64,000 bases of DNA from positions 4,572 to 68,571 of the forward strand of contig NZ_JACSRD010000202.1 in assembly GCF_014879935.1 (NCBI RefSeq). Reading direction: 5' to 3'. Positions 1-64,000 of this stretch are shown one piece after another. The DNA comes from Prosthecobacter sp. Its GTDB lineage: Bacteria > Verrucomicrobiota > Verrucomicrobiia > Verrucomicrobiales > Verrucomicrobiaceae. Below the pieces are notes generated by a model. It did not search any database. It had not been told where the DNA came from and worked only from the letters and a program-made list of their open reading frames with translations. Within the stretch, counting starts at the first letter, position 1. Every line of letters begins with the position of its first letter. Position numbers and translations under genes: made by a program.

Positions 1-880
1 GCCAGTTGAGGAAGCGGAAGGGCAGCCAATCGGGATGGCGGATGACGGCGATGAAGACGGGGACGAGGGCGAGGCCTTGAACCGTGTAGCGCCAGGTCTC
101 GCGGAAGGCGACATCGCGCAGGACGAAGCTGCCAAGCAGCACGACGAGGCTGAGGGGCAGCAGGACGAAGAGCAGGGGGCGACGCGGCAGGCCGCCGGGA
201 TCGAGCGCGGGATTTTGCCAGACGGCGAGGGCGCAGCCGAAGAGCAGGCCGTCGAAGCGGGTGTCCGTGCCATGGCAGGTGCGCGGATGATGGCTGCTGC
301 CGTTGTGGAGGTCGATCACCTGCCAGTGATGCACGAGCAGCATCCGCCACGCGAGCACCAGCCCGGCGAGGCCCATGAGGACGATGAACTGATGCCTGCG
401 ATCCGGCAGAAGCTTTCGCAGCCCGAGGTAGAGCAGCGGGAAGAGCAAATAGAAGTGCTCCTCCACCGCGAGCGACCACATGACCTCCGTGCCCGCCGGC
501 TGAAGCCCGCCGTTGATCTCCCAAAAATTGGAAATGAAGCCCGCCTGCGCCGCCATGGCCTGCCAACTGAAGCCGCCCTCCACCCAGCCCTTTGCCGCGA
601 GCAGCGTGATGACCGCCAGCACGAGGTAGAACGGCGGAAAGATGCGCAGCGCCCGGCGCAGATAAAAATCCCGCAGGTTCACCCCGCCCGTGCGTTCGCA
701 CTCCATCCGCATCAGCGTGGTGATGAGGTAGCCGCTGAGGAAGAAGAACACCGTCACCCCAAACAACCCCGGCACGACATGCGACAGCCCCGCATGACTC
801 AGGAACACGATCCCGATCGCGACCGCTCGCAAGCCGTCGAGGGAAGGGATTTTGAAGAGACTGGGAGACTTGGAGACCAT
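1..880 (-). CDS. Acyltransferase family 3 (OafA/YrhL-like integral-membrane O-acyltransferase); C-terminal part lies beyond the left edge of the window
   Basis: Absent from the ORF track because no stop codon falls inside the window. My own translation of the minus strand from ATG 880-878 stays open to position 1: MVSKSPSLFKIPSLDGLRAVAIGIVFLSHAGLSHVVPGLFGVTVFFFLSGYLITTLMRMECERTGGVNLRDFYLRRALRIFPPFYLVLAVI... LDGLRA-A, the His, GV-FFF-LSGYLIT and RI-PP-Y are acyltransferase_3 N-terminal hallmarks. Hydrophobic segments continue to the edge. The listed plus-strand ORF 35..955 is its antisense shadow. Confidence 0.8.
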   Translation of the reverse strand, partial: MVSKSPSLFKIPSLDGLRAVAIGIVFLSHAGLSHVVPGLFGVTVFFFLSGYLITTLMRMECERTGGVNLRDFYLRRALRIFPPFYLVLAVITLLAAKGWVEGGFSWQAMAAQAGFISNFWEINGGLQPAGTEVMWSLAVEEHFYLLFPLLYLGLRKLLPDRRHQFIVLMGLAGLVLAWRMLLVHHWQVIDLHNGSSHHPRTCHGTDTRFDGLLFGCALAVWQNPALDPGGLPRRPLLFVLLPLSLVVLLGSFVLRDVAFRETWRYTVQGLALVPVFIAVIRHPDWLPFRFLNW

Positions 881-912
881 GAGACTGGGAGACTGGGAGA
901 CTGGGAGAAGGG
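857..912. repeat. Tandem octamer array, about 7 units of GAGACTGG (plus strand)
   Basis: Read directly: gagactgg gagacttg gagaccat gagactgg gagactgg gagactgg gagaaggg. Unit 3 carries the reverse-complement ATG (878-880) of the acyltransferase. Confidence 0.9.
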
Positions 913-987
913 AGAGGTTCTCTGTTCGCTGTTCTCTGTTGGTGCTTCGCGTTGAGAACTGAGAACTGAGAACTGAGAACTAGGAAC
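913..987. repeat. 7-nt periodic tract ending in (TGAGAAC)x4 plus the variant TAGGAAC
   Basis: 920-940 ctctgtt cgctgtt ctctgtt; 953-980 tgagaac x4, perfect; 981-987 taggaac. The cta at 980-982 is the stop codon of the GT4 gene 980..2305. Confidence 0.9.
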
Positions 988-2305
988 CGCTCCCCATCGG
1001 CGTGCCCCAGTCGGGCTTGGTGGGGCGGTGGCCGAGGAGCCAGTGATAGACTTCGACGATCTGTTTCGCCTTGGCGGGCCAGGTGTAGTAGGTGCGGACG
1101 TGGTCCTGGGCGCGGCGGCCGGTTTCGGCGAGCATGTCGCGCTGGGTTTGGACGTTGAGGAGGAGGTCTCGCAGGCGCGTGATGATGTCGTCACGCGTGG
1201 TCATGGGCAGGACGAAGCCGGTGCCGGGCGGGACGAGCTCGGGCGGGCCGCCGTGATCGAGCACGACGGGCGGCACACCGAGCGCCATGGCCTCCAGCAC
1301 CGCGCCGCCGCCGAACTCGCGGATGCTGGGGAAGACAAACAGATCGCTCTCGCGCAGTCGCGGACCGAGCTTCGCATGATCGATCCAGCCTTCCATGCGC
1401 ACGGAGGCCGTGAGGCCGAGCGATTCGATCATCGACTGCAAGCGGCCGCGCTCGGGTCCATCGCCAATGATGTCGAGCGTGGCTCCACCGGCCTTCAGCA
1501 AGGGCGCGGCGGCTTCGAGTAGCATGTCCACGCCCTTCAGCGCGACGAGTCGGCCGACGAAGGAAAGGCGCAGCGGCTGCTCACTGCTCAAATCGGGGGC
1601 GTCACGCGGCGTGAGCGGGAACTTGGCGAGATCGACGGCATTCTCGGGGATGAAGACGCAGCGGTCGCGCACGTTTTCCGGCATCTCCCGCAGGGTGGTG
1701 CGTGAGGCGGTGAGGATGGCGCTGGCGCATTCACGCGTGGCGGTGATGCCGGGCGTGAGTTTGTAAAGCGCCCGCAGCTTGCCGGCGGCATCGCGTTCAT
1801 TGCGGCGCAGCTCGTCAAAGCCCTTCGGCCAAGGCACGCCGCCATTGAGCGGGCCGAGGGCAAAGGGCATGCCGATCTTCTTGAGCCGCGGCGCGATCCA
1901 GCTCGGTGTGGTGGGTGAGAGGGGCAGGATGCGGTGGACGAGATCAAACTCGCCCGCTTTGAAGCGCGGCTCGAACTCGCGCCACAGCGTGCGCTCGAAG
2001 AAGGGATAGACGAGATTCGAGAGCAGCGCGTAGAGGCTCCAACTGAAGTTGCTCTTGCCGCTGAGCTTGTTCGTGAGGCTCCACGAGAGGTGTTGGAGGC
2101 GGCGGTTGTTGATGGCGGTGAAGTCCTTGCCCTCGACAAGGCCCGCCTTGATGAAGTCATCGCGATTGCGCCACTCGGTGACGATGTGCGCATCGGTCTC
2201 CGCGGCGATGGCCTGCACGCAGGACCAGCCGACGAGCGCGGCGCTGGTGAGCGCGGGATTCGCCGCCTCGGCGATGAGGAGCGGGCGGATGCGTTTCGTG
2301 CTCAT
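980..2305 (-). CDS. Glycosyltransferase family 4 (GT-B fold)
   Basis: 441-aa ORF. The C-terminal half has the GT4 donor-binding pattern: FVGRLVALKGVDMLLEAA..DIIGDGPERGRL..VFPSIREFGGGAVLEAMALGVPPVVLDHGGPPELV. ATG 2305 overlaps the stop of the upstream gene by 1 nt. Confidence 0.85.
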   Translation of the reverse strand: MSTKRIRPLLIAEAANPALTSAALVGWSCVQAIAAETDAHIVTEWRNRDDFIKAGLVEGKDFTAINNRRLQHLSWSLTNKLSGKSNFSWSLYALLSNLVYPFFERTLWREFEPRFKAGEFDLVHRILPLSPTTPSWIAPRLKKIGMPFALGPLNGGVPWPKGFDELRRNERDAAGKLRALYKLTPGITATRECASAILTASRTTLREMPENVRDRCVFIPENAVDLAKFPLTPRDAPDLSSEQPLRLSFVGRLVALKGVDMLLEAAAPLLKAGGATLDIIGDGPERGRLQSMIESLGLTASVRMEGWIDHAKLGPRLRESDLFVFPSIREFGGGAVLEAMALGVPPVVLDHGGPPELVPPGTGFVLPMTTRDDIITRLRDLLLNVQTQRDMLAETGRRAQDHVRTYYTWPAKAKQIVEVYHWLLGHRPTKPDWGTPMGSGS

Positions 2306-3369
2306 CAGTTGCTTCCTCCGCCGATGTTGACGTTCAAGCCGATGCTCTGCGCATTCGGTGCGCCTGCGTGGCTGCCTTCCGTGGCGGCGACGAGGCGCAC
2401 GAAGGTGTTCACGGCTTCTTTGGCGAGGTGGATGGGCGAGATGCTGCCCGCGCCGGGCACATAGACGATGTCGCCCGGCTCCAAGGTGACGTTGGTGGCC
2501 TTGCCGGTCATGATGTCGAGCGCATTCACGGTGGCGATCTTTGGCTCGGTGAGCGAGCCGCGGATGATGGAGACCTTTCTCAGATCGGCATCCGGCCGGA
2601 TACCGAGACCGCGACCGAGCGCGGACATGAGATTCATATCGCTCATGAAGCCGATGGGCCGTGGCTCGGTGACGGCACCGAGCACATAGACTTCATTCGT
2701 GAGCGCGGAGGGCAGATAAACATAGTCATCAGGCTCCAGATAGACGTTCTGCGTCATATCGCCCTCACGCACGAGCTTTTGAAAATCTACGGGCAGCATG
2801 CGGCCGCGACGGATGAGGAAGCTGTGCTGGAGATCGGCGAGCTCCTCGGTGGTGCCGGTGAAGCGGGAGGTGAAGAGCCCGCCCGCCTGCGAGATGGCAT
2901 CCAGCACGCGCATGGGCTGCTTCAGCGGGTAGATGCCGGGGGCATTGAGCCGCCCCAGCACCCACACGCGCTGGCTGACGGCATCCCGCAGCGTGACGGC
3001 GACCTGCGGCTGCTTGTAGTACTTCGTGAGCTGGGTTTCGAGCTCGGTCTGGAGCTGCTGCGTGGTCTTGCCTGCCACATCGAGGCCGGGAAGCAGGTCA
3101 TAGTAGATCTTTGCGTCCGGCGTGACGAAGGTGTCGGTGCGCGTGCCGGTCTCGCCGAGGATCTCGATCTCCAATTTGTCGCCCGGGCCGAGGGTGTAGG
3201 CTTTGTCGGGTTTTTGGAGCCACTGCGGGTCGATGGCGGCCTTCGGTGCGGATTGGGTGAAGGCGGGGGCGGCTGCGGAGTCGTCGCGGGCGTCGAAGCG
3301 GGGGCCTTTGACCAGCGAGCAGGAGGAAAGGATGAGAAGCAGTGGCAGGGAGCACGGTTTCAAGAACAT
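2305..3369 (-). CDS. Wza-like outer-membrane polysaccharide export (OPX) lipoprotein
   Basis: Poly_export signature YTLGPGDKLEIEILGE..VTPDAKIYYDLLPGLDVAGKTTQQLQTEL..YYKQPQVAVTL, followed by SLBB-like units (VWVLGRLNAPGIYPL, VYVLGAVTEP). Start re-set to ATG 3369 (MFLKPCSLPLLLILSSCS, a lipoprotein signal with lipobox LSSC). The 60 extra codons in the track run through the heptamer array and the upstream motif. Confidence 0.85.
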   Translation of the reverse strand: MFLKPCSLPLLLILSSCSLVKGPRFDARDDSAAAPAFTQSAPKAAIDPQWLQKPDKAYTLGPGDKLEIEILGETGTRTDTFVTPDAKIYYDLLPGLDVAGKTTQQLQTELETQLTKYYKQPQVAVTLRDAVSQRVWVLGRLNAPGIYPLKQPMRVLDAISQAGGLFTSRFTGTTEELADLQHSFLIRRGRMLPVDFQKLVREGDMTQNVYLEPDDYVYLPSALTNEVYVLGAVTEPRPIGFMSDMNLMSALGRGLGIRPDADLRKVSIIRGSLTEPKIATVNALDIMTGKATNVTLEPGDIVYVPGAGSISPIHLAKEAVNTFVRLVAATEGSHAGAPNAQSIGLNVNIGGGSN

Positions 3370-3396
3370 GCGGAAACCGTCGCGAAGGGCGCGGGT

Positions 3397-3419
3397 GGGA
3401 CAATCCCCGCAGGTGAGGG
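3397..3419 (-). promoter_or_regulatory. Conserved upstream motif, copy 1 (minus strand CTCACCTGCGGGGATTGTCCC)
   Basis: One of 8 same-orientation copies. Its core lies 33 nt upstream of ATG 3369. Function is not established. Confidence 0.5.
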
Positions 3420-3424
3420 AGAAG

Positions 3425-3459
3425 GAATGACGAATGACGAATGACGAATGACGAATGAC
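3425..3459. repeat. Tandem heptamer array (GAATGAC)x4 plus the variant GAATGCG
   Basis: Read directly at 3425-3452 (4 perfect units) and 3453-3459. It sits 56-90 nt upstream of the wza-like start, immediately distal to motif copy 1. Confidence 0.9.
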
Positions 3460-3624
3460 GAATGCGGAAGAGGTGGAGAGTTGGAGGCGACGGGAAGAGG
3501 CACGGTGAAGCGTGAACAACGTACTTCCAAGCCCAGGGGCGAGGCGCATCGATGCTCCGTCTCAGGAAGCGCGAAGGATGAAGCGCGTCCCTATCCTGAT
3601 CTCTCAGCTCTCCCGCTCTGCGGC

Positions 3625-4326
3625 TTACTGCTGGTGCTCGAGATACTTGATGACCGCCTCGGTGCGGGAGCGGACGTGGAGCTTGGCGTACACGGCCTTC
3701 AGGTAGTCGCGCACGGTCTCGTAGCTGATGCCGAGGTCGTGGGCGACCTCCTTGGGGACCATGCCCTGGGCGAGGCGTTCGAGGATCTGGCTTTCGCGGG
3801 GCGTGAGGCCGGGGATTTCCTTTTTCTGCGGCACCACGGGCTCCTGAAAGCTCTTGATGAGCAGGCGGGCGATCTCCTGGCTGAGCGGGGAGCCGCCCTC
3901 GCTGGCCTGACGGACGCCGGTGGCGATCTCATTGGGCCGGGAGGACTTCAGCAGGTAACCGTTGGCACCGGCACGCAGCGCGGCGAAGACCTTGTCCGGA
4001 TCATCGTGAATGGTGAGGACGACAAAGGCGGTGTTGCTGAGTCGTGGCGACATCTGGCGGATCAATTCGATGCCGGAAACCTTCGGCAGCTCCAGATCGA
4101 CGATGACGACGTGCGGCCGTGTCTCGGCGATGGGTTGGGCGGCTTCCTCGGCCGATTCCCAGGCTCCCACGAACTCAAAGCCGTTCGACGGTTTCTGAAT
4201 CAGCTTCTTGAGGAACAGACGCAGAGTGGCGTCATCCTCGACAACGCCGACGCGCAGTGTCTTGAGGGTGCTGGAACCGTTGCTGGAACCGTTGATGGAA
4301 TCGAACATGGAGAAACTAAACGGCAT
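3625..4326 (-). CDS. NarL/LuxR-family two-component response regulator (REC + GerE-type HTH)
   Basis: REC: RVGVVEDDATLRLFL..VVIVDLELPKVSGIELI..AGANGYLLK. HTH: LTPRESQILERLAQGMVPKEVAHDLGISYETVRDYLKAVYAKLHV. The 661-aa track ORF is an Arg/Pro-rich artefactual extension that overlaps the next gene out of frame. ATG 4326 is used; ATG 4308 is an alternative. Confidence 0.9.
   Translation of the reverse strand: MPFSFSMFDSINGSSNGSSTLKTLRVGVVEDDATLRLFLKKLIQKPSNGFEFVGAWESAEEAAQPIAETRPHVVIVDLELPKVSGIELIRQMSPRLSNTAFVVLTIHDDPDKVFAALRAGANGYLLKSSRPNEIATGVRQASEGGSPLSQEIARLLIKSFQEPVVPQKKEIPGLTPRESQILERLAQGMVPKEVAHDLGISYETVRDYLKAVYAKLHVRSRTEAVIKYLEHQQ
4270..4293. repeat. Perfect 2 x 12-nt in-frame tandem duplication (gctggaaccgtt) in the N-terminal tail of the response regulator
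   Basis: Read directly. It encodes NGSS-NGSS upstream of the receiver domain. Confidence 0.9.
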
Positions 4327-4415
4327 GGCAGCCTGGGCAGACAACGCTTTTTTCCTAAACCTTGTCGTAGGCGAGGGTAAGACTTGGTTAGATTGCGCAA
4401 GCAATGAGGGCAGAT

Positions 4416-7400
4416 TCACCGGATCGAGGGAAGAATGGGATTCTGGATGTAGGGGCCGATGTTGTGGTTCGTCCAACTGGAGACCGCGCCTTGCAGGAAG
4501 GCATTGATGGCGAGGTTCAGCAGCTCCTCCGCCCGCGCCCAGGGGCGGTCGGCGATGTAAACGATGTCCTTCGGCTCCAGGCGGAACCCTTTGTCGCGGG
4601 CGGTGAGCACGTCGTCCATGTCCACCACGAAGCGCTCCGGCTTCTCCAGCGAGCCGCGGACGACCAGCACCCGGCGCGTGTAAGCCTTCTGTGTGAAGCC
4701 GCCTGCGGTGGTGATGGCGCTGTGCACGCTGGTGTGGGCCAGCAGGCCCTGCGTGCCCTGCATCTTCACATCGCCGAGGACGTAGATCTCGTTGGAGTTC
4801 GCGGAGGGGAAGTAAAGGTAGTCGCCCGGCTCGACGGGGACGTTTTGCGTCATGTCGCCATGCAGGAAGAGCGATTCGAGATTCACCGGCACGCGCTGCT
4901 GGCCGCGCATGAGGAAGCTGCGGCCGAGATCGGCCAGTTCGACGGTGTTTTGCTGGAACAGACCGGTTTCGAGGCCTCCGGCCTCGGCGACGATCTCCAG
5001 GATGCTCATGGGGCGGTCGAGATTGATCGCGCCTTTCTTCACCACTTTGCCAAGCACGTAAACCTTGCGGCTTTGAAAGGTGAAGGGCGTGACGACGACC
5101 TTGGCGTTGCGATAGTAGCGGCGCAGTTCGGTGGTGAGCTTCTCCCGCAACTGATCGAGAGAAAGGCCGGCCACGTGGATGTCGCGAGCCTGGAGGTAGG
5201 TGAGGCGGCCATCGGGGCCGATGGTGATCTCGGAGCGCTCGTGGCCCTGGAATCCGGGCATGTGGATGTTCACCGCGTCGCCGGGGCCGAGGAGCAAGGG
5301 CTGGCTGGCGGGCGCGGCGTGGAGGAAGGTCGATGAGAGCACCAGCAGCGCCGCGAAACGTGCGAGGGCGAGCGGTTTGAGCGTGGGCGCGTGGTCCAGC
5401 ACCGCGGCGACGAGGCGGCAGCCGGCGTCCCGATACATGCGCAGCGCGTCGCTGACATTCTGCACACGGGCACCGCCGCTGCTGCCAGCCCAGAGGAGAT
5501 TGGGCAGACGCTCGGCCACGAGCAGGGCCTCCGGCTGCTCCACGGACGGTAGAGTGATGAGGATCACGAGCTGCGGTGTGGTGCGCCACACATTCATCGC
5601 GGCCAGCCACTGCTGTCGCTGAGCGGCGTTCCAGCTCCAGTCGTCACCAACGCGGAGGGAGCACACGCTTTCAGGCGATTCGCGCAGGTGCTCGATGACA
5701 CGCTCCGGCTCGCGCAAGGCCTCGTCGATGTCCACGTCTCCTTCAGGCGAGATCGTGAGGCAGCCGAGGCCGCGGCGCACGGCGGCCATGGCCAGCATGC
5801 GCGTCATGCGCGTGGCGGTGGCCGCGTCGTCGGCATGCATCAGGCCGCACAGGGTGGCCTCGCCACGGGCGGGAATGACGAGCATGGGCTGCAGCCGTGT
5901 CCAGGTGCGGAAGGCCCAGGCTTCCTCGCTTTCATGAAGCTGGCGCTGGTCCTGAGGCAGCAGACCGATGACGGGCACGCCGGTGGCGCGTTTCAGATCA
6001 CCCGCGCTGCGGATGCGGCTGTCGAGGAGGGTGAAAATGATCGCCAGCAGGGCCACCACGCCGGCTCCTGCGGCGAAACCGCCGCCCGTGACCATCGCGA
6101 GCTTCTGCGTGGGCTTCACCGAGAGCACGTCCTGCGGACGGTCCATGGCGAAGAGCTTGAAGTAGCCCTGGGCATCCTCTTCAAACAGCGCCGCCTCACG
6201 CTGGCGGCTGGCCAGCAGGTCGCGCGACGCCTTGAGGGTCTGCTGCTTGGATTTGATGCTGGCGTATTCCATCGCCTTGCGCGGGAGCTGGGCCAGGCGC
6301 TCGTTCAAGCCGCTGCGCACGGTGTCCAGCTTGCCGAGCTGCTCCTGCATCACCTTCTTCTCCGACCGGAGGCGCACGAGTTCGAGATAAAGGCTTTCCG
6401 CCACCGCGCTTTCGCCGGGTTTGGGCGGGGCGTCGGCACGCGGGCCGAGGTGCTTCATCTGCTCCTCCATGGCGGCCAGCTTTTCACGCGCCTCGATCAT
6501 GGTGGGATGCTCGTCGGTGTAGCGCACTGCGAGCTCGGCCACCTGACGACGTGCGGCGTCGAGACGCGCGGCGTTCGTGTCCACCTTGTCGAGCTCCTTC
6601 TCCACGCCCTGGATGCGCAGGTCGAGCGTCTCGTGATCGAGCTTCAGGGTCTCGTATTTCAGCGTGAAATTGCCCAGTTCGCCGAGCCACGCGTCCATCT
6701 GCTTGTCCGCATCGACGAGCTGCTCGCGCTTCGCGTAGGCGAGCAGTTCTTCATTCGCCTTCACGAGATCGGCATCGGTGCGCCCGATCTGCTGCTGGAG
6801 GAACTCGCGCATCTCCGTGGCAGAACCGCGCTGGAGGTCACGGGCGAGCATCAGCACCTCGGAGATGTAGGCCTGCAGGATCTCGAGGGAGGCCTGCGCG
6901 CTCTGATTGCCCGTCATGCTGATGGAGACGACCTCGGTGTTGCGTTCCGGGGCGATGACGAGGCCGGAACGGATCACGCGTTCATCGTAGCGGCCTTGCA
7001 GGCGCTTGGCGGCCGCCTCGACGACGTTGCCGTTGTACATCAGCTTGATGAAAGTCGGGATCGTCATGTCCCGCGGGCGGAAGGATTCGCCGGAATCGGA
7101 CTGGCGGAAGGCGGCCGCGGCCTCCTGCTTGATCAATTGCGCCCGGGCGGTGTGGAGGGTCTCAAAGCGGTCATAACCGACGACAAACATGCCCGCGGCC
7201 AGGGCACCGCCTGCGACGAGCATCAACCACCAGCGACGCACCAGCGCGTCGATGAGCCGCAGCGGATCAAACGGCAGCTTGATGGACGCCGCCGCAGGCG
7301 CGGCCGCTTCCACGGCCGGTTCCAGGTCGAGCATCACCTCCGCGCGTCTCCGGGCCAGCGCCCGACGCCGCAGCACGCGGGGGCGCAGATGGTTCGGGGA

Positions 7401-7427
7401 TGAAGGAGTGAGGGCTAGGTCTGACAT
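4416..7427 (-). CDS. Fusion protein: Wzz/Wzc-like polysaccharide co-polymerase (PCP) + degenerate BY-kinase-like domain + C-terminal Wza-like OPX domain
   Basis: N-terminus: TM (WWLMLVAGGALAAGMFVV), Wzz-like region and a long coiled coil (..LKLDHETLDLRIQGVEKELDKV..AELAVRYTDEHPTMIEAREKL..), then a second TM (LAMVTGGGFAAGAGVVALLAIIFTLL). Middle (about 5385-5950): P-loop-ATPase-like layout with no Walker A (LCGLMHADDAATATRMTRMLAMAAVRRG) and a degenerate Walker B (LVILITLPS). C-terminus (4416-5384): hydrophobic segment FAALLVLSSTFLHAAP, then Poly_export LLLGPGDAVNIHMPG..ITIGPDGRLTYLQARDIHVAGLSLDQLREKL plus SLBB units. There is no in-frame stop anywhere. First ATG is 7427; the track start TTG 7436 is an alternative. 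Confidence 0.8.
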   Translation of the reverse strand: MSDLALTPSSPNHLRPRVLRRRALARRRAEVMLDLEPAVEAAAPAAASIKLPFDPLRLIDALVRRWWLMLVAGGALAAGMFVVGYDRFETLHTARAQLIKQEAAAAFRQSDSGESFRPRDMTIPTFIKLMYNGNVVEAAAKRLQGRYDERVIRSGLVIAPERNTEVVSISMTGNQSAQASLEILQAYISEVLMLARDLQRGSATEMREFLQQQIGRTDADLVKANEELLAYAKREQLVDADKQMDAWLGELGNFTLKYETLKLDHETLDLRIQGVEKELDKVDTNAARLDAARRQVAELAVRYTDEHPTMIEAREKLAAMEEQMKHLGPRADAPPKPGESAVAESLYLELVRLRSEKKVMQEQLGKLDTVRSGLNERLAQLPRKAMEYASIKSKQQTLKASRDLLASRQREAALFEEDAQGYFKLFAMDRPQDVLSVKPTQKLAMVTGGGFAAGAGVVALLAIIFTLLDSRIRSAGDLKRATGVPVIGLLPQDQRQLHESEEAWAFRTWTRLQPMLVIPARGEATLCGLMHADDAATATRMTRMLAMAAVRRGLGCLTISPEGDVDIDEALREPERVIEHLRESPESVCSLRVGDDWSWNAAQRQQWLAAMNVWRTTPQLVILITLPSVEQPEALLVAERLPNLLWAGSSGGARVQNVSDALRMYRDAGCRLVAAVLDHAPTLKPLALARFAALLVLSSTFLHAAPASQPLLLGPGDAVNIHMPGFQGHERSEITIGPDGRLTYLQARDIHVAGLSLDQLREKLTTELRRYYRNAKVVVTPFTFQSRKVYVLGKVVKKGAINLDRPMSILEIVAEAGGLETGLFQQNTVELADLGRSFLMRGQQRVPVNLESLFLHGDMTQNVPVEPGDYLYFPSANSNEIYVLGDVKMQGTQGLLAHTSVHSAITTAGGFTQKAYTRRVLVVRGSLEKPERFVVDMDDVLTARDKGFRLEPKDIVYIADRPWARAEELLNLAINAFLQGAVSSWTNHNIGPYIQNPILPSIR

Positions 7428-7456
7428 GGTCCTCAAAAGTGCGCCTCACCTGTGGC

Positions 7457-7480
7457 GGGGACAATCCCCCCAGGTGGGGG
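7457..7480 (-). promoter_or_regulatory. Conserved upstream motif, copy 2 (CCCACCTGGGGGGATTGTCCC)
   Basis: Core 7464-7476, 36 nt upstream of ATG 7427 and directly after the stop (7483-7485) of the preceding gene. Here it is followed by an inverted CAGGTG, which gives a possible hairpin. Confidence 0.5.
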
Positions 7481-7482
7481 AA

Positions 7483-8613
7483 TCATCCCAGATAAGCCGC
7501 CATCACCTGGGCGGCGTTTTCCCCCCAGTCAAAGCGTCGCGCATTTTCCAAACCAGCTCGCACGAGGTTCTCGCGACGCACGGGCGAGTCGGCGATGAAG
7601 CGCATCGCCTCCGCGATGTCGCCTGCATTGAGCGGATCGACGATCTGCGCGGCATGGGCCACGACTTCATCGAGCGATCCGGAGATGGAGCTGATCACCG
7701 GCGTGCCGCAGGCCATGGCCTCGACCGGCGGCAGGCCGAAACCTTCGAACAACGAAGGATAGATCATGCACGAGGCGGCGCGGTAGAGGTCCGGCAGCAC
7801 CGCGTCCTCGACAAAGCCGGTAAAGCGGATGTCGGCGGCGTTGGGGGAGGCTTTGGCGGCCGCATGGATGTGCTCCGCGCCGTGCCAGTCGCTCCCGGCC
7901 AGCACGAGCTGCCACGGGCTGTCCGAATGCTTCTTGAAGCGGTCGAAGGCCTCGATGAGGCGCACGTGGTTCTTCGCCGGATGTTCAAGCCGTGAGACGT
8001 AGAGGAAGAACGGTCGATCGAGCTGCCAGCGTGAGCGCACCCTTTCGTCGGCTGCTTGCGGGTCGCCAGGATTGAACCGGCCATGATCGATGCCGTTGAG
8101 GATGACCTTCTGCTGCTCCAGCGGGATGCCGAAGAAGCGCTCCACGTCACGCGCGGTGTTCGTGCTCACGGTGATGATCTGGTCCTGCCGTCGTGCGAGA
8201 TGTTTCACCACGACGCGGCCGTACAGCATGCGGGCCAGGTCGTATTTGCCCCGCACATGGAAAGGGGCCAGGTCATGAATCGTGGAGACGAGGCGGCTGG
8301 GAGCGGCCCGCAGCATGCGGCGGTAGCTGGGCACGTGCATCACATCGATCTGCTCGCGTGCCAGCCAGCCGGGCAGGATGGTTTGATGCCACAGGATGTT
8401 CTTCACGGCCGGACGCCAGCGTTCGGAGACGGGCACGATTTTCATGTGCTCACGGGCGAAGTCGAACAGCGGCAGGTCCTCCTCCAGCACGAGAAGGTGA
8501 AACTGCGCCTCGTGTGCATGCGCCATCAGCGCCCGCGTGAGCGCCAGCACATACTGGCCCACGCCGCTTTTGCCGCGCTGCATCACGCTGGTGGAGAGGG
8601 CGATCTTGATCAT
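7483..8613 (-). CDS. Glycosyltransferase family 4
   Basis: Start re-set to MIKIALSTSVMQRGKSGVGQYVLAL (ATG 8613, ATGA overlap with the upstream stop). C-terminus: YVSRLEHPAKNHVRLIEAF..YPSLFEGFGLPPVEAMACGTPVISS. Confidence 0.85.
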   Translation of the reverse strand: MIKIALSTSVMQRGKSGVGQYVLALTRALMAHAHEAQFHLLVLEEDLPLFDFAREHMKIVPVSERWRPAVKNILWHQTILPGWLAREQIDVMHVPSYRRMLRAAPSRLVSTIHDLAPFHVRGKYDLARMLYGRVVVKHLARRQDQIITVSTNTARDVERFFGIPLEQQKVILNGIDHGRFNPGDPQAADERVRSRWQLDRPFFLYVSRLEHPAKNHVRLIEAFDRFKKHSDSPWQLVLAGSDWHGAEHIHAAAKASPNAADIRFTGFVEDAVLPDLYRAASCMIYPSLFEGFGLPPVEAMACGTPVISSISGSLDEVVAHAAQIVDPLNAGDIAEAMRFIADSPVRRENLVRAGLENARRFDWGENAAQVMAAYLG

Positions 8614-10589
8614 GGGCGGGCGGATTTGTGGAAGATCAGCGAACTGGTCAGCTCCAGGATGGAACCGCAGCCAAACACGGCGAGATCGGCCGCGTAGCGC
8701 TTCAGCAAACGGCGTGGCTCCTGCAGCAGGCGGAAGACCCATTCGAGGCCGCATCGGCGCATCCACACCGGTGCGCGGCGCATCGAGCCGGCCAGGAAGT
8801 CGATCGTGGCCCCCACGCCGACGCTCACCGGCACCCCGAGCGCCTGGTAGTTCCGCGCGATCCATTTCTCCTGCTTCGGACAGCCGAAGGAGACGAGCAG
8901 GATGTCCGGTGCTGCCTCGCGGATGCGGCGGTTGATCGCGTCGTGGTTCATCTTGTCCAGGGGCGCGAACGGCGGGGAGTAAGCGCCCGCCACCTCAAGC
9001 TCCGGATACTGCGTCTCCACATTCCGCACGGCTTCGGCGAGCACGCCACGCTCGCCTCCGAGAAAAAAAACGCGCCAGCCTGCCTTCTCCGCCTTGGCGA
9101 GCAGTTCGGGAACGAGGTCGGATCCGGCCACGCGCTCCGGCAGCGGCCGCCCGAGCCATTTCGAGAGCCAGACGAGCGGGGTGCCGTCGCAGACGACCAT
9201 GTGCGCCTTGTCGAGGATGCGCCGCAGCTCCGTGTCGCGGGAGGATTGCACCAGGAAGTCCACGTTGGCCGTGGCGAGGTAATGCGGCTGACGGGAGGTC
9301 ACCATGTCGCCGATGCGTTCGACCGTCTGCGCCATGGTGACGACATCAAAGGGCACGTCCATGATGCGGATCTGGCGACGGCGGTCCGGTTCGAAGCGTG
9401 ATTCGATGGCGCGGCACAGTTTCGCGCCGATCTGACGCCAGCCGAAGCGTTCCCGGGCCGTGCGGATGCCATTCACGCGCAGATGCTCGCGCAGGGGTGG
9501 ATTCTGCAACGCACGGACGATCTGATCCGCGAAGGTTTCAATCGTGTCCGCCAGCAGGATGTTGGTGTCATGCTTCAAATCGAGGCCTTGGGCACCAATC
9601 GTCGTCGAAACGACCGGCGTGCCGATGGCGAGGCTCTCGACGATCTTCAAACGTGTGCCGCCGCCGATGCGCAGGGGCACCATTTGCAGCCACGAGCGAC
9701 GGTAGAAAGGCCGCACGTCCTCAACGCTGCCCGTGACGGTGACGCCGGGCCGCGTGGCGTAGGCCTGCACTTCCGGCAGGGGCGATTTGCCGACGATCAG
9801 CACCTGGAGATTCGGCACGGCCTTCAACACGCGTTCGTGAATGCCGCTGAAGAACCAGCGCAGCGCATCCACATTCGGCGTGTAGTCCATCGCGCCGCAG
9901 AACAGCACCGTGGGCTGTGCGGCCAGGGGGCCGGGTTCCGGGTCCGCTTTGAAGTAGTCGAGATCGACGCCGTTGGCGATCACCTGGAGCGGCACTTCCT
10001 GGCTGATGCGCTGACGCACAAAGACCTCGTCATCCGGTCCGCACAGCACCTGGAGCTGGCTGCGCCGCGCCACCTTGCGCTCAAAGAGCCACATCTTGGC
10101 CAGATGTTCGCCGGCGAGGAACTTGTCCTTGATGTTGTGGGTGTTGAACGCGGCCTGCTGCGTCTGGAACTGCAGATCCACGCGGCTGCGGTCGATGCTG
10201 AGCGGGATGTCCTTGTGCTCGTCGAGGAAATACTGGGCCAGGACGATGTCGCACACATGGACGAGGTCATAGCGCCGGCTTTTGACCTGCTGGCGGATGA
10301 CTTCGGCGATGTGCGGGAGCTGCCAGTGGCGGATCGACGAAGGGGTGAGGTTGAGAAGACGGTTCGGGAACAGTTTGGGCCACTGCGGATGCTGGAAGGG
10401 AACGAAGGTCACCTCGCGGCAGAAGGCTTCAAACACGGGCCGGTGTTCCAGGCGCTCGCCATTCTCGCTCAAGGCGATGAGGTCCACCGTGTGTTCGCGG
10501 GCCAGCTCGCGCAGGAGGTGGAAGGTGCGCTGATACGTTCCGCGGTCGATCGGATACGGAATGTAGGGGTAGATGACGAGAATGTTCAT
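8610..10589 (-). CDS. Bifunctional glycosyltransferase: N-terminal GT4 + C-terminal WecB/TagA/CpsF (GT26) domain
   Basis: GT4 part: MNILVIYPYIPYPIDRGTYQRTFHLL..FCGAMDYTPNVDAL..RIGGGTRLKIVESLAIGTPVVST. GT26 part: ATANVDFLVQS..VVCDGTPLVWLSKWLG..VAGSDL..FFLGG..SFGCPKQEKWI..GVGATIDFLAG..RAP.WMRR.GLEW.FRL. ATG 10589 is preferred; ATG 10604 is an alternative. Confidence 0.85.
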   Translation of the reverse strand: MNILVIYPYIPYPIDRGTYQRTFHLLRELAREHTVDLIALSENGERLEHRPVFEAFCREVTFVPFQHPQWPKLFPNRLLNLTPSSIRHWQLPHIAEVIRQQVKSRRYDLVHVCDIVLAQYFLDEHKDIPLSIDRSRVDLQFQTQQAAFNTHNIKDKFLAGEHLAKMWLFERKVARRSQLQVLCGPDDEVFVRQRISQEVPLQVIANGVDLDYFKADPEPGPLAAQPTVLFCGAMDYTPNVDALRWFFSGIHERVLKAVPNLQVLIVGKSPLPEVQAYATRPGVTVTGSVEDVRPFYRRSWLQMVPLRIGGGTRLKIVESLAIGTPVVSTTIGAQGLDLKHDTNILLADTIETFADQIVRALQNPPLREHLRVNGIRTARERFGWRQIGAKLCRAIESRFEPDRRRQIRIMDVPFDVVTMAQTVERIGDMVTSRQPHYLATANVDFLVQSSRDTELRRILDKAHMVVCDGTPLVWLSKWLGRPLPERVAGSDLVPELLAKAEKAGWRVFFLGGERGVLAEAVRNVETQYPELEVAGAYSPPFAPLDKMNHDAINRRIREAAPDILLVSFGCPKQEKWIARNYQALGVPVSVGVGATIDFLAGSMRRAPVWMRRCGLEWVFRLLQEPRRLLKRYAADLAVFGCGSILELTSSLIFHKSARP

Positions 10590-10630
10590 GGGGTGCGTCT
10601 TCATTCTGCGTGCTGCGACTCAGCTTTGCA

Positions 10631-10649
10631 TCGCCCGCAAGTGAGGGGG
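10631..10649 (-). promoter_or_regulatory. Conserved upstream motif, copy 3, diverged (CTCACTTGCGGGCGATGCAAA)
   Basis: Starts 1 nt after the stop (10650-10652) of the preceding gene and lies 41 nt upstream of ATG 10589. A CAGAAT hexamer sits 17 nt downstream of ATGCAA. Confidence 0.4.
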
Positions 10650-11714
10650 CTAGTTGAAGCGATGCCAGAGGGTCGTGTAGGACTGGATGCGCTGGCTGGT
10701 GACTGGAAGGTCGTCCCACAGCATCAGGCACAGCGCGTGCAGCAGCGACTCACGTGGATGCCGTTCGATCGGCTGCGGCACGCCAAGCGGCACATGGGGC
10801 ATGCGCAGGTGCTGAAGGATGTTCTTCCACAATGGCTGCTCCGGGCACTTGTTGTCGCCGTTGTGGGCGTATTCGCAGATGGAGGCGAAGGGGGTCCGCA
10901 GCCGACGTCCTTCGATTTCGAGGAAGAGGCTGTGCGCAAGCGCGGCAACCTCCGCATGCAGTGTTGCGAGGTCCTCCCGGTTCTGCGTGGAGCGCTGTGG
11001 ATGCAGTTTGAACTCCACGCCGATGGCGTGATGCCGGCGCAGGGCCGCATCCGCCTGGAGGCGCTGATGCCTCTCGCGACAGCTCCAGTGATAACGGCCT
11101 TCCGCCGCCAGCAGCGCATCTCCGAGCGCGAGCTGGGCCTTGGCGATGTTGCGGGCGACGAAGTCGGCGTCGTCGGGTGTGAAAACGCTGCGCTGGAGGC
11201 GCTCCCGGGCGAAAAGCAGACCGGAGCAGCGGTTGAAGAGCAGGCGCGTGGCCTCGCGCAGCGGAATGAGTGACGCGTCGCGATGATGCGCGGTTCCTTC
11301 GAGCAGCCGGTCATCGCCAATGAGCCAGCGATGGCCCATGACGAGATCGTAGTAGAACATGCTGGTCTGCGCGCGGCGCAGTTCGTCGGCGGAGATCACC
11401 TTGAACTCCACTTCCACGCCGGCGGAAGGCGTCAGACGTTCTCCGAGCGCGTGCAGCTTCTTCTTGAAACGACGCTCGTTCAGAAACGTGCTGCCGCGGA
11501 CAAAGACGAAGAACTCGATGTCGTTGTAGGGCTCGTCACTGCCCGCTGTGCGCAAAACGCCGCCTTCTCCGCGGCCGTAGCCACCGGCGAGGGCGAGGCC
11601 TTCGAGCTTCGCGGCGGGGATGAGCGCTTTCACGCCTTCCCGCACGTCGTCGCAGACTTTGGCAAGGTGCTGCTCCAGCGCGTCGCTGCCATCCAGGGTG
11701 AAACGAGTGCTCAT
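10650..11714 (-). CDS. Predicted nucleotidyltransferase (Pol-beta-fold, GlnD/GlnE-like GGYGRGE..DIE motif) with a helical C-terminal domain; function unknown
   Basis: LEGLALAGGYGRGEGGVLRTAGSDEPYNDIEFFVFV matches the G-[GS]..D-h-[DE]-h minimal NTase motif with a longer loop. The rest is predicted helical. It is translationally coupled (ATGA overlap at 11711-11714) to the upstream GT4. Confidence 0.6.
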   Translation of the reverse strand: MSTRFTLDGSDALEQHLAKVCDDVREGVKALIPAAKLEGLALAGGYGRGEGGVLRTAGSDEPYNDIEFFVFVRGSTFLNERRFKKKLHALGERLTPSAGVEVEFKVISADELRRAQTSMFYYDLVMGHRWLIGDDRLLEGTAHHRDASLIPLREATRLLFNRCSGLLFARERLQRSVFTPDDADFVARNIAKAQLALGDALLAAEGRYHWSCRERHQRLQADAALRRHHAIGVEFKLHPQRSTQNREDLATLHAEVAALAHSLFLEIEGRRLRTPFASICEYAHNGDNKCPEQPLWKNILQHLRMPHVPLGVPQPIERHPRESLLHALCLMLWDDLPVTSQRIQSYTTLWHRFN

Positions 11715-12925
11715 GCGGCCAGGAATTCCTCCACTTGGTCAACGATCGGCTCCATGGCGAAGCGGCGGCGGACCTCCTCGTGGCCGTTGATGGTGATGCG
11801 GTTGCGCAGCGCGGCATCTTTTTGCAGCAGGCGGATGCGCTCGGCCAGATGGCCCGCATCGCCCGCGTCGTAGGTGAGTGCGTTGTCGGCATGGCGGAAG
11901 AGCTCGCGGCTTCCGCCGGTCAGTGTGCCGATGACCGGAAGACCGCAGCTCATGGCCTCCAGCGGTGTGAGCGCGAAGGGTTCCTCCCACTCCGAGGTGA
12001 ACAGGAGGGCATCGTGGCTGCGATAGATCGCCGGCATCTGGTCCGGCGTGGCGCTGTGCCAGGAGACGGGCAGGTGATGCTCCTCGGCGAAGCGTTTCAA
12101 GCCGTCCACGTAGCTGGCGTCGCCCTTGCCATAGACACGCAGTTCGCCATGAAAATTCTCCTTCAGCAGCGCCAGCGCACGGAGGGCGGTGTGGATGCCT
12201 TTGTCCTCCGCCAAACGGCCGACCCAGAGCCAGCGCCGTGGATCGCGCAGGGCGGGGGAGCCGCTGAAGTGCTCCGTATCCACCGGGCAGTGGATCACAC
12301 CGCCATGACCGACATCGTAGCCCTGCTGCGCGGTGAGCTCGCGAAGCCGGGCGCTGGTGAAGTAGAGACGTGGAAAGCGGATGTCGCTGACCGGGTTCGT
12401 GGGGGCGAGCGGACTGAGACGTCGCTGGCGGCCCAGCAGGGTCCACACCAGGCGCTGCGCCTGGGCACCGAGCGAGCCTTCGCGGCGGTTCCACCAGTCG
12501 AGCCACACATCCGCCTTCAGGCTGCGGAGGATCCAGTGATCGCTCACATCATACACCACGCGCACGCCCAACTGCTGCAGCGTGAGGCAGAGCGACTTCG
12601 AAAGGCCGTTCATGCACCACACATGCACGACGTCCGGCCGGAAGTCCGCGATGTGCCTGCGCAGCGTGTCATTGTTGTGAATCTCCAGGTGCTGGAGCTC
12701 GCTGAGCGGCAGCCAGGGGTGCCCGTAGTAGCCATGGACGCGGAGCTGGCGGTGCACATGCGGCTGACCGGCCGGTGGCGGGGCGGAGTCGAGGCCGTGA
12801 TCGCTGGTCAGCACGCGGATTTCGTGACCCCGGGCCTGCAAGGCCTCGGTGATGGCGGCGCAGCGGAGTTCGTAACCGCCGACGTAGAAGGGCGGGTAGA
12901 GATTGGTGAGCGTGAGGATGCGCAT
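11711..12925 (-). CDS. Glycosyltransferase family 4
   Basis: Start re-set to MRILTLTNLYPPFYVGGYELRCAAITEAL (ATG 12925). WVGRLAEDKGIHTALRALA..FTSEWEEPFALTPLEAMSCGLPVIGT. Confidence 0.85.
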   Translation of the reverse strand: MRILTLTNLYPPFYVGGYELRCAAITEALQARGHEIRVLTSDHGLDSAPPPAGQPHVHRQLRVHGYYGHPWLPLSELQHLEIHNNDTLRRHIADFRPDVVHVWCMNGLSKSLCLTLQQLGVRVVYDVSDHWILRSLKADVWLDWWNRREGSLGAQAQRLVWTLLGRQRRLSPLAPTNPVSDIRFPRLYFTSARLRELTAQQGYDVGHGGVIHCPVDTEHFSGSPALRDPRRWLWVGRLAEDKGIHTALRALALLKENFHGELRVYGKGDASYVDGLKRFAEEHHLPVSWHSATPDQMPAIYRSHDALLFTSEWEEPFALTPLEAMSCGLPVIGTLTGGSRELFRHADNALTYDAGDAGHLAERIRLLQKDAALRNRITINGHEEVRRRFAMEPIVDQVEEFLAA

Positions 12926-12972
12926 GGGGCAGGAAAGCACCGGGACGCTCAGGGCAGGAGTCGCGGCTGTCA

Positions 12973-12990
12973 GTCCCCCCAAGTGCGGGT
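12973..12990 (-). promoter_or_regulatory. Conserved upstream motif, copy 4 (CGCACTTGGGGGGACTGACAG)
   Basis: 47 nt upstream of ATG 12925, in the 71-nt divergent gap shared with the plus-strand kinase. Confidence 0.4.
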
Positions 12991-12996
12991 GCATTG

Positions 12997-14874
12997 ATGT
13001 GGAGGCACTTTCGCAAAGCGTGCTTATGGTGTGCCTCTGTTCATCAAACCGTGCCCGAAAAACGCCTCCCAACTGCTGCTCCACCCTCCCACCAGCTCCC
13101 CTGGCTCTCGTGGCATCCCGGCCTCGTCGGCCTGGTGACGTTTCTGCTGGTGGTCGTGCCGTTGCTGATCGCGGTGTGGAACATGCATTCCCAGGCGGAC
13201 CGCATTCTGAAGGCGACGATCCAGGAGCAGCTCCTGAGTTCGGCGCGGGTGCTGGCCCAGTCGGTGGATCCTGATGTCCACGCCACCTTGAAGAAGGCGG
13301 AGCAGGAGAAGTCACCGCAGTATGAAGCGCTGGTGCGTCGCATGGAACAGGCCCGTTCGACGATCGACACCGTGCGCATGATCAAGTTCAGCTACACCTG
13401 CGTGCTCGACGGTGATGACGTGCGTTTCGTCGTCGATACCACTCCGGAGGGCGATGCCGACCACGATGGCACGGAGGACAAGGCGCACCTGATGGAGCTC
13501 TACGAGCACCCGAGCCCCACGCTGCGCCATGTTTTGCTCAACGGTGTGGCCATGGTGGACCAGAAACCCTACTCCGACCGCTGGGGCACCTTCATGAGCG
13601 CCTTCGCGCCGATCATTGATGCCCGACGCCAGGTGGTGGGCGCGACGGGCGTGGACGTCTCCCTGGAAGATTTTGAACTGCAACGCTCCGGTCTCCGCCA
13701 TGTGGCCACCTTGAGCGCCTTCGGCGTCATTTTCCTGGCCTACCTGGCCGGTCACGGCATGGCAGGCTATCACAGTCGCCTGAAAAGCTCGGTGCAGAGC
13801 CTCATGAAGGCGAATGAGGCGGCGATGACTGCGGAACGGGTGAAGAACGACTTCCTCGGTGCGATGAGCCATGAACTGCGCACGCCGCTGAACGCGGTGC
13901 TGGGCATGTCGGAGATGCTGGCGCAGACAAAGCTCGACGCCTCGCAGCAGGAGATGATCACCACGGTGCAGCGCTCCGGCGAGTCGCTGCTGGGCACGCT
14001 GACGAGCATCCTGGAGTTCACGCAGCTCGATGGCGGGCGCTCGCAGGTGAAAGCGGAGGAGACACACCTCGACACGCTGCTGCAGGAGGTGCAGAAGCCC
14101 CACGAGGCGGCCCTGCGGGAGAAGGGATTGACCGTGGTCCACCAGATTGAGGAGAACTGCCCGCCTTTCTTCACCGCGCAGACGGCCCTGATCCGCCAGG
14201 TGCTGTCCCACCTCGTTTCAAACGCGATCAAATTCACCGACACCGGTGGAATCGAGATCCGAGTGAAGGCCACGAGGCATGACACGGGCGGCGGCAGGCT
14301 GCACTTTGAAGTGCGGGACACGGGCATCGGCATCGCGGGGCATCATGTCACGCGTTTGTTCGAGCCGCTGTTCCAGGCCGATGGCGGCACCACGCGCCGT
14401 CACGGCGGCACTGGCATGGGACTGGCGCTGTGCAAGCGGCTGTGTGATGCGATGAAGGCCCACATCTGGGCGGAGTCGAAGCCAGGCCAGGGCAGTTCAT
14501 TCCACGTGGACGTTCCTGTGGAGGTCTTCCGCACCATCGTGGTGTCCGCCAGTCCGCTGGCCTTCGTCTGGACGCATGATTCGACGGCCCGCATGCTGGC
14601 CACCCGTGTGATCGAAAAAAATGGCAGCGTGGTGCACGCCGTGAACTCCCTGGGAGAGCTGAAAAACCACGCGCAGCTCACTGAGGCCGCGTTTCTCGTG
14701 ATCGACGCTCATGAGGCTTCGGCAGAGACGGTGGCGGAGCTTCGCGGACTCGCGAAGGCGGCGCGTCTGATCGTCATCCACGGCCAGACGGAGCCGAACA
14801 GCCATCCTGCGGCCGATGTGATCGTGCCCGCGCCGGTGAAGCCGGCGGATCTGCGCAAGGCGCTGGAGTTGTAG
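12997..14874 (+). CDS. Membrane sensor histidine kinase with a periplasmic Cache/PDC-like domain and a C-terminal receiver-like tail
   Basis: TM GLVGLVTFLLVVVPLLIAVW. Periplasmic region: ..FSYTCVLDGDDVRFVVDTTPEGD..YSDRWGTFMSAFAPI. HisKA: FLGAMSHELRTPLNAVLGMSEML. HATPase_c: LVSNAIKFT, VRDTGIGI, GGTGMGLALCKRL. The track start is TTG 12994; the first ATG, 12997, is used. Confidence 0.85.
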   Translation: MWRHFRKACLWCASVHQTVPEKRLPTAAPPSHQLPWLSWHPGLVGLVTFLLVVVPLLIAVWNMHSQADRILKATIQEQLLSSARVLAQSVDPDVHATLKKAEQEKSPQYEALVRRMEQARSTIDTVRMIKFSYTCVLDGDDVRFVVDTTPEGDADHDGTEDKAHLMELYEHPSPTLRHVLLNGVAMVDQKPYSDRWGTFMSAFAPIIDARRQVVGATGVDVSLEDFELQRSGLRHVATLSAFGVIFLAYLAGHGMAGYHSRLKSSVQSLMKANEAAMTAERVKNDFLGAMSHELRTPLNAVLGMSEMLAQTKLDASQQEMITTVQRSGESLLGTLTSILEFTQLDGGRSQVKAEETHLDTLLQEVQKPHEAALREKGLTVVHQIEENCPPFFTAQTALIRQVLSHLVSNAIKFTDTGGIEIRVKATRHDTGGGRLHFEVRDTGIGIAGHHVTRLFEPLFQADGGTTRRHGGTGMGLALCKRLCDAMKAHIWAESKPGQGSSFHVDVPVEVFRTIVVSASPLAFVWTHDSTARMLATRVIEKNGSVVHAVNSLGELKNHAQLTEAAFLVIDAHEASAETVAELRGLAKAARLIVIHGQTEPNSHPAADVIVPAPVKPADLRKALEL

Positions 14875-15010
14875 CTCAGTTCAGGAGAGGCGACAGAACG
14901 CTCGTATCCCGCATTCCTCACCGCACTGGTCACAGGCTGCGGCAACCTGTGATCTGGCTCGGATACGATTACGAGGATCCGAGGCGGTGTTTTGAAAGTC
15001 TCCCTGCATG

Positions 15011-15238
15011 TGCCGCAGAGCGGCAGCGGTCTCGTAGCCCGGCCTTTCAAGGCCGGGAGGCCTTGCGCGACATGCCATTGATCTCAGACCGCGTCGCAGT
15101 GCGACGCTCGAACCGTCCATGGGACAGTGGCAGGTTCGCGTGTCGCTCTGCGACACATCCTGGCAGGCGAAAGTAATGCGCTTTGCCATCTTCCCGGCCT
15201 TGAAAGGCCGGGCAACGCCACGGTCGTCGCGCCGCGAC
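15011..15238. repeat. Cluster of six short GC-rich hairpins, including an inverted pair of the 22-mer gcccggcctttcaaggccggga
   Basis: 15011-15025 tgccgc-aga-gcggca; 15038-15057 cccggcc-tttcaa-ggccggg; 15091-15107 gcgtcgca-g-tgcgacgc; 15140-15156 gtgtcgc-tct-gcgacac; 15193-15212 cccggcc-ttgaaa-ggccggg (exact reverse complement of the second hairpin); 15226-15238 gtcgcg-c-cgcgac. All lie in the 389-nt gap between convergent genes. Confidence 0.7.
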
Positions 15239-15263
15239 TTTTCTGCACGTTTTCAAACACGAG

Positions 15264-16112
15264 CTACGCGGTGCGGAAGCCGGTGTATTTGCCGAGGCGC
15301 TGATTCCAGCGGATGCGCAGCGCGTGGAGGAACTCTGACAGGCGTTTGTTCCGCCTGCACCAGCGCAGATCGTGCCGTGCGTCGCTCAGCAGGCCGAGCA
15401 GCACGGTCTTGGTCCAGCGGCGGTCCTTCGCGGAGATGCTTCCGGCCTGGGCAAAGGCACGGGCGTCGCCATGGGCGCGTTTGCGGGCCTGGGCGGGGGT
15501 GTAGTTGTGGCTGTGCATGGCCACGGACTCGGGCACGTAGCGGATGTGGTAGCCGTTCGCTTTGCACCAGCGCGTGTATTCGTCGTCTTCGGCGTATTGC
15601 AGATCCTCGCGGAAGCCGCGTTGCGCCCACACGTCCTTCCGCAGGCCGCTGCTGACCATGCTGAAAAAGTGATCCCAGGTGGAGGATTCCCGCTGCGGGC
15701 CGAAGCAGCGGTCGTAGTCGCAGGCGAAGACGGCCTCGCAGTCCGGGCGGGGGATCTGGCGGCTGAAGCACGCGGCGGTCTTTTTGTCGAGCAGTGCATC
15801 AGCGAGCGGTCGCAGCCAGTTCGGCCCTTGGGGCGTGGCGTCGGCGTTCAGGAACAGCACGCGGTCGGATTTCGCCAGGCGCATGCCGTGGTTCATGACT
15901 CGGCTGGGATTGTATTCCTGCGGCGTGATCTGGATGAAGTGGGCCGGGCTGGCCGCGTGGATGAGGTCCTGCGAGCCATCGCTGCTGCCGCTGTCGATCA
16001 CGATGAGCTCAAAGGGCGCGTAGGCCTGCGCGGCGAGTGCGGGCAGTGTCTCCTTCAGCGCCCAGGCCTCGTTGTAAGAGCGCATGACGATGCTGATGAG
16101 GGGATCGCTCAT
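15264..16112 (-). CDS. Glycosyltransferase family 2
   Basis: ISIVMRSYNEAWALKETLPALAAQ..FELIVIDSGSSDGS..VLFLNADA: a GT-A N-terminal nucleotide-binding pattern. Confidence 0.85.
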   Translation of the reverse strand: MSDPLISIVMRSYNEAWALKETLPALAAQAYAPFELIVIDSGSSDGSQDLIHAASPAHFIQITPQEYNPSRVMNHGMRLAKSDRVLFLNADATPQGPNWLRPLADALLDKKTAACFSRQIPRPDCEAVFACDYDRCFGPQRESSTWDHFFSMVSSGLRKDVWAQRGFREDLQYAEDDEYTRWCKANGYHIRYVPESVAMHSHNYTPAQARKRAHGDARAFAQAGSISAKDRRWTKTVLLGLLSDARHDLRWCRRNKRLSEFLHALRIRWNQRLGKYTGFRTA

Positions 16113-17398
16113 GAGATCGTGTAACGGGGTTTTGAAACCATGACGGGTGAGGCGCTGCGGCGGCTGACAGCATTCGAGAGCTCGTCGTAAACCCTGGCGA
16201 CGCGTGCGGCGATGGTGGGCACGTCATACTTTGCCAGCACCTCGGCCAGGGCTTCCTCCCGCAGGTGACGATGCTTGGCATCGTCGTTGAAGACGGTGTC
16301 GATGGCCGCGTGGAAGGTGGCGGGCACGTTCAAATCGTAAAGCAGGCCGGTGCGGCCATGATCGATGAGGGTGAGCGGACCGGACGTGCGTGTGGAGATG
16401 ACCGGCGTGCCTGCGGCCCAGGCTTCGAGGATCACGATGCCGAAGGGCTCCGCCCGTGAGCTGAGCACAAACGTGCGTGCCTGCTGGATCAGGCCAATCA
16501 GCTCGGGGGAACCGGATTCGAGGCCGCCCGTGAGCAAAACGTCATTCGGCAGGCCGAGGCGATGGATCTCGCGATGCAGCTCCTCGACGACTTCCTGCGT
16601 GGTGCCGGCACCGATGAGCACGAGCATGGCCTTCGGGTGGCGTTGCCTCACCTCCGGGAGTTGGCGCACGAGCCAGGGAAGGTTCTTCGCGGGATCCAGG
16701 CGGGCCACTTTGACGATCACGTCGCGTCCGGCGATCTGCGGGAAGGCCTTCAAGGCCGCTTCCCGATGATCCACGGCATACTGGGCGGCGGGGACACTGT
16801 GCGGCTGCACGATGATGCGCTGTCGCGGATACTTCTGCTGCAGCAGCTCGGCCTCACGCGGGTTGCAGGTGAAGATGGCGTCCGTGAGCTCGAGCACGCG
16901 GCGGCTTTGCACGAGCGCCCCGAGGGCTTTGCCCCACTCCCAGCCACCACGGAGCGGCGCGGTGAGTTTTTCGCCCACCTCAGCCGGAACATCGAGCGCT
17001 CCGCCATGCAGCGTGACCACATGAGGGATCTTTTTCCATCGAGCCACCCGCAGGCCGATGCCGGCGATGCGGTTCAGGGCGTGGCTGTGAATGACATCCG
17101 CCTTTTCGCGCAAAAGATGGGCTCCGAGGTCGAATGAGAACAGATTCCCGCCCCAGGAGACGAGTTCTTCCCGCTGCCGCTGGCTGATGCCGAGCACCGG
17201 CACGAAGGCGTGGTAGCGTCGCACGCGTGTGCCGGTGCAGCGGATGGGATCACGGGAGCAGGGCAGGGAATGACGCGGCGCATGCACGGTCGAGGTGACG
17301 TCGTGGCATTGCAGGCCTTGAATCAGGCGCAGCACGGCCGTTTCGGTGCCGCCCCATTGAGCGGGCTCGTATTTGCGGAGGATGTGGGAGATGTGCAT
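16109..17398 (-). CDS. Glycosyltransferase family 4
   Basis: Start re-set to MHISHILRKYEPAQWGGTETAVLRLIQGL (ATG 17398). VKVARLDPAKNLPWLVRQL..LSSRAEPFGIVILEAWAAGTPVISTRTSGP. ATGA overlap with the downstream GT2. Confidence 0.85.
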   Translation of the reverse strand: MHISHILRKYEPAQWGGTETAVLRLIQGLQCHDVTSTVHAPRHSLPCSRDPIRCTGTRVRRYHAFVPVLGISQRQREELVSWGGNLFSFDLGAHLLREKADVIHSHALNRIAGIGLRVARWKKIPHVVTLHGGALDVPAEVGEKLTAPLRGGWEWGKALGALVQSRRVLELTDAIFTCNPREAELLQQKYPRQRIIVQPHSVPAAQYAVDHREAALKAFPQIAGRDVIVKVARLDPAKNLPWLVRQLPEVRQRHPKAMLVLIGAGTTQEVVEELHREIHRLGLPNDVLLTGGLESGSPELIGLIQQARTFVLSSRAEPFGIVILEAWAAGTPVISTRTSGPLTLIDHGRTGLLYDLNVPATFHAAIDTVFNDDAKHRHLREEALAEVLAKYDVPTIAARVARVYDELSNAVSRRSASPVMVSKPRYTIS

Positions 17399-17405
17399 GG
17401 GCGAC

Positions 17406-18965
17406 TCAGGCGGTGGCGAGCACGGGTTTGGCGCGTTTCTTGAAGAAGCGGGAGCGGATGGCCGCGCGCTCCTCATCACCGAGCGCGGCGATCCACAGCG
17501 TGAAGGCGGTGGCCAGCGCGGCGAAAGAGCCTGCGCACATCGTTTGCAGCCAGGGGTGACCGTGAAACACGCCCAGATGCGGTGCGGCGGCAAAGATGAG
17601 CACGGCGGGCACGCAGCACAGCGCCGGTGCGAGCACGGTCTCGCGCAGCAGAAGCAGCGGCGGCCTGCCGATGTCACGCGCCATCCACGGCCACAGGCGC
17701 AGCCAGCCGAAGTAAAGCGTCGGGATCAGGGAGCCGACGGCCACTGCGACGACATTTCGGAAGATGAGCACGAGCGCGATGCTCAGCGCGAGGTTTGCCA
17801 CCGCCTCGCCCACGCCGAGCCACATCAGGCGGCGCTCATGGCCGGTCATCATGTAGATGCGCTTGCTCACGCTGTGCGTGAGCGTGGAGGTGTAGAACCA
17901 GAACAGCAGCACCTGGGCCACCAGGAGCGTTTCATGGGCGATCTGGGCCTCGCCGGTCAGCAGGCGGAGCATGGTCTCCATTTCGAAGGCACAGAAGACA
18001 TAGAGCGGTGTGGAGATGAGGGCGCTCCAGCGCGTGCCACGGTGCAGAAGGTCGCGCAGCGAGTCGTGGTCGCCGCTGGCATGCAGATGGGCGGCGGCGG
18101 GTGACAGCGTGTCCTGGAGCTGCTTCGTGAACTGCGCGAAGACTTCGGCGACCTTGGCCCCGGCCTGGTAGATGGCGATGGCACCGACAGAAAGCGTCGC
18201 GCCGAGCACCAGCTGGTCGGTTTTGCCAAGAATGATGTTCGTGGCGGTCGTGATGTAGGCGAAAATCGAGAACGCCATCGTCTCACGCATGACGCCGCGG
18301 GAGAACAGCCGCGGGCTCAGCCGCACCTCCGGCATGCCGCGCAGCGCGAAGAATGCGCTCAGAAGATCCGGCACCAGGGCGAAGAACAAGGCCGCGATCA
18401 TGATGCTCATGAAGCCCCAGCCATGCCAAACGGCCCAGACGATGACGCCGAGACGCAGCAGCATTGCCACGGTGGTGATGTTGTTCGCCAGGGTGATGCG
18501 CTGCTGCCCGCGCAGGATCTCCGGGAAGATGCCCAGTGGAAACGCCAGCCCGATGGCGGCGAAGAACACGATCAGCACCAGACGAAACTCCTCATGATGC
18601 TGCGGCGACACATCAAACAGCCGCACGATGTGATGCGAGCCCAGGGTGACCGTCAGCGCCAGCACCAAGGCCACGCTGAGGTAGAAGAACAGGATCGTGC
18701 TGAGCACGCGGCTGAGTTGCGACCAGTCTTTCGAGACGGAGAGCTCCGCCACTCGTTTCTGGGCGGCGAAGCCGAAGCCGAAGTCCAGCAGGATGCCATA
18801 GCCGAACACGCTCCACAGCAGCGACCAGAAGCCGAAGGACTCCTTGCTGAAGTGCTGATACAACAGCCGGAAGGTCAGCAGGCCGACGACGATGCCGACA
18901 AAGGTCCGGAGGTAGTTGGAGAGCGCATTGCTCCAGATGCGGCGTTGGATGTCGGCGTAGGTCAT
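17406..18965 (-). CDS. Wzx-type oligosaccharide flippase (MOP superfamily)
   Basis: Many hydrophobic segments with a Wzx-like N-terminus: NALSNYLRTFVGIVVGLLTFRLL..FGFWSLLWSVFGYGILLDFGF. Start set to ATG 18965, because the track start (TTG 19004) lies inside the conserved upstream motif. Confidence 0.8.
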   Translation of the reverse strand: MTYADIQRRIWSNALSNYLRTFVGIVVGLLTFRLLYQHFSKESFGFWSLLWSVFGYGILLDFGFGFAAQKRVAELSVSKDWSQLSRVLSTILFFYLSVALVLALTVTLGSHHIVRLFDVSPQHHEEFRLVLIVFFAAIGLAFPLGIFPEILRGQQRITLANNITTVAMLLRLGVIVWAVWHGWGFMSIMIAALFFALVPDLLSAFFALRGMPEVRLSPRLFSRGVMRETMAFSIFAYITTATNIILGKTDQLVLGATLSVGAIAIYQAGAKVAEVFAQFTKQLQDTLSPAAAHLHASGDHDSLRDLLHRGTRWSALISTPLYVFCAFEMETMLRLLTGEAQIAHETLLVAQVLLFWFYTSTLTHSVSKRIYMMTGHERRLMWLGVGEAVANLALSIALVLIFRNVVAVAVGSLIPTLYFGWLRLWPWMARDIGRPPLLLLRETVLAPALCCVPAVLIFAAAPHLGVFHGHPWLQTMCAGSFAALATAFTLWIAALGDEERAAIRSRFFKKRAKPVLATA

Positions 18966-18997
18966 GCGTGTCCGGAGTGTGCGGCCGTGGCCCCGCC

Positions 18998-19020
18998 GGA
19001 ACAATCCCCCCAGGTGGGTG
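18998..19020 (-). promoter_or_regulatory. Conserved upstream motif, copy 5 (CCCACCTGGGGGGATTGTTCC)
   Basis: Core 19004-19016, 38 nt upstream of ATG 18965 and just downstream of the terminator at 19038-19075. Confidence 0.5.
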
Positions 19021-19037
19021 GTGAGCGCATCCCGATC

Positions 19038-19075
19038 AAAAAAACGAGACCGGAAGACTTTCGTCCTCCGGTCTC
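19038..19075 (-). terminator. Rho-independent terminator after the FkbM gene
   Basis: Minus strand reads GAGACCGGAGGACGAAAGTCTTCCGGTCTC-G-TTTTTTT: a 9-bp perfect outer stem (19046-19054 with 19067-19075), inner pairs, and a T7 run (A7 at 19038-19044 on the plus strand). Confidence 0.75.
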
Positions 19076-19102
19076 ATCGCAGACCAACCGATGCAGAAAT
19101 GG

Positions 19103-19825
19103 TCAGCGGATGAACAGCCAGGTGTTCTCCTCCACGGTGCGGGTGTGGAAGCCGAGGAAGTGGATTTGATTGATCACGGCCTTGGTCGCAGCCTCACCGA
19201 CGATGCTGGGATGCAGTTCGATGATGATACGGGTGACGCTGGGCGGGATCTGGGCGAGGTCGAGGTGCGTTTCAGCGCCTTCGATGTCGCAAATGAGCGC
19301 CGTGGGCGGTTCCGGCATGCGTTGCACGAGACTGGGAAAGCTGAGAGACGGCACGGTGATGCGTTTGGCGGAACTTCCGGCGGTGACGATGCTGTTCTCC
19401 CAGAACTCGCCGCCGACATCGAGGCTGATCTCGCCGTCCTCGGCCGCGGCGGCGGCTTCGATGATGTCGGGCGTGAGTTTGTTGAGCTGGTAGTTCCGCT
19501 TCAGCATGGCCAGCGTGTTGGGATTCGGCTCCACGGTGACGTGATGCTTCACGCCGATCACCTTGCGGCAGAACAGGCCGATGAAGCCGATCGCGCCGCC
19601 GAGTTCGAGCACGACGTCCTTCCTGGTGAGGCAACGGTCGGCCAGACGACGTTCCTGGAACTCGTAGCGGCCTTCGAGGATGTGGTTTTTCATCAGCGGT
19701 GACATGCCGGAGATGTCGAGCGCGATGCCATGCAGCCGTGCACGGCGTTTCGCGGGCAGGGTTACTTTGAAATGCCAGCGGGTGAGGAAGTTCTGGAGGA
19801 AAGCCGGGAGTGCGAGGGTGCTCAT
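19103..19825 (-). CDS. FkbM-family SAM-dependent methyltransferase
   Basis: VVLELGGAIGFIGLF..VTVEPNPNTLAMLKRNYQLNKL..ALICDIEGAE: the FkbM pattern. Confidence 0.8.
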   Translation of the reverse strand: MSTLALPAFLQNFLTRWHFKVTLPAKRRARLHGIALDISGMSPLMKNHILEGRYEFQERRLADRCLTRKDVVLELGGAIGFIGLFCRKVIGVKHHVTVEPNPNTLAMLKRNYQLNKLTPDIIEAAAAAEDGEISLDVGGEFWENSIVTAGSSAKRITVPSLSFPSLVQRMPEPPTALICDIEGAETHLDLAQIPPSVTRIIIELHPSIVGEAATKAVINQIHFLGFHTRTVEENTWLFIR

Positions 19826-19839
19826 GAATGGAAAAGGTT

Positions 19840-21051
19840 TCAGGCCGCGAGGGCGAAGGTGGATGCGGTGGCGCTGGAGCGTGCGGCGATGGCGTCGAGC
19901 ATCAGGCGGTGGATGTGGGGAATGTGTGTGACGTCCTGCGGCACGTCCGGCGTGCTGCTGAAGAGCGTGGCGAAGCTCTGCGGATCATCGGGGTGATAGC
20001 CGTGCATGGCACGGATCGGCCGCTCACCCATGTGGGAGGGAACAATGAGGCAGCCTTCACGCACGAGGAAGATGAGCTCGCCAAAGCGGCCGTCCGCGAA
20101 ATGAGTGCGCAGTTGTTTCATCTCCGCTTCCGGCATGATGCGGCCTTGCGGCACCTTCTCGAGCGCTGCGATGATGCGACGGCGTGCGAGGTCGCTGTTG
20201 AACCAGAAACGGGCCATGGTGCTGTCATAGACGACGTTGTAGTCCCGGCCGATGCGCATCCCGAGCCCGTCGATGACACTCATGAGGTTGAGATGCTCGT
20301 CGCAATTGGCCATGCCGTGGTCGCTGAAGACATGCAGGGTCACGCTGCGGTAGTGCTGGTGCGCGGCTTGCAGCGTCTGTGTGATCCAGGCCTCATATTC
20401 GGCGAGCTTCGTGTCGATCTCCGGTGATTGGTTGCCGACGCGGTGCAGCAGCCCGTCGAGACCGGCCCAGTATTGAAACGCGAAGTCGATGCGCTCTGCG
20501 GTGATGTCCGCGTTCAAACGGTCGCGGTTGGCCTCCTCGGACTCGTCGGGGTTGGTGACGAAGTAGGGCACTTTCGCGGCTTCGAGCTGGTCGAAGATGT
20601 TTTCCCCGCGGTTCATGCCCCTGGGCTTCAGCGGGCTTTTTTTCTCCGTGAAGTCGTAGAGGTGGATGCGCTGGAAGGGGATGTTGTAGAGGTCGAAGTA
20701 GCCCTGGAAGCCCAGACGGCGTCTGGCGAGCTTGGTGAGCAGGCGGCGCACGATGCGGCGGCTGGTAAGCGCCTTGGGCAGGAAGCGCAACCAGCGGAGC
20801 GAGCTGAAGGGCGAGTTCTTCGGGTCGTGGATGAAGTAGCACCAGTTCTGATGCTCGTCGGGCCAGCGTCCGCTCAGGATGCTCGGAACGCAGGTGCTGC
20901 TGTAACCGAACACGCTGCCGAGTCTCCGGCGGTGAGGCGCTGCCTGTGCGAGGAAGTGCGGGCGGGTCTTGATGATCTCCCACCCGCAGGCGTCGATCAT
21001 GATGAAGAGGTCGAGGTGGTCTTTCATGCGGTGGGGGGACTGCTGGATCAC
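19840..21051 (-). CDS. Alkaline-phosphatase-superfamily enzyme (type I phosphodiesterase / nucleotide pyrophosphatase-like)
   Basis: Metal and nucleophile motifs: IMIDACGWE, GYSSTCVPSILSG, VFSDHGM, HGYHP. The track start is GTG 21051 (GTGA overlap with the upstream stop); ATG 21027 is an alternative. Confidence 0.7.
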   Translation of the reverse strand: MIQQSPHRMKDHLDLFIMIDACGWEIIKTRPHFLAQAAPHRRRLGSVFGYSSTCVPSILSGRWPDEHQNWCYFIHDPKNSPFSSLRWLRFLPKALTSRRIVRRLLTKLARRRLGFQGYFDLYNIPFQRIHLYDFTEKKSPLKPRGMNRGENIFDQLEAAKVPYFVTNPDESEEANRDRLNADITAERIDFAFQYWAGLDGLLHRVGNQSPEIDTKLAEYEAWITQTLQAAHQHYRSVTLHVFSDHGMANCDEHLNLMSVIDGLGMRIGRDYNVVYDSTMARFWFNSDLARRRIIAALEKVPQGRIMPEAEMKQLRTHFADGRFGELIFLVREGCLIVPSHMGERPIRAMHGYHPDDPQSFATLFSSTPDVPQDVTHIPHIHRLMLDAIAARSSATASTFALAA

Positions 21052-21434
21052 GCACTGAGGACCAGGCCGAGCAGGCGCTGGATGTCCTTGCGCAATTGCG
21101 AGGGGCTGAAGGGCTTGGTGATGAACAGGGAGGCATCTTCAAAGCCGTGATGCTGGCCGCGGGCGAGCTGGCCGCGGGCGCTGAAGATGACGACGGGTAT
21201 GTCCTGCGTGTCGGGGCTGGATTTGAGCTCACGGAGCGTCTCCTTCCCGTCCATGACAGGCATGATGTGGTCGAGCAGGATGATGCAGGGCCTCTCACGA
21301 CGGGCAATGTCGAGCGCCTCTCGCCCATCGGTGGCGGTGAGCACCCGAAGGCCGAGGGGCCGCATGCTGAGCTCCGCCACACGGCGGATGTGCGGCTCGT
21401 CATCGACGATGAGGATGGGGCTATCGGCTGGCAT
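21048..21434 (-). CDS. Stand-alone receiver (CheY-like) response regulator
   Basis: Start re-set to MPADSPILIVDDEPHIRRV (ATG 21434). IILLDHIMPVMDGKETLRELK..PVVIFSA..FITKPF. It overlaps the upstream gene by 14 nt. Confidence 0.85.
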   Translation of the reverse strand: MPADSPILIVDDEPHIRRVAELSMRPLGLRVLTATDGREALDIARRERPCIILLDHIMPVMDGKETLRELKSSPDTQDIPVVIFSARGQLARGQHHGFEDASLFITKPFSPSQLRKDIQRLLGLVLSA

Positions 21435-23184
21435 GACTGAGTGACTGCGGGCAGGGAACGGGAAGGGTGGCATGGGCGCGGGCGAGGATGATGAAGGTCG
21501 CATCGTCCCGCACACGGGCGGACTCATGATAGACGCGGTGCATCTGACGGAGGCTATCGCGGGCCGCCCAGGCATCCAGCCCCGCAACTGAGGTGCTTCT
21601 CAGCCAGTGATGCAGCATTTCCCGGGTGATCTGAACCTCGGAACTGGTGCTGTCACTGAGGCCGTCGGTGTGCATGAGGATGTGCGTGATGCCTTTGAGA
21701 TGGATCTCATGCTGCGGGAACACGTACTCCTCGCTGACGCCGAGCGGCGGGCCGTCGGAGCCGATCTCGGCCACTTCGACACCATCGGAGAGCAGCAGCG
21801 GGCCATGACCGGCGCCGCAGGTGCGCAGGGTGAGGCTGTCAGGGCTGAGGTAAGCAAGCTGCGCGGTGATGAACATGTCCGCACGGTCCAGTTCGGTGAA
21901 CAGGCTGCGGTTGAGCTGGTACATCAGCTTCGCCGGCTCGGCAGCGAGGCTCAGGTGGGCGTGGAGATTGCTGCGGAAGGCGGTGGCGAAGAGGGCGGCG
22001 GGCACGCCTTTGCCCATCACGTCCGCGATGACAAAAAGACGCCCGCCATCGGCAAGCGGGATGCCATCAAGGAAATCGCCACCGACCTCACCCACGGAGG
22101 TGAGATGCCCGGCGCTCTGCACCACAGCGCTTTGCGGCAGTTCCACCGGCAGCAGCGAGCGCTGGATGTCCGCGGCGATCTGCAGCTCCCGTTTGATGAG
22201 GCGGGAGTGATTCGCCTCATCGCGACGACGCAGGGTGTGCAGCAGGGTGCCGAGGAAGTCCCCCAGGCTGCGCACGACATTGATCTCGGCGGCCTTCGGC
22301 TCCCAGTGGGCCTTGTTCACGCCAAAGGTGATCACGCCGATCACCTCGCCACCGCTTTCCAGCGGGTGAGCGACGCCGCTGACGGTCTGATGAAGATGAG
22401 AGAGCGGATCGGCGCCGTCGAAGGCCGAACTGCCATCGAACCACTGATCCTGACGGGAGATGCAGGCACGCGATTCCACAAGATGGGTGCTGCTGACATC
22501 GAGAAAGGGCGTGACGAAGGATGTCGCCGGCGAGACGGCGATGCGCTCGAGCTGCGTGCCGTCCGGCGTCATCATCCGCAGGCTGAGAAAGTCCGCCGCG
22601 GCAAGCTGCCGCAGCTCTTCCAGCCAGTTGGCCGCCAGGGTGTCCGCAGGAATGTCACGCGCGGCATCCGCGCCGAGCCGGAAGATGTTTGCCAGCATTT
22701 CATAGCACGCGGAAAGTTCCGCGGTCATGACTTTGAGCGTCGCGGCGGCATCATCGTCCTTCCGTGGAGGCGTGCGGCGGTCGCGCTGGAGATGCAGCAC
22801 GTTTTCCTCGCGGCCGCGCAGGTAGCTGACGCGATCGGTGAGCGATTCGATGATGAATAGCCCGCGTCCGTGCTCGGATTCGTCATCTTCGGGCAGGCTG
22901 GCTTTCACCGGCCAGTCAAAGTCCGAGCTGTGGTCGGTCACCCGCACCTCGACGCCAGTGGTGGTCGTGGTGGCCTGGATGTTCAGCGGGCTTTCGCTTT
23001 CGCTGTGGACCACGGCGTTTCCTGCGGCCTCCGCCAGCACCAGTTCCCACTCGCGGCACTCCTCAGCGCCGAGGTTCTGGTGATCCAGCCAGGCGATGAC
23101 TTCGCGCACAGCCTCATGGGCTGATTGCAACGTGGCTTGGAAGTCGATGCGGACACCGGAGCAGGACTGGCGGACGAGATGCAT
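21421..23184 (-). CDS. Fused RsbW-like serine kinase (HATPase_c_2) - GAF-like - PP2C/SpoIIE phosphatase (SypE-like switch protein)
   Basis: N-terminus: LVLAEAAGNAVVHS..VRVTDHSSDFDW..EHGRGLFIIESL (anti-sigma-factor-kinase type). Middle: GAF-like, ..GVAHPLESGGEVIGVITFG... C-terminus: [46 protein letters not shown] (SpoIIE/PP2C). Confidence 0.8.
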   Translation of the reverse strand: MHLVRQSCSGVRIDFQATLQSAHEAVREVIAWLDHQNLGAEECREWELVLAEAAGNAVVHSESESPLNIQATTTTTGVEVRVTDHSSDFDWPVKASLPEDDESEHGRGLFIIESLTDRVSYLRGREENVLHLQRDRRTPPRKDDDAAATLKVMTAELSACYEMLANIFRLGADAARDIPADTLAANWLEELRQLAAADFLSLRMMTPDGTQLERIAVSPATSFVTPFLDVSSTHLVESRACISRQDQWFDGSSAFDGADPLSHLHQTVSGVAHPLESGGEVIGVITFGVNKAHWEPKAAEINVVRSLGDFLGTLLHTLRRRDEANHSRLIKRELQIAADIQRSLLPVELPQSAVVQSAGHLTSVGEVGGDFLDGIPLADGGRLFVIADVMGKGVPAALFATAFRSNLHAHLSLAAEPAKLMYQLNRSLFTELDRADMFITAQLAYLSPDSLTLRTCGAGHGPLLLSDGVEVAEIGSDGPPLGVSEEYVFPQHEIHLKGITHILMHTDGLSDSTSSEVQITREMLHHWLRSTSVAGLDAWAARDSLRQMHRVYHESARVRDDATFIILARAHATLPVPCPQSLSHASR

Positions 23185-23196
23185 GGGGGACGGGGA

Positions 23197-23481
23197 TCAG
23201 GCGTGGACGATTTCAAACACGCGATGCAGGCGTGTCAGCTCAATGAGCTGCGTGACGGCCGTGGAGGGATTCAGCAGCTTCAAGATGCCGCCCTGGGCGC
23301 GAAGCGTCTTGTGCAGGGAGAGCAAGGCGCCGAGGCCGGAGCTGTCGATGAAGCGCGTCTTGGACAGATCGACGGCCGTTTCCGTGGATTCGGGCGTGAT
23401 GTCGCGTGCGACGCGGTCTTTCCAGGCGCGGGCGGTGGAGGAGCAGAGTTCAGCGGGTGCGGTGATGACTGTTGGGTTCAT
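23197..23481 (-). CDS. STAS-domain anti-sigma-factor-antagonist-like protein (SpoIIAA/RsbV/SypA type)
   Basis: 94 aa. DLSKTRFIDSSGLGALLSLHKTL contains the conserved phosphorylatable-Ser motif DSSGLG. Confidence 0.85.
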   Translation of the reverse strand: MNPTVITAPAELCSSTARAWKDRVARDITPESTETAVDLSKTRFIDSSGLGALLSLHKTLRAQGGILKLLNPSTAVTQLIELTRLHRVFEIVHA

Positions 23482-23486
23482 GAGGA

Positions 23487-24791
23487 TCAGACTTGGCAGG
23501 TTTGGGGGATGTTTTTGTCGAGTTGGCCGGTGGCGGACTCGTGGGTGCCGTTCAGGGCCAGAAAGCGGGGCAGGCAGCGCAGGAGGATGCGCAGGTTCAT
23601 GCGGACGGAACGGTGCACGCTGTAACAGGCGGCGTGGGCAAGGGCGGCCTCCGGTCCTTCCAGGCCATCGTCCGTCGCATCGGCGAGCGAGAACACTCCC
23701 GCGGGCGAGGCTAGCCAGAGCTGCTCGAATTCATCTCCCAGCGCCGCGGCTTGGGGCGCGGTGAGCGGGCGGTTGCCGACGAGGTGCATGTCACCACGAA
23801 AGACGCGCCAAAGCTCCGGCCAGCGAGCGAAAAGACTGTCGATGCCGTTCAGCGCATGCAGAGGCGTGGTGCGCGTGTAGCGATCCTGACGGCCGGGTGG
23901 CGGCAGGATGATCTGGCGTCGCACCACGGTGGTCTCATGCCGCATGAGCCTCGTCCGCAGCATGGTGAAGGCGGCCAGGGGCAGCGTGAGCACCATCAGC
24001 AGCAAGGCGAAGAGCCGCGTCATCCACGCGGACGGCTTGCCGCCGTAGTGCTGGCGCTTCAGGCTGGCGAGGAGGAACTCATCCGTGATCTCGACAAACG
24101 AGGCGAGGCGCCAGTTTTCGAGGCCGTCTCCCCACGCGAAGGAGTGCGAGACCTCGGTCATGGCGCCGACATACGTGTTCGGGCCGATCCAACTGCCGCG
24201 CACAGTGGACTGATGGTCAATGAAGGCCGCGTTCTCGATGATGGAGCCGCCCATGATGTGGACGTTTTCTCCGATGATGACACGTGGGCCGATCCATGCG
24301 GGGCCTTCGATGACGGCCGTGGAAGCGATGCGCGCACGCGTGCTGACAAACACATCCGAGGCCAGACGGCGCATGGTGAGGCGTGATTCGGGCTCCACGT
24401 GCTTGAACTTGCGCCGCATCACGTCGTAAAGGCCTTCGGTGCTCTCCCAGAGCGGCAGCGTGGGGCCTTCCGGCAGTGTTTCGAGCGCGATGACCGACGT
24501 TTCGGCATCCGTGGCGAAGAGCGTGCGGGCGGCCTCGATGGTCGGCTCCCGGGGCACGGGAATGATCGTGATGCGCAGGCCCCAGCGACCGCCGTCACCC
24601 GTGGCGCGGCGGATTTCCTCAGGACGGTCCGCCACGAGCAGCGTGACCTCCTTGACGCCGTCGATGGCCAGTTTTTCAAGCCACAGGTCGAGCAGCTCAC
24701 GGCCCATGAAGGGCATGAGGGCCAGCGGTTTCATGCGGCGGGCGAAGCCGGCGCATTCGCGATGATCTGGAAGGATGACGACAGCTTTCAT
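23487..24791 (-). CDS. Fusion: nucleotidyltransferase-like + left-handed beta-helix domain + TM + degenerate bacterial sugar-transferase (PGT-like) domain
   Basis: N-terminus resembles sugar-1-P nucleotidyltransferases (MKAVVILPD..KPLALMPFMGRELLD..GVKEVTLLV) but has no clear GxGTRL loop. Hexapeptide-like turns: IEGPAWIGPRVIIGENVHIMGGSIIENAAFIDHQSTVRGSWIGPNTYVG. TM: LFALLLMVLTLPLAAFTML. PGT-like tail: WPELWRVFRGDMHLVGNRP..SPAGVFSLAD, lacking the KFRTM block and the Asp-Glu dyad. Confidence 0.7.
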   Translation of the reverse strand: MKAVVILPDHRECAGFARRMKPLALMPFMGRELLDLWLEKLAIDGVKEVTLLVADRPEEIRRATGDGGRWGLRITIIPVPREPTIEAARTLFATDAETSVIALETLPEGPTLPLWESTEGLYDVMRRKFKHVEPESRLTMRRLASDVFVSTRARIASTAVIEGPAWIGPRVIIGENVHIMGGSIIENAAFIDHQSTVRGSWIGPNTYVGAMTEVSHSFAWGDGLENWRLASFVEITDEFLLASLKRQHYGGKPSAWMTRLFALLLMVLTLPLAAFTMLRTRLMRHETTVVRRQIILPPPGRQDRYTRTTPLHALNGIDSLFARWPELWRVFRGDMHLVGNRPLTAPQAAALGDEFEQLWLASPAGVFSLADATDDGLEGPEAALAHAACYSVHRSVRMNLRILLRCLPRFLALNGTHESATGQLDKNIPQTCQV

Positions 24792-24794
24792 GGC

Positions 24795-25550
24795 TCACAT
24801 GCCTTTCCCCAGCACAATGGCGGGCACGGTTTTCAGAAGGATCCACAGGTCGCGGAGGAAGGACTGGCTCTCGATGTAGCGCACGTCGAGCCGCACCTGC
24901 TCGTCAAAGTCGATGGAGTTCCGGTCGCCGATCTCCCACAGGCCGCCTTCGCGTTCTCCCACCTGCCACAGGCAGGTGATGCCAGGCCGCGCATGCAGGC
25001 GGCGGCGGTCGCCGGGCGAATAGAGCGCCACCTCACGCGGCAGCGGCGGACGCGGGCCGACGATGGACATGTCACCGCGCAGCACGTTGATGAACTGCGG
25101 CAGCTCGTCGATGGACGTCTTGCGGATGAAGCGGCCGACGGGTGTCACACGTGGATCGTTCTTCATCTTGAAGGTCACACCCTGCGCCTTGTCGTTTTGG
25201 GCCAGGAGCTCGGCCAGCTTCGCCTCCGCATCCACACACATGGAGCGGAACTTCAGCATCTCGAAGTGGCGGCCGAGCATGCCCACGCGCTTCTGCTTGA
25301 AGAACACCGGGCCGCCATCACGGCGGATGAGCAGCGCCACGATGATGAACACTGGCGAGGCGAGCAGCAGGCACACGAGGCTGATGACGATGTCAAAGAG
25401 ACGCTTCACGGCGTGGGTGCCATTCACCACCGTGAGCCAGCTCCAGCGTTTCAAATGCATGCCCAGGCGCATGCGGAGACGGCCCATGCGGTTCTGCGCC
25501 TGCAGGAGACGTGCGGCTTGCTGTTCAGCGAGGTGCGATGTGTGAATCAT
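24795..25550 (-). CDS. Small phosphoglycosyl transferase (bacterial sugar transferase family, PglC/WecP-like initiating enzyme)
   Basis: RLFDIVISLVCLLLASPVFIIVALLIRRDGGPVFFKQKRVGMLGRHFEMLKFRSM..KTSIDELPQFINVLRGDMSIVGPRPP..RPGITCLWQV. All hallmark blocks are present. Confidence 0.9.
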   Translation of the reverse strand: MIHTSHLAEQQAARLLQAQNRMGRLRMRLGMHLKRWSWLTVVNGTHAVKRLFDIVISLVCLLLASPVFIIVALLIRRDGGPVFFKQKRVGMLGRHFEMLKFRSMCVDAEAKLAELLAQNDKAQGVTFKMKNDPRVTPVGRFIRKTSIDELPQFINVLRGDMSIVGPRPPLPREVALYSPGDRRRLHARPGITCLWQVGEREGGLWEIGDRNSIDFDEQVRLDVRYIESQSFLRDLWILLKTVPAIVLGKGM

Positions 25551-25584
25551 GAGTGGATCGTGAATGATGGGGCGGTGTTTGTAA

Positions 25585-25602
25585 CTCCCCGCAGGTGTGG
25601 GG
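25585..25602 (-). promoter_or_regulatory. Conserved upstream motif, copy 6 (CACACCTGCGGGGAGTTACAA)
   Basis: Core 25585-25597, 34 nt upstream of ATG 25550. A G7 tract (25605-25611) lies just distal to it. Confidence 0.5.
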
Positions 25603-25620
25603 AAGGGGGGGATGGTCCGT

Positions 25621-26868
25621 TCAGGCGGCGGCGAGCGCCGCGGGTGTCAGGACTTCCGAAACCGGGTGTGAAAGCCGTGGCGCGGCATGCTGCGCCACGT
25701 CGGTGAACATGGTTTCCAGATCGCGGATGTAGCCGTCGAAGTCGTAGCGCTCCGAAACGAGCTTCAGGCCGTTTTCACCCATCTCGCGGGCCTTGGCCTT
25801 GTTTTGCAGCAGCTCATCCAGACGCTGCGCAAACGCGCCGCGGTCCATCCACGGCACCAGATGGCCGTTGTGGCCGTCGATGAGCCAGTCTTTGATGCCA
25901 CCGGCGTCAAAAGCCACGACGGGCAAGGCATAGCGCATGACTTCGAGCCCGATGGTTGCGATAGGCTCCGGCCACACACTGCTCAATGCGACGACACTGC
26001 ATTCGCGGTAGTAGGCCTTCAGTTCCTCCTGCGGGATGAAGCCTTTGAAATGTACGCGGTCGCTCAGGCCCAGATCGCGGCTCAACTGCTCGCAGTGGGC
26101 CTTGTGATTGCCATCGCCGAGGATGATGCATTCAAAGTTGCTTTTCACCTTCGCCAGCGACTCCAGCAGCACGTCCACACCTTTGCCACGGATGATCTGG
26201 CCGGCGTAGAGGATCAGATTGCGGTCGCTGAAGCTGCTGCGGAGCGTGGGATCACCCATGCGCGGCACGGGTGCGTGGATCTCAATGCGGTTCGCGTCAA
26301 AGCCGTTCCGCAGCAGTTCATCACGCATGTAGGTGGTGACGACGACCATGCGGTCAAAGCGGCGGTTTAGCGCGATCTCGCGCTTCTTCTGGCGATAGCT
26401 CAACCATTTCAGCGGGAGGCTGCCGCCGCTGTTGTTTTTCACCACGCATGCGCCGCAGCCGAAGACGCAATAGAGCGAGGCGGCACGCGTGCAGATCTCA
26501 CGGGAGAAGTAGTGATACTTGTAGCTCCGCATGCAGTAGATGTCGTGGTCATGCACCATGCGCACGAGCGGCACATTGCTGTCCACCAGCGCCTGGATGA
26601 CATCGAGGTCGGCCATTTTGTGCACATAGACGACGTCCGGCCGGAAACGCAGCACGGCGTCCTTTGTCTGTGCCGCCGCCGTGCTGCCGGAGAGAGGAAA
26701 CGTGTGGGTGAAGACCTGCCTCCAGCCGTTCTCGTTCTTTCCGGTGCCAGGACCGTGAAGGATGGCGATGTCGTGGCCGCGTTTCGCGAGTTGTTCGGCG
26801 GTGATGAAGGCGTTGGCCTCGGCCCCGGCCAGGGCGCCGAAGCGTTCGTGAACGTAAAGGATCTTCAT
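25621..26868 (-). CDS. Glycosyltransferase family 4 with a Cys-rich insert
   Basis: Start re-set to MKILYVHERFGALAGAEANAFITAEQLAKRGH (ATG 26868). YAGQIIRGKGVDVLLESL..LSSVWPEPIATIGLEVMRYALPVVAFDAGGIKDWL. Confidence 0.85.
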   Translation of the reverse strand: MKILYVHERFGALAGAEANAFITAEQLAKRGHDIAILHGPGTGKNENGWRQVFTHTFPLSGSTAAAQTKDAVLRFRPDVVYVHKMADLDVIQALVDSNVPLVRMVHDHDIYCMRSYKYHYFSREICTRAASLYCVFGCGACVVKNNSGGSLPLKWLSYRQKKREIALNRRFDRMVVVTTYMRDELLRNGFDANRIEIHAPVPRMGDPTLRSSFSDRNLILYAGQIIRGKGVDVLLESLAKVKSNFECIILGDGNHKAHCEQLSRDLGLSDRVHFKGFIPQEELKAYYRECSVVALSSVWPEPIATIGLEVMRYALPVVAFDAGGIKDWLIDGHNGHLVPWMDRGAFAQRLDELLQNKAKAREMGENGLKLVSERYDFDGYIRDLETMFTDVAQHAAPRLSHPVSEVLTPAALAAA

Positions 26869-26905
26869 GAGGCCGCGAACATGCGGCCGTGCGCAGGCGC
26901 TTGAA

Positions 26906-26923
26906 ATCCCCGCAGGTGGGTGG
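26906..26923 (-). promoter_or_regulatory. Conserved upstream motif, copy 7 (CCCACCTGCGGGGATTTCAAG)
   Basis: Core 26906-26918, 37 nt upstream of ATG 26868 and 15 nt after the stop codon (26934-26936) of the preceding kinase. Confidence 0.5.
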
Positions 26924-26933
26924 TGGTTCGCCG

Positions 26934-29897
26934 CTACTTCGACCAGGCGGTGAGCGCGGGCGCGGCGATCTTGAAGGCCTGCTTGATCTGCTCCACCAGC
27001 GCCGGCTGGTTTGTGCGCGCGCCTTGCTCGGCGAGTTGTTCCAGCTCGCGGCACAGCGCGTGCAGTTGATTGAGTCCGAAGAGGCTGCTGCTGCCCTTCA
27101 AGGCATGCGCCACGCGGCGGAGCGAGTTCTGATCGTCAGTCGCGGCGAGTTTTTCGAGCTCCTGGATGCGTTCCGGCGTGTCTTTGAGCCAGTTCTGGAC
27201 GAGCTCGGCCGTGTCTTCGCGGCTCAGCTCCTCGATGAGTTGTGAAATGGCCTCCTGCACGGCGGATTGGTCGTCCGGCGCTGAATCCGGCCCTGGTTCG
27301 ACGATTCTCGTGTTCTCCAGCACACGGACATGACTCAGTGCTTCGGTCAGAGCCTTCGCACGCAGCGGTTTTGAAACGTAGTCGTCCATTCCGGCCGCGA
27401 GACAGCGTTCACGCTCGCCCGCCATGACGTTCGCGGTCATGGCGATGATCCGGCACCGCGGGCGCTTCCACAGCGCGGTGGATTCGATCTCGCGGATGGT
27501 GCGCGTGGCCTCGTAGCCGTCCACGCGTGGCATGTGGCAGTCCATCAACACGGCGTCATAGACACCGCTGGCAAAGCGGTCCACCGCCTCCTCTCCATCG
27601 CGGGCGACTTCGGCGGGATAGCCGTGTTTTTCGAGCATCATCATGGCCATGCGGGCGTTCACCTCGTTGTCCTCGACCACGAGGAGTCGCGGCCGGCTGC
27701 CTGTGCCATGGGCAGGCACCGTGGCGGCGGTGTCCGCGGCCTGCGGCTCCGGCTCGGCATCGGGCATGCCTTGCGCGATCTTGAGCGGCAGATGGAACCA
27801 GAAGCGTGAGCCGGCGAAACGTTCGCTCTCCACGCCGATGCAGCCGCCCATGAGCTCCACAAGGCGTTTGCAGATGGCCAGGCCGAGTCCGGTGCCGCCG
27901 AAACGACGGGACGACGAGCTGTCCACCTGGGTGAAGGGCTGGAACAACTGGGCCTGCTGCTCCTCCGACATGCCGATGCCGGTGTCTGCGACACTGATCT
28001 CGAGCGTCACCGGCCCCTCGGCCGGCGAGGTGAGACGTTTGACGTCGATGCGGATGTTGCCCTCGTCGGTGAACTTGATGCCGTTGCCGACGAGGTTCAT
28101 GAGGATCTGCCGCAAACGGCCTGGATCGCCCACCAGCGTCGGCGGCACGTCAGACGCGATGTGCGTGATGAGTTCGATGTCGCGCGCGGCCGCCTTGTGG
28201 CGCAGCAGATCCACCACGCCGCGCACCACATCGTCCATGCGGAAGGGTTCCTCGACGATCTCGAGCTTGCGGGCCTCGATCTTGGAGAAATCGAGGATGT
28301 CGTCGATGATCGTCATCAGCGACTCGCCGCTCTGTCTCACGGCATCCACCATCTCCCGCTGCTTGGGCGCGAGGTCGGTGTCGAGAAGCAGGGAGGACAT
28401 GCCGATGATGCCGTTCATGGGAGTGCGGATCTCATGGCTCATGGTGGCCAGGAAGTCGCTCTTGGCGCGTGAGGCCGTCTCCGCGGCTTCCTTGGCCTGC
28501 AAAAGCTGATGTTCCGCCGCGCGGCGGACGATGTACTGGCCGATCTGGTTGCCGATGCCGGACAGCGACTCCAGCAGCGAGTCATCGGGGTCCAGGAAGT
28601 CCCGGCTGAAAAACTCGACCGACGCGATCGTGTCTCCGCCGGCCATGACCGGAAACGACAGCGCTCCATGCAGGCCGCAGGCAGCCACCACATCGGCGCG
28701 GGCGAAGGGCTCCGGCTGGGTGGCAAAGTCGCGATACCAATGGGCGCGGCCCGTCTTCCACACGAGGCCCGGCAGGTCCTCGCCGGATTCGAAGACCACT
28801 TCCCGGCTGCGGGTCGCGAACGCCTCCAAATCGACTGCCGGATCGTGCCACAGCTCGGCCAGGCGCATGTTTGTGAAGGTCGGGTCCACCATCCACATTG
28901 CTCCGGCGGTCCAGCCGAGCTTGGTGCAGATCATCTGGATCACCTTGGCCGCCGCCTGCCGCATCGTGTCCGCCTCCGCCAGGATGCGGCTGGCGGAGAA
29001 CTGCATGGCACGACGTTGTTCGTCGAGGCGGCGTTGCGTGATGTCGCTTTCGATCGCCATGAAGTTCACCACCTCGCCCTTGTCATCATGCATGGGCTGC
29101 ACTTCCACGGAGACCCAGTAGCGTTTTCCGGAGCGATGGTAGTTCAGGACCTCGGTGCGGAAGCTCTTCTTCTCCGCGATGCACCGGGCCATGTGGGCGA
29201 TGGTGGTGGGATCGGTTTCCGGTCCCTGGAGCAAGTCTCCCGGCTTTCGGCCTTCAGCCTCCGCTTGGGACCAGCCGGTGATGCGGGTGAAGCCTTCATT
29301 CACCCACTCGATGCGTCCTTGGGCGTCGGTCACGACCACTCCGTTGTCGGTGCGTGCGGCCACCAGCGCCAGTTTGCGCAGGCTTGCCTCCTGGGCTCGT
29401 AGCTGCGCCCGTTGTTCGGTGAGACGTTTGTTGAGCTTCTGCAGATCATCCGTGGCCATCCGCTGGGTCTGCAGCACCTGCAGCAGATCGATGGTCTGGT
29501 CGTGCACGGCGAAGTCGCTCATCGTCAGGCCGAAATCGTCCACCTGGTCCGGGTCGCTGAGCCACGGACTGCCGAGCAGCACGCCGTGAGGTGGGTCGTC
29601 GAGAATGATGGCCTGGCCGCGCAGCACCCGTTTCGAGTGCTGATCTTCCAGAAGGAACAGCCGGTCGGTATGACCCGCGGCCATGGCGTGGGTGAAAACA
29701 CCTTCCGGCTTTCTCGAGACGAACAGATCCGGAAGGCGTGCCCCAACCACAGCGTGCGGGCAGAATTTCAGCAATGACGGCCCGGTTTCGAGGATCACGT
29801 CGTTGTCATCCCACACGAAGTAGAAGGGAAACGCACGGAGGAACTCCCGTGTCGGGAGGCTGCTGATCACACTGGAGGTGTCCGGGCGGAGCTTCAT
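26934..29897 (-). CDS. Hybrid sensor histidine kinase: HNOBA - PAS - GAF - HisKA - HATPase_c - REC - HPt
   Basis: The N-terminus is collinear with the heme-NO-binding-associated region of soluble guanylate cyclases: [73 protein letters not shown] plus a coiled coil. PAS: [26 protein letters not shown] follows. HisKA: [19 protein letters not shown]. HATPase: [35 protein letters not shown]: [26 protein letters not shown]. HPt: [13 protein letters not shown]. Confidence 0.85.
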
Positions 29898-30451
29898 GCG
29901 GCGGCGGAGGTCCAGCGAACCTCGAAGACATCGTGATCAGCGCCTGCGGCCTTGGATTCGACCAGCGTCGCCGTGGCGGGCGTCTTGTAGAGCTTTCCAA
30001 GGCCCTGCACGAGGCCCACCACGAAGTCCGTCAGCCCGGAACGATGGGTAAGGTAGTGCAGGCGCAGCGAGTTGTCACCGATGTCCGAGCACTCGAAGCT
30101 CGGCGGGCGGAGGTTCGGGTAGATCATGGTCACCCGTGTGTGGAAGTTGGGCAGGTTGAGGAGGAACTCCTTCAGTGACTGCCCGCCGGAGCGCATCATC
30201 GCCCCGTAGCTCTTCGCGGCTGTCTCCAGCACCCAGTGCTCGCCGAAGGCGATGAGGATGTCGCGTGCCGGGGCGCCGAGGATGTCGGAGGCCGCGCTGA
30301 CCAGGTCGTAGGTGATGTCGTCGGGATAGGCCTCGTTGCTCACAAACACCTCCACATCCACGCCGGCTTTCGCCTTGATGGCTTCCCATTTGCGTTCTCC
30401 GAACTGGGTGACGACGAGATCTTCGATGGCTTTGTTGACGAGTCCGTACAT
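29894..30451 (-). CDS. hnoX: H-NOX (heme nitric oxide/oxygen binding) sensor protein
   Basis: Canonical N-terminus [13 protein letters not shown]. Proximal-His context [25 protein letters not shown]. Heme-propionate motif as Y-x-T-x-R ([18 protein letters not shown]). ATG 30451 is used; the track start is GTG 30466. ATGA-type 4-nt overlap with the downstream kinase. Confidence 0.9.
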
Positions 30452-30507
30452 GGCGATTGAGGACACTCATAAACGAAGGAGATCCCGCGTGCACGGCCTT
30501 CCAGCCG

Positions 30508-30527
30508 ATTCCCCGCATTTGAGGGGG
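30508..30527 (-). promoter_or_regulatory. Conserved upstream motif, copy 8, diverged (CCTCAAATGCGGGGAATCGGC)
   Basis: 56 nt upstream of ATG 30451, immediately after the T-run of the terminator at 30528-30567. Confidence 0.4.
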
Positions 30528-30567
30528 AAAAAGAAAGCCCGCATGGCGTCGGACACCATGCGGGCTT
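30528..30567 (-). terminator. Rho-independent terminator ending the 19-gene operon
   Basis: Minus strand reads AAGCCCGCATGG-tgtccgacg-CCATGCGGGCTT followed by TCTTTTT. 12-bp perfect stem (30535-30546 with 30556-30567). Confidence 0.75.
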
Positions 30568-30589
30568 CGTGAGTGGAGGAAAGGCGGCT

Positions 30590-31792
30590 CTATCGCGTGC
30601 CGAGCAAGGCGTGCCTCAGCCAGTCGGGATCGCAGTAGTCGGAAAATGATTCGTCCTCAGGCGAGGCGAAGGAGAAGCGCTCCCACTCCGACTCCACGAA
30701 GGTGCGGAAGTTCTGCCGGAAGGCGCTGGTGCTGTAGGCCTCCGCATTGCGGCGGCACTCACGGGCGTCCCAGGTGCGGGTCTCGAAGTCATCCACCGCG
30801 CAGATCAGCGAGGGGACGGTCTGCTCGTCAAAATACACGCCCGTCTTGTTCTCCACGACCGTTTCCAGGGCCCCGCCTTTGCCGAAGGCGATGACGGGCG
30901 TGCCGCTGGCCTGGGCCTCCAGCAAAATGATGCCAAAGTCCTCCTCGCCCGCGAAAACGAAGGCCTTGGCCCTCTCCATGTGGTCCTTCATGACGTCGTT
31001 CGGCTGCCAGCCCATGACCTGAACGTTCGGACCGGCCATCTTGCGCAGCTTCTGAAGATCCGGGCCATCACCGATGACGACGAGCTTCTTGTCCGGCATC
31101 GCGTTGAACGCGTCGATGACGAGATCGATCCGTTTGTAGGGCACGAGGCGTGACGCGGTGAAGTAGAAGTCGTCCTTCTGCTCCCGCATCTGGAAGCGAT
31201 CCACATTCACCGGAGGATACACGACCGTGGCCTGGCGGCGGTACACCTTCTCGATGCGGCGGGCGATGAAGCGTGAGTTGGCCATGAAGGCATCCACACC
31301 GGCCGCCGTCCGGTGGTCCCACACGCGGATGCTGTGCAGCAGCCAGCGCACCAGCCAGGACTTCAGGCCGAAGTCGAGCCTCGACTCCTGAAGATACTGG
31401 CTTTGCAGGTCCCATGCGTAACGGATGGGAGAGTGGCAGTAGCAGAGATGGAGCTGACGCGGGCCGGTGATGATGCCCTTGGCGAAGGCGTAGCTGCTGG
31501 AGATGACGAGATCATAGCTGCGGAAGTCGAACTGCTCGATGGCCAGCGGCATGATCGGGAAACAGTGGCGGTAGAAGCGTTTTCCGCCCGGAAGCCGCTG
31601 CACGAAGGAGGTTTTCACCTCACGGCCTTTGAGGAAGGCGCGGTTCTTCTCATCGAGGGCGTCGATGAGCGTGAAGACATCGGCATCGGGATAAACCTCC
31701 AGCATTTGCTCGAGCACACGTTCAGCACCGCCATAAACGGGCAGCCAGTCGTGGACGATCGCCATGCGGCGTGGATGGAAAGGAGAATTCAT
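30590..31792 (-). CDS. Glycosyltransferase family 4
   Basis: MAIVHDWLPVYGGAERVLEQM..; FAGEEDFGIILLEAQASGTPVIAFGKGGALETV. Confidence 0.85.
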   Translation of the reverse strand: MNSPFHPRRMAIVHDWLPVYGGAERVLEQMLEVYPDADVFTLIDALDEKNRAFLKGREVKTSFVQRLPGGKRFYRHCFPIMPLAIEQFDFRSYDLVISSSYAFAKGIITGPRQLHLCYCHSPIRYAWDLQSQYLQESRLDFGLKSWLVRWLLHSIRVWDHRTAAGVDAFMANSRFIARRIEKVYRRQATVVYPPVNVDRFQMREQKDDFYFTASRLVPYKRIDLVIDAFNAMPDKKLVVIGDGPDLQKLRKMAGPNVQVMGWQPNDVMKDHMERAKAFVFAGEEDFGIILLEAQASGTPVIAFGKGGALETVVENKTGVYFDEQTVPSLICAVDDFETRTWDARECRRNAEAYSTSAFRQNFRTFVESEWERFSFASPEDESFSDYCDPDWLRHALLGTR

Positions 31793-33396
31793 GGGGAAAC
31801 TTCGACAGGTTGGAGAGTTGAAGGCGCGTGGGTTTCCGTTGGCGAGGCACAGGAAAGGATGACGTGTTCGATCTTCGCACGCACGGCCTCCAGGCCGTAG
31901 GTGTCGCAGGCGGTCTGCCGGGCTTTGGCGGCGAGGCGCGAGGCAAGAGCGGGATGATCACTCAGACGGCGCAAAGCGGCGGCAAGCTCCGCCGCGGATC
32001 CGGGCGTGACGAGCAGACCCGTCTCCTCATGCGTGATGATCTCCGCCGCGCCACCCGCACGTGTGGCGATCACCGGTTTGCCGGCCAGCATGCCTTCGAC
32101 GATGACGCGACCAAACGGTTCGGCGATCACGGAGGCGTGCACGATCACATCAGCGAGGTCAAAGAACGCCTGCGTGTCCTTGCGGAAGCCGGTGAGGTGA
32201 ACGCGGCCGGTGAGTGCAGGTTGAGCCGCTGTTTCGCGCAGTTGGGCGGCGTATTCGCGATCTTCAGCCGTGAACAAGGCGTCGCCGAGGAGGATCGCAT
32301 GCGCATCAGGCACGTCACGCAAGGCTTCGAGCAGGACGTGCTGGCCTTTCCACGGCGTGAGACGTCCTGCCATCAAAACGATCCATGCATCCGCCGGCAG
32401 GCCGAGGTTTGCGCGCAAAGCGGCCTGTTCGGCATCGGTGGAGCGGTTTTCCGTGAGTTTGAAGCCGTTGGGGACGACGACCACGTTTTCAACGTGCCCT
32501 CCCGCATCGTGGACCGCCGCTTTGGTGGCTTCGGAGTTCGCGATGACCGCATGTGCGAACTGATTCGCGCAAAAGACGAGCGCGAGGCGGTTCATGGCGC
32601 TGAAATGACCGGCGGAGATGATGTCATGCAGATGGAAGACGAGCTTCCGTCCGGCGAGAAAGGCCGCGGGGCCGCCGATGATCAGCGCCTTGGCCGTGTT
32701 GGCGTAAACCACATCGAACCGACGGGCGAGGAGGGCGGTTTGCAGCACGCTTTGCACCAGTTCCGGCACCACTTGTAGCACGCGCAGCCATCCAGCCTGC
32801 TTGTCCACGGCTGCGGTGCTTCCAGAGAGCGGCAGCACCTGCACCTTCACTCCATCCTGCTCCAGGGCCTCGCGGAATTCGCCATCCTGATAGAGCAGCA
32901 CCTCGCTGTCTGCCGCACGGGCGATGGCAAGATCGAGCAGCATCAGTTCAGCGCCGCCGAGACGGCCGGTTTGATCGACAAACAGCACCTGCGGCGAACC
33001 GGCGCTCTCGTTGCGACCGCAACGAAGCTGCACCCACAATCCGCCCACGCAGCCGATCACCGCGCCGAAGAATCCGGCCACCACATCCGCCAGATCCATC
33101 GCACGGCCGGGAATGTGCGTCTGGGCGATCTCGACGAGGACATTTCCAACCGTGATCGAGCCGATGATCCAGGCCAACGCACGCCAGAGACGCCTTTCCG
33201 GGCTGAACGCCAGCCAGGCGGCGGCGGCCAGAAGGGCAAAGGCGATCAGATTGAACCAGAAGTCCATGCGGTCGAGATACTGGGACCATTCCACCGGCAG
33301 GAAGGTGATGCGCCGCTTCTGAATCGTCGGCTTCAACGCCAGCCACAGCCCTGAGGAGAGCAGGACGGCCAGAATGATGCGTGCGCGGCATTTCAT
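31789..33396 (-). CDS. VanZ-like membrane domain fused to a family 4 glycosyltransferase
   Basis: N-terminal TM bundle: FWFNLIAFALLAAAAWLAF..GNVLVEIAQTHIPGRAMDLADVVAGFFGAVIG (VanZ-like). GT4: MAGRLTPWKGQHVLLEAL..ASVIAEPFGRVIVEGMLAGKPVIATRAGGAAEII. Confidence 0.8.
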   Translation of the reverse strand: MKCRARIILAVLLSSGLWLALKPTIQKRRITFLPVEWSQYLDRMDFWFNLIAFALLAAAAWLAFSPERRLWRALAWIIGSITVGNVLVEIAQTHIPGRAMDLADVVAGFFGAVIGCVGGLWVQLRCGRNESAGSPQVLFVDQTGRLGGAELMLLDLAIARAADSEVLLYQDGEFREALEQDGVKVQVLPLSGSTAAVDKQAGWLRVLQVVPELVQSVLQTALLARRFDVVYANTAKALIIGGPAAFLAGRKLVFHLHDIISAGHFSAMNRLALVFCANQFAHAVIANSEATKAAVHDAGGHVENVVVVPNGFKLTENRSTDAEQAALRANLGLPADAWIVLMAGRLTPWKGQHVLLEALRDVPDAHAILLGDALFTAEDREYAAQLRETAAQPALTGRVHLTGFRKDTQAFFDLADVIVHASVIAEPFGRVIVEGMLAGKPVIATRAGGAAEIITHEETGLLVTPGSAAELAAALRRLSDHPALASRLAAKARQTACDTYGLEAVRAKIEHVILSCASPTETHAPSTLQPVEVSP

Positions 33397-34502
33397 GAGT
33401 GTTCCGGCCTCCAGCCAGCCGAGCGATAGACGTCGCAGACACGGCGGGCGACGCTTTCCCAGGTGAAACCGTGCAGCACATGCTCGCGGCAGGCTTCACG
33501 CGAAGGAACGCGCAGCGAACCGTCCAGCCACCCACGCAAACCGGCGGCGATGTCATCCACGCCCGTGCCCTTCAGCACCAGATCGCCGTCGAGACCACGC
33601 ACGGTGTCAGGAAGGCCGCCCACGGGCGTCACGAGCACCGGAGTGCCGCAGGCGAGGGATTCGAGCGAGATCAATCCGAAGCCCTCCAGGGCGGAACTGG
33701 GCACGATGGAGAGATCTGCGGCGGCATAGACGGAGGACAGGCTGCTTTCGGGGATGAAGCCGAGGAACTGCACCTGTTTGGACAGTCCTTTGTGGAGAAC
33801 CAACTGCTCCAGCTCCTCGCGCAGCGGTCCCTGGCCGCCAATCATGAGCCGCGTGTCGGGATGATCGGCGGTGGCCTGCGCAAAGGCTTCGATGAGGTTC
33901 TCCAATCCCATGCGCCGTGCCAGACGACGCACGCAGACGATGATTTTCTGCTTCTGCGGCCACACGAGCCGCTGCCTTGCCTCCAGAACATCCATCGGCT
34001 GGAATTGATCGACCTCCACGCCGCCGGGGATGACGTGCACCCGCTCTGGCGAAACGCCGTACTCCTGGCAAAGCACGTCACGAAAAGCGTTCGACAGCAC
34101 GATGAAGCGGTCCGCGCGGTGATACACCAGACGTTCGAGCATGCGTTTGCAGAACACCGCGTGCATCCGGCCGCCCTCGCGTTTTGACTCGCTGGCCCAG
34201 GGGCCGTGAAAGTGCACGACATGGCCGTCCCAACGGCGGCCGAGCAGGGCTGGCAACGCATACAGCGCGAAGTGGGAGGCGAGCAGCTTGCCGCGTTTCG
34301 GAACCACGGCCTCGCGCACCGCCTTCCAGCGTTGCATGAGGGAGCGGTTCACCGGACCGAGGCAGGTGGCCTTGTGCGAGTCGCCAAAGCCATAGGCGCG
34401 GACCGTCACGCCCAGGCGGGCCAGCGTGCTGTTGAGCGCGTTGAAATAACGGTCCACACCTCCAGCGGAGGCCTTCAGATGCATGCCAAGTTGAGCAATC
34501 AT
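33393..34502 (-). CDS. Glycosyltransferase family 4
   Basis: Start re-set to MIAQLGMHLKASAGGVDRYFNAL (ATG 34502, ATGA overlap). VCVRRLARRMGLENLIEAF..VPSSALEGFGLISLESLACGTPVLVTPVGGLPD. Confidence 0.85.
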   Translation of the reverse strand: MIAQLGMHLKASAGGVDRYFNALNSTLARLGVTVRAYGFGDSHKATCLGPVNRSLMQRWKAVREAVVPKRGKLLASHFALYALPALLGRRWDGHVVHFHGPWASESKREGGRMHAVFCKRMLERLVYHRADRFIVLSNAFRDVLCQEYGVSPERVHVIPGGVEVDQFQPMDVLEARQRLVWPQKQKIIVCVRRLARRMGLENLIEAFAQATADHPDTRLMIGGQGPLREELEQLVLHKGLSKQVQFLGFIPESSLSSVYAAADLSIVPSSALEGFGLISLESLACGTPVLVTPVGGLPDTVRGLDGDLVLKGTGVDDIAAGLRGWLDGSLRVPSREACREHVLHGFTWESVARRVCDVYRSAGWRPEHS

Positions 34503-34957
34503 GAGTTTTGCGGCACATCGCCGATCTTGCGGGCGGGATTCCCGGCCCAGACTTCGTGAGGAGGGATGCTTTTGGTCAGCACCGAGCCGGCGCCGAGCAC
34601 GGAACGGCGTCCGATGGTCAATGAGGTGTTCGGACGTGCCACCACGATGCTGTGCGCGCCGATGGTCACGTCGTCTTCGAGGGTGATGAAGTGTGGCGAG
34701 CCGATCCAGGTCTCGCCAGCCAGCGTCACATGATGATAAACGCGGCAACGATGGCCGATGCGCACCTGCGGGTGCATCACCACGCCGAGCGCGTAGTGCT
34801 CCAGGCTCACGCCTTTGCCAACTTCCGCTTCGGCCGGGAGCAGGCACTTGTGCAGGGCGAAGTTCACGGCCTTCACCATGCGTGCGGTGAGTTTCCAGCC
34901 TCGTTGGTGGAGCTTCCGGCTCCACTTCCAGAGCGATTCAGGACTGCGCAAGGGCAT
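34499..34957 (-). CDS. Hexapeptide-repeat O-acetyltransferase (CysE/WcaB-like)
   Basis: VRIGHRCRVYHHVTLAGE..TLEDDVTIGAHSIVV..LTIGRRSVLGAGSVLTKSIPPHEVWAGNPAR. Start re-set to ATG 34957. Confidence 0.8.
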   Translation of the reverse strand: MPLRSPESLWKWSRKLHQRGWKLTARMVKAVNFALHKCLLPAEAEVGKGVSLEHYALGVVMHPQVRIGHRCRVYHHVTLAGETWIGSPHFITLEDDVTIGAHSIVVARPNTSLTIGRRSVLGAGSVLTKSIPPHEVWAGNPARKIGDVPQNS

Positions 34958-36137
34958 GACGGGCGGAGACAAAACCAGCACCGGTGTCAGATTGCGGACG
35001 GGGCGTGATCGAGGCGTTTTCAAAGGCACCGATCATCCGGCGGGCGACCGCAGGCAGCGAGATCTCGCGTTCGACCCACTGACGGCCCTGGGTGGCGAGT
35101 TTCTCACGCAGTTCAGGATCGGTGATGAGCCGGCGCAGCGCCTCGGCAAGCCGTGCGGGCTTGCGCTGCGGGAAGATGAGGCCGCCTTCGCTTTCGCGGA
35201 TGAGGAAGGGGATCTCGCCGGAGTTCGAGCCGATCACCGAAGTGCCGCAGGCCAGCGCTTCAGGAATGACGCGGCCAAATTGCTCCTCCCAGTTCGGCTG
35301 CGTCTCGGACGGCAGCACCAGGATGTCCATGGCGGCGAGCCAGCGGGGTGTTTCACCATGTGGGACGTAGCCGGTGAAGGTGACGCGGTCTTTCACACCT
35401 TCATGTTCCAGCAACTGCTCGAGCTGCGGCTGGAACTCGCCGGTGCCCACGAGCACCATCTTCCAGTCGATGTCCCGCAGCATGCCGAGCGCCATGGCGA
35501 GGGTGCGCAGGCCTTTGGACTCGATCAAACGGCCGACATAACCGATGGCCGGGCTCTTCGATTTCGGAAAACGCTCCGGCGGTGTCTGCTTCAGGCGCGG
35601 ATGATAACGCTCGGGATCGAGTGGCAGCGGGCAGATCGTCTGGTGCCCTTTGAAGCCCTTCGCCTCGATCACGTCCGCCACATGCTGCGTGATGGGCAGG
35701 GCGAAGCTCGACGAACGATAAACCATCGACTCCAGCCACGAGAACGGCGGCGGATACTTTTTGTGGATGTTCTGGCAGGAGTAAAAGCCGAACGGCACGC
35801 GGATGGAGTGATTGTTCGCACGGCAGACCTGCGCGGTGGCCAGCGCGTAGGGCTCGTGGTTCATGTAGATCACATCCGGCTTCAATTCGTTGAGGAAGCG
35901 CTGCCAGTTCATCCGGTAGGCGTGGAAGATGATGCTGCCATTGCGCCAGACGGCGCAGCGGATGACGGAGCTTTCGAGCGCCGGGTCCGGCTGCTGCTGC
36001 AGGGCGTTGCCAAACTCATCTTTCCACTGGTCCGGGACGACCAGCGTGATCTTCCAGCCGGTTTCACGCTGGATGCGTGCGTAGATTTCCTGATTCAGCG
36101 CCGTGGCGCAGGAGTGGCTGACGACAAGAAGGTGCAT
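34938..36137 (-). CDS. Glycosyltransferase family 4
   Basis: MHLLVVSHSCATALNQEIYARI..; YVGRLIESKGLRTLAMAL..LPSETQPNWEEQFGRVIPEALACGTSVIGSNSGEIPFLI. Confidence 0.85.
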   Translation of the reverse strand: MHLLVVSHSCATALNQEIYARIQRETGWKITLVVPDQWKDEFGNALQQQPDPALESSVIRCAVWRNGSIIFHAYRMNWQRFLNELKPDVIYMNHEPYALATAQVCRANNHSIRVPFGFYSCQNIHKKYPPPFSWLESMVYRSSSFALPITQHVADVIEAKGFKGHQTICPLPLDPERYHPRLKQTPPERFPKSKSPAIGYVGRLIESKGLRTLAMALGMLRDIDWKMVLVGTGEFQPQLEQLLEHEGVKDRVTFTGYVPHGETPRWLAAMDILVLPSETQPNWEEQFGRVIPEALACGTSVIGSNSGEIPFLIRESEGGLIFPQRKPARLAEALRRLITDPELREKLATQGRQWVEREISLPAVARRMIGAFENASITPRPQSDTGAGFVSARHALAQS

Positions 36138-36150
36138 AAAAACGTGGGGT

Positions 36151-37305
36151 TCAGTTGCAGGAGTTGAGATGGGCCTGGTAGGCGTCCTCGGTCATCTGGG
36201 CGACGCGGTCCCAGGTGTAGTTGAGCTCCACGCGCTCGCGTGCGTTGGCGCCCATGGTCTTCAAATGCTGCGGTTGCGCGCAGAGGCGGCGCAGCACCGT
36301 GGCGATCTGCGCGGGATCGTATTCGATGAACTCCCCGTTCTCTCCCGGGGAGATGAAATCCTCCGTGCCGTTGATGCAGGTGGCGACGACCGGCAGGCCG
36401 CAGGCCGCAGCCTCGATGGTGGCGAGGCTGAAGGCCTCATACCAGCTCGGGAAGAGGAAGAGATCAGCCGCGCCGAGCGCGTGGGGCATGTCCTTGCGGA
36501 AGCCGCCGAAGATGATGCGGTCGTGCGCGTTGGCATCGTGCGCCATCTTGATGAAGCGGGCACGATCCGGGTCGTCACCGGCCACGAACAAGGTCAGCGG
36601 CACGTCGTGGAGCAATCCCATGGCCTGGATGGCGAAGTCGAGGCCTTTGCGCGCCCATTCACCACCGGCAAAGATGGCCATGACGTGATCCTCGGGCACG
36701 CCGTAGGTTTTCCGCCAGGCCTGCCGTGCCGCCTCCGGCAGCGGTTTGAAGCGCTGCGTGTCCGCCGCGTTTGGCACGATGCGCATCTGCGCCGGACCGA
36801 TGTCGTAGTGCCTCGTCAGCTCGTTCGCCACGCCGCGTGACACCGGCAGGAACATCGGAGCCGTGCGTCCCGGCTTGTGCTGATACAGCCGCTTCTCGGC
36901 CGCGCAGGTCGCGTTCAGATACATCCAGCGCGTGAGACGACGTGCCGGGGAGACGCGTTCGTGGTGGCCGAGGCGTTCAAGGATCTGCTTCTTCGCCGGC
37001 TGGATGTTCTGGATGGTGATCACATTGCCGCGCTGGGTGTTGCAGCCAATGGTGTGGACGATTTCAAACTCGCCGGGACGCACGCGGCGGTTCACTTCGA
37101 GGTAGTAGGAGCCGAAATCGATCACCTCCGCCCAGTTCACACCGGGAATGCGGTGCCAGGCGATGCGGGAGAGGTCCAGGTCCTCCGCCTTGCGTGCGTA
37201 AAGATGCACTTCGTGCCGTTGGGCGATGCGTTCGGCGACTTCGTTCACCGCGCGGGCGCTGCCGTCGCGCCGGTTGCAGTTGATCATGGCGTAGGCGATT
37301 TTCAT
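36151..37305 (-). CDS. Glycosyltransferase family 4
   Basis: Start re-set to MKIAYAMINCNRRDGSARAVNEVAERI (ATG 37305, ATGA overlap). FPSWYEAFSLATIEAAACGLPVVATCINGTEDFI. Confidence 0.85.
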   Translation of the reverse strand: MKIAYAMINCNRRDGSARAVNEVAERIAQRHEVHLYARKAEDLDLSRIAWHRIPGVNWAEVIDFGSYYLEVNRRVRPGEFEIVHTIGCNTQRGNVITIQNIQPAKKQILERLGHHERVSPARRLTRWMYLNATCAAEKRLYQHKPGRTAPMFLPVSRGVANELTRHYDIGPAQMRIVPNAADTQRFKPLPEAARQAWRKTYGVPEDHVMAIFAGGEWARKGLDFAIQAMGLLHDVPLTLFVAGDDPDRARFIKMAHDANAHDRIIFGGFRKDMPHALGAADLFLFPSWYEAFSLATIEAAACGLPVVATCINGTEDFISPGENGEFIEYDPAQIATVLRRLCAQPQHLKTMGANARERVELNYTWDRVAQMTEDAYQAHLNSCN

Positions 37306-38657
37306 GCGTGTGTGAGGATGGGTTGAGGGGTTTCGAAGAAATGGGGGACAGGCTGCGGGACCGGGCGCGGCTGCGGCACCGGGCGTGTGAAGCGGTTCAG
37401 CGAGATGCCAAGGAAGACCCAGAACAGCGAGAAGCCGCCGAAGACATTCCCGACGTAGAGGAACACGAGGCAGCCGAGGAGCACGGCACGGCCGGTGAAC
37501 AGGAAGGGATCGCGGCTGCCGAGGCGGATGCGGCGTGTCAGCTCGCCCCAGATCTGCGCCATGGCGGCGAAGAAGGCCAGTCCGCCGATCCAGCCGAACT
37601 GGCTGAAGACCTCGATGTAGCCGCTGTCGCACCAGCCTTCCTTCACACCGCCACCGATGCGCCCGGCACCGAAGCCGGAACTGCCGAGCCCGAGTCCGAG
37701 TGGATGTTGCAACACCCACGGAATGCCGGCGGTGAAGATCTCCAGCCGTCCCTGATAGGAGCCGTCCTTCTGGATGTCCTTCATCGTGTCGAAGCGCTTC
37801 GTGATGCGTGAGGCGCCGGGCATGTGCTCCAGGCCGTAGCTGGCACCGATCGCCAGCAGGCCGGCGAAGAACAGCACGCGGCCGAGACCGCGGCCCTTTG
37901 ACAGCGCGGGCTGGAGAATGGCCACCAGGCCCACGATGATGAACATGCTGCGGCTCATGGTCAGCACGACGACTGAGAACAGCAGGACGATCGTCAGCCA
38001 GCCGCCGAGAATGCGCCAGCGTGAGTGCAGGATCATCGGAATGGCCGCCCAGGCCAGGAAACTGGCGCAGGGGCCGCGTTCATGCATCGTCGAGAACACG
38101 GACATCTCCGTGGGCCGGAGCTGGCCGAGATAACCGACGAAATTCACCTCCGTGACCCAGAAGGCATCCCACACCGGGATCGTGAGGTATTGAAACCAGC
38201 CGTAGAGCGCCACCAACAGCGCCGAGTAGCCGGAGGATTTCAGCCAGCGGTCCGCCGTGCGGCTGCCGACCGGCGCTGTGGCCGCAAACAGGAAGGCGCC
38301 GAAGCCCGCCAGCCACTCGCCAAGCGAATACACGGCCCCGATGCCGGCATTCATGAAGCCGATGACCATGCCGTGCCCGAGAGCCACCATGATGAGCATG
38401 GCGACGTTGCGACTGCGCGGTGTGAGTTGATGGAATCGCGAGAATGCCGGGATCAACAGCAGGGCGCTGACGATGAGCGGCGTCAGGCTGATGGTGGAAA
38501 GCGGATTGAAGGCCCCGTTGAGGTAATAATCGACGAGCCGCCGGATGCCGCGGTTCAGCGCGACCACGAAGAAGGCGTAATCGAGCAGATAACTCGAACG
38601 CGTGGCCGCCAGATACAGGGCGGGCAGGATGATCAGGAGTGTGACGAGCAGTTCCAT
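37302..38657 (-). CDS. Wzy-type polymerase / O-antigen-ligase-family membrane protein
   Basis: About 10 or more hydrophobic segments. LTMSRSMFIIVGLVAIL, plus a loop ..GRLEIFTAGIPWVLQHPLGLGLGSSGFG typical of the Wzy_C family. Confidence 0.75.
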   Translation of the reverse strand: MELLVTLLIILPALYLAATRSSYLLDYAFFVVALNRGIRRLVDYYLNGAFNPLSTISLTPLIVSALLLIPAFSRFHQLTPRSRNVAMLIMVALGHGMVIGFMNAGIGAVYSLGEWLAGFGAFLFAATAPVGSRTADRWLKSSGYSALLVALYGWFQYLTIPVWDAFWVTEVNFVGYLGQLRPTEMSVFSTMHERGPCASFLAWAAIPMILHSRWRILGGWLTIVLLFSVVVLTMSRSMFIIVGLVAILQPALSKGRGLGRVLFFAGLLAIGASYGLEHMPGASRITKRFDTMKDIQKDGSYQGRLEIFTAGIPWVLQHPLGLGLGSSGFGAGRIGGGVKEGWCDSGYIEVFSQFGWIGGLAFFAAMAQIWGELTRRIRLGSRDPFLFTGRAVLLGCLVFLYVGNVFGGFSLFWVFLGISLNRFTRPVPQPRPVPQPVPHFFETPQPILTHA

Positions 38658-38662
38658 GCCAG

Positions 38663-39322
38663 TTACACGGTCACTTGCGTGGGACGCGGCGATTCGACGT
38701 CAGCAGCCGCTGGTGCGGCGTGGCGGAGACGCGGATTGCGCCCGATCCAGGCCATCACCGGCGCAAACCAGGATGACGGGATGTAGTCGAAGCGTTCAAT
38801 GTCGCGGGTGCCGATCTCCTTCGCGGGATTTCCGCCGACAACGGCGAAAGGCCGGACATTTTTGACTACCACGGCTCCAGCAGCCACGACGGCACCACGG
38901 CCGATGGTCACGCCTTTCAAAATCAGCGCATCGGTGGCGATCCAGGCGTGATCCTCCACCACCACCGGTGCGAAGACGTGGTCGTAGGTCGGCGAGTGGA
39001 TGTCGTGGGAGCCGGTGATGATTTTGACGCCGTCATTGATGACCACGCAGTCACCGATGCGCACCGGCGCGTGAGTCTGCATGCGGGTGACGCCAAGGCA
39101 GCAGCAGTCGCCGATGAAAAGGTTCGCGGCGTTCCCTTGCACCGTGAGCTTTGAAATGACGGTCAAAGGCCTGATCTGCGCACCCTTCATTCTCCAGCGC
39201 AGCGATTGCAGGCAGTAACCGAGCAGCGATGGCAGCGTCCAGACACGTTTTGCCCACGTGCGCAGCCACTCATGGCTGAAAAGAGCGGGCCGGAGCCGGT
39301 GACGCAGAAGAAACGTGATCAT
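38663..39322 (-). CDS. Hexapeptide-repeat acetyltransferase (WcaF/NodL-like)
   Basis: VRIGDCVVINDGVKIITGSHD..PVVVEDHAWIATDALILKGVTIGRGAVVAAGAVVVKNVRPFAVVGGNPAKEIG. Start re-set to ATG 39322. Confidence 0.8.
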   Translation of the reverse strand: MITFLLRHRLRPALFSHEWLRTWAKRVWTLPSLLGYCLQSLRWRMKGAQIRPLTVISKLTVQGNAANLFIGDCCCLGVTRMQTHAPVRIGDCVVINDGVKIITGSHDIHSPTYDHVFAPVVVEDHAWIATDALILKGVTIGRGAVVAAGAVVVKNVRPFAVVGGNPAKEIGTRDIERFDYIPSSWFAPVMAWIGRNPRLRHAAPAAADVESPRPTQVTV

Positions 39323-39329
39323 GACGGGA

Positions 39330-41540
39330 TCAGCGGGCTGAGGCGGTGATGGCACTCTTCGGAAGAGCGTCACCCTCGTGTTTGTAGCCGAGGCAGAACC
39401 GCAAAGCGGCCATGCGTCCGGCCCAGGTGGCGGCGAAACGCTGCCGTGGCATCGAATTCGGCCGCAGGATGAAATCCACGGCGCGCAAGAGGCCGGGACA
39501 GACGTGACTGCCGATGGCGAACTGCCAGAGCGGGATCATCCAGCGCACCAGACCGCGTCCATGCTTCAAGGCGACGAAGGTCTCGTTGTAGGCGATGTCG
39601 CTGGTGCCTTCGAAGTTGAAGATGCCGCGATGCACGGTGTCGCCATCGTGACGTGGGGCGACGTTGTGGATGATCCGCACCGTGGGATCGAAGATCATTC
39701 GCAGGTTCTGGCTTCTGGCCTGCAAACCGAGCGCGAGCTCCCAGTTCACCTGCGCGCCTTTGCCGCGCAGTCCCGCTTCAAAACCGCAGCGGCGGAGGAA
39801 ATCGCCTTTAAAGAGGCAGTTCGAGCCACGCAGCACCTGCACGCAGCGTGCGGTGCCACCACCGCGATGATGTCCGCCCGTCACGCGGCCGAACCAGTGG
39901 ATGTTGCCCACGTCCTGCACCAGCGGCTCGCTCTGACGCATCTCCGGATAGTCCATGAGCATGTCACGTCCGCCGGCAGCGACGAGATCGCCGCGTGAGC
40001 GGATGTGATTGAGCATGCTGCGAAGCCAGTGGGGAGGAATCTCCACATCATCGTCAAGCAGGGCGATGTGATCGGCCCGGCACTGAGCGAGGCAGGAATT
40101 CATCGAGCCGACGACACCGACGCCGCGCGCCTCGACAGCATTCACGGGCAATGAGGATGCGAATTCGGCGATCACGACCGGAGTGAGGTCATCATCCGCC
40201 CGAACGCCGATCCAGATGTTGGTGGCCGGCAGATCTTGGGCCTTAACCGCCTGCAGGCAGCGACGAAGGTCGTCCGGACGCTTCAACGTGGGAATGATGA
40301 TGTCGATGCTTTCCATGGTCGGGACGGAGGCTTGTGGCTGCATGCGGTGAAGGATGTTCGTGAGTTGCGTCGTCACGCGGGCCAGATCGAAGTGCTTCTC
40401 GGCCACGGCATGCGAAGCAGCGCTGGTTGCCGAGGTGGTGGCGGCGATCTGAGCCAGCGCGTCGGCAAAGGTCTCAGGTTGGTCGTCGGCGAGATGGATG
40501 TCGCGTTCGCAGAGATAGTCCGCGTTGCCGTTGGTGTGTCCGACAATGACCGGAAGGCCGCAGGCCTGGGCTTCGGCGACGGACGAACCGAAATTCTCTT
40601 CGTCGCTCGGCTGTGCGAGCACATCATGCTGTCGCAGCAGCTCGGGAACCTCCTTGCGTGGCAGGTTCTTGATCCAGCGCAGGCGATCCGGGAACGGAAA
40701 GGCATCGATCAGCTTGTCGTAGCCGGGAACGAAGCCCGTTCCGCCGACGATGGTGGCTTTGACGTGCAATCCGCGGCGGATCGCGCACTCCAGGCCGCCC
40801 AGAAAGAGATCGAGACGCTTGCGTGGAATGATGCGCCCGAGCCAGAGCAGGCGGAGCTCGCTGCTCTTGCCCCGCGGCGTTGCCGCAGGCTGGAACATGG
40901 CGAGATCGATCGGATAAGGCAGTGTCGAGATGTGGTCGCCCGGGATGCCATAGATCTCATGCAGGGTCTGTTGGGACTGGCGGCTGCCGACGATGATGTG
41001 ATCGGAGTGCTTGAGCTGCGGCAGTCCGAGGGAGGAGAGACGAAGCCGTGCCAATGCGAGCCACTGGGCGGCTTTGCCCAGACCGGCGAGGCGTTTGATC
41101 TCGGCGAAACGCGAAACAATCGAGCGCGCGTCGGTTCCAGGCGGTCCCTGGGCAAAGCTGACGGCTGGAAGGTTCGGGATGCGGCCGGGTGCGTAGTCGC
41201 CGAGCCAGAGGCAGAGATCATAACGACGGCTGCGATGCTCGTGACGGATCGTTTTGAGCAGCAGGCGCGTGTAAGTGGCGCAATCGAAGCGACAGGCGAG
41301 AAAACCGAGAACAGGAAGGTGCTGCACCTTCGCCCGGAAGCGATCCGGTGCGACGTTGTCCGTGCTGATGAAGCGGAAACGCTCGTGTTCGCCCACGCAC
41401 GGCCGCGGATCGACGAACGAGGGCTTCGAAAAGAAGTCCACCGCGTGCCCGGCGTTCAGCAGCGAACGCAGCAGGAGCGCATTGGCGGAGGCCACGCTGC
41501 CTTCCTGGGCCGAGACGTAACCGCAGACGGCGATTTTCAT
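39330..41540 (-). CDS. Bifunctional glycosyltransferase: N-terminal GT4 + C-terminal GT2
   Basis: GT4: MKIAVCGYVSAQEGSVASANALLL..LWLGRIIPRKRLDLFL..QPSDEENFGSSVAEAQACGLPVIVGHTNGNADYL. GT2: IDIIIPTLKRPDDLRRCLQAV..IALLDDDVEIPPHW. Confidence 0.8.
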   Translation of the reverse strand: MKIAVCGYVSAQEGSVASANALLLRSLLNAGHAVDFFSKPSFVDPRPCVGEHERFRFISTDNVAPDRFRAKVQHLPVLGFLACRFDCATYTRLLLKTIRHEHRSRRYDLCLWLGDYAPGRIPNLPAVSFAQGPPGTDARSIVSRFAEIKRLAGLGKAAQWLALARLRLSSLGLPQLKHSDHIIVGSRQSQQTLHEIYGIPGDHISTLPYPIDLAMFQPAATPRGKSSELRLLWLGRIIPRKRLDLFLGGLECAIRRGLHVKATIVGGTGFVPGYDKLIDAFPFPDRLRWIKNLPRKEVPELLRQHDVLAQPSDEENFGSSVAEAQACGLPVIVGHTNGNADYLCERDIHLADDQPETFADALAQIAATTSATSAASHAVAEKHFDLARVTTQLTNILHRMQPQASVPTMESIDIIIPTLKRPDDLRRCLQAVKAQDLPATNIWIGVRADDDLTPVVIAEFASSLPVNAVEARGVGVVGSMNSCLAQCRADHIALLDDDVEIPPHWLRSMLNHIRSRGDLVAAGGRDMLMDYPEMRQSEPLVQDVGNIHWFGRVTGGHHRGGGTARCVQVLRGSNCLFKGDFLRRCGFEAGLRGKGAQVNWELALGLQARSQNLRMIFDPTVRIIHNVAPRHDGDTVHRGIFNFEGTSDIAYNETFVALKHGRGLVRWMIPLWQFAIGSHVCPGLLRAVDFILRPNSMPRQRFAATWAGRMAALRFCLGYKHEGDALPKSAITASAR

Positions 41541-42499
41541 GCGCAGGAACCGATTGGGAGCGAGGGGTCAACCACCGCAGTGTCGGCGGACGACGGCTGG
41601 AGCCAGCGGCGGCAGAGTTCGGCATCGAACGCGGGAGGATCGAAGATTTCGAGCCCGCTGCCGGGGAAGAAGGTCATCTCGCCGAAATAGACACCCGACT
41701 CGGTCTGGTAGAGGTCCACACGCACGAAGTTCTGATCCTTGGACAGACGTTGGGCGATGGCGGCCATGGCTTTCAGGTCGCGTGGAGGCGGCGCTTCGTG
41801 GTCGTAGCCCTCATGCTGGAGCCGCACCGGCAGACGGAGCCAGTCCTTGGTGTAGAGACAGCGGCGGTGATCGATGAAACGGCCGGTGTCGTGCTGGATG
41901 AACGCGATGCGGCCACGGAAGCAGAAGAACTTGTAATCCTCGGGCACGAGCCGGTCGCAGGGGAGGAACTCCTCGACGATGATGCCGGGCTTCAGATGGC
42001 GATAACTGGGCTCACGTGATCCCTGGAAGTACTCGGCTGCCATCCAGCGGCGGAGTTCGCTTCGTTCCTCGTCAGTCAACCGGCGTGGCTCGCGGACGAG
42101 GATCGTCATGCCGGAGCCGTGCGTGCCTTTGACCACGCAGCGGGGCAGAACGTCATCAAACCAGGCATCGGAGGCGTCCTGCGTGTGATGCAGTGTCCGG
42201 GCGATGCGGCACTCCTCGGCCGCACCTTTCATGGCAGCGGCCACGGAGTCCTTCACGAGTTGCTTGTCCACCCACTGCGCGAAGGAGATTTCCTTGGGCA
42301 GGGTGACTTTGCGGGCGAACAGCCACTCATTCAGCGTGCGCGGGGAGCGCAGGCGTGGGCGGAAGCCGTAGGTGCGCTTGAACACGCGAAACGACAGCAG
42401 GTAGGTGGCCCAAGGCGTGTCCGGCAGCACCTTGGCGAGCGTCTTGCCGATGAAGCCGCTGTAACCGAAGGCGCGCAGGGCGGGTTGTTTGAAGAACAT
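41537..42499 (-). CDS. TupA-like ATP-grasp enzyme (teichuronopeptide-biosynthesis-type amidoligase family)
   Basis: VVKGTHGSGMTILV..EDYKFFCFRGRIAFIQHD..FVRVDLYQTESGVYFGEMTFFPGSG matches my recollection of the ATPgrasp_TupA pattern. Confidence 0.7.
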   Translation of the reverse strand: MFFKQPALRAFGYSGFIGKTLAKVLPDTPWATYLLSFRVFKRTYGFRPRLRSPRTLNEWLFARKVTLPKEISFAQWVDKQLVKDSVAAAMKGAAEECRIARTLHHTQDASDAWFDDVLPRCVVKGTHGSGMTILVREPRRLTDEERSELRRWMAAEYFQGSREPSYRHLKPGIIVEEFLPCDRLVPEDYKFFCFRGRIAFIQHDTGRFIDHRRCLYTKDWLRLPVRLQHEGYDHEAPPPRDLKAMAAIAQRLSKDQNFVRVDLYQTESGVYFGEMTFFPGSGLEIFDPPAFDAELCRRWLQPSSADTAVVDPSLPIGSCA

Positions 42500-42512
42500 G
42501 GCGTTTTTGGGT

Positions 42513-43397
42513 TCAGTGTTTCCAGAATGGCGTCCATTTCGGTCCGAAGCCGAGGCGGTTGCGCAGTTGAGTGACGAGCTTGCCGAACATGAACTCGCTG
42601 AAGCAGCCGAAGCTCAGCAGCACCGACGAGCGCACGGAGAGTTTCCGCGTGTATTGATGGAAGATGGGGAAGGGGAAGCCCGCGCCGTTCACCACCCAGC
42701 GCTTCCGCCAGTCAAAGCGGGCGGCTTTCGCGGCGGCGGCATCGGTGGCGTTGTGCGCGGCCCCGTAATGGGCCACGAGGGCGTCATCCGCGCTCAGGAG
42801 CGCCACGCGATCATGGAACTCCGGCTGGCGGATGACGTGATTGGTGGCCACCTGGTCGCCGCCGAAGCCTCCGGTGGCCGTTTTGCACACGGCGAAGCAA
42901 GCGAGCGAGAATTCGCGCATGTCGCCGGCGTAGCCGCCCATGACGCCGGCGCAGTAGATCTCGGCGTCCAGCAAGGAATCGACCAGATGCGGGAACAGAC
43001 TTCGCAGGGAGCGTTCGTTCCACCACTGGTCCTTGTAGCGCAGACCTTCGGAGGCGATGAAAAGGCGCTTGTCCTTGAGCGCACGGTCCATCACTACGGA
43101 GGGATTGACCGAGAAGGCCACGTCACGCACGTCGGCCACCATGATGCGGTCATCCGGGGCGCAGGTTTCGAGGAAGAGGGCGATGTCGCGGCGGCGGTCG
43201 CGGTTCACATCGTTGTCGCTCCGGGCCTTGACGACGATGACGCCTTTGCGTTCGAGCTTGGTCAGCAGGGCGGGCTCGAGGTGCTCGTAGCAGATCATGA
43301 CGATCTTGCCGGTGAAGCCGGATTTGATCGCGGAACGGTGCCAGCAGCACACGTCTGCCCAGTCGTGGTAATCAATCGCGCCGATGAGGTAATCCAT
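42513..43397 (-). CDS. Hypothetical protein, possibly a GT-A-like nucleotide-sugar transferase (unassigned family)
   Basis: 294-aa ORF packed into the operon (13-nt and 20-nt gaps). I recognise no family. IMVADVRDVAFS could be a DxD-type motif, and IFHQYTR recurs near the C-terminus. It is coding by context. Confidence 0.55.
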   Translation of the reverse strand: MDYLIGAIDYHDWADVCCWHRSAIKSGFTGKIVMICYEHLEPALLTKLERKGVIVVKARSDNDVNRDRRRDIALFLETCAPDDRIMVADVRDVAFSVNPSVVMDRALKDKRLFIASEGLRYKDQWWNERSLRSLFPHLVDSLLDAEIYCAGVMGGYAGDMREFSLACFAVCKTATGGFGGDQVATNHVIRQPEFHDRVALLSADDALVAHYGAAHNATDAAAAKAARFDWRKRWVVNGAGFPFPIFHQYTRKLSVRSSVLLSFGCFSEFMFGKLVTQLRNRLGFGPKWTPFWKH

Positions 43398-43417
43398 GTT
43401 GTTGAGGAGGTGGTGGG

Positions 43418-44350
43418 TTAAGCCGAGGCGTTTGCGGTTGCGTAGGGCGGGTAGGACTTTTTGATCTCCTGCCAGCGCAGCAGTGTTTTCACCGCCAGCG
43501 GCTTGCGCGCATGGCAGAGCGCAGGAAGGGCGGTGGTGAAATCACGCAGGGCCTGGAAGAAGAGCGGCAGCCACTTTCCGCCGGTCCATTCACGGGCGTA
43601 ACGCAGATGCCGCGCTCCCTGGACGAGGCGCAGCAGGAAGGTGCAGGCCAGCAGCGGCAGCGGTTCGTGCAGAACGGCCTGATACCAGGCATTGCGCGCG
43701 TTCAGCATGGCGCGGCGGCGGTTGCTGCGGGCCACGGGACTCGGATTGTGGCAGATGCAGGTGTCGGGCAGATAGACAACCGCGTAGCCCATGTCGAGCT
43801 GGCGGCGGCAGAATTCATTCTCCTCGCCATAGATCTGGAGCAGCGGCTGGAAGCCTTCCAGCTTGTGGTAAACATCCGCTCGGACCAGTGCGGCGCAGGT
43901 CATGAAGCCGCAGGTGAAGCAGGCGTGCTCCACGGGAGCCGGTTGCGTGTAGGGCGCGAGTTTGCCGTCTTCCGTGGACTGCGGATAAGCGATGGAGCCG
44001 ACGGATGAGTCATTGAGAAGGATGTGGAGGCCTTCGTCGATGCCTTTGCGCTCAAGGACGAGCGAATCGTCATCAAGGAAGAGGTAAACGGAGCCGGTGG
44101 CACGTTCAGCGAGCTGATTGCGCCCCAAGGTGGGGAAGACCGGTTCATCGGACGAGATGATGTGCAGGCGGTTCCGCACTCGGGAGGGCAGGGAATCGAA
44201 ACAGTTGTCACGCCAGGGATGCGTCGGCGCGTTTTTGAGCAGGAGCACCTCGTGGAGCAAGTCGCCAAGCCGGGAGAGGCTTTCGAGGCAGCGGGTGACT
44301 TCGTCGAGGCGGTCACCGCAGATGATGAGGGCTGAGATCTCGTGTGCCAT
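43418..44350 (-). CDS. Glycosyltransferase family 2
   Basis: ISALIICGDRLDEVTRCLESL..VYLFLDDDS. Confidence 0.8.
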   Translation of the reverse strand: MAHEISALIICGDRLDEVTRCLESLSRLGDLLHEVLLLKNAPTHPWRDNCFDSLPSRVRNRLHIISSDEPVFPTLGRNQLAERATGSVYLFLDDDSLVLERKGIDEGLHILLNDSSVGSIAYPQSTEDGKLAPYTQPAPVEHACFTCGFMTCAALVRADVYHKLEGFQPLLQIYGEENEFCRRQLDMGYAVVYLPDTCICHNPSPVARSNRRRAMLNARNAWYQAVLHEPLPLLACTFLLRLVQGARHLRYAREWTGGKWLPLFFQALRDFTTALPALCHARKPLAVKTLLRWQEIKKSYPPYATANASA

Positions 44351-44352
44351 GA

Positions 44353-44991
44353 TCAGGAGTGGTTGGTTGAGGATGAGCGGACAGGGCGTGCGGGCACGCC
44401 GGCCCAGGTTTCGCCGGGAGGAATGGAGCGGGTGACCACCGAGCCTGCGCCGATCACCGCTCCATCGCCGATGTGGACGCCTTTGAGCACCACACAGCGG
44501 GCGCCGAGCCAGACGTTGCGGCCGAGGATGATCGGCGCGACCGCGAGCGGCTGGGCGTTCATCGGTTTCGCGACGTCCAGGCCGTGATTGCTGTCCACAA
44601 AGGTGCAGTTGGACGCGATGAGGCAGTCGTCGCCGACAAGGACCTTTTCGCGGATGTTGAATTCGCAGCCGCGACCGATGAAGACGCGATCACCGAAGAT
44701 CATGGAAGGTCCGGGCATCCAGTGGTGCGAGTAGTTGAAGAACACATCCGGCTGCAAGGTGCAGTCGCTGCCGAGCTGGATCTGATGCGGCCAGGTGATC
44801 TGAATGCGGGGCATCTGCGTTCCGCTGCCGATGCGTGCACCGCGCAGGCGCAGGAGCAGTTTGCGGATGAATTGCACAGGCGATCCGGTCAATTCCAGGC
44901 GTCGCCATGCTCGTTGGAGCGTCGCAACGGGAGATTCCGAAGATGCGGCGGAGATCGCCGTGAACATCGTGCGAGTGCTGATTTCCGACAT
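44353..44991 (-). CDS. Hexapeptide-repeat acetyltransferase (WbbJ/LacA-like)
   Basis: VFIGRGCEFNIREKVLVGDDCLIASNCTFVDSNHG..PIILGRNVWLGARCVVLKGVHIGDGAVIGAGSVVTRSIPPGETWAGVPARP. Confidence 0.8.
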   Translation of the reverse strand: MSEISTRTMFTAISAASSESPVATLQRAWRRLELTGSPVQFIRKLLLRLRGARIGSGTQMPRIQITWPHQIQLGSDCTLQPDVFFNYSHHWMPGPSMIFGDRVFIGRGCEFNIREKVLVGDDCLIASNCTFVDSNHGLDVAKPMNAQPLAVAPIILGRNVWLGARCVVLKGVHIGDGAVIGAGSVVTRSIPPGETWAGVPARPVRSSSTNHS

Positions 44992-44994
44992 GGC

Positions 44995-45897
44995 TCAAAA
45001 GCCGAATTTCGGCAGAGGGCGGGCATTGCTGCGCCAGAAGCGGCTGCGGGGGGCGCTCATCCACTTCCACACCCAGCCGGGTGTCTGGCACAGGACGAGA
45101 AACCACTCGCCAAGGAAGAGCATCAAGGCGCGGCGGTTTTCAGACGACCAGTGCTGGCCGCGAAAGCGGGACTGGATGACACGCAACGCATGCCAGGGCA
45201 GACGCCAGGCCACGGTGAGGCCGGAAGCGCCCTGATCGAAGGCGAAGATGACTTTTCCTTCCCAGCGGCGGGCGAGTTTCGCCACGTCGGGCACCGGGCG
45301 GAGCGGATGCACGGCCTTGGCGTCTGGAACGAACTGCACTTCATAACCCGCACGGGTCAGCCGGGCGCTGAGATCCGTGTCCTCGGCATAAACACCGCCG
45401 CGATAGCGCTCGTCGAAGCCCTCCATCAAACGATAGGTGGCGGAGCGGATGGCGAAGTTGCAGGAGCAGGAGAGATACGTGAGCGCACGAAGCTTCTGCG
45501 GAGCCTCCCAGAGCAGCGATGGCGGCTGCGGATCGCGTCGCGTGGCACCTTCGAGCACGCAAAGGCTGGCCGATGCCGGGCGCATGGCGGCGAGGTAGGC
45601 CGGGACGAGGCCTGGCTCCGGCAGCAGATCGTCATCCAGAAAGATCAGCCATTCACCGCGTGCGACAACGGCTCCGCGATTGCGATTCGCGGCGGGCCCG
45701 AGGCGTGGACCCTGAACCCAGCGCACGGCGGGAAACTCGGCCGCAAGCATGTCGCGTGAAGCCGCAGTCGCGCCGTCGTCGGTGACGATCAACTCGACAC
45801 TGCCATCCGCCGGCAGTTGCGTGACCAGCTTTTCAACGCAGAGCCGCAGATCGTGGGTGCGGTTACAGGTGGGGATGATGATGGAGGCGAAAATCAT
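44995..45897 (-). CDS. Glycosyltransferase family 2
   Basis: ASIIIPTCNRTHDLRLCVEKL..ELIVTDDGATAAS..LIFLDDDLLP. Confidence 0.85.
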   Translation of the reverse strand: MIFASIIIPTCNRTHDLRLCVEKLVTQLPADGSVELIVTDDGATAASRDMLAAEFPAVRWVQGPRLGPAANRNRGAVVARGEWLIFLDDDLLPEPGLVPAYLAAMRPASASLCVLEGATRRDPQPPSLLWEAPQKLRALTYLSCSCNFAIRSATYRLMEGFDERYRGGVYAEDTDLSARLTRAGYEVQFVPDAKAVHPLRPVPDVAKLARRWEGKVIFAFDQGASGLTVAWRLPWHALRVIQSRFRGQHWSSENRRALMLFLGEWFLVLCQTPGWVWKWMSAPRSRFWRSNARPLPKFGF

Positions 45898-45914
45898 GCG
45901 CGTGGATCGTCCGT

Positions 45915-47075
45915 TCAGTTCAAAGAGCTGATCTGCCAGGCCTTCAGGTGGCAGCTGACCATGTTTGCAGTCGTGTAGTGCAGGAGCTGATGACGAAGCC
46001 CGGCGAGACCGACGCGGTGACGGTGCTCCGGGTTTGTCAGCAGCCGCAGCAGGCTTGCGGCCAACTGCTGCGGCTGCTGATCAGCCCACACACCTGTGAC
46101 ATCATCTTCGACCAGCTCACGACTGGCCGGGGCCGTGCCACAAATGACTGGTTTGCCATACGACCACGCCTCCACATAGACGATCCCGAAGGACTCGTGG
46201 GCGGACGGCAGGCAAAAAACATCGCAAGCCGCGTAAGCGTCGGCTTTTTCCTGCTCCGAAGGGCAGCCGAGGTCACGAATGCTGTCTGGCGAGATCCGGG
46301 AGAGGCGTGTTTCATCGGGATCGCCCGGGCCGGCGAGCAAAAGGACGGCTTCAGGGCATTGACGCATCACCAGCGGCCAGGCGTCGAGGAGAGCTGGATA
46401 GCCTTTTCCGGAATCGCGACGTCCCAGGAAGAGTGCCGTCGGCCGGTCGGCGATTTCGAGGCGGGAGCGCAACGCGAAGCCGTCGCCATTGGTGGGGCAC
46501 ATCGGTGGCAGGCCGCAGCGGATCAGTTTGTCCACGGGAACTCCACGTGCGGCCAGATGCACGCGCTCATGCTCGGACTGGCAGAAGACGGCGTCAGCTT
46601 TCTGATACAGCCGCACGTCAAAGGCGTCATCGCCCCAGCTTTGTGGATGGACGGCGGGCCACACGGTGAAGGGAACACCTGCCTCGCGGGCTTCACGCCA
46701 GAGCGGATAGCCGATGATGTCCCAGCCTGTGCCGACGAAGTGAAGGACATCGACGTCTGCGATGGATGACTTCCAGGTGTCGTGGTGGTTCATCATCCGG
46801 CTGAGGGTGTCGGCGAAGCGGAGCAGGGGACCGCGTGAGGCGAGGCGGCTGACGAGGCTGCGCTGCCGCTGCCAGGTCGTCTGCGGCATCAGTTCAGTGG
46901 CCGGCCACTTCAAGGAGTCCACGGATGAGTCCTTGTCGGTCTGAAGGTGCTGCACGCTCAGAAAGTGGCCGTTGATGCGGCAGAAACTCTGCAAGCCGGA
47001 GGCGAGCTCACGCTGATAAGCGGCCAGACCGCCGACAGACGCCGGGTGGATGCGGGATGCGATGGCGACTTTCAT
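45915..47075 (-). CDS. Glycosyltransferase family 4
   Basis: LFLGRRDSGKGYPALLDAW..LPSAHESFGIVYVEAWSYGKPVICGTAPASRELV. Confidence 0.85.
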   Translation of the reverse strand: MKVAIASRIHPASVGGLAAYQRELASGLQSFCRINGHFLSVQHLQTDKDSSVDSLKWPATELMPQTTWQRQRSLVSRLASRGPLLRFADTLSRMMNHHDTWKSSIADVDVLHFVGTGWDIIGYPLWREAREAGVPFTVWPAVHPQSWGDDAFDVRLYQKADAVFCQSEHERVHLAARGVPVDKLIRCGLPPMCPTNGDGFALRSRLEIADRPTALFLGRRDSGKGYPALLDAWPLVMRQCPEAVLLLAGPGDPDETRLSRISPDSIRDLGCPSEQEKADAYAACDVFCLPSAHESFGIVYVEAWSYGKPVICGTAPASRELVEDDVTGVWADQQPQQLAASLLRLLTNPEHRHRVGLAGLRHQLLHYTTANMVSCHLKAWQISSLN

Positions 47076-47095
47076 GATCGTGCAGGTGGTTGCTG

Positions 47096-47938
47096 TCAGT
47101 TCAATACCGGCAGAGCGACGCGATGGCGCTGCATCTGGCCGAGATGCATGCGCAGCGGCTCCCAGTGGAACACCGCGTCTCCAGGACGCAGGAAGTGATC
47201 TCCGAGCAGGTCATGGCGCACAAAGAAGGCATCCGTGCCGGAGAGTTCGCAGCCGACGAGCGAGTAACCGCCTGACTCGGCGATGGTGCTGATGGCGCCG
47301 AGCGTGGCACCGAAGTGCGTGGAGCCATCCCAGACGGCGTTTGCGTCGTAAGGTGCGGACCAGTTGAGATCAGATGGCAGCATGCCGTTGTATTCGACGC
47401 TGAACACGCGTGGCTTCAGGGCGATCAACTCGCCGAAGATGTGGTGGGTGTTGTAGTCGATGTCGATGCTGAGGAGGTCGAGGTCGTCAGCGAAGCCGTT
47501 GTCAGCGAGGAGCGAGCGGCAGTTCTCGCGGTTCACGAACTCGCGGCAGATCTTCAGTTTCCTGCGCAGCAGCAGGGTCTGGACGCTGGTGGGAAGCTGC
47601 GTGTCGGGAGCGAGCCCGGCATCGACCCACAGGCCGCTCCAGCCTTTGAGCAGCAGCAGGTTGGTGTTGTTCTCCTCGGGAGCCGTGCCGATCTCGACGA
47701 AGCGGCCGCGGCCTTCGCCGATGCGGCGGAAGATCTCGGCGAGCATGCCATCCTGTCCGTATTGGGCGAAGATCTTCTGACGGAACGGCATCAGCGACTT
47801 CGGCTGCTGATACTTGGCGGCCTGCATGAGCTGGCATTCGAGCAGTTCGCACAGAAGGCTGGCGGAACGGGCGCTGGAGATGCCGGAGATGTCGATGTTG
47901 GCCTTCATCTGGCCGATTTTGGAGAGCACTTGTTTCAT
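47096..47938 (-). CDS. FkbM-like methyltransferase-family protein
   Basis: Start re-set to MKQVLSKIGQ (ATG 47938). FAQYGQDGMLAEIFRRIGEGRGRFVEIGTAPEENNTNLLLLKGWSGLWVDAG resembles the SQ-GED..F....G-FV-IGA....SNT..LE..GW-G-L-E block of FkbM-type enzymes. Confidence 0.6.
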   Translation of the reverse strand: MKQVLSKIGQMKANIDISGISSARSASLLCELLECQLMQAAKYQQPKSLMPFRQKIFAQYGQDGMLAEIFRRIGEGRGRFVEIGTAPEENNTNLLLLKGWSGLWVDAGLAPDTQLPTSVQTLLLRRKLKICREFVNRENCRSLLADNGFADDLDLLSIDIDYNTHHIFGELIALKPRVFSVEYNGMLPSDLNWSAPYDANAVWDGSTHFGATLGAISTIAESGGYSLVGCELSGTDAFFVRHDLLGDHFLRPGDAVFHWEPLRMHLGQMQRHRVALPVLN

Positions 47939-47954
47939 GAGTGTTTGGGGGAAT

Positions 47955-49271
47955 TCAGAGCGAGGCGCGACCGCGCCAGCCGTTGATGAGGAGGAAGGTG
48001 TTGAGGAGCAGATTGCCGATGGAGCCCGCCCACATGAGCGCGATGGCTCCATTCACGGTGGACAGGTCGAGGAAGCAGGCGGCGATGGCCTGGCTGCCGA
48101 AAACGAGCAGCGGTCGCGTCCATGAGTGACGCACCCAGCCCTTCGATTGAATCGGTGTGGCCGCCACGGTGACGACGAAGGCAAAGACCTGGAAGGCGAG
48201 GAAGAAAACGAGCTCCTGCTGCAATCCGGCGTATTCCGGACCGAGCAGTCGCAGAAGCGGCTCACGCATGAACCAGCCTGCGGCAAGTATGACCGTGCCA
48301 CCCAGCAGGGCGAGCAGACTGCTGCCCGTCCACATCTTCCAGAGGCGTTTCGGATCGTGTTCCGCAGACATGCGCGGCAGCAGCACGCCTGAGGCGATGG
48401 AGAGCGGCACCTGGAGGATCAGGGAGACGCGGCTGATGGCACCGAGATCGGCCACTTTGTCGATGTTGCCGACGAAACCGACGATGATCGCGGCGATCTG
48501 TGCCTCGAAGAGATAGGTGAGGCTGGTGGGAAGGCCGACGAGGAAGTGTTTCTTCAGGCGGAGCGTCGCGGCCGGATCGGGCTGCTGCTCGAAGGCGGCG
48601 TGCGCGCGCGCCTTCGGCAGCAGCCAGCCAAACACCGTCGGCAGCGGAGCCAGAACGGTGACAATCATGACAGTGACCGCGTCCGCCATCGCCCAGGCGA
48701 CCAGCACGGCGAGGAGTGCCAGCCGCAGGGTGGAGTTCATGATGTTCTCCCACTGCGGAATCGAGTAACGGCGGGCGAGGCTCAACGGCGTGCTGAACAT
48801 CTGCGCGGCAATGCTCATCGAGACGGAGATCAACGCGGCTCCCACGAGCAGCGTGGTCTTCCACACGGAGCAACCGCTGTGGAGTAGCAGATAGACGAAC
48901 ACCGGAATGCCCGCCAGCGAGCCCACCAGCAGCAGCGAACCACGGAATCGCGTGGCCGAGGCCAGCACGGAGCCGAGTCTGAGCCGGTCGCGGGCCGCCT
49001 CGCCAGCGAGCGGCATGAGTCCCGTGCCGATGCCGGTCACCGTGAACATGCCGAGTGCGGAGACGAGGTTGTTCGCCAGCGAATACCAGGCGTATTCGGT
49101 TTTGGCCAGCGAGCGAACGATGAAAAATGCCCCGATCATCTGGACGATCCGCCCGAGGATGTTCAGCGACGCGTAAGATGCCACGACGCGGAACGCGCGG
49201 CGCAAGGTCTGGAGCGCGGGCAGGCGAAAGCCCTGCCGTGGCGCATCCATCGTCTGTGGGGAGGCTTCCAT
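47955..49271 (-). CDS. Second Wzx-type flippase / polysaccharide biosynthesis membrane protein (MOP superfamily)
   Basis: Start re-set to ATG 49271. Polytopic: LNILGRIVQMIGAFFIVRSLAKTEYAWYSLANNLVSALGMFTVTGIGTG.., about 12 hydrophobic segments. Confidence 0.75.
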   Translation of the reverse strand: MEASPQTMDAPRQGFRLPALQTLRRAFRVVASYASLNILGRIVQMIGAFFIVRSLAKTEYAWYSLANNLVSALGMFTVTGIGTGLMPLAGEAARDRLRLGSVLASATRFRGSLLLVGSLAGIPVFVYLLLHSGCSVWKTTLLVGAALISVSMSIAAQMFSTPLSLARRYSIPQWENIMNSTLRLALLAVLVAWAMADAVTVMIVTVLAPLPTVFGWLLPKARAHAAFEQQPDPAATLRLKKHFLVGLPTSLTYLFEAQIAAIIVGFVGNIDKVADLGAISRVSLILQVPLSIASGVLLPRMSAEHDPKRLWKMWTGSSLLALLGGTVILAAGWFMREPLLRLLGPEYAGLQQELVFFLAFQVFAFVVTVAATPIQSKGWVRHSWTRPLLVFGSQAIAACFLDLSTVNGAIALMWAGSIGNLLLNTFLLINGWRGRASL

Positions 49272-49315
49272 CGTCGGGAAGCGATTGTCTTCAGCCGCGG
49301 CGGGCTGATTCCAGC

Positions 49316-50695
49316 CTACGCGGGCTGGTCGGTGGGCAGCGGCTTGCCGATGCTGTACACCTTGAAGCCGATTTCGCGGAGCTTCTTGTGATCGAGCAGG
49401 CTGCGGCCGTCGAAGATCCACGCGGGCTTGACCATCGACTTGTAGATCGCGTCGAAGTCGAGCTTGCGGAATTCATCCCATTCGGTCAGCACGAGCAGCG
49501 CATGGGCACCCTGGGCCGCCTGTTCGGCGCTGGTGGCGAATTCGACGTTCGGACTGGCCGGATCAATGCCGAGATCGGTGCACATCTGTGCCGTGGTGAC
49601 CTTGGGATCGTAGATCGAGAGGGACGCCCGTTCCTCCAGGAGATCCTGGCAGACGTAAATGGCCGCGGACTCACGCGTGTCGTTGGTGTCTTTTTTGAAG
49701 GCGAAACCGAGGACGGCGATGCGTTTGCCGGTGACGGTGTTGAAGAGCGTGCGCAGGACACGCTCGGCGAAGCGGTGCTTCTGCCAGTCGTTCATCTCGA
49801 TGACCTGCTGCCAGTAGGCGGCGACTTCAGGGAGCCCGAAGTGACCGCAGAGATAGACGAGATTCAGGACGTCCTTCTGGAAGCAGGAGCCGCCGAAACC
49901 GACGGAAGATTTGAGGAACTTCGGTCCGATGCGCGAATCGGTGCCGATCGCGCGGGCGACTTCGTCCACATCAGCGCCGGTCTTTTCGCAGAGGGCGGAG
50001 ATGCTGTTGATGGAGGAGATGCGCTGGGCCAGAAAGGCGTTCGCGACGAGCTTGGAAAGCTCGGAGGACCAGAGATTGGTCGTGAGGATGCGCTCACGAG
50101 GCACCCAGTGGGCATAAACGCTCACCAGAGTCTCGACGGCGGCGAGACCCCCAGGAGTCTGCTCGCCACCGATGAGAATGCGGTCAGGTGCGTTCAAATC
50201 AGCGACGGCGGTGCCTTCAGCAAGGAACTCCGGGTTCGAAAGCACCTGGTGTTTGAGGCCTTTCTCGCTGGAGGCGAGGATGGTCTGGATGGCCTCGGCC
50301 GTGCGGACCGGAATGGTGCTCTTTTCGACGATGATTTTCGGCGTTTCGGCCACTTCCGCGATGGTGCGGGCGACGGACTCGATGAAACGCAGATCCGCTG
50401 CCTTGTGGGCGCCGACCCCGAAGGTTTTGGTCGGCGTGTTGACGCTGACGAAGATGATGTCGGCGTCGCGGATGGCTTGTTTGACTTCAGTGGAGAAAAA
50501 CAGGTTTTTTCCGCGGGCGTTGACCACGAGATCATCGAGGCCCGGTTCATAGACCGGCAGATCCGCCGAATTCCAGGCGGCGATGCGTTCAGCGTTGAGG
50601 TCCACGACATCCACACGGATGTCCGGGCACTTGGCGGCGATCATCGCCATGGTAGGTCCGCCGACATAGCCGGCACCGATGCAGCAAATTCTCAT
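49316..50695 (-). CDS. ugd: UDP-glucose 6-dehydrogenase
   Basis: [20 protein letters not shown] (NAD-binding GxGxxG); [16 protein letters not shown] (catalytic Cys block); full-length collinearity with the long UGDH type. Confidence 0.95.
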
Positions 50696-50720
50696 AGAAG
50701 GAGGAAGGGGAGGAAAGGGT

Positions 50721-51713
50721 TCAGTTGAGGGCCATTCCGCGCACCGGCATCTTCATCGGCCGGGGCTGGGAGGCTGGGTTGTTGAGGAGTTGGGAGAAAT
50801 AGGCGATGGTGTGGTCGAGCCCTTCGGACAAGGGGATTTTTGGCTCCCACCCGAGCTTTTGTCTAGCAAGGGTGATGTCCGGCTGGCGCTGCTTGGGATC
50901 GTCCGCCGGGAGCGGACGGAAGGTGATCTTGGATTTGCCACCGACCTTCTGCAGGACCAGTTCGGCGAGTTCGAGCATGGTGAACTCACCCGGATTGCCG
51001 ATGTTGACAGGGCCGGTGAAATTCTCCGTCTCCATCAGCTTGAGGAAGCCGGAGATGAGATCGTCCACATAACAGAAACTGCGCGTCTGGCTGCCGTCGC
51101 CATAGATCGTGAGATCCTGGCCGCGCAGAGCCTGCACGATGAAGTTTGAAACGACGCGGCCATCGTCCGGGAGCATGCGGGGCCCATAGGTGTTGAAAAT
51201 GCGCACGACACGGATGTCCACGCCATTCTGGCGGTGGTAGTCAAAGAACAGGGTCTCGGCCACCCGCTTGCCTTCATCATAGCAGGAGCGCGGGCCGATG
51301 GTGTTCACGTGGCCCCAGTAGCTTTCAGGCTGCGGATGCACTTCAGGATCGCCATAGATCTCGGAGGTGGAGGCCTGAAAGACGCGGGCGCGGACGCGGC
51401 GGGCGAGCCCGAGCACATTGATGGCACCCATGACCGAGGTCTTGATGGTCTTGATGGCGTTGTATTGGTAATGCGGCGGAGATGCGGGACAGGCGAGGTT
51501 GTAGATCTGGTCCACTTCCACGGTCACCGGCTCGGTGATGTCGTGACGCATGAACTCAAAATTTGGATTCCCCATGAGATGAGCGATGTTCTCCTTCCGG
51601 CCGGTGAAAAGATTGTCGAGGCAGATGATCTCGTTGCCTTCATTGAGTAGGCGCTCACAAAGATGGGAACCGAGGAATCCTGCTCCGCCGGTGATGAGAA
51701 TGCGTTTTTTCAT
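50721..51713 (-). CDS. uxs: UDP-glucuronate decarboxylase (UDP-xylose synthase)
   Basis: [18 protein letters not shown]; [27 protein letters not shown]; STSEIYGDP; CYDEGKR (YxxxK); [16 protein letters not shown]. These are the hallmark UXS blocks. Confidence 0.95.
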
Positions 51714-51961
51714 GGTGACTGATGATTTTTCGGGAAGGGGTGTGGCTTTCTGCGTAATGGGCGAGACGGTATCTATGAACAGAGTTGGCTAGTTGTCATC
51801 CGGCGCTCTTGAGATTCGTCCAAGCTGCCGCCATTGGTTGAGTCGCTGCTCCACCGGGGCTTTTGAATTGAACTGCCATAAGCATCCGATCCGGCCATGA
51901 GAACTCCACTCTCTCACGATTCAGATGCTCGTAAGAGTTGCCTTATCCTGCATAAGACCTT

Positions 51962-53419
51962 GTGGAATTGACCGACAAGAGGGGTGCGGCGCACATTGGG
52001 CGCATCAACCAGACCGCCCATCTTCTTCGCAATGCTGCACTCGTCCTGCTGGCGACCGGACTGGTGTTGCTGCCCGCATCGAACGCGAAGCTGCCAGTTT
52101 CCACGCATGAGACCATCTTATGGATTGTTGCCGGTGCCTTCGTTCTTTGGGCAGCGGCAAGGACGCTCGACTGGGATCCGCCCAAACCTCATGAGCGTGC
52201 TGTGTGGTGGCTGGTTGTGATGATTGAGGTGGCCGGGTGGCTGGTGACTGCCTGTCCCAGGGCGATGATCGAGCGTTCAACAGGGGCTCTCCTGGATCTG
52301 GATCGGGAAGGGTGGCGATCTTTCGGCACGATCGATCAAGCTGCCTCGGTGCCGGCGATGATCTCGATCTCGGTGGCATTGATGGGACTGGTGATGGCGC
52401 TGGATTTCGCCGCCGGAAGGAAGGGAAGGCACATTCTGGCGCTGGCGATGACCATTTCAGGAGCGGCGGCTGCAATCGCCGGCTTGTTCTGGCGGAGTCC
52501 GGCCGATTTGCGCTCGATGTGGCATGTGGCGCAGATTCCGGATTCTGTTTTTGGCTGGTTCTGGTATCACGGCAACGCAGCGGCGTTTCTGAATCTCACC
52601 TGGCCGGCCAGCTTGTGGCTCTGCGCGATCCTGATCCGCAACGGCCTGCGAAGGCCGCTCCAGCAGGTGATGCTTGCCGGCGTGGCGGCGGCGTTGCTGA
52701 CGCAGATCATCGCGGTGTTTGTGAATGTCTCCAAAATGGGTCACCTGATGTTCATCCTGGAGGCTGGCTGGATGATCGTGACGGCTTTGTTGATCTGGCG
52801 GCCGAACGTGGCCGATCTTTTGTTTGGTTTTCGCCGGATCATGGTGAGCGCAGTCATTGCAGCCAGCCTGCTGCTGCTGGGCGCGTGGCTCGGCGGGGCA
52901 GGGGAAGGCATCACGCGGTGGAGTGTCTTCGCCGGGCGTCGATTTGATGACCCCGCCCGTCGTCATGCGGCGGCGATGGCGGTGCAGATCGGCATCGATC
53001 ACGGCTGGCTTGGCGCCGGACCTGGAACGTTCGAATGGGTGTCGCCACACTATTCATCACTCGATTCACTGCTGTCGGGCGGGCACTGGCGGCATGCGCA
53101 CAATGATTACGCCCAGTTGTTTGCCGAATGGGGCTGGCTCGGTGCGGGACTATTGGTGCTTGTGGTGGCATTCCCGGGAAGACATCTGGGCAGAGGCATG
53201 CGCCTCGCGTTCGCACGGAAAATGCGCCGCAGGATGTCGTTTCATCGTCGCAGCGGGCTGGTGTGCTTTTCCGCCGCGTTCATGGCGTTCATGACGCACG
53301 CGGCGGTTGATTTTCCGCTGCAGATCGATGCCACACGTCATCTGTATGCTGTTTTGACAGGACTGCTGCTGGCCATGGCATGTTCTTCGTCAAATGACAG
53401 CGGACCACGCTTCAAGTGA
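51962..53419 (+). CDS. O-antigen-ligase / Wzy_C-family membrane protein
   Basis: Polytopic. GGHWRHAHNDYAQLFAEWGWLGAGLLVLVV is the characteristic loop-plus-TM block. The start is uncertain: the track start is GTG 51962 and there is no nearby in-frame ATG. Confidence 0.75.
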   Translation: MELTDKRGAAHIGRINQTAHLLRNAALVLLATGLVLLPASNAKLPVSTHETILWIVAGAFVLWAAARTLDWDPPKPHERAVWWLVVMIEVAGWLVTACPRAMIERSTGALLDLDREGWRSFGTIDQAASVPAMISISVALMGLVMALDFAAGRKGRHILALAMTISGAAAAIAGLFWRSPADLRSMWHVAQIPDSVFGWFWYHGNAAAFLNLTWPASLWLCAILIRNGLRRPLQQVMLAGVAAALLTQIIAVFVNVSKMGHLMFILEAGWMIVTALLIWRPNVADLLFGFRRIMVSAVIAASLLLLGAWLGGAGEGITRWSVFAGRRFDDPARRHAAAMAVQIGIDHGWLGAGPGTFEWVSPHYSSLDSLLSGGHWRHAHNDYAQLFAEWGWLGAGLLVLVVAFPGRHLGRGMRLAFARKMRRRMSFHRRSGLVCFSAAFMAFMTHAAVDFPLQIDATRHLYAVLTGLLLAMACSSSNDSGPRFK

Positions 53420-53536
53420 AGTGGATGAATGCGATGCGATGTCTTCCTCTTGTCTGAGATCACACTAAGGCATCGCTGACTGGATTCTAAGGCCGCGGTT
53501 TCTAGAAATTATGGACGGCGGAGGGAGCTTGCCATC

Positions 53537-54943
53537 ATGCAAGACGCGCTAAGCCAACGAGTCCGCGGCTGGACCCCCTTCTTCGTCCTCACCGATGTCC
53601 TTTTCCTGTTCGCAGCCTTCATGGCGGCATCTCTGATGTCGTATCTGATTCCGCCGAATCTGGATCAATTCACCCTGGTGCCCGCCGCGAAGGAATGCGT
53701 GGTGCTGTGGGTCAGCATGGCGGCGGTGATCTTCCATGCGGCGGTCTGGCTGCGGGAAGGCTACTACATGCACAAGCTGCTGAACGGCGAGATTTACAAG
53801 ATCAGCCTGTCGCAGTCAGGTTTCACCGCGCTCCTGCTGCTTTTCTACGTGGCGTTGTGGCGCGATGTGGAGATCTCCCGCAAGCTGATCGTGTACCACC
53901 TGGCGTTCAGCGCTCCCTTCCTCTGCGCGGCCAAAATCGTGTTCATCAAGGTGCTGAAGGCCCTCGGCTCACGCATCCAGCCACGACTGCGTGTGGTGGC
54001 GGCATGCGAGCCGCCCTCGGTGGAGTCAATGCGCTCGTGGTTCGCGAACAAACGCATGCTCGGCATCAAACTGTGCGATGTGATCTGCCCGGAGCACAAG
54101 ATCGAGGACATCCGCAGCCTCGAACGCCGCCTGGAGGAGGCGATTGTGCGCGAGCGGCCGAATCTCGTGATCTGGCGCATGCCCACCAATGCACTGCGCA
54201 CAGAACGGGTGCGTGAAATGGCCGAGTCGCATGGGGCGCATCTGGCGGTGGACCTTCAGCCGATCCTTGGCGAGCTGACTCCCACCCACGTGTTTGAGTA
54301 TTCCACCATGAAGCTGGTGAGCCTGCACAAGCATCCGCTCGTCAATCCATCACATCGCTTCCTGAAGCGTGTGCTGGACGTCGCAGTGAGCCTTCCTGTG
54401 GTGTTGTTTGTCCTGCCGCTGCTGTGCGCGGGAGTGTGGATGCTTCATCGCTTGTTCTCCCCCGGCCCTCTGTTCTTCAAGCAGTCGCGCTCAGGTGCCG
54501 ACGGCCAGATGTTCCAGATCCTCAAGTTCCGCACGATGGCGGTCAATCACGGCTCCGAGAGCGTCCAGGCACGGCCGAACGACAAGCGTGTCTTCAAAGG
54601 CGGCGCCTTGCTGCGGAAGCTCAGCATCGACGAGATGCCACAGTTCCTGAACGTGTTCCTGGGGGACATGTCCGTGGTCGGGCCTCGTCCGCACATGGTC
54701 GAGCATGATGCGATTTTCGCGATGGAATGCAGCCAGTATCCGCTGCGCCACACGGTGAAGCCGGGTGTCACCGGCCTCGCCCAGGTGCGCGGTCATCGCG
54801 GGCCGATCGATGGAGCCGAGGAGATCAAACATCGCGTCACTTCCGACATCGAGTACTGCCAGAACTGGTCCTTCCTGCTCGATGTGGCGATCATCGCCCG
54901 CACCTTCCTGCACGTTTTCTCCTTTCATGCGAAGTCGTGCTGA
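53537..54943 (+). CDS. Large (WbaP-type) polyprenyl-phosphate phosphoglycosyl transferase
   Basis: N-terminal TM bundle, a central Rossmann-like region, and a complete C-terminal sugar-transferase domain: RVLDVAVSLPVVLFVLPLL..GPLFFKQSRSGADGQMFQILKFRTM..KLSIDEMPQFLNVFLGDMSVVGPRPH..KPGVTGLAQV. Confidence 0.9.
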   Translation: MQDALSQRVRGWTPFFVLTDVLFLFAAFMAASLMSYLIPPNLDQFTLVPAAKECVVLWVSMAAVIFHAAVWLREGYYMHKLLNGEIYKISLSQSGFTALLLLFYVALWRDVEISRKLIVYHLAFSAPFLCAAKIVFIKVLKALGSRIQPRLRVVAACEPPSVESMRSWFANKRMLGIKLCDVICPEHKIEDIRSLERRLEEAIVRERPNLVIWRMPTNALRTERVREMAESHGAHLAVDLQPILGELTPTHVFEYSTMKLVSLHKHPLVNPSHRFLKRVLDVAVSLPVVLFVLPLLCAGVWMLHRLFSPGPLFFKQSRSGADGQMFQILKFRTMAVNHGSESVQARPNDKRVFKGGALLRKLSIDEMPQFLNVFLGDMSVVGPRPHMVEHDAIFAMECSQYPLRHTVKPGVTGLAQVRGHRGPIDGAEEIKHRVTSDIEYCQNWSFLLDVAIIARTFLHVFSFHAKSC

Positions 54944-54954
54944 GCGGATGCCTG

Positions 54955-56196
54955 TCAGGCCGTTGGACGGAGATATTCGTTGATCACGCGGTCGAGTTCA
55001 CGAATGCCGAACGGTTTGTTCAGATAGTCTGTGGCGCCCGCATCGAGGCACTCCTGCTTGTCGCCTGAATCGACGATGCCTGAGAGGCTGATGATGGTGG
55101 CATTCCCGAGTTGCGAGTCTTCGGAAGAGCGAATCTCACGAATCGCCGCCAGCCCGTCCATCACCGGCATGCGGACATCCATCAGGATGAGATCCGGCCG
55201 ATGAGCCGCCGTGAGGTCCACGGCTTCGCGTCCGTCACGAGCGACGATGATCTTGAAACCGAGGCTCTCCAGGTAGCTGCTGACCACCGTGATCAAAGCC
55301 TGCTGATCGTCGGCGATGAGGATCGTGGGAGTCCCGGCGGCATGGGCATGAGCTTCCTGGGACGAGGAAATCGGATGTCCGGTGCTTCCCGCCGGCGGTG
55401 ACAGCGGCGGAAGGATTTCCACGGGCAAATGAATCGTGATGCCGGCGATCTGGCCGGCCTCCTCCGACATGGTGATGGTGCCGTTGAGAAGGCACACCGC
55501 CCGATGCAGCAGCGCTGTTCCAACCGGCTTCACTTTGCGCAGGCGCTCCAACCAGGGTGTGGACGCGCCCGCCCCATCACCGATGATGACATGAGCGGCA
55601 CAAGAGGCGGGGATCGGCCGGCGGATCGCCTCAAGGCACAACCCTTGGGATTCCCCGCTGATCGTCAGCAACACCTGGCTGCCTGTGGGAAAGGTCAGCA
55701 CCGCGGCGGAAAGCGTCTCCGTGATGATCTGCCGCAGCCGGCGTGCGTCGGCCTTCACGCGCAATCCGGGCTTGATGTCAGTCTGCACCTCCACCGAACG
55801 CGAACGGGCCAGGTCGAGCGCGGGAGGAAGGCTCTGCGCGCAAACATCAGACATCACACAGGCGTCCGGGTTCAGCGCAGGCTCATCGGCTTCCATCTTG
55901 AACAAGTCGATCGTGTCGGCGAGCAGATGAAGCATCTGGCGTGCGCTCTCCTGCACGGACGACAGAGCGCTTTGCTGGGCGCTTTCGAGAGAGCCGTGGA
56001 CGCCCTCCATGAGAATCTCCACCTGGGCGATGATGGTGGTGAGGGGATTGCGAAGCTCATGGCCGACGTTGGCGAGAAACTCATGCCTGTCCGCGCCCTG
56101 GCATTTGAGCGGTGGAGACTTGGGGTTCATTGGCAGGGGAAAGGACGCTTCATCCAGAGCTAAATGTTCATTCATTATCACGCTTGAGCACTTCAA
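54955..56196 (-). CDS. Hybrid histidine-kinase-like protein: intact HisKA, degenerate ATP-binding domain, C-terminal receiver
   Basis: HisKA: FLANVGHELRNPLTTIIAQVEIL. The kinase-core region lacks recognisable N and G boxes (ETLSAAVLTF, IIGDGAGAS, VGTALLHRAV). REC: ILIADDQQALITVV..LILMDVRMPVMDGLAAIREIR..YLNKPF. The track start is TTG 56196; the first ATG is 56175. Confidence 0.75.
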   Translation of the reverse strand: MKCSSVIMNEHLALDEASFPLPMNPKSPPLKCQGADRHEFLANVGHELRNPLTTIIAQVEILMEGVHGSLESAQQSALSSVQESARQMLHLLADTIDLFKMEADEPALNPDACVMSDVCAQSLPPALDLARSRSVEVQTDIKPGLRVKADARRLRQIITETLSAAVLTFPTGSQVLLTISGESQGLCLEAIRRPIPASCAAHVIIGDGAGASTPWLERLRKVKPVGTALLHRAVCLLNGTITMSEEAGQIAGITIHLPVEILPPLSPPAGSTGHPISSSQEAHAHAAGTPTILIADDQQALITVVSSYLESLGFKIIVARDGREAVDLTAAHRPDLILMDVRMPVMDGLAAIREIRSSEDSQLGNATIISLSGIVDSGDKQECLDAGATDYLNKPFGIRELDRVINEYLRPTA

Positions 56197-56257
56197 CGCT
56201 CAGATTTGCTGTATGGTACTGAACATTTCATCACAACAAGAAACCAACGAGCGCTTC

Positions 56258-56692
56258 ATGCAGCAGGCCCATTCGTCTTCCAACGTGGCGAGCCAGACCG
56301 GACAACACTCCGGGCGGGCGAAGTCGATTTTGGTGGTGGAGGATCATGAAGTCTATCGCAACGTCGTGCGCACCGCCCTGCTGGCACGTCTGCCGGAGTT
56401 CAAGGTATTGGAGGCGGGCAGCGTTGCCTCAGCGCTCGCGGTTCTGGAGGGCGGGGAGATCGCCCTCATGCTGGTGGACATGACCCTGCCGGACGGTTCC
56501 GCCGTCGATCTGGTGCAAAACGCGCAAGCGTTCACACAGCAGGGGCTGAAGACGATTGTCTTCAGCAATCACTCCAGCGCCGACATGATGCCGGTGCTCA
56601 GCCGCGATGATGTCCACGGCTACGTGCCGAAGGAGGCAGGCCTGAAGGCGCTCGCGGACGCAGTTTCAAAGACCCTTCAAATCAGCTTTTGA
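56258..56692 (+). CDS. Single-domain (CheY-like) response regulator
   Basis: ILVVEDHEVYRNVV..LMLVDMTLPDGSAVDLV..IVFSNH..GYVPKE. Start re-set to ATG 56258; ATG 56213 is an alternative. The track ORF begins inside the divergent gene. Confidence 0.8.
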   Translation: MQQAHSSSNVASQTGQHSGRAKSILVVEDHEVYRNVVRTALLARLPEFKVLEAGSVASALAVLEGGEIALMLVDMTLPDGSAVDLVQNAQAFTQQGLKTIVFSNHSSADMMPVLSRDDVHGYVPKEAGLKALADAVSKTLQISF

Positions 56693-56695
56693 GAT

Positions 56696-59600
56696 ATGGC
56701 CTTTTCCGAAACCATGACCACTCCCACAGCGCTCGATGCCGGCGCAGACGCCCGTGAAAGCTGGTTCAAGGGCGTCTTCGAGTGCCTCAATGATGCGGTG
56801 TTCATCCACGACATGGCGACCGGCGCGATCCTGGCCGCCAATCAACGCGCCTGCGAGATGTACGAGTGCGAGGTGGCCAGCCTGTGCACCCACACCGTCG
56901 CCGACATCAGCGCGAACATGCCGCCCTACACGCAGGAGGAGGCCCGCGCCTGGATGGAACGGGCGGTGAGCGAGGGACCGCAGCTTTTCGAGTGGCAGGC
57001 CCGTTCCTGCGCCGGACGCACGTTCTGGGTGGAGGTGAACATGCGCAAGGCGGCCATTCTCGGCATGGACCGGATCGTGGTGGTGGTGCGTGACATTTCG
57101 AAGCGCAAAATGGCCGAGAACGAACTGCGGCGGAGCGAGGAGCGGTTCCGGGCCGTGCTGGGCAACTCAAAGGACCCCGTCTATTGCCTGAGCCTGCCAT
57201 CACTCAACTACGACTACATCAGTCCGGCTGTGGAGCAGGTGCTGGGCTTCAGCATGGACGAGTGCATCGACGGCGGCGTCCGTTTCATGCTGTCCCGCAT
57301 CCATCCCGAAGATTTCGCGGCCAAACGCGAACGTCTGGAGCAGGCGATCGGAGGTGACATCGGCGGAGACTTCCATCCCGTGCTTGAATACCGGTTCCGT
57401 CACAAGAACCAGGGCTACCGCTGGATCAGCGATTATCGCTCGCTCGTCCGGGACAACGAAGGCAAGCCGGTGGCCATCATCGGAAACCTGCGTGACTTCA
57501 CCGCCCGGCGGGAGCAGGAGGACGCGCTGCAGCATCAGACACACGCGGCGCTGCTGTTTCACCTGGAGAGCACCTCGCTGGCGCTGGTCGAATACGATCC
57601 ACAGGGCCGCATCTGCAACTGGTCGCCTCAGGCGGAGAAAGTGTTCGGATGGAAGGAGACGGATGTCATGGGGCGCTCGCTTACCGATTGGAAGTTCGCG
57701 CATCCCGACGATCTGCCGCGGGTGGAAAGCACCTTCAGCCGGCTGATCGACCGCTCCGAGGACCGCAACACCTGCGTGAACCGCAATTTCACCAGCGACG
57801 GCCGCCTGATCGTCTGCGAGTGGCACAATTCGGTGCTGCTGAGCGAGCAAGGTGAGATCCAGTCGATCCTGTCGCTGGCTTCCGACATCACGGTGGAGAA
57901 AAAGGTCGAGGAAGCGCTGCGTGCCATGGCTGAAGGGGGGGATCCGCGCAGTGGCGAGACGTTTTTCCAGTCAGTGTGCCTGCAACTGGCCCGCGCGGCG
58001 GAGGCACGCTATGCCATCGTTGCCATGATGGTCTCGGAGCGTGACCGGATGGTCAGGACGCTGGGATTTTGCGCGGACGGCAAGATCCAGCCCAACCGCG
58101 ACATCTCACTGATGGCATCCCCGTGTTACAACGTGTCCACCGGCGACGTGTGTTACTACGACCGCAACGTCGCGGAGCATTTCCCCGGCGACCGCCTGAT
58201 TGAGGAACTCGGAGCGACCAGTTTCATGGGCGTGCCCCTGCATGCCACGGACGGCCGCGTGATCGGCATGATCGCCGTGTTTGGCGACCAGTCGCTGGAC
58301 CGTCGCGACCGGCTTCAGGCGATGTTCCAGCTCTTCGCGGTGAGAGCGGCTGCCGAGCTCGAGCGTCACCAGGCCGAAATGGCCCTGCGGAAGAGTGAGG
58401 AACGCTATTCACTGGCCGCCAGCGGCTCCACCGGGGGTGTGTGGGATTGGGACATCCGCACGGGTGGCGTTTACTACTCGCCGCGGTTCCGCGAACTGCT
58501 CGGTTACACCCAGGAGGAGTTTCCCAGCCTGTTTTTCTCCTGGGAACAGAAGATGCACCCGGAAGACCTTCCGTTGTTGCGGGCCGCATTGGAGGACCAT
58601 CTGGAGAAACGCGAGACATTCTGTGTGGAATACCGCATCCAGGTGAAATCCGGCGCCTATCGCTGGTTTGAGGCGCGTGGACAGGCGCTGTGGGACCAGT
58701 TTGGCGAGCCTTATCGCATGGCCGGATCAGCGCTCGACATTCACGAGCGCAAACAAGACGAGCAGCGTTTGCTCCGCCTCAACAGGCTGTACGCGATGTC
58801 GAGCACCATCAACGAGGCGATCGTGCGCATCCGCAATCCGCAGGAGCTTTATGAAACGGCGGTGACGATCGCCGTCGAAAAGGGCAACATGCGCATGGCG
58901 TGGATCGGCCTGCATGTGGAGGAGACGGGAGAACTGAAGCCCGTGGCCTGCGCAGGCGACTTCCAGGGGTATCTGGAGGGGCTGGTGCTGACCACGCGTG
59001 AGGATGACCCGTCGGGCTGCGGGCCCGGTGGCCGTGCCTTCCGCAGCGGGGTGCATTCGATTTCGAACGACATCGGAAACGATCCCACCTTCTACTACCG
59101 GGAGAGGGCGTTGCAGCGCGGTTTCCACTCCTGCGCGGCCTTTCCGCTGAAGCCGGAGGGGAAGCCGCTGGGAGTGCTGATGATCTACGCCGATGCCTGC
59201 GACTACTTCCAGGAGGATGAGGTGCGGGTGTTGTGCGCACTGGCGGACGACCTCACTTTTGCCCTCGAAACGGCCGCCAAGGCCGAGGAACGGCAACGAA
59301 TCGTCGAAGCGCTGCGTGAAAACGAGCGCATGGTCTCCACGCTCATGGGAAACCTGCCCGGAGCGGCCTATCGCGGCCGGCTCGATGAGAAGTGGACGCT
59401 GGATTTCATCAGCGAGGGCTGCCTGGAGCTCACAGGCTACGAGCCGGAGGCGTTTGCCGGGAAAGGGGATGTGTTCTTCGGTGATCTCATCCATCCCGAG
59501 GACCGCGATCATGTGCGCAAGATCGTCCAGGAAGCCACGGCCGCTGGAACACGCTTCGAGATGACCTACCGCATTCGTACGGCCGATGGCTCGATCAAAT

Positions 59601-60850
59601 GGATCTGGGAGCGTGGCCAGGGCATTCCTGCTGAGAACGGCCGGGTCGAGTTCGTGGAAGGCTTCATGGCGGATGTGACGGAGAAGCGGCGCATGGAGTC
59701 GCAGTTCCTGCGTGCGCAGCGCATGGAGAGCATCGGCACGCTGGCTGGCGGCGTGGCGCATGACTTGAACAACGTGCTGACGCCGATCCTGATGTCGCTG
59801 ACCATCCTGCGGATGAAGCTGACGCAGCCACGTGACGTGGATCTGCTGAACGCGATGGAGAACAGCGCCAACCGCGGCGCTGAGATGGTGCGTCAGATCC
59901 TTGGCTTCGCACGTGGCGTGGAGGGGCGCAGGCTGCCGCTGCGGCCGAAGGACGTGCTGCAGGAGATCGAAAGCCTGCTGCTGGAGACTTTCCCGAAAAA
60001 CATCCGCTGCAGCGTGGTGCGCCCGCCGGATTCCTGGAACGTGGAGGGTGATCCCACGCAACTCCACCAGGTCCTGTTGAACCTTTGCGTGAATGCCCGC
60101 GATGCGATGCCGGATGGCGGCGAGCTGGTGGTCTCCGCGTCAAACGTGGTGGTGGACGCGCAGTTTGTGAGCATGCACCCAGATGCCAGGGCGGGTGAGC
60201 ATGTGATGTTCGAGGTGAAGGACACCGGCACTGGCATTCCCGCGGAAGTGCGGGAGAGAATCTTCGATCCGTTCTTCACGACGAAGGAACTCGGCAAAGG
60301 CACGGGTTTGGGGCTGTCCACGACCTTGGGAATCGTCAAATCGCATCATGGTTTCATCGATCTGACCTCCCGCGTGGGCAAAGGCTCCGCGTTCCGCATC
60401 TATCTGCCAGCGAAGACGGGCGTGTCGGAGCCGGTCGTGCAGACCCCCGAGTCCTCCCGTCGTCTGGGGCAGGGCGAATTGATCCTCGTCGTGGATGATG
60501 AGGCCGCGATTCTCACCGCCACGAGCCACACGCTGGAGGCCTTTGGATACCAGGTCATCACGGCCTGCGACGGCACGGATGCCATCGCCACTTTCCTCAA
60601 GAATCCGAACAAACCGGTGCTGGTGATCACGGACATGATGATGCCGAACATGGACGGGCCGGCGCTGATCCAGGCTCTGCGAAAAATCGAACCCGGGCTG
60701 CCGATCATCGGCGCGAGCGGACTCAACCAGCAGATGCAGGCACAGGTGACGAGCCTGGGCGTGCGCCACTTCCTGCGCAAACCCTACAGCGCCGACACGC
60801 TGCTCCATGCCATCGGCGATTTGCTGAAGCCTGCCGCCGCCAAGGTCTGA
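56696..60850 (+). CDS. Multi-PAS/GAF hybrid sensor histidine kinase with a C-terminal receiver
   Basis: Several PAS units (..FECLNDAVFIHDM.., ..YRWISDYRSLVRDNEGKPVAIIG.., ..GVWDWDIRTGGVYYSPRFRELLGY..YRWFEARGQALWD.., ..IKWIWERGQGI..) and two GAF-like regions. Phosphoacceptor block: RMESIGTLAGGVAHDLNNVLTPI. HATPase: LNLCVNARDAM, VKDTGTGI, GTGLGLSTTLGIV. REC: LILVVDDEAAIL..LVITDMMMPNMDG. Confidence 0.9.
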   Translation: MAFSETMTTPTALDAGADARESWFKGVFECLNDAVFIHDMATGAILAANQRACEMYECEVASLCTHTVADISANMPPYTQEEARAWMERAVSEGPQLFEWQARSCAGRTFWVEVNMRKAAILGMDRIVVVVRDISKRKMAENELRRSEERFRAVLGNSKDPVYCLSLPSLNYDYISPAVEQVLGFSMDECIDGGVRFMLSRIHPEDFAAKRERLEQAIGGDIGGDFHPVLEYRFRHKNQGYRWISDYRSLVRDNEGKPVAIIGNLRDFTARREQEDALQHQTHAALLFHLESTSLALVEYDPQGRICNWSPQAEKVFGWKETDVMGRSLTDWKFAHPDDLPRVESTFSRLIDRSEDRNTCVNRNFTSDGRLIVCEWHNSVLLSEQGEIQSILSLASDITVEKKVEEALRAMAEGGDPRSGETFFQSVCLQLARAAEARYAIVAMMVSERDRMVRTLGFCADGKIQPNRDISLMASPCYNVSTGDVCYYDRNVAEHFPGDRLIEELGATSFMGVPLHATDGRVIGMIAVFGDQSLDRRDRLQAMFQLFAVRAAAELERHQAEMALRKSEERYSLAASGSTGGVWDWDIRTGGVYYSPRFRELLGYTQEEFPSLFFSWEQKMHPEDLPLLRAALEDHLEKRETFCVEYRIQVKSGAYRWFEARGQALWDQFGEPYRMAGSALDIHERKQDEQRLLRLNRLYAMSSTINEAIVRIRNPQELYETAVTIAVEKGNMRMAWIGLHVEETGELKPVACAGDFQGYLEGLVLTTREDDPSGCGPGGRAFRSGVHSISNDIGNDPTFYYRERALQRGFHSCAAFPLKPEGKPLGVLMIYADACDYFQEDEVRVLCALADDLTFALETAAKAEERQRIVEALRENERMVSTLMGNLPGAAYRGRLDEKWTLDFISEGCLELTGYEPEAFAGKGDVFFGDLIHPEDRDHVRKIVQEATAAGTRFEMTYRIRTADGSIKWIWERGQGIPAENGRVEFVEGFMADVTEKRRMESQFLRAQRMESIGTLAGGVAHDLNNVLTPILMSLTILRMKLTQPRDVDLLNAMENSANRGAEMVRQILGFARGVEGRRLPLRPKDVLQEIESLLLETFPKNIRCSVVRPPDSWNVEGDPTQLHQVLLNLCVNARDAMPDGGELVVSASNVVVDAQFVSMHPDARAGEHVMFEVKDTGTGIPAEVRERIFDPFFTTKELGKGTGLGLSTTLGIVKSHHGFIDLTSRVGKGSAFRIYLPAKTGVSEPVVQTPESSRRLGQGELILVVDDEAAILTATSHTLEAFGYQVITACDGTDAIATFLKNPNKPVLVITDMMMPNMDGPALIQALRKIEPGLPIIGASGLNQQMQAQVTSLGVRHFLRKPYSADTLLHAIGDLLKPAAAKV

Positions 60851-60856
60851 GCAGGC

Positions 60857-63800
60857 TCAAGACTCAGCCATTTCGTCGTGCAGGACCTGGCGGAGCGCCC
60901 GCAGGATGGTCTCCGCCGTGTACGGTTTAGGCAGAAACTGGCGTGCGCCTGCCTCAGCCGACTTCTTCATGCCGCCGTGCGCGGTGACGCCACTGGCGGC
61001 GATGATGCGGACCTGCGGATTCATTTTCACCAGCACCTGGATCGTGGTGGCCCCGTCCATGACCGGCATGGCCATGTCAGTCAACACGACGGCGATGTCG
61101 TTCGTGTGCTTGGAATAAAGCGTCACGGCCTCGGCACCGTCTGCGGCCAGGAGCGTGCGGTAGCCGTAGGCGCTGAGCGTCTGGCGGGTGATCTCCCGCA
61201 CGGCCGCCTCATCGTCGATGACGAGGACGAGCTCGTTGTTGCCACGCGGCAGGGGCTGTTCATCGATCTCCGGCGTCTGCTCGGTCGATGGAGGCAGGGC
61301 AGGGAGGTAAACCGTGAATCGCGTGCCATGGCCGGGTTCGCTTCGCACGCGGACGAATCCGCCGTGGCTTTTCACGATGGCCAGCGAGGTGGAAAGACCC
61401 AGTCCCGTGCCTTTTCCGGGAGGCTTCGTGGTGAAAAACGGATCGAAGATCTTCGGCGGCACGTCCTGGGCGATGCCGACGCCCTCGTCCTCCACTCCGA
61501 TGACGATGTGCGGGCCTTCGCGGGCCTCGATGTTCATCGTCGCATACTGCGAGTCGATCATGACGAGGGTGGTGTCCACCGTGAGCTTGCCTCCGGCAGG
61601 CATCGCATCACGGGCATTCACGCAAAGGTTCAGCAGCACCTGATGGATCTGCGTGGCGTCTCCGGACAGCATCCACTCATCCGGCGGCGTCTGCAGGTGC
61701 AGATCGATGTTCTTCGGGAACGTGTCCTGCACAATGCGGCCGAGGTCGTTCAGCAGCCGGCTGATGGAGACGGGCATGCTCTGGCCTTCCATGCCGCGTG
61801 CAAAGGAGAGCACCTGGCTGAGCATCTCGGCCCCGCGCTGGGCGCTGCTGGCGATCACCCGCAAGGTGTCCCGGCTGGCTTCGTCGTTGATGCGCCGCTT
61901 CAGCAAGTCCACCGACATCAGGATCGGCGTCAGGACGTTGTTCAAGTCGTGGGCGATGCCGCCGGCCAGCGTGCCGATGCTGTCCATGCGCTGCGCACGG
62001 ATCATCTGGTCCTCCAGCCGTTTCTTCTCCGTCACGTCCTTGTTGATGGCCAGGATGCACTTTGGTCGGTCGGCGGCGTCCCGCACGAGGGTCCAACTGC
62101 CTTCCACCACGACCTCGTGGCCGGTTTTCGTCATCTGGCGCACTTCACCCTTCCATTCCCCATCGATCATGAGGCGCTGGAACTTTTGATGAAATGGAGT
62201 GGCGTCCTGATAGAGGAGATCGCAGGCTTTGCGTCCGACGGCCTCCGCCGCTGTCCAGCCGTAGAGATCCTCGGCGCCTTTGTTCCAGTAGGTGATCGTG
62301 TGGTCGAGGTCGCGCACGAGAATGGCATCATTGGCCTTGTCGAGCAGCGAGGCCTGCTGGCGCAGGGTCTCCTCGATCTGCCGATGTTCCCACTGGGACA
62401 TTACCAGCGAGATGAAATTTGCCATCGAGAGCGCAAAACTTTGATCCTCCGCCGTCCATTCGCGTCTTGAGCCCACATGTTCCTGGCAGAGCACACCCAC
62501 GAGGGCGCCGCCGGCATGGAGAGGAGCGTCCAGCATCGAGGTGATGCCGAGCGGTTGGAGGTAGTTGTCCGCAAACTCGCAAGTGCGCGGATCGCGGCAG
62601 GCGTCGGACGCGGAGATGAGCTCGTTCTCCTCCATGGCCCGGAAATACGCAGGATAGGCGGCGGCGGGCAGGCGCAGACCGGTGGCATGGCTTCCCGGAG
62701 TGGCTTCAAACAACTCCTGGCAGACGATGGCGTCGCGTTCCGGGGAGTAACGCCAGATGCTGACGCGTTCCACCTCCGCCACATGGGCGATCTCCGCGGC
62801 GATGACGCGGAACGCCTCGTCCAGGCTGCCGGCCTGCAAGACGCCGCCGCGCATCAGCCTGGCGATGGCCGCGTGCCGCTTTTCGTGCCGCTTCGAGCGC
62901 AGCAGCAGCCTTTCCTCCGCCTCCCTGCGGATGGTGATGTCCCGCTGAATGGCCACGAAGTGAGTGACGCGGCCGTCTTCGCCCCGGATCGGGACCACAT
63001 CGATGTCCAGGATGACTCGCGAGCCATCCTTGGCATAATTGACGAGTTCCTCCCTGACCGGGCATCCGGCGGTGAGAGCGGTCCGGATGCGGTCGAGTGC
63101 CTGCCGGTCGGTGTCCGTTCCCTGGAGGAATCGTGGGCTGCGCCCGATTGTCTCCTCCAGCGTGTAACCCATGCGCCGTGTGAAGGCCTCATTGACGAAG
63201 ACGATGCGCGGGCCTGGCTCGTCGAGCGGAAACGCCTCGGTGATCAACACCACGTCGTTGAAATGGGCCACGCACGTTTCCAGCAGGCGGAGCTGCTCCC
63301 GGTTCCGAAGTGTCTCCGTGATGTCTTTGCACAGCACGAGCATGTGGAGGACCGAGCCGTCCTCTTCATTGCGGATGGCGGACACGCAGTTCTCCACCCA
63401 GGCGATGCCGCCCTCTTTGCGCAGATAACGCTTCTCGACGACGAAATCGTCGATTTCACCGGCCACGAGCTGCTGATTCAGCTCCAGCTTCCGTTTCACA
63501 TCATCAGGATGGGTGATGGCGGCAAAGGAGGTGCCCACCAGCTCATCCTCACCATAGCCGGTGATCTCACAGTAATGGCTGTTGATGTGAAGGATGACGC
63601 CTTTCGTGTCGGTGATGGCGAAACCGACGCTGGCGTTGGCAAAGGCGAGGTGGAACTGCGATTCTCCGCCGCTCTTGAAGGCCTCCTCGGCGGCCTTGCG
63701 TTCCGTGATGTCGAGCGCCGTGCCGACCATGCGCAGCGGCCTGCCGGTCTGCTCGTCGAGGCAGAGCCTGGCATCCTCATGGATGTGACGGATCTCCCCC

Positions 63801-64000
63801 GACGGAAGGATGATCCGGTGGTCCAGCGAATAGTGGCCGTGGGTGCGCAAGGTGCGGCTCACCGCCTCGCGCACGAGTTGGCGGTCCTCGGGATGGACGG
63901 CCTGGAAAAAGGTTTCGTTGGAGGGTTCGATGCCGCCCACCTCGTGGCCGAAGATGCGATAGATCTCATCCGACCAGCGCAGCCGGTTGCGGTTCATGTC
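60857..64000 (-). CDS. Multi-PAS/GAF hybrid sensor histidine kinase with a C-terminal receiver (paralog of 56696..60850); N-terminus lies beyond the right edge
   Basis: The track starts at ATG 63997, but that Met sits in the middle of a PAS unit (RLRWSDEIYRIFGHE..) and the frame is still open at 64000. The core is closely similar to its neighbour: RMDSIGTLAGGIAHDLNNVLTPI, LNLCVNARDAM, FDPFFTTK, GTGLGLS. REC: LVLVIDDEAAVR..VLTDMAMPVMDG. Confidence 0.85.
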   Translation of the reverse strand, partial: DMNRNRLRWSDEIYRIFGHEVGGIEPSNETFFQAVHPEDRQLVREAVSRTLRTHGHYSLDHRIILPSGEIRHIHEDARLCLDEQTGRPLRMVGTALDITERKAAEEAFKSGGESQFHLAFANASVGFAITDTKGVILHINSHYCEITGYGEDELVGTSFAAITHPDDVKRKLELNQQLVAGEIDDFVVEKRYLRKEGGIAWVENCVSAIRNEEDGSVLHMLVLCKDITETLRNREQLRLLETCVAHFNDVVLITEAFPLDEPGPRIVFVNEAFTRRMGYTLEETIGRSPRFLQGTDTDRQALDRIRTALTAGCPVREELVNYAKDGSRVILDIDVVPIRGEDGRVTHFVAIQRDITIRREAEERLLLRSKRHEKRHAAIARLMRGGVLQAGSLDEAFRVIAAEIAHVAEVERVSIWRYSPERDAIVCQELFEATPGSHATGLRLPAAAYPAYFRAMEENELISASDACRDPRTCEFADNYLQPLGITSMLDAPLHAGGALVGVLCQEHVGSRREWTAEDQSFALSMANFISLVMSQWEHRQIEETLRQQASLLDKANDAILVRDLDHTITYWNKGAEDLYGWTAAEAVGRKACDLLYQDATPFHQKFQRLMIDGEWKGEVRQMTKTGHEVVVEGSWTLVRDAADRPKCILAINKDVTEKKRLEDQMIRAQRMDSIGTLAGGIAHDLNNVLTPILMSVDLLKRRINDEASRDTLRVIASSAQRGAEMLSQVLSFARGMEGQSMPVSISRLLNDLGRIVQDTFPKNIDLHLQTPPDEWMLSGDATQIHQVLLNLCVNARDAMPAGGKLTVDTTLVMIDSQYATMNIEAREGPHIVIGVEDEGVGIAQDVPPKIFDPFFTTKPPGKGTGLGLSTSLAIVKSHGGFVRVRSEPGHGTRFTVYLPALPPSTEQTPEIDEQPLPRGNNELVLVIDDEAAVREITRQTLSAYGYRTLLAADGAEAVTLYSKHTNDIAVVLTDMAMPVMDGATTIQVLVKMNPQVRIIAASGVTAHGGMKKSAEAGARQFLPKPYTAETILRALRQVLHDEMAES

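Follow-up and report, generated by a model that had tools for sequence, protein, structure and literature searches.

A conserved palindromic box fused to promoter-like elements precedes eight gene groups of a verrucomicrobial exopolysaccharide locus

Background

Why should eight gene groups of one exopolysaccharide-synthesis locus carry the same short sequence upstream, and what might recognise it? The locus belongs to an uncultured freshwater Verrucomicrobium, Prosthecobacter-like and placed in the Verrucomicrobiaceae, and the stretch of DNA analysed here, referred to below as the window, is 64 kb long. An earlier note on this DNA had placed eight copies of a motif in intergenic sequence on the minus strand, and we located every one of the eight in its place. 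We find that a palindromic box of 16 bases, joined to what looks like a promoter, is common to the eight gene groups, and we weigh below what kind of element this is.

Results

Six exact matches to CAYYTGSGGGGA occur in the window, every one minus-strand and intergenic, and with one mismatch allowed the count rises to 9 (expected, 3.3), a number that 0 of 100 shuffles attained. For the palindromic skeleton CCNCANNTGNGG, 9 occurrences compare with an expectation of 1.7. A position weight matrix (PWM) of 30 nt, made from the eight sites and run on both strands of the 64 kb, gives these sites 25–37 bits and the rest of the sequence less than 8 bits, a test that is circular in that the matrix was made from the sites it scores, though the gap in score is large. 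The window scan finds no box upstream of the 21-kb glycosyltransferase operon or, as had been noted before, the plus-strand genes; nor is there one in the 90-nt gap upstream of the response-regulator gene, and the window's remaining 37 kb are free of it.

The motif takes the form of a 16-bp inverted repeat with 7-2-7 spacing, CCCCnCA-NN-TGsGGGG, followed in order by an A, a TTGnnn hexamer, a variable spacer of 17 nt and an nAnnnT hexamer, which lies 5–19 nt from the ATG (29 nt in the atypical hnoX copy). Its inverted-repeat nature had been overlooked in the earlier note. On re-measurement, the CAnnnT hexamers described for five copies do lie exactly 17 nt past the hexamer that follows GGGGA; of the remaining three copies, GT4b carries GAGCGT at this same distance of 17 nt, wza carries GACGGT one nt closer (16 nt), and no such hexamer is present at hnoX. 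The distance from core to ATG, given previously as 33–56 nt, is right at its upper end but not at its lower, a 14-nt core giving 32–56 nt.

All eight sites are on the minus strand. The wza-like promoter (3367..3420) has its box at 3405–3420 (TCCCTCACCTGCGGGG), a -35-like TTGTCC at 3398–3403, a -10-like GACGGT/ACGGTT at 3375–3381 and its ATG at 3367–3369, and the site is conserved in L004, L005, L006, L030, L038, L048, L052, L084 and L101 (loci of relatives are given by such handles throughout). Directly upstream of this box the heptamer CATTCGT (as read on the coding strand) is repeated perfectly in tandem 5.7 times (3425..3464, minus strand). The PCP-OPX promoter (7425..7481), with box 7466–7481 (TCCCCCACCTGGGGGG), -35-like TTGTCC 7459–7464, -10-like CACTTT 7436–7441 and ATG 7425–7427, has orthologous sites in L004, L005, L027, L030, L035, L042, L080, L101 and L102. 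The GT4-WecG promoter (10587..10648) combines box 10633–10648 with ATGCAA at 10626–10631, CAGAAT at 10603–10608 and ATG 10587–10589 as -35-like hexamer, -10-like hexamer and start; its box, CCCCTCACTTGCGGGC, is a variant with C instead of the last G, and this variant, GGGCGATGC, is retained in about nine relatives. The GT4b promoter (12923..12990) has box 12975–12990 (ACCCGCACTTGGGGGG), -35-like CTGACA 12968–12973, -10-like GAGCGT 12945–12950 and ATG 12923–12925, and the GT4b regions of relatives contain a second box about 32 bp farther upstream.

At the wzx promoter (18963..19021), box 19006–19021 (CCACCCACCTGGGGGG) and -35-like TTGTTC 18999–19004 are followed by -10-like CACACT 18976–18981 and ATG 18963–18965, with CACACTT conserved in ten unique orthologs. 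The promoter of the phosphoglycosyl-transferase operon (25548..25602) comprises box 25587–25602 (CCCCACACCTGCGGGG), -35-like GTTACA 25580–25585, -10-like CACGAT 25557–25562 and ATG 25548–25550, the box and GTTACA being identical in L106 and L107. The GT4a promoter (26866..26923; box 26908–26923, CCACCCACCTGCGGGG; -35-like TTTCAA 26901–26906; -10-like CATGTT 26878–26883; ATG 26866–26868) is conserved in L106. The upstream region of the hnoX-kinase operon (30449..30526; box 30511–30526, CCCCTCAAATGCGGGG) is atypical, with neither a TTG nor a -10-like hexamer at 17 nt and with the ATG 56 nt past the core; in L106, hnoX is also preceded by a palindromic box (CCCCTCAACTGAGGGGGG).

If transcription starts about 7 nt past the -10 hexamer, the centre of the repeat falls at about -44.5, 32 bp upstream of -10. 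In this numbering, an alignment of 56–62 unique instances, orthologous and paralogous, shows a near-invariant footprint from -52 to -33, including the box and TTG, and a spacer (-31 to -13) that varies in sequence and not in length. Left positions -51, -49, -47 and -46 mirror right positions -38, -40, -42 and -43 in 52–56 of 56 unique instances, and perfect palindromes are found among the copies (CCCGCAGCTGCGGG, L006 13772; CCCCCAATTGGGGGG, L005 4118). An A at -11 and a T at -7 are present in 45/56 and 42/56, and the footprint pattern repeats inside the wzx, PCP-OPX, wza, GT4-WecG and GT4b orthologous groups. An nAnnnT hexamer stands exactly 17 nt past the -35 hexamer in 40 of 62 instances and at 16–18 nt in 52 of 62, against a background of 3.2% per position, whereas anchoring the alignment on the ATG gives a best register of only 18/60; the -10-like hexamer is thus locked to the motif rather than to the ATG. 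The two hexamers are weak matches and elicit no call from a generic sigma-70 scanner. The conserved box-TTG, the fixed-length spacer, A(-11) and T(-7) uphold the earlier description, in which an operator adjoins a -35 whose -10 follows after seventeen nt.

In syntenic loci of relatives (PCP-OPX identity 53–91%), orthologous promoters share the box and the -10-like hexamer but diverge in spacers and flanks, and each orthologous site retains its own box variant. The box also stands ahead of an exosortase-Z PGAP-CTERM cargo gene in relatives. When one 17-mer variant was scanned against 185,579 genomes, clustered matches were confined to Verrucomicrobiaceae, the others being single and scattered over unrelated taxa; 20 of the 22 matches in Verrucomicrobiaceae-type genomes stand 31–36 nt ahead of the ATG of wzx, PCP-OPX or wza.

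Two boxes directly follow the two best intrinsic-terminator matches in the 15–31 kb part of the window that was scanned. One terminator (19043..19078, minus strand), at the upstream operon's end, has a 16-bp stem then a T-run, lies 21 nt before the wzx box and is also found in most relatives; the other, of the 21-kb glycosyltransferase operon (30534..30568, minus strand), has a 16-bp stem and a T-run that adjoins the hnoX box. With terminators directly upstream, these two copies leave no space for another promoter.

The cluster yielded a single DNA-binding protein, a NarL/FixJ-family response regulator (REC + GerE HTH; 3625..4326, minus strand), which is the candidate box-binding factor. Its closest relatives are NarL, DesR, GerE, VraR and DevR, with weaker matches including VpsT, CsgD and RcsB; NarL is its best NCBIfam and PDB match, at 132 bits against a cut-off of 250 for the NarL equivalog. 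The recognition helix stays unchanged even where overall identity of the protein drops to 67%. Box and regulator occur together in six loci (the window, L004, L005, L006, L101 and L102) and are both missing in three more distant ones (L103, L104 and L105), a co-occurrence that is confounded by phylogeny, since the closer clade is made up of every locus that has the pair, and that may be a single evolutionary event. It nevertheless lends some support to the earlier proposal of this regulator as the factor. L006 also encodes a paralogue of it whose recognition helix is identical, which makes the choice of binding regulator ambiguous.

Two sensor kinases lie near boxes. A histidine kinase (HisKA + HATPase_c; 12994..14874, plus strand), missed in the earlier note, diverges from GT4b and is a candidate partner kinase; it is syntenic in L004, L005, L101 and L102 and absent in L006. 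An H-NOX sensor with a hybrid kinase (HNOBA-PAS-GAF-HisKA-HATPase-REC-Hpt; 26934..30451, minus strand) has the box-bearing hnoX region upstream and is a possible input and feedback arm.

Discussion

We lean towards reading the sites, on balance probably correctly, as composite activator-dependent promoters of sigma-70 type that are bound by a dimer of the locus NarL/FixJ regulator. The regulator, having received its phosphate from the divergent histidine kinase and/or through the phosphorelay of the H-NOX hybrid kinase, would bind the 16-bp repeat, which stands in fixed register with a weak sigma-70-type core (A, TTGnnn, 17-bp spacer, nAnnnT), and once bound would recruit RNA polymerase. Expression of no fewer than eight transcription units in the Wzx/Wzy exopolysaccharide locus would begin together, with the exosortase Z and PGAP-CTERM cargo operon joining the set in relatives. 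Points that count against this reading are the departure of the heptamer from the NarL consensus, the boxless gap ahead of the regulator gene, the missing core-promoter elements of the hnoX copy and the weakness of the -35 and -10 hexamers. With the ATG 5–13 nt past the -10 hexamer at most sites, leaders would be about 0–6 nt and the mRNAs nearly leaderless, as had been suggested and as the comparative data also indicate; the missing Shine-Dalgarno sequences previously cited for this are not specific evidence, because almost no gene of the window has one, operon-internal genes included. Such an on/off switch, real as the shared box is, would be of a fairly ordinary kind, and it is not known from earlier work on the phylum.

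It seems to us rather unlikely that the palindrome is instead an operator at the upstream edge of the -35, where a dimeric repressor (the regulator or an unlinked factor) would keep RNA polymerase out until released by a signal. A palindrome that adjoins the -35 is a typical form of repressor operator as well, members of the NarL family can act in either direction, and none of the computations tells activation from repression. However, the core promoters are poor, with C or G for T at -12 and -35 hexamers such as TTGTCC or ATGCGC, which is the usual mark of activator-dependent promoters, and L103, which is without the box, uses near-consensus TTGCAA / TATAAT-like elements. The box centre at -44.5 is moreover a position from which NarL activates, while repressor sites more often overlap -35 to +1.

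An extended -35 for a dedicated alternative sigma factor, either ECF-type or controlled by partner switching, we regard as improbable. One box-driven operon contains a STAS / RsbW-SpoIIE partner-switching module, one relative has an ECF sigma gene a few kb from the locus (L101 21764–22444), and GGGGAT/GGGAAT is loosely like the GGAAT-type -35 of some ECF sigmas. Yet the 7-2-7 symmetry favours a dimeric regulator over an unlinked sigma factor, and the conserved left half extends to -52, past the reach of sigma region 4. The A(-11) and T(-7) island 17 nt past TTG is a housekeeping-type pattern, and the region 16–17 nt past GGGGAT, where a CGT-type ECF -10 would be expected, is variable. The locus has no conserved sigma gene, and the GG-N10-GC pattern of sigma-54 was not found.

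Action in RNA, as a JUMPstart/ops-like antitermination, processing or translation element of 5'-UTRs or intercistronic regions, is highly improbable. Several copies start a few nt past the preceding stop codon, so that read-through transcripts would include them, the C-run and G-run could pair, and the PCP-OPX copy forms a strong hairpin (z = -4.1), but folding is not unusual in the other 7 of 8 (z -1.1 to +0.9). Variable positions -48/-41 are complementary in just 22 of 56, hence no covariation; a fold of the whole palindrome would have an impossible 2-nt loop; and Rfam yields no matching family, either at the gathering threshold or at E <= 1. Strong terminators precede the box at two sites, and the start proposed here would leave the box outside its own transcript. 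Scarcely credible, finally, is a generic interspersed repeat or chance recurrence with no regulatory role: the motif is G+C-rich, palindromic and intergenic like REP elements, but its orientation and register to start codons are fixed, site-specific variants persist across relatives while flanks diverge, three related loci lack it like the rest of the window, and genome-wide matches in Verrucomicrobiaceae fall on three orthologous promoter classes.

An activator-dependent promoter of this layout has parallels. NarL/NarP sites of E. coli (for example at the ogt, yeaR and napF promoters) are likewise inverted heptamers with a 2-bp gap, bound by a REC-GerE response-regulator dimer, and by analogy a protein of this class is the candidate at the locus box. 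A single site at -44.5, 32 bp upstream of -10, suffices for activation by E. coli NarL (PMC9314961). Promoters of ogt type have an extra site at -77.5, resembling the second GT4b box of relatives. The NarL consensus TACYYMT differs from the locus heptamer CCCCnCA, and NarL/NarP differ in targets (respiration rather than exopolysaccharide) and in phylum. In the RcsB/RcsA (wza-cps, colanic acid) and VpsT/CsgD (biofilm polysaccharide) systems, a FixJ/NarL/LuxR-family regulator activates capsule or exopolysaccharide operons, wza included, from a box just upstream of the promoter, as is proposed for the locus; those systems have one or few boxes per locus, of other sequence, whereas each transcription unit claimed here has its own box in identical register. 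Nor did an RcsA-like partner turn up in the locus.

JUMPstart/ops elements (RfaH-dependent) are also short and conserved at the starts of polysaccharide gene clusters, but ops is non-palindromic and works on the non-template strand in the transcribed leader, while the locus box is symmetric and would lie upstream of the start; the locus showed no RfaH/NusG paralogue. PrsK/PrsR offers another case in which exopolysaccharide/exosortase loci link a two-component system with a recurrent upstream motif; it was described in Proteobacteria, where PEP-CTERM genes are preceded by a sigma-54 cis-element (Haft et al. 2006, PMC1569441). According to the same study, Verrucomicrobium is without PrsK/PrsR, and further motifs are still to be found outside Proteobacteria (PMC1569441). 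PrsK/PrsR acts with a sigma-54 (-24/-12) promoter, an enhancer-binding protein and long intergenic regions, in contrast to the sigma-70-like geometry, NarL-type regulator and very short intergenic gaps of the present locus.

Copies of the box and the genes behind them

A conserved motif at eight transcription-unit starts had been described by eye in an earlier note, and a search for its core on both strands finds all eight copies in place, every one on the minus strand. A stricter pattern, CAYYTGSGGGGA, has six exact matches in the window, all intergenic and on the minus strand, and with one mismatch allowed it has 9 matches vs 3.3 expected, a count that 0 of 100 shuffles reached. The weight matrix that the note had recommended was also built and run; with this 30-nt matrix, the eight sites that it was made from reach 25-37 bits, far above the rest of the 64 kb, which stays below 8 bits on both strands, in a test that is circular (the same eight sites build and score the matrix) and in which the score gap is very large. 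The matrix scan of the window likewise finds the motif absent before the 21-kb glycosyltransferase operon and before the plus-strand genes, as the earlier reading had it, and the window holds no copy ahead of the response-regulator gene (3625-4326, minus strand).

Pfam searches left the earlier gene assignments essentially as they were. Positions 1-30.5 kb make up a Wzx/Wzy-type exopolysaccharide locus with eight transcription units preceded by the motif: wza-GT4(-acyltransferase), the PCP-OPX fusion, GT4/WecG-GT4, GT4-hypothetical (the GT4b site), wzx-GT4-GT2, PGT-PGT/hexapeptide-STAS-RsbW/SpoIIE-REC-phosphodiesterase-FkbM, a single GT4, and hnoX-hybrid kinase. The STAS gene lies in a stretch formerly left as a gap (23184-23487), and a histidine kinase gene (12994-14874, plus strand) is divergent from the GT4 gene at the fourth copy. 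Across the window copies the 14-nt core lies 32-56 nt from the ATG.

Architecture of the probable box promoters

One layout emerges when the 56 unique instances in the window and in related loci are lined up by the motif, namely a left half C-C-C/A-C-n-C-A, two free bases and a right half T-G-S-G-G-G-G, followed on the 3' side by A, by T-T-G-(T)-n-n, by 17 variable positions and then by a hexamer. The first 16 bases, which we call the box, are an inverted repeat of two heptamers about a 2-bp centre (CCCCnCA-NN-TGsGGGG); bases at mirror positions can pair in 52-56 of the 56 instances, there is no constraint on the central dinucleotide or on the n/S pair, and perfect palindromes occur among the copies (for example CCCGCAGCTGCGGG and CCCCCAATTGGGGGG). 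Nothing on the left side mirrors the A-TTG that comes after the right half, and the A-TTG is therefore a separate, asymmetric element.

The -35/-10 promoter geometry that the note had proposed is borne out: a TTG, a spacer of 17 ± 1 bp, and A-11 and T-7, the two most informative positions of a -10 element, are all kept, which is the arrangement of a sigma-70-type (housekeeping) promoter. T-34 is found in 53/56 instances, G-33 in 50/56, A-11 in 45/56 and T-7 in 42/56, with the T at -12 mostly C or G instead. The hexamer nAnnnT, which has a background of 3.2% per position, stands exactly 17 nt past TTGnnn in 40 of 62 unique instances and 16-18 nt past it in 52, and with the ATG as anchor the best hexamer register is reached in only 18 of 60. 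Because the register is held from the motif and is poor from the ATG, this rigid TTG-N17-nAnnnT unit is coupled to the motif rather than to the start codon. From the box centre to the -10 is exactly 32 bp (1 + 7 + 1 + 6 + 17), and if transcription starts about 7 nt past the hexamer, as we infer, the palindrome would be centred at -44.5. The hnoX copy (30511-30526) is atypical in that the palindrome is kept while the TTG and the -10-like hexamer are missing and the ATG comes 56 nt past the core.

The surroundings of the boxes speak for promoters as well. The two best terminator-like hairpins in a scan of 15-31 kb have 16-bp stems followed by T-runs; one ends 21 nt upstream of the wzx box, and the stem of the other ends about 7 nt upstream of the hnoX box, which its T-run touches, so that at these two boxes there is no space for another promoter. 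The wzx terminator is also kept in most relatives, and several other copies start a few nt past the preceding stop codon. A generic sigma-70 consensus scanner did not pick out the box promoters, since their weak hexamers fall short of its 9/12 rule, and the promoter reading thus stands on the comparative footprint and not on that tool.

Conservation in relatives and specificity across genomes

The window lies on a metagenomic scaffold of 116 kb. Homologues of the PCP-OPX fusion with 68-91% identity carry the labels Prosthecobacter sp. or Verrucomicrobiaceae. Syntenic loci were taken from five relatives (PCP-OPX identity 86% in L004, 73% in L005, 68% in L006, 56% in L101 and 53% in L102), and two further loci, L106 and L107, were obtained via the PGT gene. 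A matrix scan finds the box at orthologous promoters in all seven, each orthologous site holding its own variant, so that the GT4/WecG site always reads ...TGCGGGCGATGC and the GT4b site always CCCGCACTTGsGGGGAmTGAC. Inside orthologous groups the box and the TTG do not vary, the sequence of the upstream flank and of the 17-nt spacer is scrambled with no indels, and a second conserved island appears at the -10 position (for example CACACTT ahead of wzx). The box also precedes, in relatives, the operon for an Npun_F0296-family PGAP-CTERM surface protein and exosortase Z.

For a genome-wide scan we used a single variant, CCACCTGSGGGGATTGT, against one genome per species from 185,579 species, which gave 94 matching stretches; the figures that follow come from 80 of these 94. 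Among the matches listed, 22 are in Verrucomicrobiaceae-type genomes (some mislabelled Akkermansia), several of which have 2-4 matches, and the remainder are single, dispersed over unrelated phyla and chance-like. Among these same listed matches, 20 of the 22 precede a wzx, PCP-OPX or wza ortholog whose ATG lies 31-36 nt past the match, and the other two are chance-like occurrences within coding sequence. None of the listed matches from Verrucomicrobiaceae-type genomes stands in front of an unrelated gene, which makes a generic repeat or a large regulon of dispersed sites less likely, an argument that covers one exact variant and not the degenerate matrix over complete genomes. Over about 250 kb of related loci, all copies of at least 18 bits face a gene start at a distance of 13-47 nt; exceptions are few and score lower, and consist of second boxes between divergent genes together with a single antisense copy within coding sequence. 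Over the loci and matches covered here, the motif is confined to this type of locus in a single clade; a REP-like repeat or chance is excluded, since the copies share an orientation and a register, are conserved at orthologous sites and are specific to the locus.

Several features of these loci deserve separate mention. Exosortase Z (NF050190) and the Npun_F0296-family PGAP-CTERM protein are tied to the locus in L005 (19400-21692), L101 (17957-20298) and L103 (6721-9032), and in box-bearing relatives a variant of the box (CCCCACATCTGCGGGGAT in L005) stands before the cargo gene. Ahead of the GT4b box most relatives have another 7-2-7 box, about 32 bp further upstream (44 bp in L101); such double boxes between GT4b and the histidine kinase are found in L005 (4118/4150), L004/L070, L101 (2885/2929) and L102, the window having one box there. 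The second box would lie near -76.5 of the GT4b promoter, and no promoter geometry is conserved on its kinase side. A box might also serve the divergent histidine kinase, although no conserved TTG/nAnnnT geometry is seen in the direction of the kinase in L004, L005 or L101. A Prosthecobacter-type locus nearly identical to L004 occurs in four records labelled 'Akkermansia muciniphila' (L035, L048, L070 and L084; CALSBJ01..., CAMAZK01...), which are probably mislabelled or contaminated bins.

A candidate binding factor

Only one DNA-binding protein was found in the cluster, a response regulator with REC and GerE-HTH domains, encoded between PCP-OPX and wza; among families and structures it matches NarL best, followed by VraR, DevR, DesR and GerE, with no equivalog cut-off reached. 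Its gene has this position in each of the six box-bearing loci considered here (the window, L004, L005, L006, L101 and L102), and L103, L104 and L105 (46%, 38% and 34% PCP-OPX identity) have neither regulator nor box, a perfect correlation, though one confounded by phylogeny. Orthologues all keep the recognition helix (SYETVRDYLKAVY-KLHVRSRTEAV) unchanged with overall identity down to 67%, which parallels the invariance of the half-sites. Among cultured species, P. fluviatilis encodes a regulator with 77% identity. A paralogue in L006 has the same recognition helix, so the helix does not single out one binder.

Inverted heptamers with a 2-bp gap, as found here, are the classic high-affinity arrangement (7-2-7) for NarL-family dimers. 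The heptamer CCCCnCA / TGsGGGG does not fit the NarL consensus TACYYMT, and with the regulator below the NarL equivalog cut-off the box is not a NarL box; the likeness would be one of manner of working, a single 7-2-7 site at -44.5, 32 bp from the -10, being able to activate in E. coli (PMC9314961). On our reading, a response-regulator box at a class-II-like position would drive the promoter, with the regulator of the locus as the putative binder, activation preferred over repression, and a candidate input from the divergent kinase or the H-NOX phosphorelay. The mechanism proposed is a standard one and not a new kind.

It is possible that the box is instead the operator of a repressor, which would sit equally well with a bound palindrome at these promoters; activation is the better fit to core hexamers that are weak and to a position at -44.5. 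A second alternative, that the motif belongs to promoters of an alternative sigma factor, ECF or sigma-54, agrees poorly with the twofold symmetry and with conservation out to -52, which are unlike sigma recognition, and with a downstream conserved island of the housekeeping type. The locus has no conserved sigma gene, the region 16-17 nt past GGGGAT, where an asymmetric ECF promoter of the GGAAC...CGT type would be expected to have its -10, is variable, and the box promoters show no -24/-12 (GG-N10-GC) pattern. In the partner-switching context, a WecG-family glycosyltransferase fused to two STAS domains is encoded in L006 (6440-7951), L103 (3958-5433), L104 (5030-7777) and L105 (7076-8593), and such fusions tie the partner-switching module directly to a biosynthetic enzyme and not to a sigma factor.

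A structured cis-regulatory RNA, for its part, would be expected to fold, and of the eight regions only the PCP-OPX copy is unusually stable; folding is unremarkable in 7/8 copies, no structure is shared over the eight regions, the variable pair -48/-41 is negative for complementarity and covariation, the box is placed behind terminators, and Rfam gave no relevant match for the whole window at the gathering threshold or for 1-31 kb at E <= 1. A tRNA scan returned none. The PCP-OPX promoter has within its 17-nt spacer another palindrome-like stretch (7444-7455; coding strand CCACAGGTGAGG), which forms a long hairpin with the box (z = -4.1) and which orthologues do not keep.

Leaders and translation initiation

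From the hexamer to the ATG is 5-19 nt in the window, and 29 nt at hnoX. T-7 lies 7-13 nt ahead of the ATG in 53 of 60 instances, a spacing that predicts leaders of about 0-6 nt and thus near-leaderless mRNAs. The absence of Shine-Dalgarno sequences, which the earlier note had taken as consistent with such mRNAs, loses its value as a specific sign of them, for a recognisable Shine-Dalgarno is found almost nowhere in the window, genes within operons included, and nearly all window genes are without one. Translation initiation here therefore seems largely independent of that pairing. Many starts in the window have the context ...(c)cATG.

Significance

Our search of the literature found no account of the motif, of Verrucomicrobial promoters of this type or of the regulation of exosortase-Z loci, and a search on exosortase Z found nothing. 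To our knowledge neither promoters nor regulons have been mapped in free-living Verrucomicrobia. Haft et al. (2006, PMC1569441) described a sigma-54 and PrsR element at proteobacterial PEP-CTERM genes, reported Verrucomicrobium to be without PrsK/PrsR, and noted that other motifs remained to be found; the box bears on that gap, the motifs of exosortase-linked polysaccharide systems outside Proteobacteria. It offers a testable promoter model (box, -35, 17-bp spacer and -10) for an understudied phylum, and a candidate regulator-operator pair for a large exopolysaccharide/exosortase-Z locus common in freshwater Prosthecobacter-like bacteria. With the box as a guide, start codons and the limits of operons can be annotated precisely in these genomes, and the short fixed spacing of the box to the ATG makes leaderless initiation in the phylum testable by 5'-end mapping.

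A joint reading, which we consider unlikely, would make of these parts a self-contained circuit, the Verrucomicrobial counterpart of the PrsK/PrsR sigma-54 element, in which nitric oxide or another gas would act through H-NOX, the hybrid kinase/Hpt and the NarL-type regulator on the 7-2-7 box. Such a circuit would drive the whole programme of exopolysaccharide and exosortase-Z/PGAP-CTERM cargo, with positive feedback on the sensor operon, and all its units would be leaderless in a lineage using essentially no Shine-Dalgarno sequences. If true, it would be the first defined promoter/regulon architecture in Verrucomicrobiaceae and the first case for leaderless initiation in that family.

Other recurrent elements

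A box-like sequence, CCGCAACTGAGG, lies at 21582-21593 on the plus strand of the window (12.5 bits), antisense in the 3' end of the RsbW-SpoIIE gene and close to where the receiver gene downstream begins. The sequence is conserved between two relatives (the L106 copy is on the minus strand at 13964, 17.4 bits), and could be an antisense or internal promoter or the product of mere coding constraint. Directly upstream of the wza box is a perfect tandem repeat, (CATTCGT)x5.7 on the coding strand (3425-3464), in whose place orthologous wza promoters have other heptamer arrays ((CCCTTCG)n in L004/L061), and the gap before the acyltransferase gene (857-987) is filled with 7-8-nt arrays (GAGACTGG x6.5, GTTCTCT and TGAGAAC). 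These arrays could be phase-variable tracts or sites for another factor. The related locus L104 (GCA_031411235.1) has another recurrent element, ...CATTCATCACTCATCACTCATAA(C/T)T..., just ahead of most ATGs, upstream of the genes starting at 1287, 2250, 9134, 10001, 16551, 19017 and 21082; it consists of heptamers like those at 3425-3464 of the window, ends in a CATAAT-like hexamer, and may be an independent locus-wide promoter element.

What the first reader, a model, noticed from the sequence alone, without database searches (positions are those of the whole stretch)
23487..24791. Double pseudo-enzyme: nucleotidyltransferase-like + beta-helix + TM + catalytically degenerate PGT domain, paired with an intact PGT
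The N-terminal third has the fold signature of sugar-1-phosphate nucleotidyltransferases but no recognisable GxGTRL pyrophosphorylase loop (ILPDHRECAGFARRMKPLALMPF). A hexapeptide beta-helix and one TM follow. The C-terminal part is clearly homologous to bacterial sugar transferases (WPELWRVFRGDMHLVGNRP; PAGVFSLAD versus PGITGLAQ). It lacks the GPVFF..KFRTM block and the Asp-Glu catalytic dyad: the intact neighbours have SIDELPQF and SIDEMPQF, whereas this one has GIDSLFARWPEL. The gene lies 3 nt downstream of an intact small PGT and 5 nt upstream of the STAS gene. A membrane-anchored, probably inactive paralogue placed there is a plausible regulatory subunit or docking site that couples the partner switch to the priming step. 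I am not aware of a characterised protein with this architecture.
Basis: partly seen in the sequence, partly recalled or inferred. Interest (0 to 1): 0.65.

Follow-up and report, generated by a model that had tools for sequence, protein, structure and literature searches.

The report
Dead-enzyme partner of a sugar-priming transferase
This gene encodes a conserved membrane-anchored protein built from inactive copies of two sugar-pathway enzymes; it always sits between the enzyme that starts polysaccharide assembly and a phospho-switch protein, and probably links the two.

Summary
Window 23487-24791 (-) encodes a 434-aa protein with three parts: a truncated nucleotidyltransferase-like domain, a left-handed beta-helix, and a phosphoglycosyl-transferase (PGT) fold. 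The catalytic Asp-Glu dyad is replaced by x-Arg, and about 55 residues carrying the KFR and DPR motifs are deleted. None of 192 relatives has the dyad. The "TM" is more likely the PGT re-entrant helix, so the whole protein is probably cytoplasmic-face.

It is not a decaying gene: dN/dS is 0.05-0.19 in all three domains. The order small PGT, this protein, STAS is kept in 46/46 and 48/50 verrucomicrobial loci, and also in Desulfomonilaceae.

The main new evidence is gene fusion. At least five distinct clusters, including Rubritalea marina WP_018970511.1, fuse this protein to a STAS domain. One of them lacks the pseudo-PGT part.

Best reading (about 0.55): a non-catalytic accessory subunit of the adjacent small PGT. 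It receives the STAS partner-switch signal (kinase-GAF-PP2C, receiver, H-NOX/hybrid kinase) and gates the priming step of exopolysaccharide synthesis.

No binding or activity was tested. The family has no curated model and I found no literature on it. The closest precedent is the cyanobacterial STAS-PGT fusion All4160 (2026).

The parts
23487..24791 (-). Accessory protein (434 aa): pseudo-nucleotidyltransferase + beta-helix + re-entrant helix + pseudo-PGT
24375..24791 (-). aa 1-139: truncated NTP-transferase-like Rossmann domain. It lacks GxGTR and the PK lysine. Invariant residues: P8, D55-R56-P57, G71
   Evidence: MurU 4y7t/4y7u: 30% identity over 82-109 columns, rmsd 1.9-2.5
24057..24374 (-). 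aa 140-245: left-handed beta-helix of the GMPPB_C/eIF2B type, with no conserved His
23940..24026 (-). aa 256-284: helix-break-helix around invariant Pro271, homologous to the monoPGT re-entrant membrane helix
23547..23939 (-). aa 285-415: pseudo-PGT core. It keeps RWPELW, GD..VGNRP and PAGVFSLAD. It lacks KFR, DPRxT and the dyad
23823..23828 (-). Codons for A322-R323, the position of the catalytic Asp-Glu dyad of active PGTs
   Evidence: 0 of 192 relatives have DE
24795..25550 (-). Intact small monoPGT (251 aa; Bac_transf 228 bits; SIDELPQF dyad; WbaP-like catalytic domain), 3 nt upstream of the accessory gene
23197..23481 (-). Single-domain STAS protein (94 aa) with the phosphorylatable-serine motif DSSGLG
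21421..23184 (-). RsbW-like Ser kinase (HATPase_c_2) + GAF + PP2C (SpoIIE) phosphatase in one 587-aa protein
21048..21434 (-). Single-domain response-regulator receiver (start inferred at Met52 of the ORF)
19840..21051 (-). Alkaline-phosphatase-superfamily (Phosphodiest) enzyme, with no N-terminal signal peptide evident by eye; co-conserved member of the cassette
25621..26868 (-). GT4 glycosyltransferase, conserved directly upstream of the PGT (start inferred at Met63 of the ORF)
26934..29897 (-). Hybrid histidine kinase: HNOBA-PAS-GAF-HisKA-HATPase-REC-Hpt
29894..30466 (-). H-NOX (haem-NO-binding) sensor protein

Best explanation
The gene encodes a non-catalytic accessory subunit of the small phosphoglycosyl transferase encoded 3 nt upstream. 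A re-entrant helix and a gutted PGT fold hold it on the cytoplasmic face of the membrane, next to the active PGT. A soluble module, made of a truncated nucleotidyltransferase-like domain and a beta-helix, serves as the regulatory and docking part.

The STAS protein encoded 5 nt downstream binds this accessory protein. The adjacent kinase-GAF-PP2C protein sets the serine-phosphorylation state of STAS, and that protein is itself under receiver, hybrid-kinase and H-NOX control. The phosphorylation state then decides whether the PGT primes undecaprenyl phosphate for the Wzx/Wzy exopolysaccharide encoded around it. By analogy with Anabaena All4160 and Vibrio SypA, unphosphorylated STAS would be the 'on' state.

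Shown here: the domain homologies, the loss of catalytic motifs across the family, purifying selection, conserved gene order, and gene fusions with STAS. Inferred: physical binding to the PGT and to STAS, the effect on PGT activity, and its sign.
For: 1. Catalytic death as a PGT and as a nucleotidyltransferase. The dyad position is x-R323 in the 99-sequence alignment of full-length homologues, and no DE occurs in 192 relatives. The KFR and DPR segment is deleted, and GxGTR and the PK lysine are absent.

2. The protein is still functional. dN/dS is 0.05-0.19 in each domain against close relatives, compared with 0.086 for the PGT. There are 25 invariant columns across 99 homologues.

3. Obligate neighbour of a small PGT. 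The PGT is present in 46 of 46 loci that have upstream DNA, with gaps of 0-10 nt or overlaps. The same holds in L051-L054, L057-L063 and Desulfomonilaceae. Even the 290-aa N-half-only relatives sit directly after a small PGT.

4. Link to STAS. STAS lies directly downstream in 48 of 50 loci. Five distinct 50%-identity clusters fuse the accessory protein to a C-terminal STAS: P0260, P0263, P0280 (Rubritalea marina WP_018970511.1), P0307 and P0309. Several were seen on multiple contigs. P0307 is N-half plus STAS without the pseudo-PGT part.

5. A working phospho-switch. DSSGLG is present in 47 of 47 stand-alone STAS proteins. Ser is replaced by Ala in two of the loci that lack the kinase/phosphatase (L042, P0263).

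6. Tempo of evolution. The protein evolves at the rate of the regulatory proteins, not of the enzymes (exploratory).

7. Precedents. All4160 is a STAS+Bac_transf fusion regulated by phosphorylation (PMC13555669). The receiver protein EpsW activates the PGT EpsZ by binding (PMC12802240). The WbaP DUF senses nucleotides (PMC10942596). GMPPA, KJC2 and eIF2B are dead NTase-beta-helix regulators and appear as fold matches.
Against: - No protein-protein interaction or enzymatic effect was tested. A complex prediction could not be run.
- Two loci keep the accessory protein without STAS (L038, L005), and the N-half-only relatives have no STAS nearby. The link with the PGT is therefore older and more general than the link with STAS.
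- Conserved polar residues (D55, R56, E186, D237, R323, N340, D371, H386) leave room for ligand binding or an unrecognised activity.
- Rate covariation does not separate the candidate partners.
- One long-form relative (P0358, locus L056) follows a WecG gene rather than an intact PGT.
Confidence: 0.55

Rival explanations
1. A structural scaffold or assembly factor of the priming complex, with no regulatory role. It recruits or orients the PGT, the GT4 and the Phosphodiest enzyme at the membrane. STAS acts on something else, such as the PGT itself.
For: The core GT4, PGT, accessory, Phosphodiest order persists where STAS or the kinase/phosphatase is missing (L038, L054, L053, L057-L060). Beta-helix domains commonly drive oligomerisation; this is established knowledge for GMPPB and eIF2B, which are fold matches.
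Against: Five independent fusions to STAS indicate a direct functional link between the accessory protein and STAS, rather than between STAS and another target. The protein evolves at the tempo of the regulatory genes.
Confidence: 0.2
2. A ligand sensor. The degenerate nucleotidyltransferase-like domain, or the pseudo-PGT pocket, still binds a nucleotide, an NDP-sugar, UMP or undecaprenyl phosphate. It then feeds substrate or product levels back to the PGT, acting in trans like the nucleotide-sensing DUF of large PGTs or like GMPPA.
For: Fold matches to GMPPA, KJC2 and eIF2B. The WbaP DUF precedent (PMC10942596). Conserved charged residues in all domains. Retained VGNRP and PAGVFSLAD motifs. 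A UDP-glucose pyrophosphorylase gene lies next to the triad in L061.
Against: The phosphate-binding loop and lysine are gone, and the sugar-binding lobe of the NTase domain is missing: the domain is 135 aa against about 230. This reading is compatible with the best explanation rather than exclusive of it.
Confidence: 0.15
3. An active enzyme with a diverged active site, for example a PGT using other residues, a bifunctional enzyme like Neisseria PglB, or a transferase of a new specificity.
For: Strong purifying selection and invariant polar residues. Databases name it 'sugar transferase' or 'NDP-sugar pyrophosphorylase family'.
Against: All known catalytic motifs of both parent families are missing across the family: the dyad, KFR, DPR, GxGTR and the PK lysine. 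There is no conserved His in the beta-helix. An intact PGT is always encoded next to it.
Confidence: 0.07
4. Adjacency to STAS is incidental. The partner switch controls a sigma factor and transcription of the cluster, as in classical RsbV/RsbW systems.
For: RsbW-like kinase, PP2C and STAS are the classical parts of such a system.
Against: No sigma factor was found among the long ORFs annotated from 15.2 to 37.7 kb or in the conserved cassette. Fusions of STAS to the accessory protein and to the WecG glycosyltransferase in Rubritalea. STAS-REC fusions where the kinase is absent.
Confidence: 0.03

Closest known systems
Anabaena All4160 / Synechocystis XssP (STAS + Bac_transf fusion PGTs; PMC13555669)
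   Same: A STAS domain with a phosphorylatable serine, controlled by an RsbW-like kinase and a SpoIIE-type phosphatase, is functionally tied to a monoPGT-fold protein that starts a polysaccharide pathway. The link is shown by gene fusion.
   Different: In All4160 the STAS is fused to the PGT (Bac_transf) domain of the protein that is genetically required. Here STAS is separate, or fused to a dead PGT paralogue that also carries a pseudo-nucleotidyltransferase and a beta-helix, and the active PGT is a third protein. The authors report STAS-PGT fusions as rare outside cyanobacteria.
Vibrio fischeri SypA/SypE (STAS and kinase-REC-PP2C in the syp polysaccharide locus; PMC4517449, PMC11112999)
   Same: A partner-switch module embedded in a Wzx/Wzy polysaccharide locus, with non-sigma output, and nitric-oxide/H-NOX input in the same organism.
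   Different: The target of SypA is still unknown, and to my recollection no pseudo-PGT is described in syp. Here GAF replaces REC inside the kinase/phosphatase protein, and REC is a separate gene.
Myxococcus xanthus EpsW-EpsZ (PMC12802240)
   Same: Post-translational control of the priming PGT by binding of a small signalling protein encoded in the EPS locus.
   Different: The regulator is a phosphorylated receiver domain that acts directly on a large PGT, with no pseudo-enzyme adaptor.
Large monoPGT WbaP with its nucleotide-sensing DUF (PMC10942596)
   Same: A PGT catalytic domain combined with a Rossmann-like, nucleotide-related regulatory and oligomerisation domain.
   Different: In WbaP all parts are in one chain with four TM helices, and the DUF is PF13727. 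Here the extra domains lie on a separate, catalytically dead paralogue and are NTP-transferase/beta-helix-like.
GMPPA, KONJAC (KJC2) and eIF2B gamma/epsilon (inactive NTase + beta-helix regulatory subunits)
   Same: The same two-domain fold (foldseek), with loss of catalysis and a regulatory or scaffolding role towards a partner.
   Different: Those are soluble eukaryotic proteins that pair with an active NTase paralogue or with eIF2. The present N domain is only about 135 aa, is fused to a membrane-anchored pseudo-PGT, and pairs with a PGT.
Neisseria PglB-type bifunctional PGT-acetyltransferase (recalled, not tested here)
   Same: A PGT fold and a hexapeptide beta-helix in one chain.
   Different: The domain order is opposite, both domains are active, and there is no NTase-like domain.

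Membership tests
Monotopic phosphoglycosyl transferase (PF02397 Bac_transf) | Overall fold and sequence homology of the catalytic domain | tested here: met
   Pfam 35 bits for HMM 91-176. hhalign 92% over aa 256-409. Foldseek PglC 8e37 E 1.5e-6, TM 0.62.
Monotopic phosphoglycosyl transferase (PF02397 Bac_transf) | Re-entrant helix-break-helix with a conserved Pro | tested here: met
   AF2 helices 256-268 and 270-284; Pro271 invariant. Membrane topology itself was not tested.
Monotopic phosphoglycosyl transferase (PF02397 Bac_transf) | Catalytic Asp-Glu dyad (DE-[LM]-PQ) | tested here: not met
   x-R323 at that position; 0 of 192 relatives have DE.
Monotopic phosphoglycosyl transferase (PF02397 Bac_transf) | GPVFF...KFR[ST]M hairpin motif and DPRxT segment | tested here: not met
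   The hairpin is predicted but the motif residues are absent. About 55 residues are deleted relative to the neighbouring PGT.
Sugar-1-phosphate nucleotidyltransferase (PF00483) | GxGTR(L) phosphate loop and downstream P-K lysine | tested here: not met
   These align to P8-D-x-R-x-x-A and P22-L23.
Sugar-1-phosphate nucleotidyltransferase (PF00483) | Full-size domain of about 230 aa with a sugar-binding lobe | tested here: not met
   Only about 135 aa precede the beta-helix. Matches cover the first 80-110 residues of MurU and RmlA-type enzymes.
Hexapeptide (LbH) acyl/acetyltransferase | Hexapeptide-repeat beta-helix | tested here: met
   Hexapep E 1.1e-8; short strands through 140-243.
Hexapeptide (LbH) acyl/acetyltransferase | Conserved catalytic His/base in the helix | tested here: not met
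   No invariant or near-invariant His in aa 140-245 of 99 homologues. The best models are the non-catalytic GMPPB_C and LbH_EIF2B.
Partner-switching system (STAS / RsbW-like kinase / PP2C) | STAS with a phosphorylatable Ser, a GHKL Ser-kinase domain and a SpoIIE/PP2C domain | tested here: met
   (DSSGLG in 47 of 47). Phosphorylation itself is not testable here.
Partner-switching system (STAS / RsbW-like kinase / PP2C) | Sigma factor as output | tested here: not met
   No sigma factor among the long ORFs annotated from 15.2 to 37.7 kb or in the conserved cassette.
STAS-PGT fusion enzymes (All4160/XssP type) | STAS and Bac_transf in one chain | tested here: not met
   In the window they are separate genes. 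Relatives P0260, P0263, P0280 and P0309 carry STAS fused to the accessory protein (Bac_transf itself is detected by Pfam only in P0260), in every case with a dead PGT fold and extra domains.
Inactive NTase-LbH regulatory subunits (GMPPA/KJC/eIF2B gamma-epsilon) | NTase-like + LbH fold, loss of catalytic residues, binds and regulates a partner | tested here: inconclusive
   Fold and loss of residues are met. Partner binding is only inferred from synteny and fusions. There is no evidence of common descent with those eukaryotic proteins beyond the superfamily.

The most novel reading that the evidence does not exclude
This is the first recognised pseudo-PGT family. It is a widespread adaptor: 845 clusters at 50% identity score E<=1e-30 against the whole-protein profile, and at least two phyla carry it. 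The adaptor forms a heteromeric complex with small monoPGTs. It supplies in trans the regulatory domain that large PGTs carry in cis, and it is the long-sought kind of direct target through which polysaccharide-locus STAS proteins (SypA-like) control glycan priming after translation. In this organism that would connect nitric-oxide/H-NOX sensing to undecaprenyl-phosphate commitment.
Probability: 0.3. Interest if true: 0.8.

Novelty: new variant of a known kind. Interest (0 to 1): 0.68.

Why it matters
Priming by a PGT commits scarce undecaprenyl phosphate and nucleotide sugars. How that step is controlled after translation is only starting to be understood (EpsW-EpsZ in 2025, All4160 in 2026).

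The targets of single-domain STAS proteins in polysaccharide loci such as SypA are still unknown. This family offers a concrete, testable candidate target, supported by repeated natural fusions. It also adds a pseudo-enzyme class to the monoPGT superfamily, which current annotation pipelines label simply as 'sugar transferase'.

Cultured hosts exist for experiments: Prosthecobacter fluviatilis KACC 12649 and Rubritalea marina.

Tried and rejected
1. Single-chain AF2 complex. The PGT and accessory genes are in frame, so I tried to model them as one chain.

2. AF2 of the natural Rubritalea accessory-STAS fusion (pLDDT 89.5, pTM 0.68). The tool gives no contacts and only four rows of the alignment cover STAS, so it says nothing about the interface.

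3. Evolutionary-rate covariation. The accessory protein tracks STAS and the kinase/phosphatase rather than the enzymes. However, all fast-evolving proteins correlate, so this does not discriminate partners or domains. I treat it as exploratory.

4. Genome scan with the 26-sequence long-form alignment. It was too divergent. A 6-sequence subset worked.

5. Literature searches for pseudo-PGTs or PGT-STAS links. Nothing turned up beyond the Anabaena work.

6. Programmed read-through joining the PGT and the accessory protein. I considered and rejected this because the spacing and frame vary between loci.

7. A decaying pseudogene. Rejected on dN/dS and family-wide invariant residues.
Full report
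**What is there**

The ORF at 23487-24791 on the minus strand is real (434 aa). It lies 3 nt after the stop codon of a 251-aa intact small PGT (24795-25550). It ends 5 nt before a 94-aa STAS gene (23197-23481).

The surrounding region of roughly 30 kb, on the same strand, is a Wzx/Wzy-type polysaccharide cluster. It contains many GT4 and GT2 glycosyltransferases, a flippase, a Wzy-like polymerase, acetyltransferases, a methyltransferase and an alkaline-phosphatase-superfamily enzyme. Signalling genes are embedded in it: H-NOX, an HNOBA-PAS-GAF hybrid histidine kinase with Hpt, a single receiver domain, and a 587-aa protein that joins an RsbW-like kinase, GAF and PP2C. The closest relatives are Verrucomicrobiaceae and Prosthecobacter.

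**Anatomy of the protein**

Sequence, profile and fold evidence agree on three modules.

- *aa 1-139, the N-terminal part of a sugar-1-phosphate nucleotidyltransferase.*
  - NCBIfam gives a weak rmlA_long match.
  - The family profile matches MurU 4y7t at E 3.7e-8 and eIF2B-epsilon at 4.5e-8.
  - Foldseek aligns MurU at 30% identity with rmsd 1.9-2.5.
  - The GxGTR loop and the P-K lysine are replaced: P8-D-x-R... and P22-L23 across the family.
  - The domain is only about 135 residues long, so the sugar-binding lobe is missing.

- *aa 140-245, a hexapeptide beta-helix.*
  - It is of the non-catalytic GMPPB_C/eIF2B type.
  - It has no conserved histidine.

- *aa 256-415, a complete but gutted monoPGT fold.*
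  - hhalign to the neighbouring PGT gives 92% probability over aa 256-409 against 51-244.
  - Foldseek finds PglC with TM 0.62.
  - The hydrophobic segment 256-284 is predicted as helix-break-helix around the invariant Pro271. That is the PGT re-entrant helix rather than a membrane-spanning one, so the whole protein should lie on the cytoplasmic face (topology inferred).
  - The hairpin that normally carries GPVFF and KFRTM is predicted, but its motif residues are gone.
  - About 55 residues that include the DPRxT segment are deleted.
  - The Asp-Glu dyad aligns to x-Arg323.
  - In 192 family and superfamily sequences that contain this region, none has DE. Most have (R/S/A/K)-R.

- The whole-protein AF2 model has mean pLDDT 84.6.

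**It is a functional, conserved family**

The word-indexed search found about 104 full-length homologues at 36-91% identity. Their only names are "sugar transferase" or "hypothetical". Twenty-five columns are invariant across 99 sequences, spread over all three modules.

Against the closest relatives, dN/dS is 0.05-0.19 for each module. This is about twice the value for the PGT (0.086). The last 19 residues evolve neutrally.

An exhaustive profile search of 1.84 billion representatives gave 845 clusters with E<=1e-30. The listed hits fall into five forms:
- the full-length form;
- a roughly 290-aa form with only the N domain and the beta-helix;
- a form of about 490 aa with a fuller NTP-transferase domain, also lacking the dyad;
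- forms fused to STAS, either full-length or N-half only.

**Genomic context**

In 50 genome loci the order GT4, PGT, accessory, STAS, kinase-GAF-PP2C, REC, Phosphodiest is kept while accessory identity falls to 32%. The contigs are all verrucomicrobial by similarity; a few MAG labels look wrong.
- The small PGT lies directly upstream in 46 of 46 loci that have upstream DNA.
- STAS lies directly downstream in 48 of 50 loci. The exceptions are L038 and the probably chimeric L005.

A 7.9-Mb genome has PGT, accessory, STAS, STAS, kinase/phosphatase, REC without the GT4 or Phosphodiest genes. The N-half-only protein P0293 also follows a small PGT.

The long form in Desulfomonilaceae, a different phylum, again has PGT (50% identical to the window's), then accessory, then STAS. 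One long-form member follows a WecG gene instead.

**Fusions**

Five distinct clusters fuse the accessory protein to a C-terminal STAS domain.
- P0280 is WP_018970511.1 of the cultured Rubritalea marina. Its locus reads PGT, fusion, kinase/PP2C, REC, Phosphodiest, GT4.
- P0263.
- P0260.
- P0309, seen on five contigs.
- P0307, seen on three contigs, is the N domain and beta-helix plus STAS with no pseudo-PGT part.

This is Rosetta-stone evidence that STAS works with this protein, and probably with its soluble half.

The STAS motif DSSGLG is present in 47 of 47 stand-alone copies. It reads DASG in two of the loci that lack the kinase/phosphatase (L042, P0263). In L023, L024 and L042 STAS is instead fused to a receiver domain. 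These patterns fit a model in which STAS is the output adaptor, with an input that can be swapped.

**Mechanism proposed**

The accessory protein sits beside the small PGT on the inner face of the membrane. Its tight spacing to the PGT gene fits co-translated subunits. The PGT has a conserved N-terminal extension of about 45 aa that could be a docking element (speculative).

STAS docks on the accessory protein depending on its serine phosphorylation. The kinase-GAF-PP2C protein sets that phosphorylation, under receiver, hybrid-kinase and H-NOX control. The result gates priming.

The sign of the effect, with unphosphorylated STAS as "on", is taken by analogy from All4160 (PMC13555669) and SypA (PMC4517449).

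The rivals are a pure scaffold, a ligand sensor, a cryptic enzyme, and incidental adjacency with a sigma-factor output. They are listed with their evidence in the rival-explanations section. The sensor idea is compatible with the main model.

**Comparison with what is known**

- The nearest precedent is the cyanobacterial STAS-Bac_transf fusion All4160/XssP. There, phosphorylation of the STAS domain controls a polysaccharide pathway (bioRxiv 10.64898/2026.04.08.717354; PMC13555669).
- Related principles are EpsW activating the PGT EpsZ (PMC12802240) and the nucleotide-sensing DUF of WbaP (PMC10942596).
- The N half resembles the dead nucleotidyltransferase regulators GMPPA, KJC2 and eIF2B gamma/epsilon.
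- The target of SypA remains unknown (PMC11112999).
- I found no paper describing an inactive PGT paralogue, and no curated Pfam or NCBIfam model for this family.

**Verdict**

This is a previously undescribed accessory family within a kind of regulation that has only recently been recognised. I rate it a new variant of a known kind, with interest 0.68.

Noticed in passing
window 26934-30466 (-): An H-NOX gene and an HNOBA-PAS-GAF-HisKA-HATPase-REC-Hpt hybrid kinase lie directly upstream of the GT4/PGT cassette. The same pair is present in some relatives only (L001-L008, L030, L040, L047). This parallels NO/H-NOX control of Syp biofilm in Vibrio fischeri.
   Followed up: partly
L023:2726-3424, L024:3602-4333, L042 (about 11280-11961): In loci that lack the kinase-GAF-PP2C gene, STAS and the receiver domain are in one ORF (a STAS-REC fusion). 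In L042 the phospho-serine motif reads DASG.
   Followed up: partly
L052:3017-4105 (Rubritalea marina KB899258.1): A WecG/TagA-family glycosyltransferase fused to a STAS domain is encoded divergently next to the PGT/accessory-STAS operon. It is a second STAS-enzyme fusion in the same locus.
   Followed up: no
window 19840-21051 (-): An alkaline-phosphatase-superfamily (PF01663 Phosphodiest) protein with no N-terminal signal peptide evident by eye is co-conserved with the PGT/accessory pair in nearly all loci, even where STAS and the kinase are absent. Its role in the cassette is unknown.
   Followed up: partly
window 24795-25550 (-), aa 1-48 of the PGT: The partner small PGT carries an N-terminal extension of about 45 aa before the re-entrant helix. 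It has conserved residues (AQS..GR.R....KR..W) that are not part of the Bac_transf domain.
   Followed up: partly
window 23487-23546 (-), aa 416-434: The C-terminal 19 residues of the accessory protein have low pLDDT and evolve neutrally (dN/dS about 1 or higher).
   Followed up: yes
window 53537-54943 (+): A second, large (468 aa) intact PGT with SIDEMPQF lies about 30 kb away on the other strand. It probably primes a different glycan.
   Followed up: partly
L061:7627-9015: In a Desulfomonilaceae genome a eukaryote-type UDP-glucose pyrophosphorylase (PF01704) follows the PGT, accessory, STAS triad. This hints at a UDP-hexose donor.
   Followed up: no
L005 (CALLYM010000173.1) and L026, L001, L032: L005 loses similarity after accessory residue about 406 and has none of the downstream cassette, so it is probably a chimeric contig. 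L026, L001 and L032 carry organism labels (Gammaproteobacteria, Akkermansia muciniphila) that do not fit their verrucomicrobial content.
   Followed up: no
L025, L027-L030, L035, L046, L051: Two tandem STAS genes follow the accessory gene in several lineages.
   Followed up: no

Follow-up and report, generated by a model that had tools for sequence, protein, structure and literature searches.

The window, a 64,000-nt stretch of Prosthecobacter sp. DNA, carries a minus-strand polysaccharide locus of roughly 50 kb, as judged from a Pfam scan of its ORFs. Within this locus lie the genes of an H-NOX protein and a hybrid sensor kinase, both on the minus strand and sharing a 4-nt ATGA stop/start overlap (Table 1). 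The two ORFs, their overlap and their position inside a polysaccharide locus had been proposed in a first-pass annotation made from the letters, and all were found as proposed.

Table 1. Features of the H-NOX/kinase region and of the candidate output genes (window positions)
Feature	Coordinates	Strand	Basis
Intrinsic terminator closing the upstream glycosyltransferase operon	30534..30568	-	16-pair stem then T-run; strong
Palindromic locus motif CCCCGCATTTGAGGGG, 59 nt upstream of the H-NOX ATG	30511..30526		0 mismatches to CCCCNCANNTGNGGGG
H-NOX (HNOB) predicted haem sensor, 185 aa	29894..30451	-	Pfam, PDB matches, key residues
Hybrid sensor kinase, 987 aa, HNOBA-PAS-GAF-HisKA-HATPase-REC-Hpt	26934..29897	-	Pfam
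HNOBA (H-NOXA) PAS-like domain and start of signalling helix, about kinase aa 15-170	29388..29855	-	Pfam, PDB phmmer, AF2/Foldseek
C-terminal Hpt domain, H931, predicted phosphodonor to downstream receivers	26976..27206	-	Pfam Hpt 64.2 bits; His in HALKGS motif
Palindromic locus motif in the 65-nt kinase-GT4 spacer	26908..26923		Motif search
GT4 glycosyltransferase, first gene after the kinase	25621..26868	-	Pfam; syntenic in relatives, often overlapping the kinase stop
Priming polyprenyl-phosphate sugar transferase (Bac_transf)	24795..25550	-	Pfam 228 bits
434-aa protein, nucleotidyltransferase/left-handed beta-helix N-terminus and C-terminal half of Bac_transf	23487..24791	-	Pfam, NCBIfam; kept in cassette
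STAS anti-sigma-antagonist-like protein, 94 aa	23197..23481	-	ORF; TIGR00377; PDB SpoIIAA and RsbV
RsbW-like Ser kinase-GAF-PP2C (SpoIIE) phosphatase, 587 aa	21421..23184	-	Pfam; PDB Rv1364c and P. aeruginosa RssB phosphatase
Stand-alone REC, D54, predicted target of the kinase Hpt	21048..21434	-	Pfam; 14-nt overlap with PP2C gene
Type I phosphodiesterase/AlkP-like protein, last conserved cassette gene	19840..21051	-	Pfam; synteny
NarL/LuxR-family response regulator (REC-GerE), candidate transcriptional output	3625..4326	-	Pfam

Pfam assigned residues 2 to 160 of the H-NOX protein to the HNOB family PF07700 (164.7 bits, E 2e-48, cut-off 25.5). We took its start at MYG, where homologues and PDB alignments begin; the mechanically called ORF uses a GTG that lies 15 nt further upstream. 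The protein carries the proximal His (H104), P116, the propionate-binding motif Y133-x-T135-x-R137 and F143 at the distal-pocket position, in keeping with the MYG start, proximal-His block and YxTxR variant noted earlier. H104, P116, Y133 and R137 do not vary across 55 homologues, of which 34 have Thr and 21 have Ser at position 135. The best PDB match was Nostoc Alr2278 (E 7e-59), followed by the beta1 subunit of soluble guanylate cyclase (sGC; E 1e-30). Shewanella-type structures were only distant matches (E about 1e-6), and the O2-binding type, to which the Thermoanaerobacter MCP H-NOX among the PDB matches belongs, gave an E value of about 2e-4. In the PDB alignment F143 lies opposite Nostoc M144, which we take to be the counterpart of the distal Tyr140 of the O2-binding form, and it is Phe in 55 of 55 homologues. 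On this equivalence, the Tyr hydrogen-bond donor of the distal pocket would be absent, as in the NO-selective sGC/Nostoc-type subgroup.

In the kinase, the HNOBA region is followed by PAS (residues 185 to 288), GAF (311 to 456), HisKA (478 to 542), HATPase (590 to 706), REC (739 to 854) and Hpt (898 to 974) domains, so that every domain listed in the first-pass annotation was recovered by Pfam. The phosphorelay residues are all present, namely, H488 in the H-box, D786 in the receiver and H931 in the Hpt domain. The protein is 100% identical to an NCBI protein from a Prosthecobacter sp. MAG. Its best NCBIfam models were TorS, BarA and ArcB, all scoring under the equivalog cut-offs, and it is therefore not an orthologue of any of the three.

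The HNOB and HNOBA domains were reportedly defined by Iyer, Anantharaman and Aravind (2003). The Pfam HNOBA model (PF07701) matched the kinase in two stretches with 60.7 bits (cut-off 23.4), and both halves of the presumed sensor thus score above their cut-offs. A phmmer search of the PDB with this region returned 2P04 first (E 1.7e-10) and then sGC alpha and beta chains; residues 13 to 165 of the kinase align with residues 205 to 373 of sGC beta1, i.e., they are collinear with its PAS/coiled-coil region. The AF2 model (pLDDT 79.5) predicts a PAS-like fold followed by a long helix. When this model was searched with Foldseek, ranks 1 to 23 were all taken by sGC alpha/beta PAS-CC structures or by the PAS domain of a Nostoc punctiforme kinase (2P04/2P08), with a target-normalised TM-score of 0.82 and an rmsd of about 2 Å, and the next generic PAS domain had an E value of 4e-3. 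Sequence family, PDB sequence and fold searches concur on the HNOBA assignment, the claimed collinearity with sGC is borne out, and the module can indeed be pictured as an sGC sensor divided between two polypeptides, with a phosphorelay as its output. The novelty implied for this pairing is not supported: Nostoc Alr2278 and 2P04/2P08 are the closest solved structures, kinases of this sort are common downstream of H-NOX genes, and an H-NOX with an HNOBA kinase is an already known kind of pair.

The genes that follow the kinase combine polysaccharide priming with a partner switch. The Bac_transf protein scored 284.6 bits with the NCBIfam model EPS_sugtrans, just below the curated cut-off of 295.55. 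The STAS protein has a phosphorylatable-Ser motif (S47 in IDSSGLG) and scored 56.8 bits with TIGR00377 (cut-off 53.45), and the 587-residue protein matched HATPase_c_2 (72.7 bits) and SpoIIE (117.6 bits). Of the proteins of the window that were scanned with Pfam, none showed a sigma factor domain. We infer, from the analogy with Anabaena All4160, that the STAS switch acts on the adjacent priming transferases.

A 16-bp palindrome, CCCCNCANNTGNGGGG, marks intergenic spacers of the polysaccharide locus. The pair has its own, perfect copy, as had been claimed, and relatives carry CCCCTCAATTGAGGGG at the position orthologous to this upstream motif. An identical 18-mer occupies the orthologous position in the kinase-GT4 spacer of four other loci (L001, L004, L006 and L010). 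With the 18-mer CCCACCTGSGGGGATTGT as the motif unit, the H-NOX copy looked weak (6 mismatches) and unconserved in L001; the 18-mer was set aside because comparison of relatives shows the 16-bp palindrome to be the true unit. A sigma-54 reading of the motif was also discarded: it lacks the GG-N10-GC register, and no Sigma54_activat domain was detected by Pfam in any scanned window ORF. A sigma-70 consensus scan of positions 20500 to 32000 returned no promoter-like site, a negative of little weight in Verrucomicrobia.

The first-pass annotation had placed the pair in an operon of its own between a priming operon and a 19-gene operon. Its motif copy is real, but the pair is better described as the head of the priming/partner-switch unit than as a separate island, because the kinase stop overlaps the GT4 start in many relatives and because the spacer in the window is only 65 nt long, with a motif copy and without a detectable terminator.

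This arrangement is conserved. Of 70 genome loci that encode an HNOBA kinase, 58 have an H-NOX gene immediately before it. The downstream side was assessed in 48 independent genome loci where 9 kb or more of DNA follow the kinase; the triad of STAS, RsbW/PP2C and REC genes was present in 25 and a Bac_transf gene in 27. The distance between the kinase stop and the start of the first cassette gene is usually between -3 and about 470 nt, with an overlap in many species, and the gene order in Verrucomicrobiales is GT4, priming Bac_transf, STAS, RsbW-GAF-PP2C, stand-alone REC and phosphodiesterase, often with stop/start overlaps. The synteny spans Prosthecobacter, Akkermansiaceae, Luteolibacter and Haloferula and persists at HNOBA identities as low as about 40%. 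When metagenome loci were read outward from the cassette, the gene after RsbW-GAF-PP2C was REC in 63 of 65 and the gene before it was STAS in 48 of 59; in 22 of 39, the 10 kb upstream included a hybrid kinase gene. In unrelated metagenome lineages, the triad is immediately preceded by hybrid kinases with an Hpt domain. Such loci also include triads with kinases that lack HNOBA and triads without Bac_transf; the cassette is therefore not NO-specific.

In one clade of Prosthecobacter, the cassette-linked kinase retains its HNOBA domain and is preceded by a 70- to 97-residue H-NOX relic without a haem pocket. These short ORFs were considered as a new partner protein, a notion rejected because their alignment to H-NOX covers its first ~11 and last ~50 residues, as expected of deletion relics. 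Since this clade keeps the link between kinase and cassette, a cis-encoded H-NOX is not essential for that link.

A second candidate output, the NarL/LuxR regulator, is encoded 23 kb from the kinase in the window. It is 77% identical to the regulator beside a paralogous H-NOX/kinase pair of P. fluviatilis, and 13 other distinct loci have an orthologue of it adjoining an H-NOX/HNOBA kinase (14 rows, of which L003 and L017 are on the same contig). Such orthologues stand beside all seven distinct loci listed with an H-NOX kinase of ~1131 residues (L003/L017, L011, L015, L016, L018, L019 and L026) and near six Akkermansiaceae H-NOX/kinase pairs. Both outputs suggested earlier for the Hpt domain, the stand-alone REC and this regulator, are thus supported by conserved synteny. 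Further kinases and receivers are encoded in the window at 54955-56196, 56696-60850 and 60857-63997.

We favor, with a probability of about 0.55, a reading in which an NO input module is plugged into a polysaccharide-priming cassette, the signal running from H-NOX through the kinase and its Hpt domain to the REC/partner switch and the LuxR regulator, and from there to polysaccharide output. H-NOX would bind haem via H104 and, with F143 in place of a distal hydrogen-bonding Tyr, would sense NO rather than O2. It would dock on the HNOBA domain and signalling helix of its co-translated kinase, as happens inside sGC, and thereby alter autophosphorylation; by analogy with characterised H-NOX/kinase pairs, the NO-bound form would inhibit the kinase. 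Phosphate would pass from H488 to D786 and H931, and from the Hpt domain to two receivers, the stand-alone REC (D54) and the NarL/LuxR regulator. The first branch would end at STAS, gating the adjacent priming glycosyltransferases posttranslationally, and the second may act on the palindromes of the locus spacers. The domains and residues, the 4-nt translational coupling, the synteny on the kinase and cassette sides, the LuxR synteny and literature precedents all count for this reading. Against it, the PAS and GAF domains of the kinase could take other inputs, gene order cannot give phosphotransfer specificity in a window that encodes other kinases and receivers, the relic clade maintains the kinase-cassette link without an intact cis H-NOX, and triads occur with non-HNOBA kinases.

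The best-surviving alternative, which we still consider unlikely, is that the kinase signals only to the NarL/LuxR regulator, i.e., exerts transcriptional control, and that the STAS/RsbW-GAF-PP2C/REC triad merely shares the operon, its REC being phosphorylated by another kinase. The LuxR orthologue is indeed the nearest regulator in 7 of 7 distinct paralogous H-NOX/kinase loci without a cassette, the triad is widespread without HNOBA kinases, and other hybrid kinases are available in the window. However, many species have a kinase stop that overlaps the first cassette gene, Hpt hybrid kinases directly precede the triad in unrelated lineages, and the LuxR gene of the window is distant from the kinase. 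It is more improbable that the kinase responds mainly via its PAS and GAF domains, with H-NOX a dispensable or decaying accessory whose co-location has little present function. Relics upstream of otherwise intact cassette-linked kinases, at about 12 loci, would fit such decay. Yet the window and its closest relatives have a full-length, translationally coupled H-NOX with all key residues, HNOBA is conserved even in the relic clade, and at least six relic-bearing genomes have another, intact H-NOX/kinase pair elsewhere, so that H-NOX could act in trans. Finally, some bacterial H-NOX proteins bind O2, as does that of the Thermoanaerobacter MCP, oxidation-sensing roles have been proposed for others, and sequence gives no certain reading of ligand specificity, but sensing of O2, CO or redox state, or service as a constitutive haem-dependent kinase cofactor, is similarly unlikely for a protein that groups with Nostoc Alr2278 and sGC beta1 rather than with the O2-binding type and whose homologues all have Phe opposite Nostoc M144.

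The preferred reading, of an NO input to the priming cassette and the LuxR regulator, can be extended, tentatively, to a self-contained and vertically conserved NO-to-polysaccharide circuit of Verrucomicrobiales. The Hpt domain of the split H-NOX/HNOBA kinase would be the hub driving a "split SypE" switch (RsbW-GAF-PP2C and a separate REC, acting on STAS) that directly gates the priming glycosyltransferase, together with NarL/LuxR acting on the CCCCNCANNTGNGGGG palindromes, and two neighbouring Hpt-less hybrid kinases could feed the hub. In such a circuit, nature would have tested a rewiring of the input in the sister species that carry haem-less H-NOX relics. More generally, the conserved arrangement of pair and cassette suggests NO control of slime production in Verrucomicrobia, a little-studied phylum. 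If this is so, the PVC superphylum would have its first described H-NOX pathway, a literature search having found no paper on H-NOX signalling in Verrucomicrobia. NO, which is an intermediate in denitrification and a signal from hosts or algae, would then be linked to matrix production by bacteria that abound in fresh water and soil. As one locus encodes the whole set, from sensor and kinase through Hpt and receivers to the partner switch and its putative target enzymes, it would be a compact system for studying how a STAS switch controls polysaccharide synthesis, a question still open for Vibrio syp and for cyanobacteria. HNOBA kinases also offer a tractable bacterial model for passage of the H-NOX signal through the sGC PAS/coiled-coil region.

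It is the genomic context of pair and cassette, rather than the H-NOX/HNOBA pairing, that seems undescribed. The best sequence and fold matches, Nostoc Alr2278 and the N. punctiforme H-NOXA kinase (2P04/2P08; PMC2828450), likewise combine a stand-alone sGC-like H-NOX with a kinase that has an N-terminal HNOBA PAS domain. For the N. punctiforme kinase the comparison covered the H-NOXA domain. To our knowledge, its downstream pathway is uncharacterised. Animal sGC has H-NOX, PAS-like HNOBA and coiled-coil in the same order, whereas the window version is split in two polypeptides and a His-Asp-His phosphorelay replaces the cyclase.

Three systems resemble the predicted output. In the P. aeruginosa relay NosP-NahK-HptB-HsbR-HsbA, a haem NO sensor and its co-cistronic hybrid kinase act through an Hpt on a REC-controlled PP2C/Ser-kinase switch on STAS, setting motility versus biofilm (bioRxiv 10.1101/2025.09.24.678285). 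There, however, the sensor is NosP and not an H-NOX, the Hpt is a separate protein, and the switch genes lie outside a polysaccharide locus, with FlgM, HsbD and c-di-GMP as outputs. In Anabaena, the REC-SpoIIE phosphatase HenR and a Ser kinase set the phosphorylation of the STAS domain of All4160, a STAS-glycosyltransferase, and so directly control an exopolysaccharide glycosyltransferase for heterocyst polysaccharide (bioRxiv 10.64898/2026.04.08.717354). By contrast, the window has STAS as a protein of its own, encoded beside the priming transferases. A single polypeptide combines the Ser kinase with the phosphatase, REC has its own gene, and a histidine kinase that may act upstream lies in cis, the cognate one being unknown in Anabaena.

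The third is the syp system of V. fischeri. Its switch protein SypE is a single RsbW-REC-PP2C polypeptide; in the window, the central domain is GAF instead of REC, and REC is encoded by its own gene downstream. NO and HnoX control HahK, which acts via the SypF Hpt on the transcriptional response regulator SypG and on SypE/SypA, a STAS/RsbW-like kinase/PP2C switch inside the polysaccharide locus, the same layout as is predicted here (PMC12369376, PMC8738867). However, hnoX-hahK lies outside syp and works via the Hpt of a separate kinase, SypF, whereas the window kinase has its own Hpt and lies inside the locus. The window H-NOX is of the sGC/Nostoc subtype and only distantly similar to Shewanella-type structures, the transcription factor of the window is of NarL/LuxR type with no SypG-type sigma-54 activator found in the scanned ORFs, and the recurrent motif of the locus is a palindrome, not the -24/-12 element of sigma-54 promoters. 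By analogy, the locus would thus work like syp, compacted into one locus, but it is no syp-type member.

An ORF check placed the H-NOX and hybrid kinase genes where the first-pass annotation had them, with the same overlap and on the minus strand, and Pfam matched every domain of the order proposed for the kinase (HNOBA, PAS, GAF, HisKA/HATPase, REC, HPt). The HNOBA match scored 60.7 bits against a cut-off of 23.4. In a PDB sequence search, kinase residues 1 to 170 matched the H-NOXA domain of Nostoc punctiforme (2P04/2P08, E = 1.7e-10) and next the alpha and beta subunits of soluble guanylate cyclase (sGC), collinear through the PAS region and the start of the coiled-coil. An AlphaFold2 model of residues 1 to 173 (mean pLDDT, 79.5) consisted of a PAS-like sheet and, after it, a helix of 39 residues. 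When this model was compared with the PDB using Foldseek, ranks 1 to 23 all went to PAS-CC regions of sGC or to the kinase domain from Nostoc, the top matches having a target-normalised TM-score of 0.82 and an rmsd of about 2 Å; generic PAS domains were about five orders of magnitude worse. With Pfam, the PDB sequence matches and the modelled fold in agreement, the HNOBA identity of the kinase N terminus is secure, and the collinearity with sGC that had been proposed was borne out by the PDB sequence search. In NCBIfam, the C-terminal half grouped with phosphorelay kinases of the TorS/BarA/ArcB type, below every equivalog cut-off, and the phosphorelay residues H488, D786 and H931 are all present. 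Besides HNOBA, PAS and GAF domains equip the kinase to receive further inputs.

The H-NOX protein matched the HNOB profile with 164.7 bits (Pfam). Its nearest structures in a PDB sequence search were Nostoc Alr2278 (E = 7e-59) and then sGC beta1 (E of about 1e-30), with the Shewanella-type and O2-binding Thermoanaerobacter-type proteins as distant relatives (E = 1e-6 to 2e-4). Residues H104, P116, Y133, T135 and R137 are all found; among 55 homologues, the first three and R137 are invariant, and position 135 is Ser in 21 and Thr in 34. The YxTxR form is therefore present as described, and for this clade it is one of the normal states. All 55 homologues have Phe at the residue aligned with Nostoc M144, the position that O2-binding H-NOX proteins fill with a distal Tyr. 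Judged from the alignment, this Phe fits a NO-selective sensor.

Scanning an HNOBA alignment against one genome per species yielded 70 loci, 58 of which have an H-NOX gene directly upstream of the HNOBA kinase. Some of the 70 come from Methylocystis, Desulfobacteraceae, Polyangia and Opitutae, where the HNOBA-HK architecture is simpler. Proteins with the full HNOBA-PAS-GAF-HK-REC-Hpt order form more than 100 clusters in Verrucomicrobiaceae and relatives, falling into two size classes (about 990 and about 1115 to 1265 aa), and an NCBI protein of a Prosthecobacter sp. MAG is 100% identical to the window kinase. What the first-pass annotation observed is real and well above chance. Bacterial HNOBA signaling proteins beside H-NOX genes were reportedly already noted in the 2003 paper that defined HNOBA. 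The view of the pair as an sGC-like sensor split over two polypeptides was right, but the architecture is already known: besides the 58 upstream H-NOX genes, the crystal structure of the Nostoc punctiforme kinase domain had been solved as a proxy for the H-NOXA domain of sGC (PMC2828450). What appears to be undescribed so far is the conserved coupling, in Verrucomicrobiales, of the H-NOX/HNOBA kinase to a priming and partner-switch cassette.

The pair does lie within a polysaccharide locus, as had been claimed. One large minus-strand locus extends from about 51713 down to 980, with many GT4 and GT2 glycosyltransferases, Wzy, flippases, acetyltransferases, UDP-sugar enzymes and Wza/Wzc-like export proteins. 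Upstream of the pair, a 16-pair terminator (30568-30534), 43 nt past the stop codon, closes a glycosyltransferase operon; no terminator of this kind was found 3′ of the kinase gene, which a spacer of 65 nt separates from the GT4 gene. The 434-aa product of the third cassette gene combines a nucleotidyltransferase/left-handed beta-helix N terminus with only the C-terminal half of Bac_transf (profile positions 91 to 176), and across the cassette its gene is kept directly upstream of the STAS gene. Immediately past the main locus, on the other strand (51962-54943, plus), come another Wzy-like gene and another Bac_transf priming transferase, this one full length at 468 aa. Five ORFs of about 300 to 350 aa each, four within the locus (10650-11714, 13312-14211, 42513-43397 and 47096-48052, minus strand) and one at the left edge (35-955, plus strand), had no Pfam match at E <= 0.001.

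Features of the sensor pair, the cassette and associated elements (window coordinates unless a locus handle is given)
Feature	Coordinates	Strand	Remarks
H-NOX gene	29894-30451	minus	185 aa counted from MYG
Hybrid kinase gene	26934-29897	minus	987 aa; ATG overlaps H-NOX stop codon by 4 nt
Kinase domains (Pfam)	PAS aa 185-288, GAF 311-456, HisKA 478-542, HATPase_c 590-706
Kinase C-terminal domains (Pfam)	Response_reg aa 739-854, Hpt 898-974
GT4	25621-26868	minus	first gene after kinase
Priming Bac_transf	24795-25550	minus	second after kinase
Nucleotidyltransferase/half-Bac_transf protein	23487-24791	minus	434 aa; third after kinase
STAS protein	23197-23481	minus	94 aa; fourth after kinase
RsbW-like kinase-GAF-PP2C protein	21421-23184	minus	fifth after kinase
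Stand-alone REC	21048-21434	minus	sixth after kinase
Phosphodiesterase	19840-21051	minus	seventh after kinase
NarL/LuxR response regulator	3625-4326	minus	far end of locus; second conserved neighbour of H-NOX kinases
HisKA-REC protein	54955-56196	minus	right end of window; no HATPase domain detected
Multi-PAS/GAF hybrid kinase	56696-60850	plus	right end of window; REC without Hpt
Multi-PAS/GAF hybrid kinase	60857-63997	minus	right end of window; REC without Hpt
CCCCNCANNTGNGGGG copies in seven intergenic spacers	3405-3420, 7466-7481, 10633-10648, 19006-19021, 25587-25602, 26908-26923, 30511-30526
H-NOX relic (example)	L002:9675-10004		counterpart of window 29894-30451

In 48 independent loci from genomes, the sequence continues for at least 9 kb past the HNOBA kinase; among these, a Bac_transf gene follows in 27 and STAS, PP2C and REC together in 25, the distance from the kinase stop to the first cassette gene usually ranging from -3 nt (a stop/start overlap) to about 470 nt. 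This link extends to HNOBA identities as low as about 40% and was seen in Prosthecobacter, Akkermansiaceae, Luteolibacter and Haloferula. When metagenomes were scanned with the RsbW-GAF-PP2C protein, at least 486 relatives were returned, the best 80 of which (loci L074-L153) were analysed. Within those 80, the REC gene directly follows in 63/65 and the STAS gene directly precedes in 48/59; 22/39 have a hybrid kinase in the 10 kb upstream, HNOBA is detectable in only 6/39, and hybrid kinases lacking it often adjoin the three genes. By these counts, STAS/RsbW-GAF-PP2C/REC is a widespread three-gene module that takes different sensor kinases, and the H-NOX/HNOBA kinase is its input in Verrucomicrobiales. 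We know of no prior description of the three genes as a unit.

In one Prosthecobacter clade (loci L002/L030, L021-L025, L027-L029, L031 and L073), the cassette-linked HNOBA kinase is preceded by an H-NOX relic of 70 to 97 aa, whose ORF ends at the kinase start. The relic retains ~11 residues from the start of H-NOX and ~50 from its end (MYRLLNKAxED... and ...ESKxxWAGxDAFEVRWTSLAA); residues ~12 to 132, with the haem-ligating His and the haem pocket, are gone. At least six relic genomes carry a second, intact H-NOX gene paired with a paralogous, longer kinase of ~1131 aa elsewhere (e.g., P. fluviatilis, L017 and L073). Given these relics and second pairs, sequence comparison indicates that a cis-encoded H-NOX is not obligatory. 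In the closest relative (L001), whose kinase is 80% identical, an oppositely oriented peptidase M10 gene separates the glycosyltransferase operon from H-NOX (L001:8584-9228), and past the kinase stop there is a long inverted repeat, GCGTTTTGGAGTGC...GCACTCCAAAACGC (L001:12960-13070); the window lacks both. Several lake-metagenome MAGs titled 'Akkermansia muciniphila' (L004, L013 and L044) have Prosthecobacter- or Akkermansiaceae-like H-NOX/kinase loci, and their labels look unreliable.

Each of the seven distinct loci listed for the ~1131-aa H-NOX kinase has an orthologue of the NarL/LuxR regulator 0.1 to 3.5 kb downstream. The Prosthecobacter orthologues are 74 to 80% identical to the window protein (e.g., L003:16302-16973, on the same contig as L017; 77% for P. 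fluviatilis), and those near six Akkermansiaceae H-NOX/kinase pairs are 53 to 57% identical. The recurrent element of the locus is a 16-bp palindrome, CCCCNCANNTGNGGGG, with 12 matches against 5.2 expected (0/100 shuffles reached 12). The spacer copies stand mostly 28 to 59 nt 5′ of the next start codon in the minus-strand array, and the palindrome is kept at orthologous spacers in related genomes; four relatives share an identical copy in the kinase-GT4 spacer. As the first-pass annotation had it, the pair possesses a copy of its own, since the one upstream of H-NOX matches perfectly and is kept in relatives as CCCCTCAATTGAGGGG. Such a dyad suggests that a protein binds here as a dimer; the palindrome could be an operator for a regulator of this kind, the LuxR-type response regulator being one candidate.

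By analogy with characterised H-NOX/kinase pairs and sGC, NO on the H-NOX haem would change how the sensor touches the HNOBA/helix region, altering kinase autophosphorylation. The relay H488-D786-H931 would then pass phosphate to two receivers, the stand-alone REC and the LuxR-type regulator, and the former would bias the fused Ser-kinase/phosphatase that acts on S47 of STAS. In Anabaena, an EPS glycosyltransferase is directly regulated by a REC-SpoIIE phosphatase and a STAS domain (bioRxiv 10.64898/2026.04.08.717354), so the most economical STAS target would be the neighbouring priming transferase pair. Like V. fischeri SypF, the Hpt domain of this kinase could also be a common relay point for the three flanking sensors.

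The proposed scheme shares its overall logic with the NO/HnoX-HahK-SypF(Hpt)-SypG/SypE-SypA chain of V. fischeri (PMC12369376, PMC8738867) and the NosP-NahK-HptB-HsbR-HsbA chain of P. aeruginosa (bioRxiv 10.1101/2025.09.24.678285). The three-gene module (window 21048-23481; L074-L153) looks like a "split SypE" arrangement. In contrast to those chains, the window has all parts in one locus, the Hpt is on the H-NOX-coupled kinase itself, and the ORFs scanned include no sigma-54 activator. The coupling of sensor kinase and cassette in Verrucomicrobiales appears to be a fresh, previously undescribed form of an already known regulatory design.
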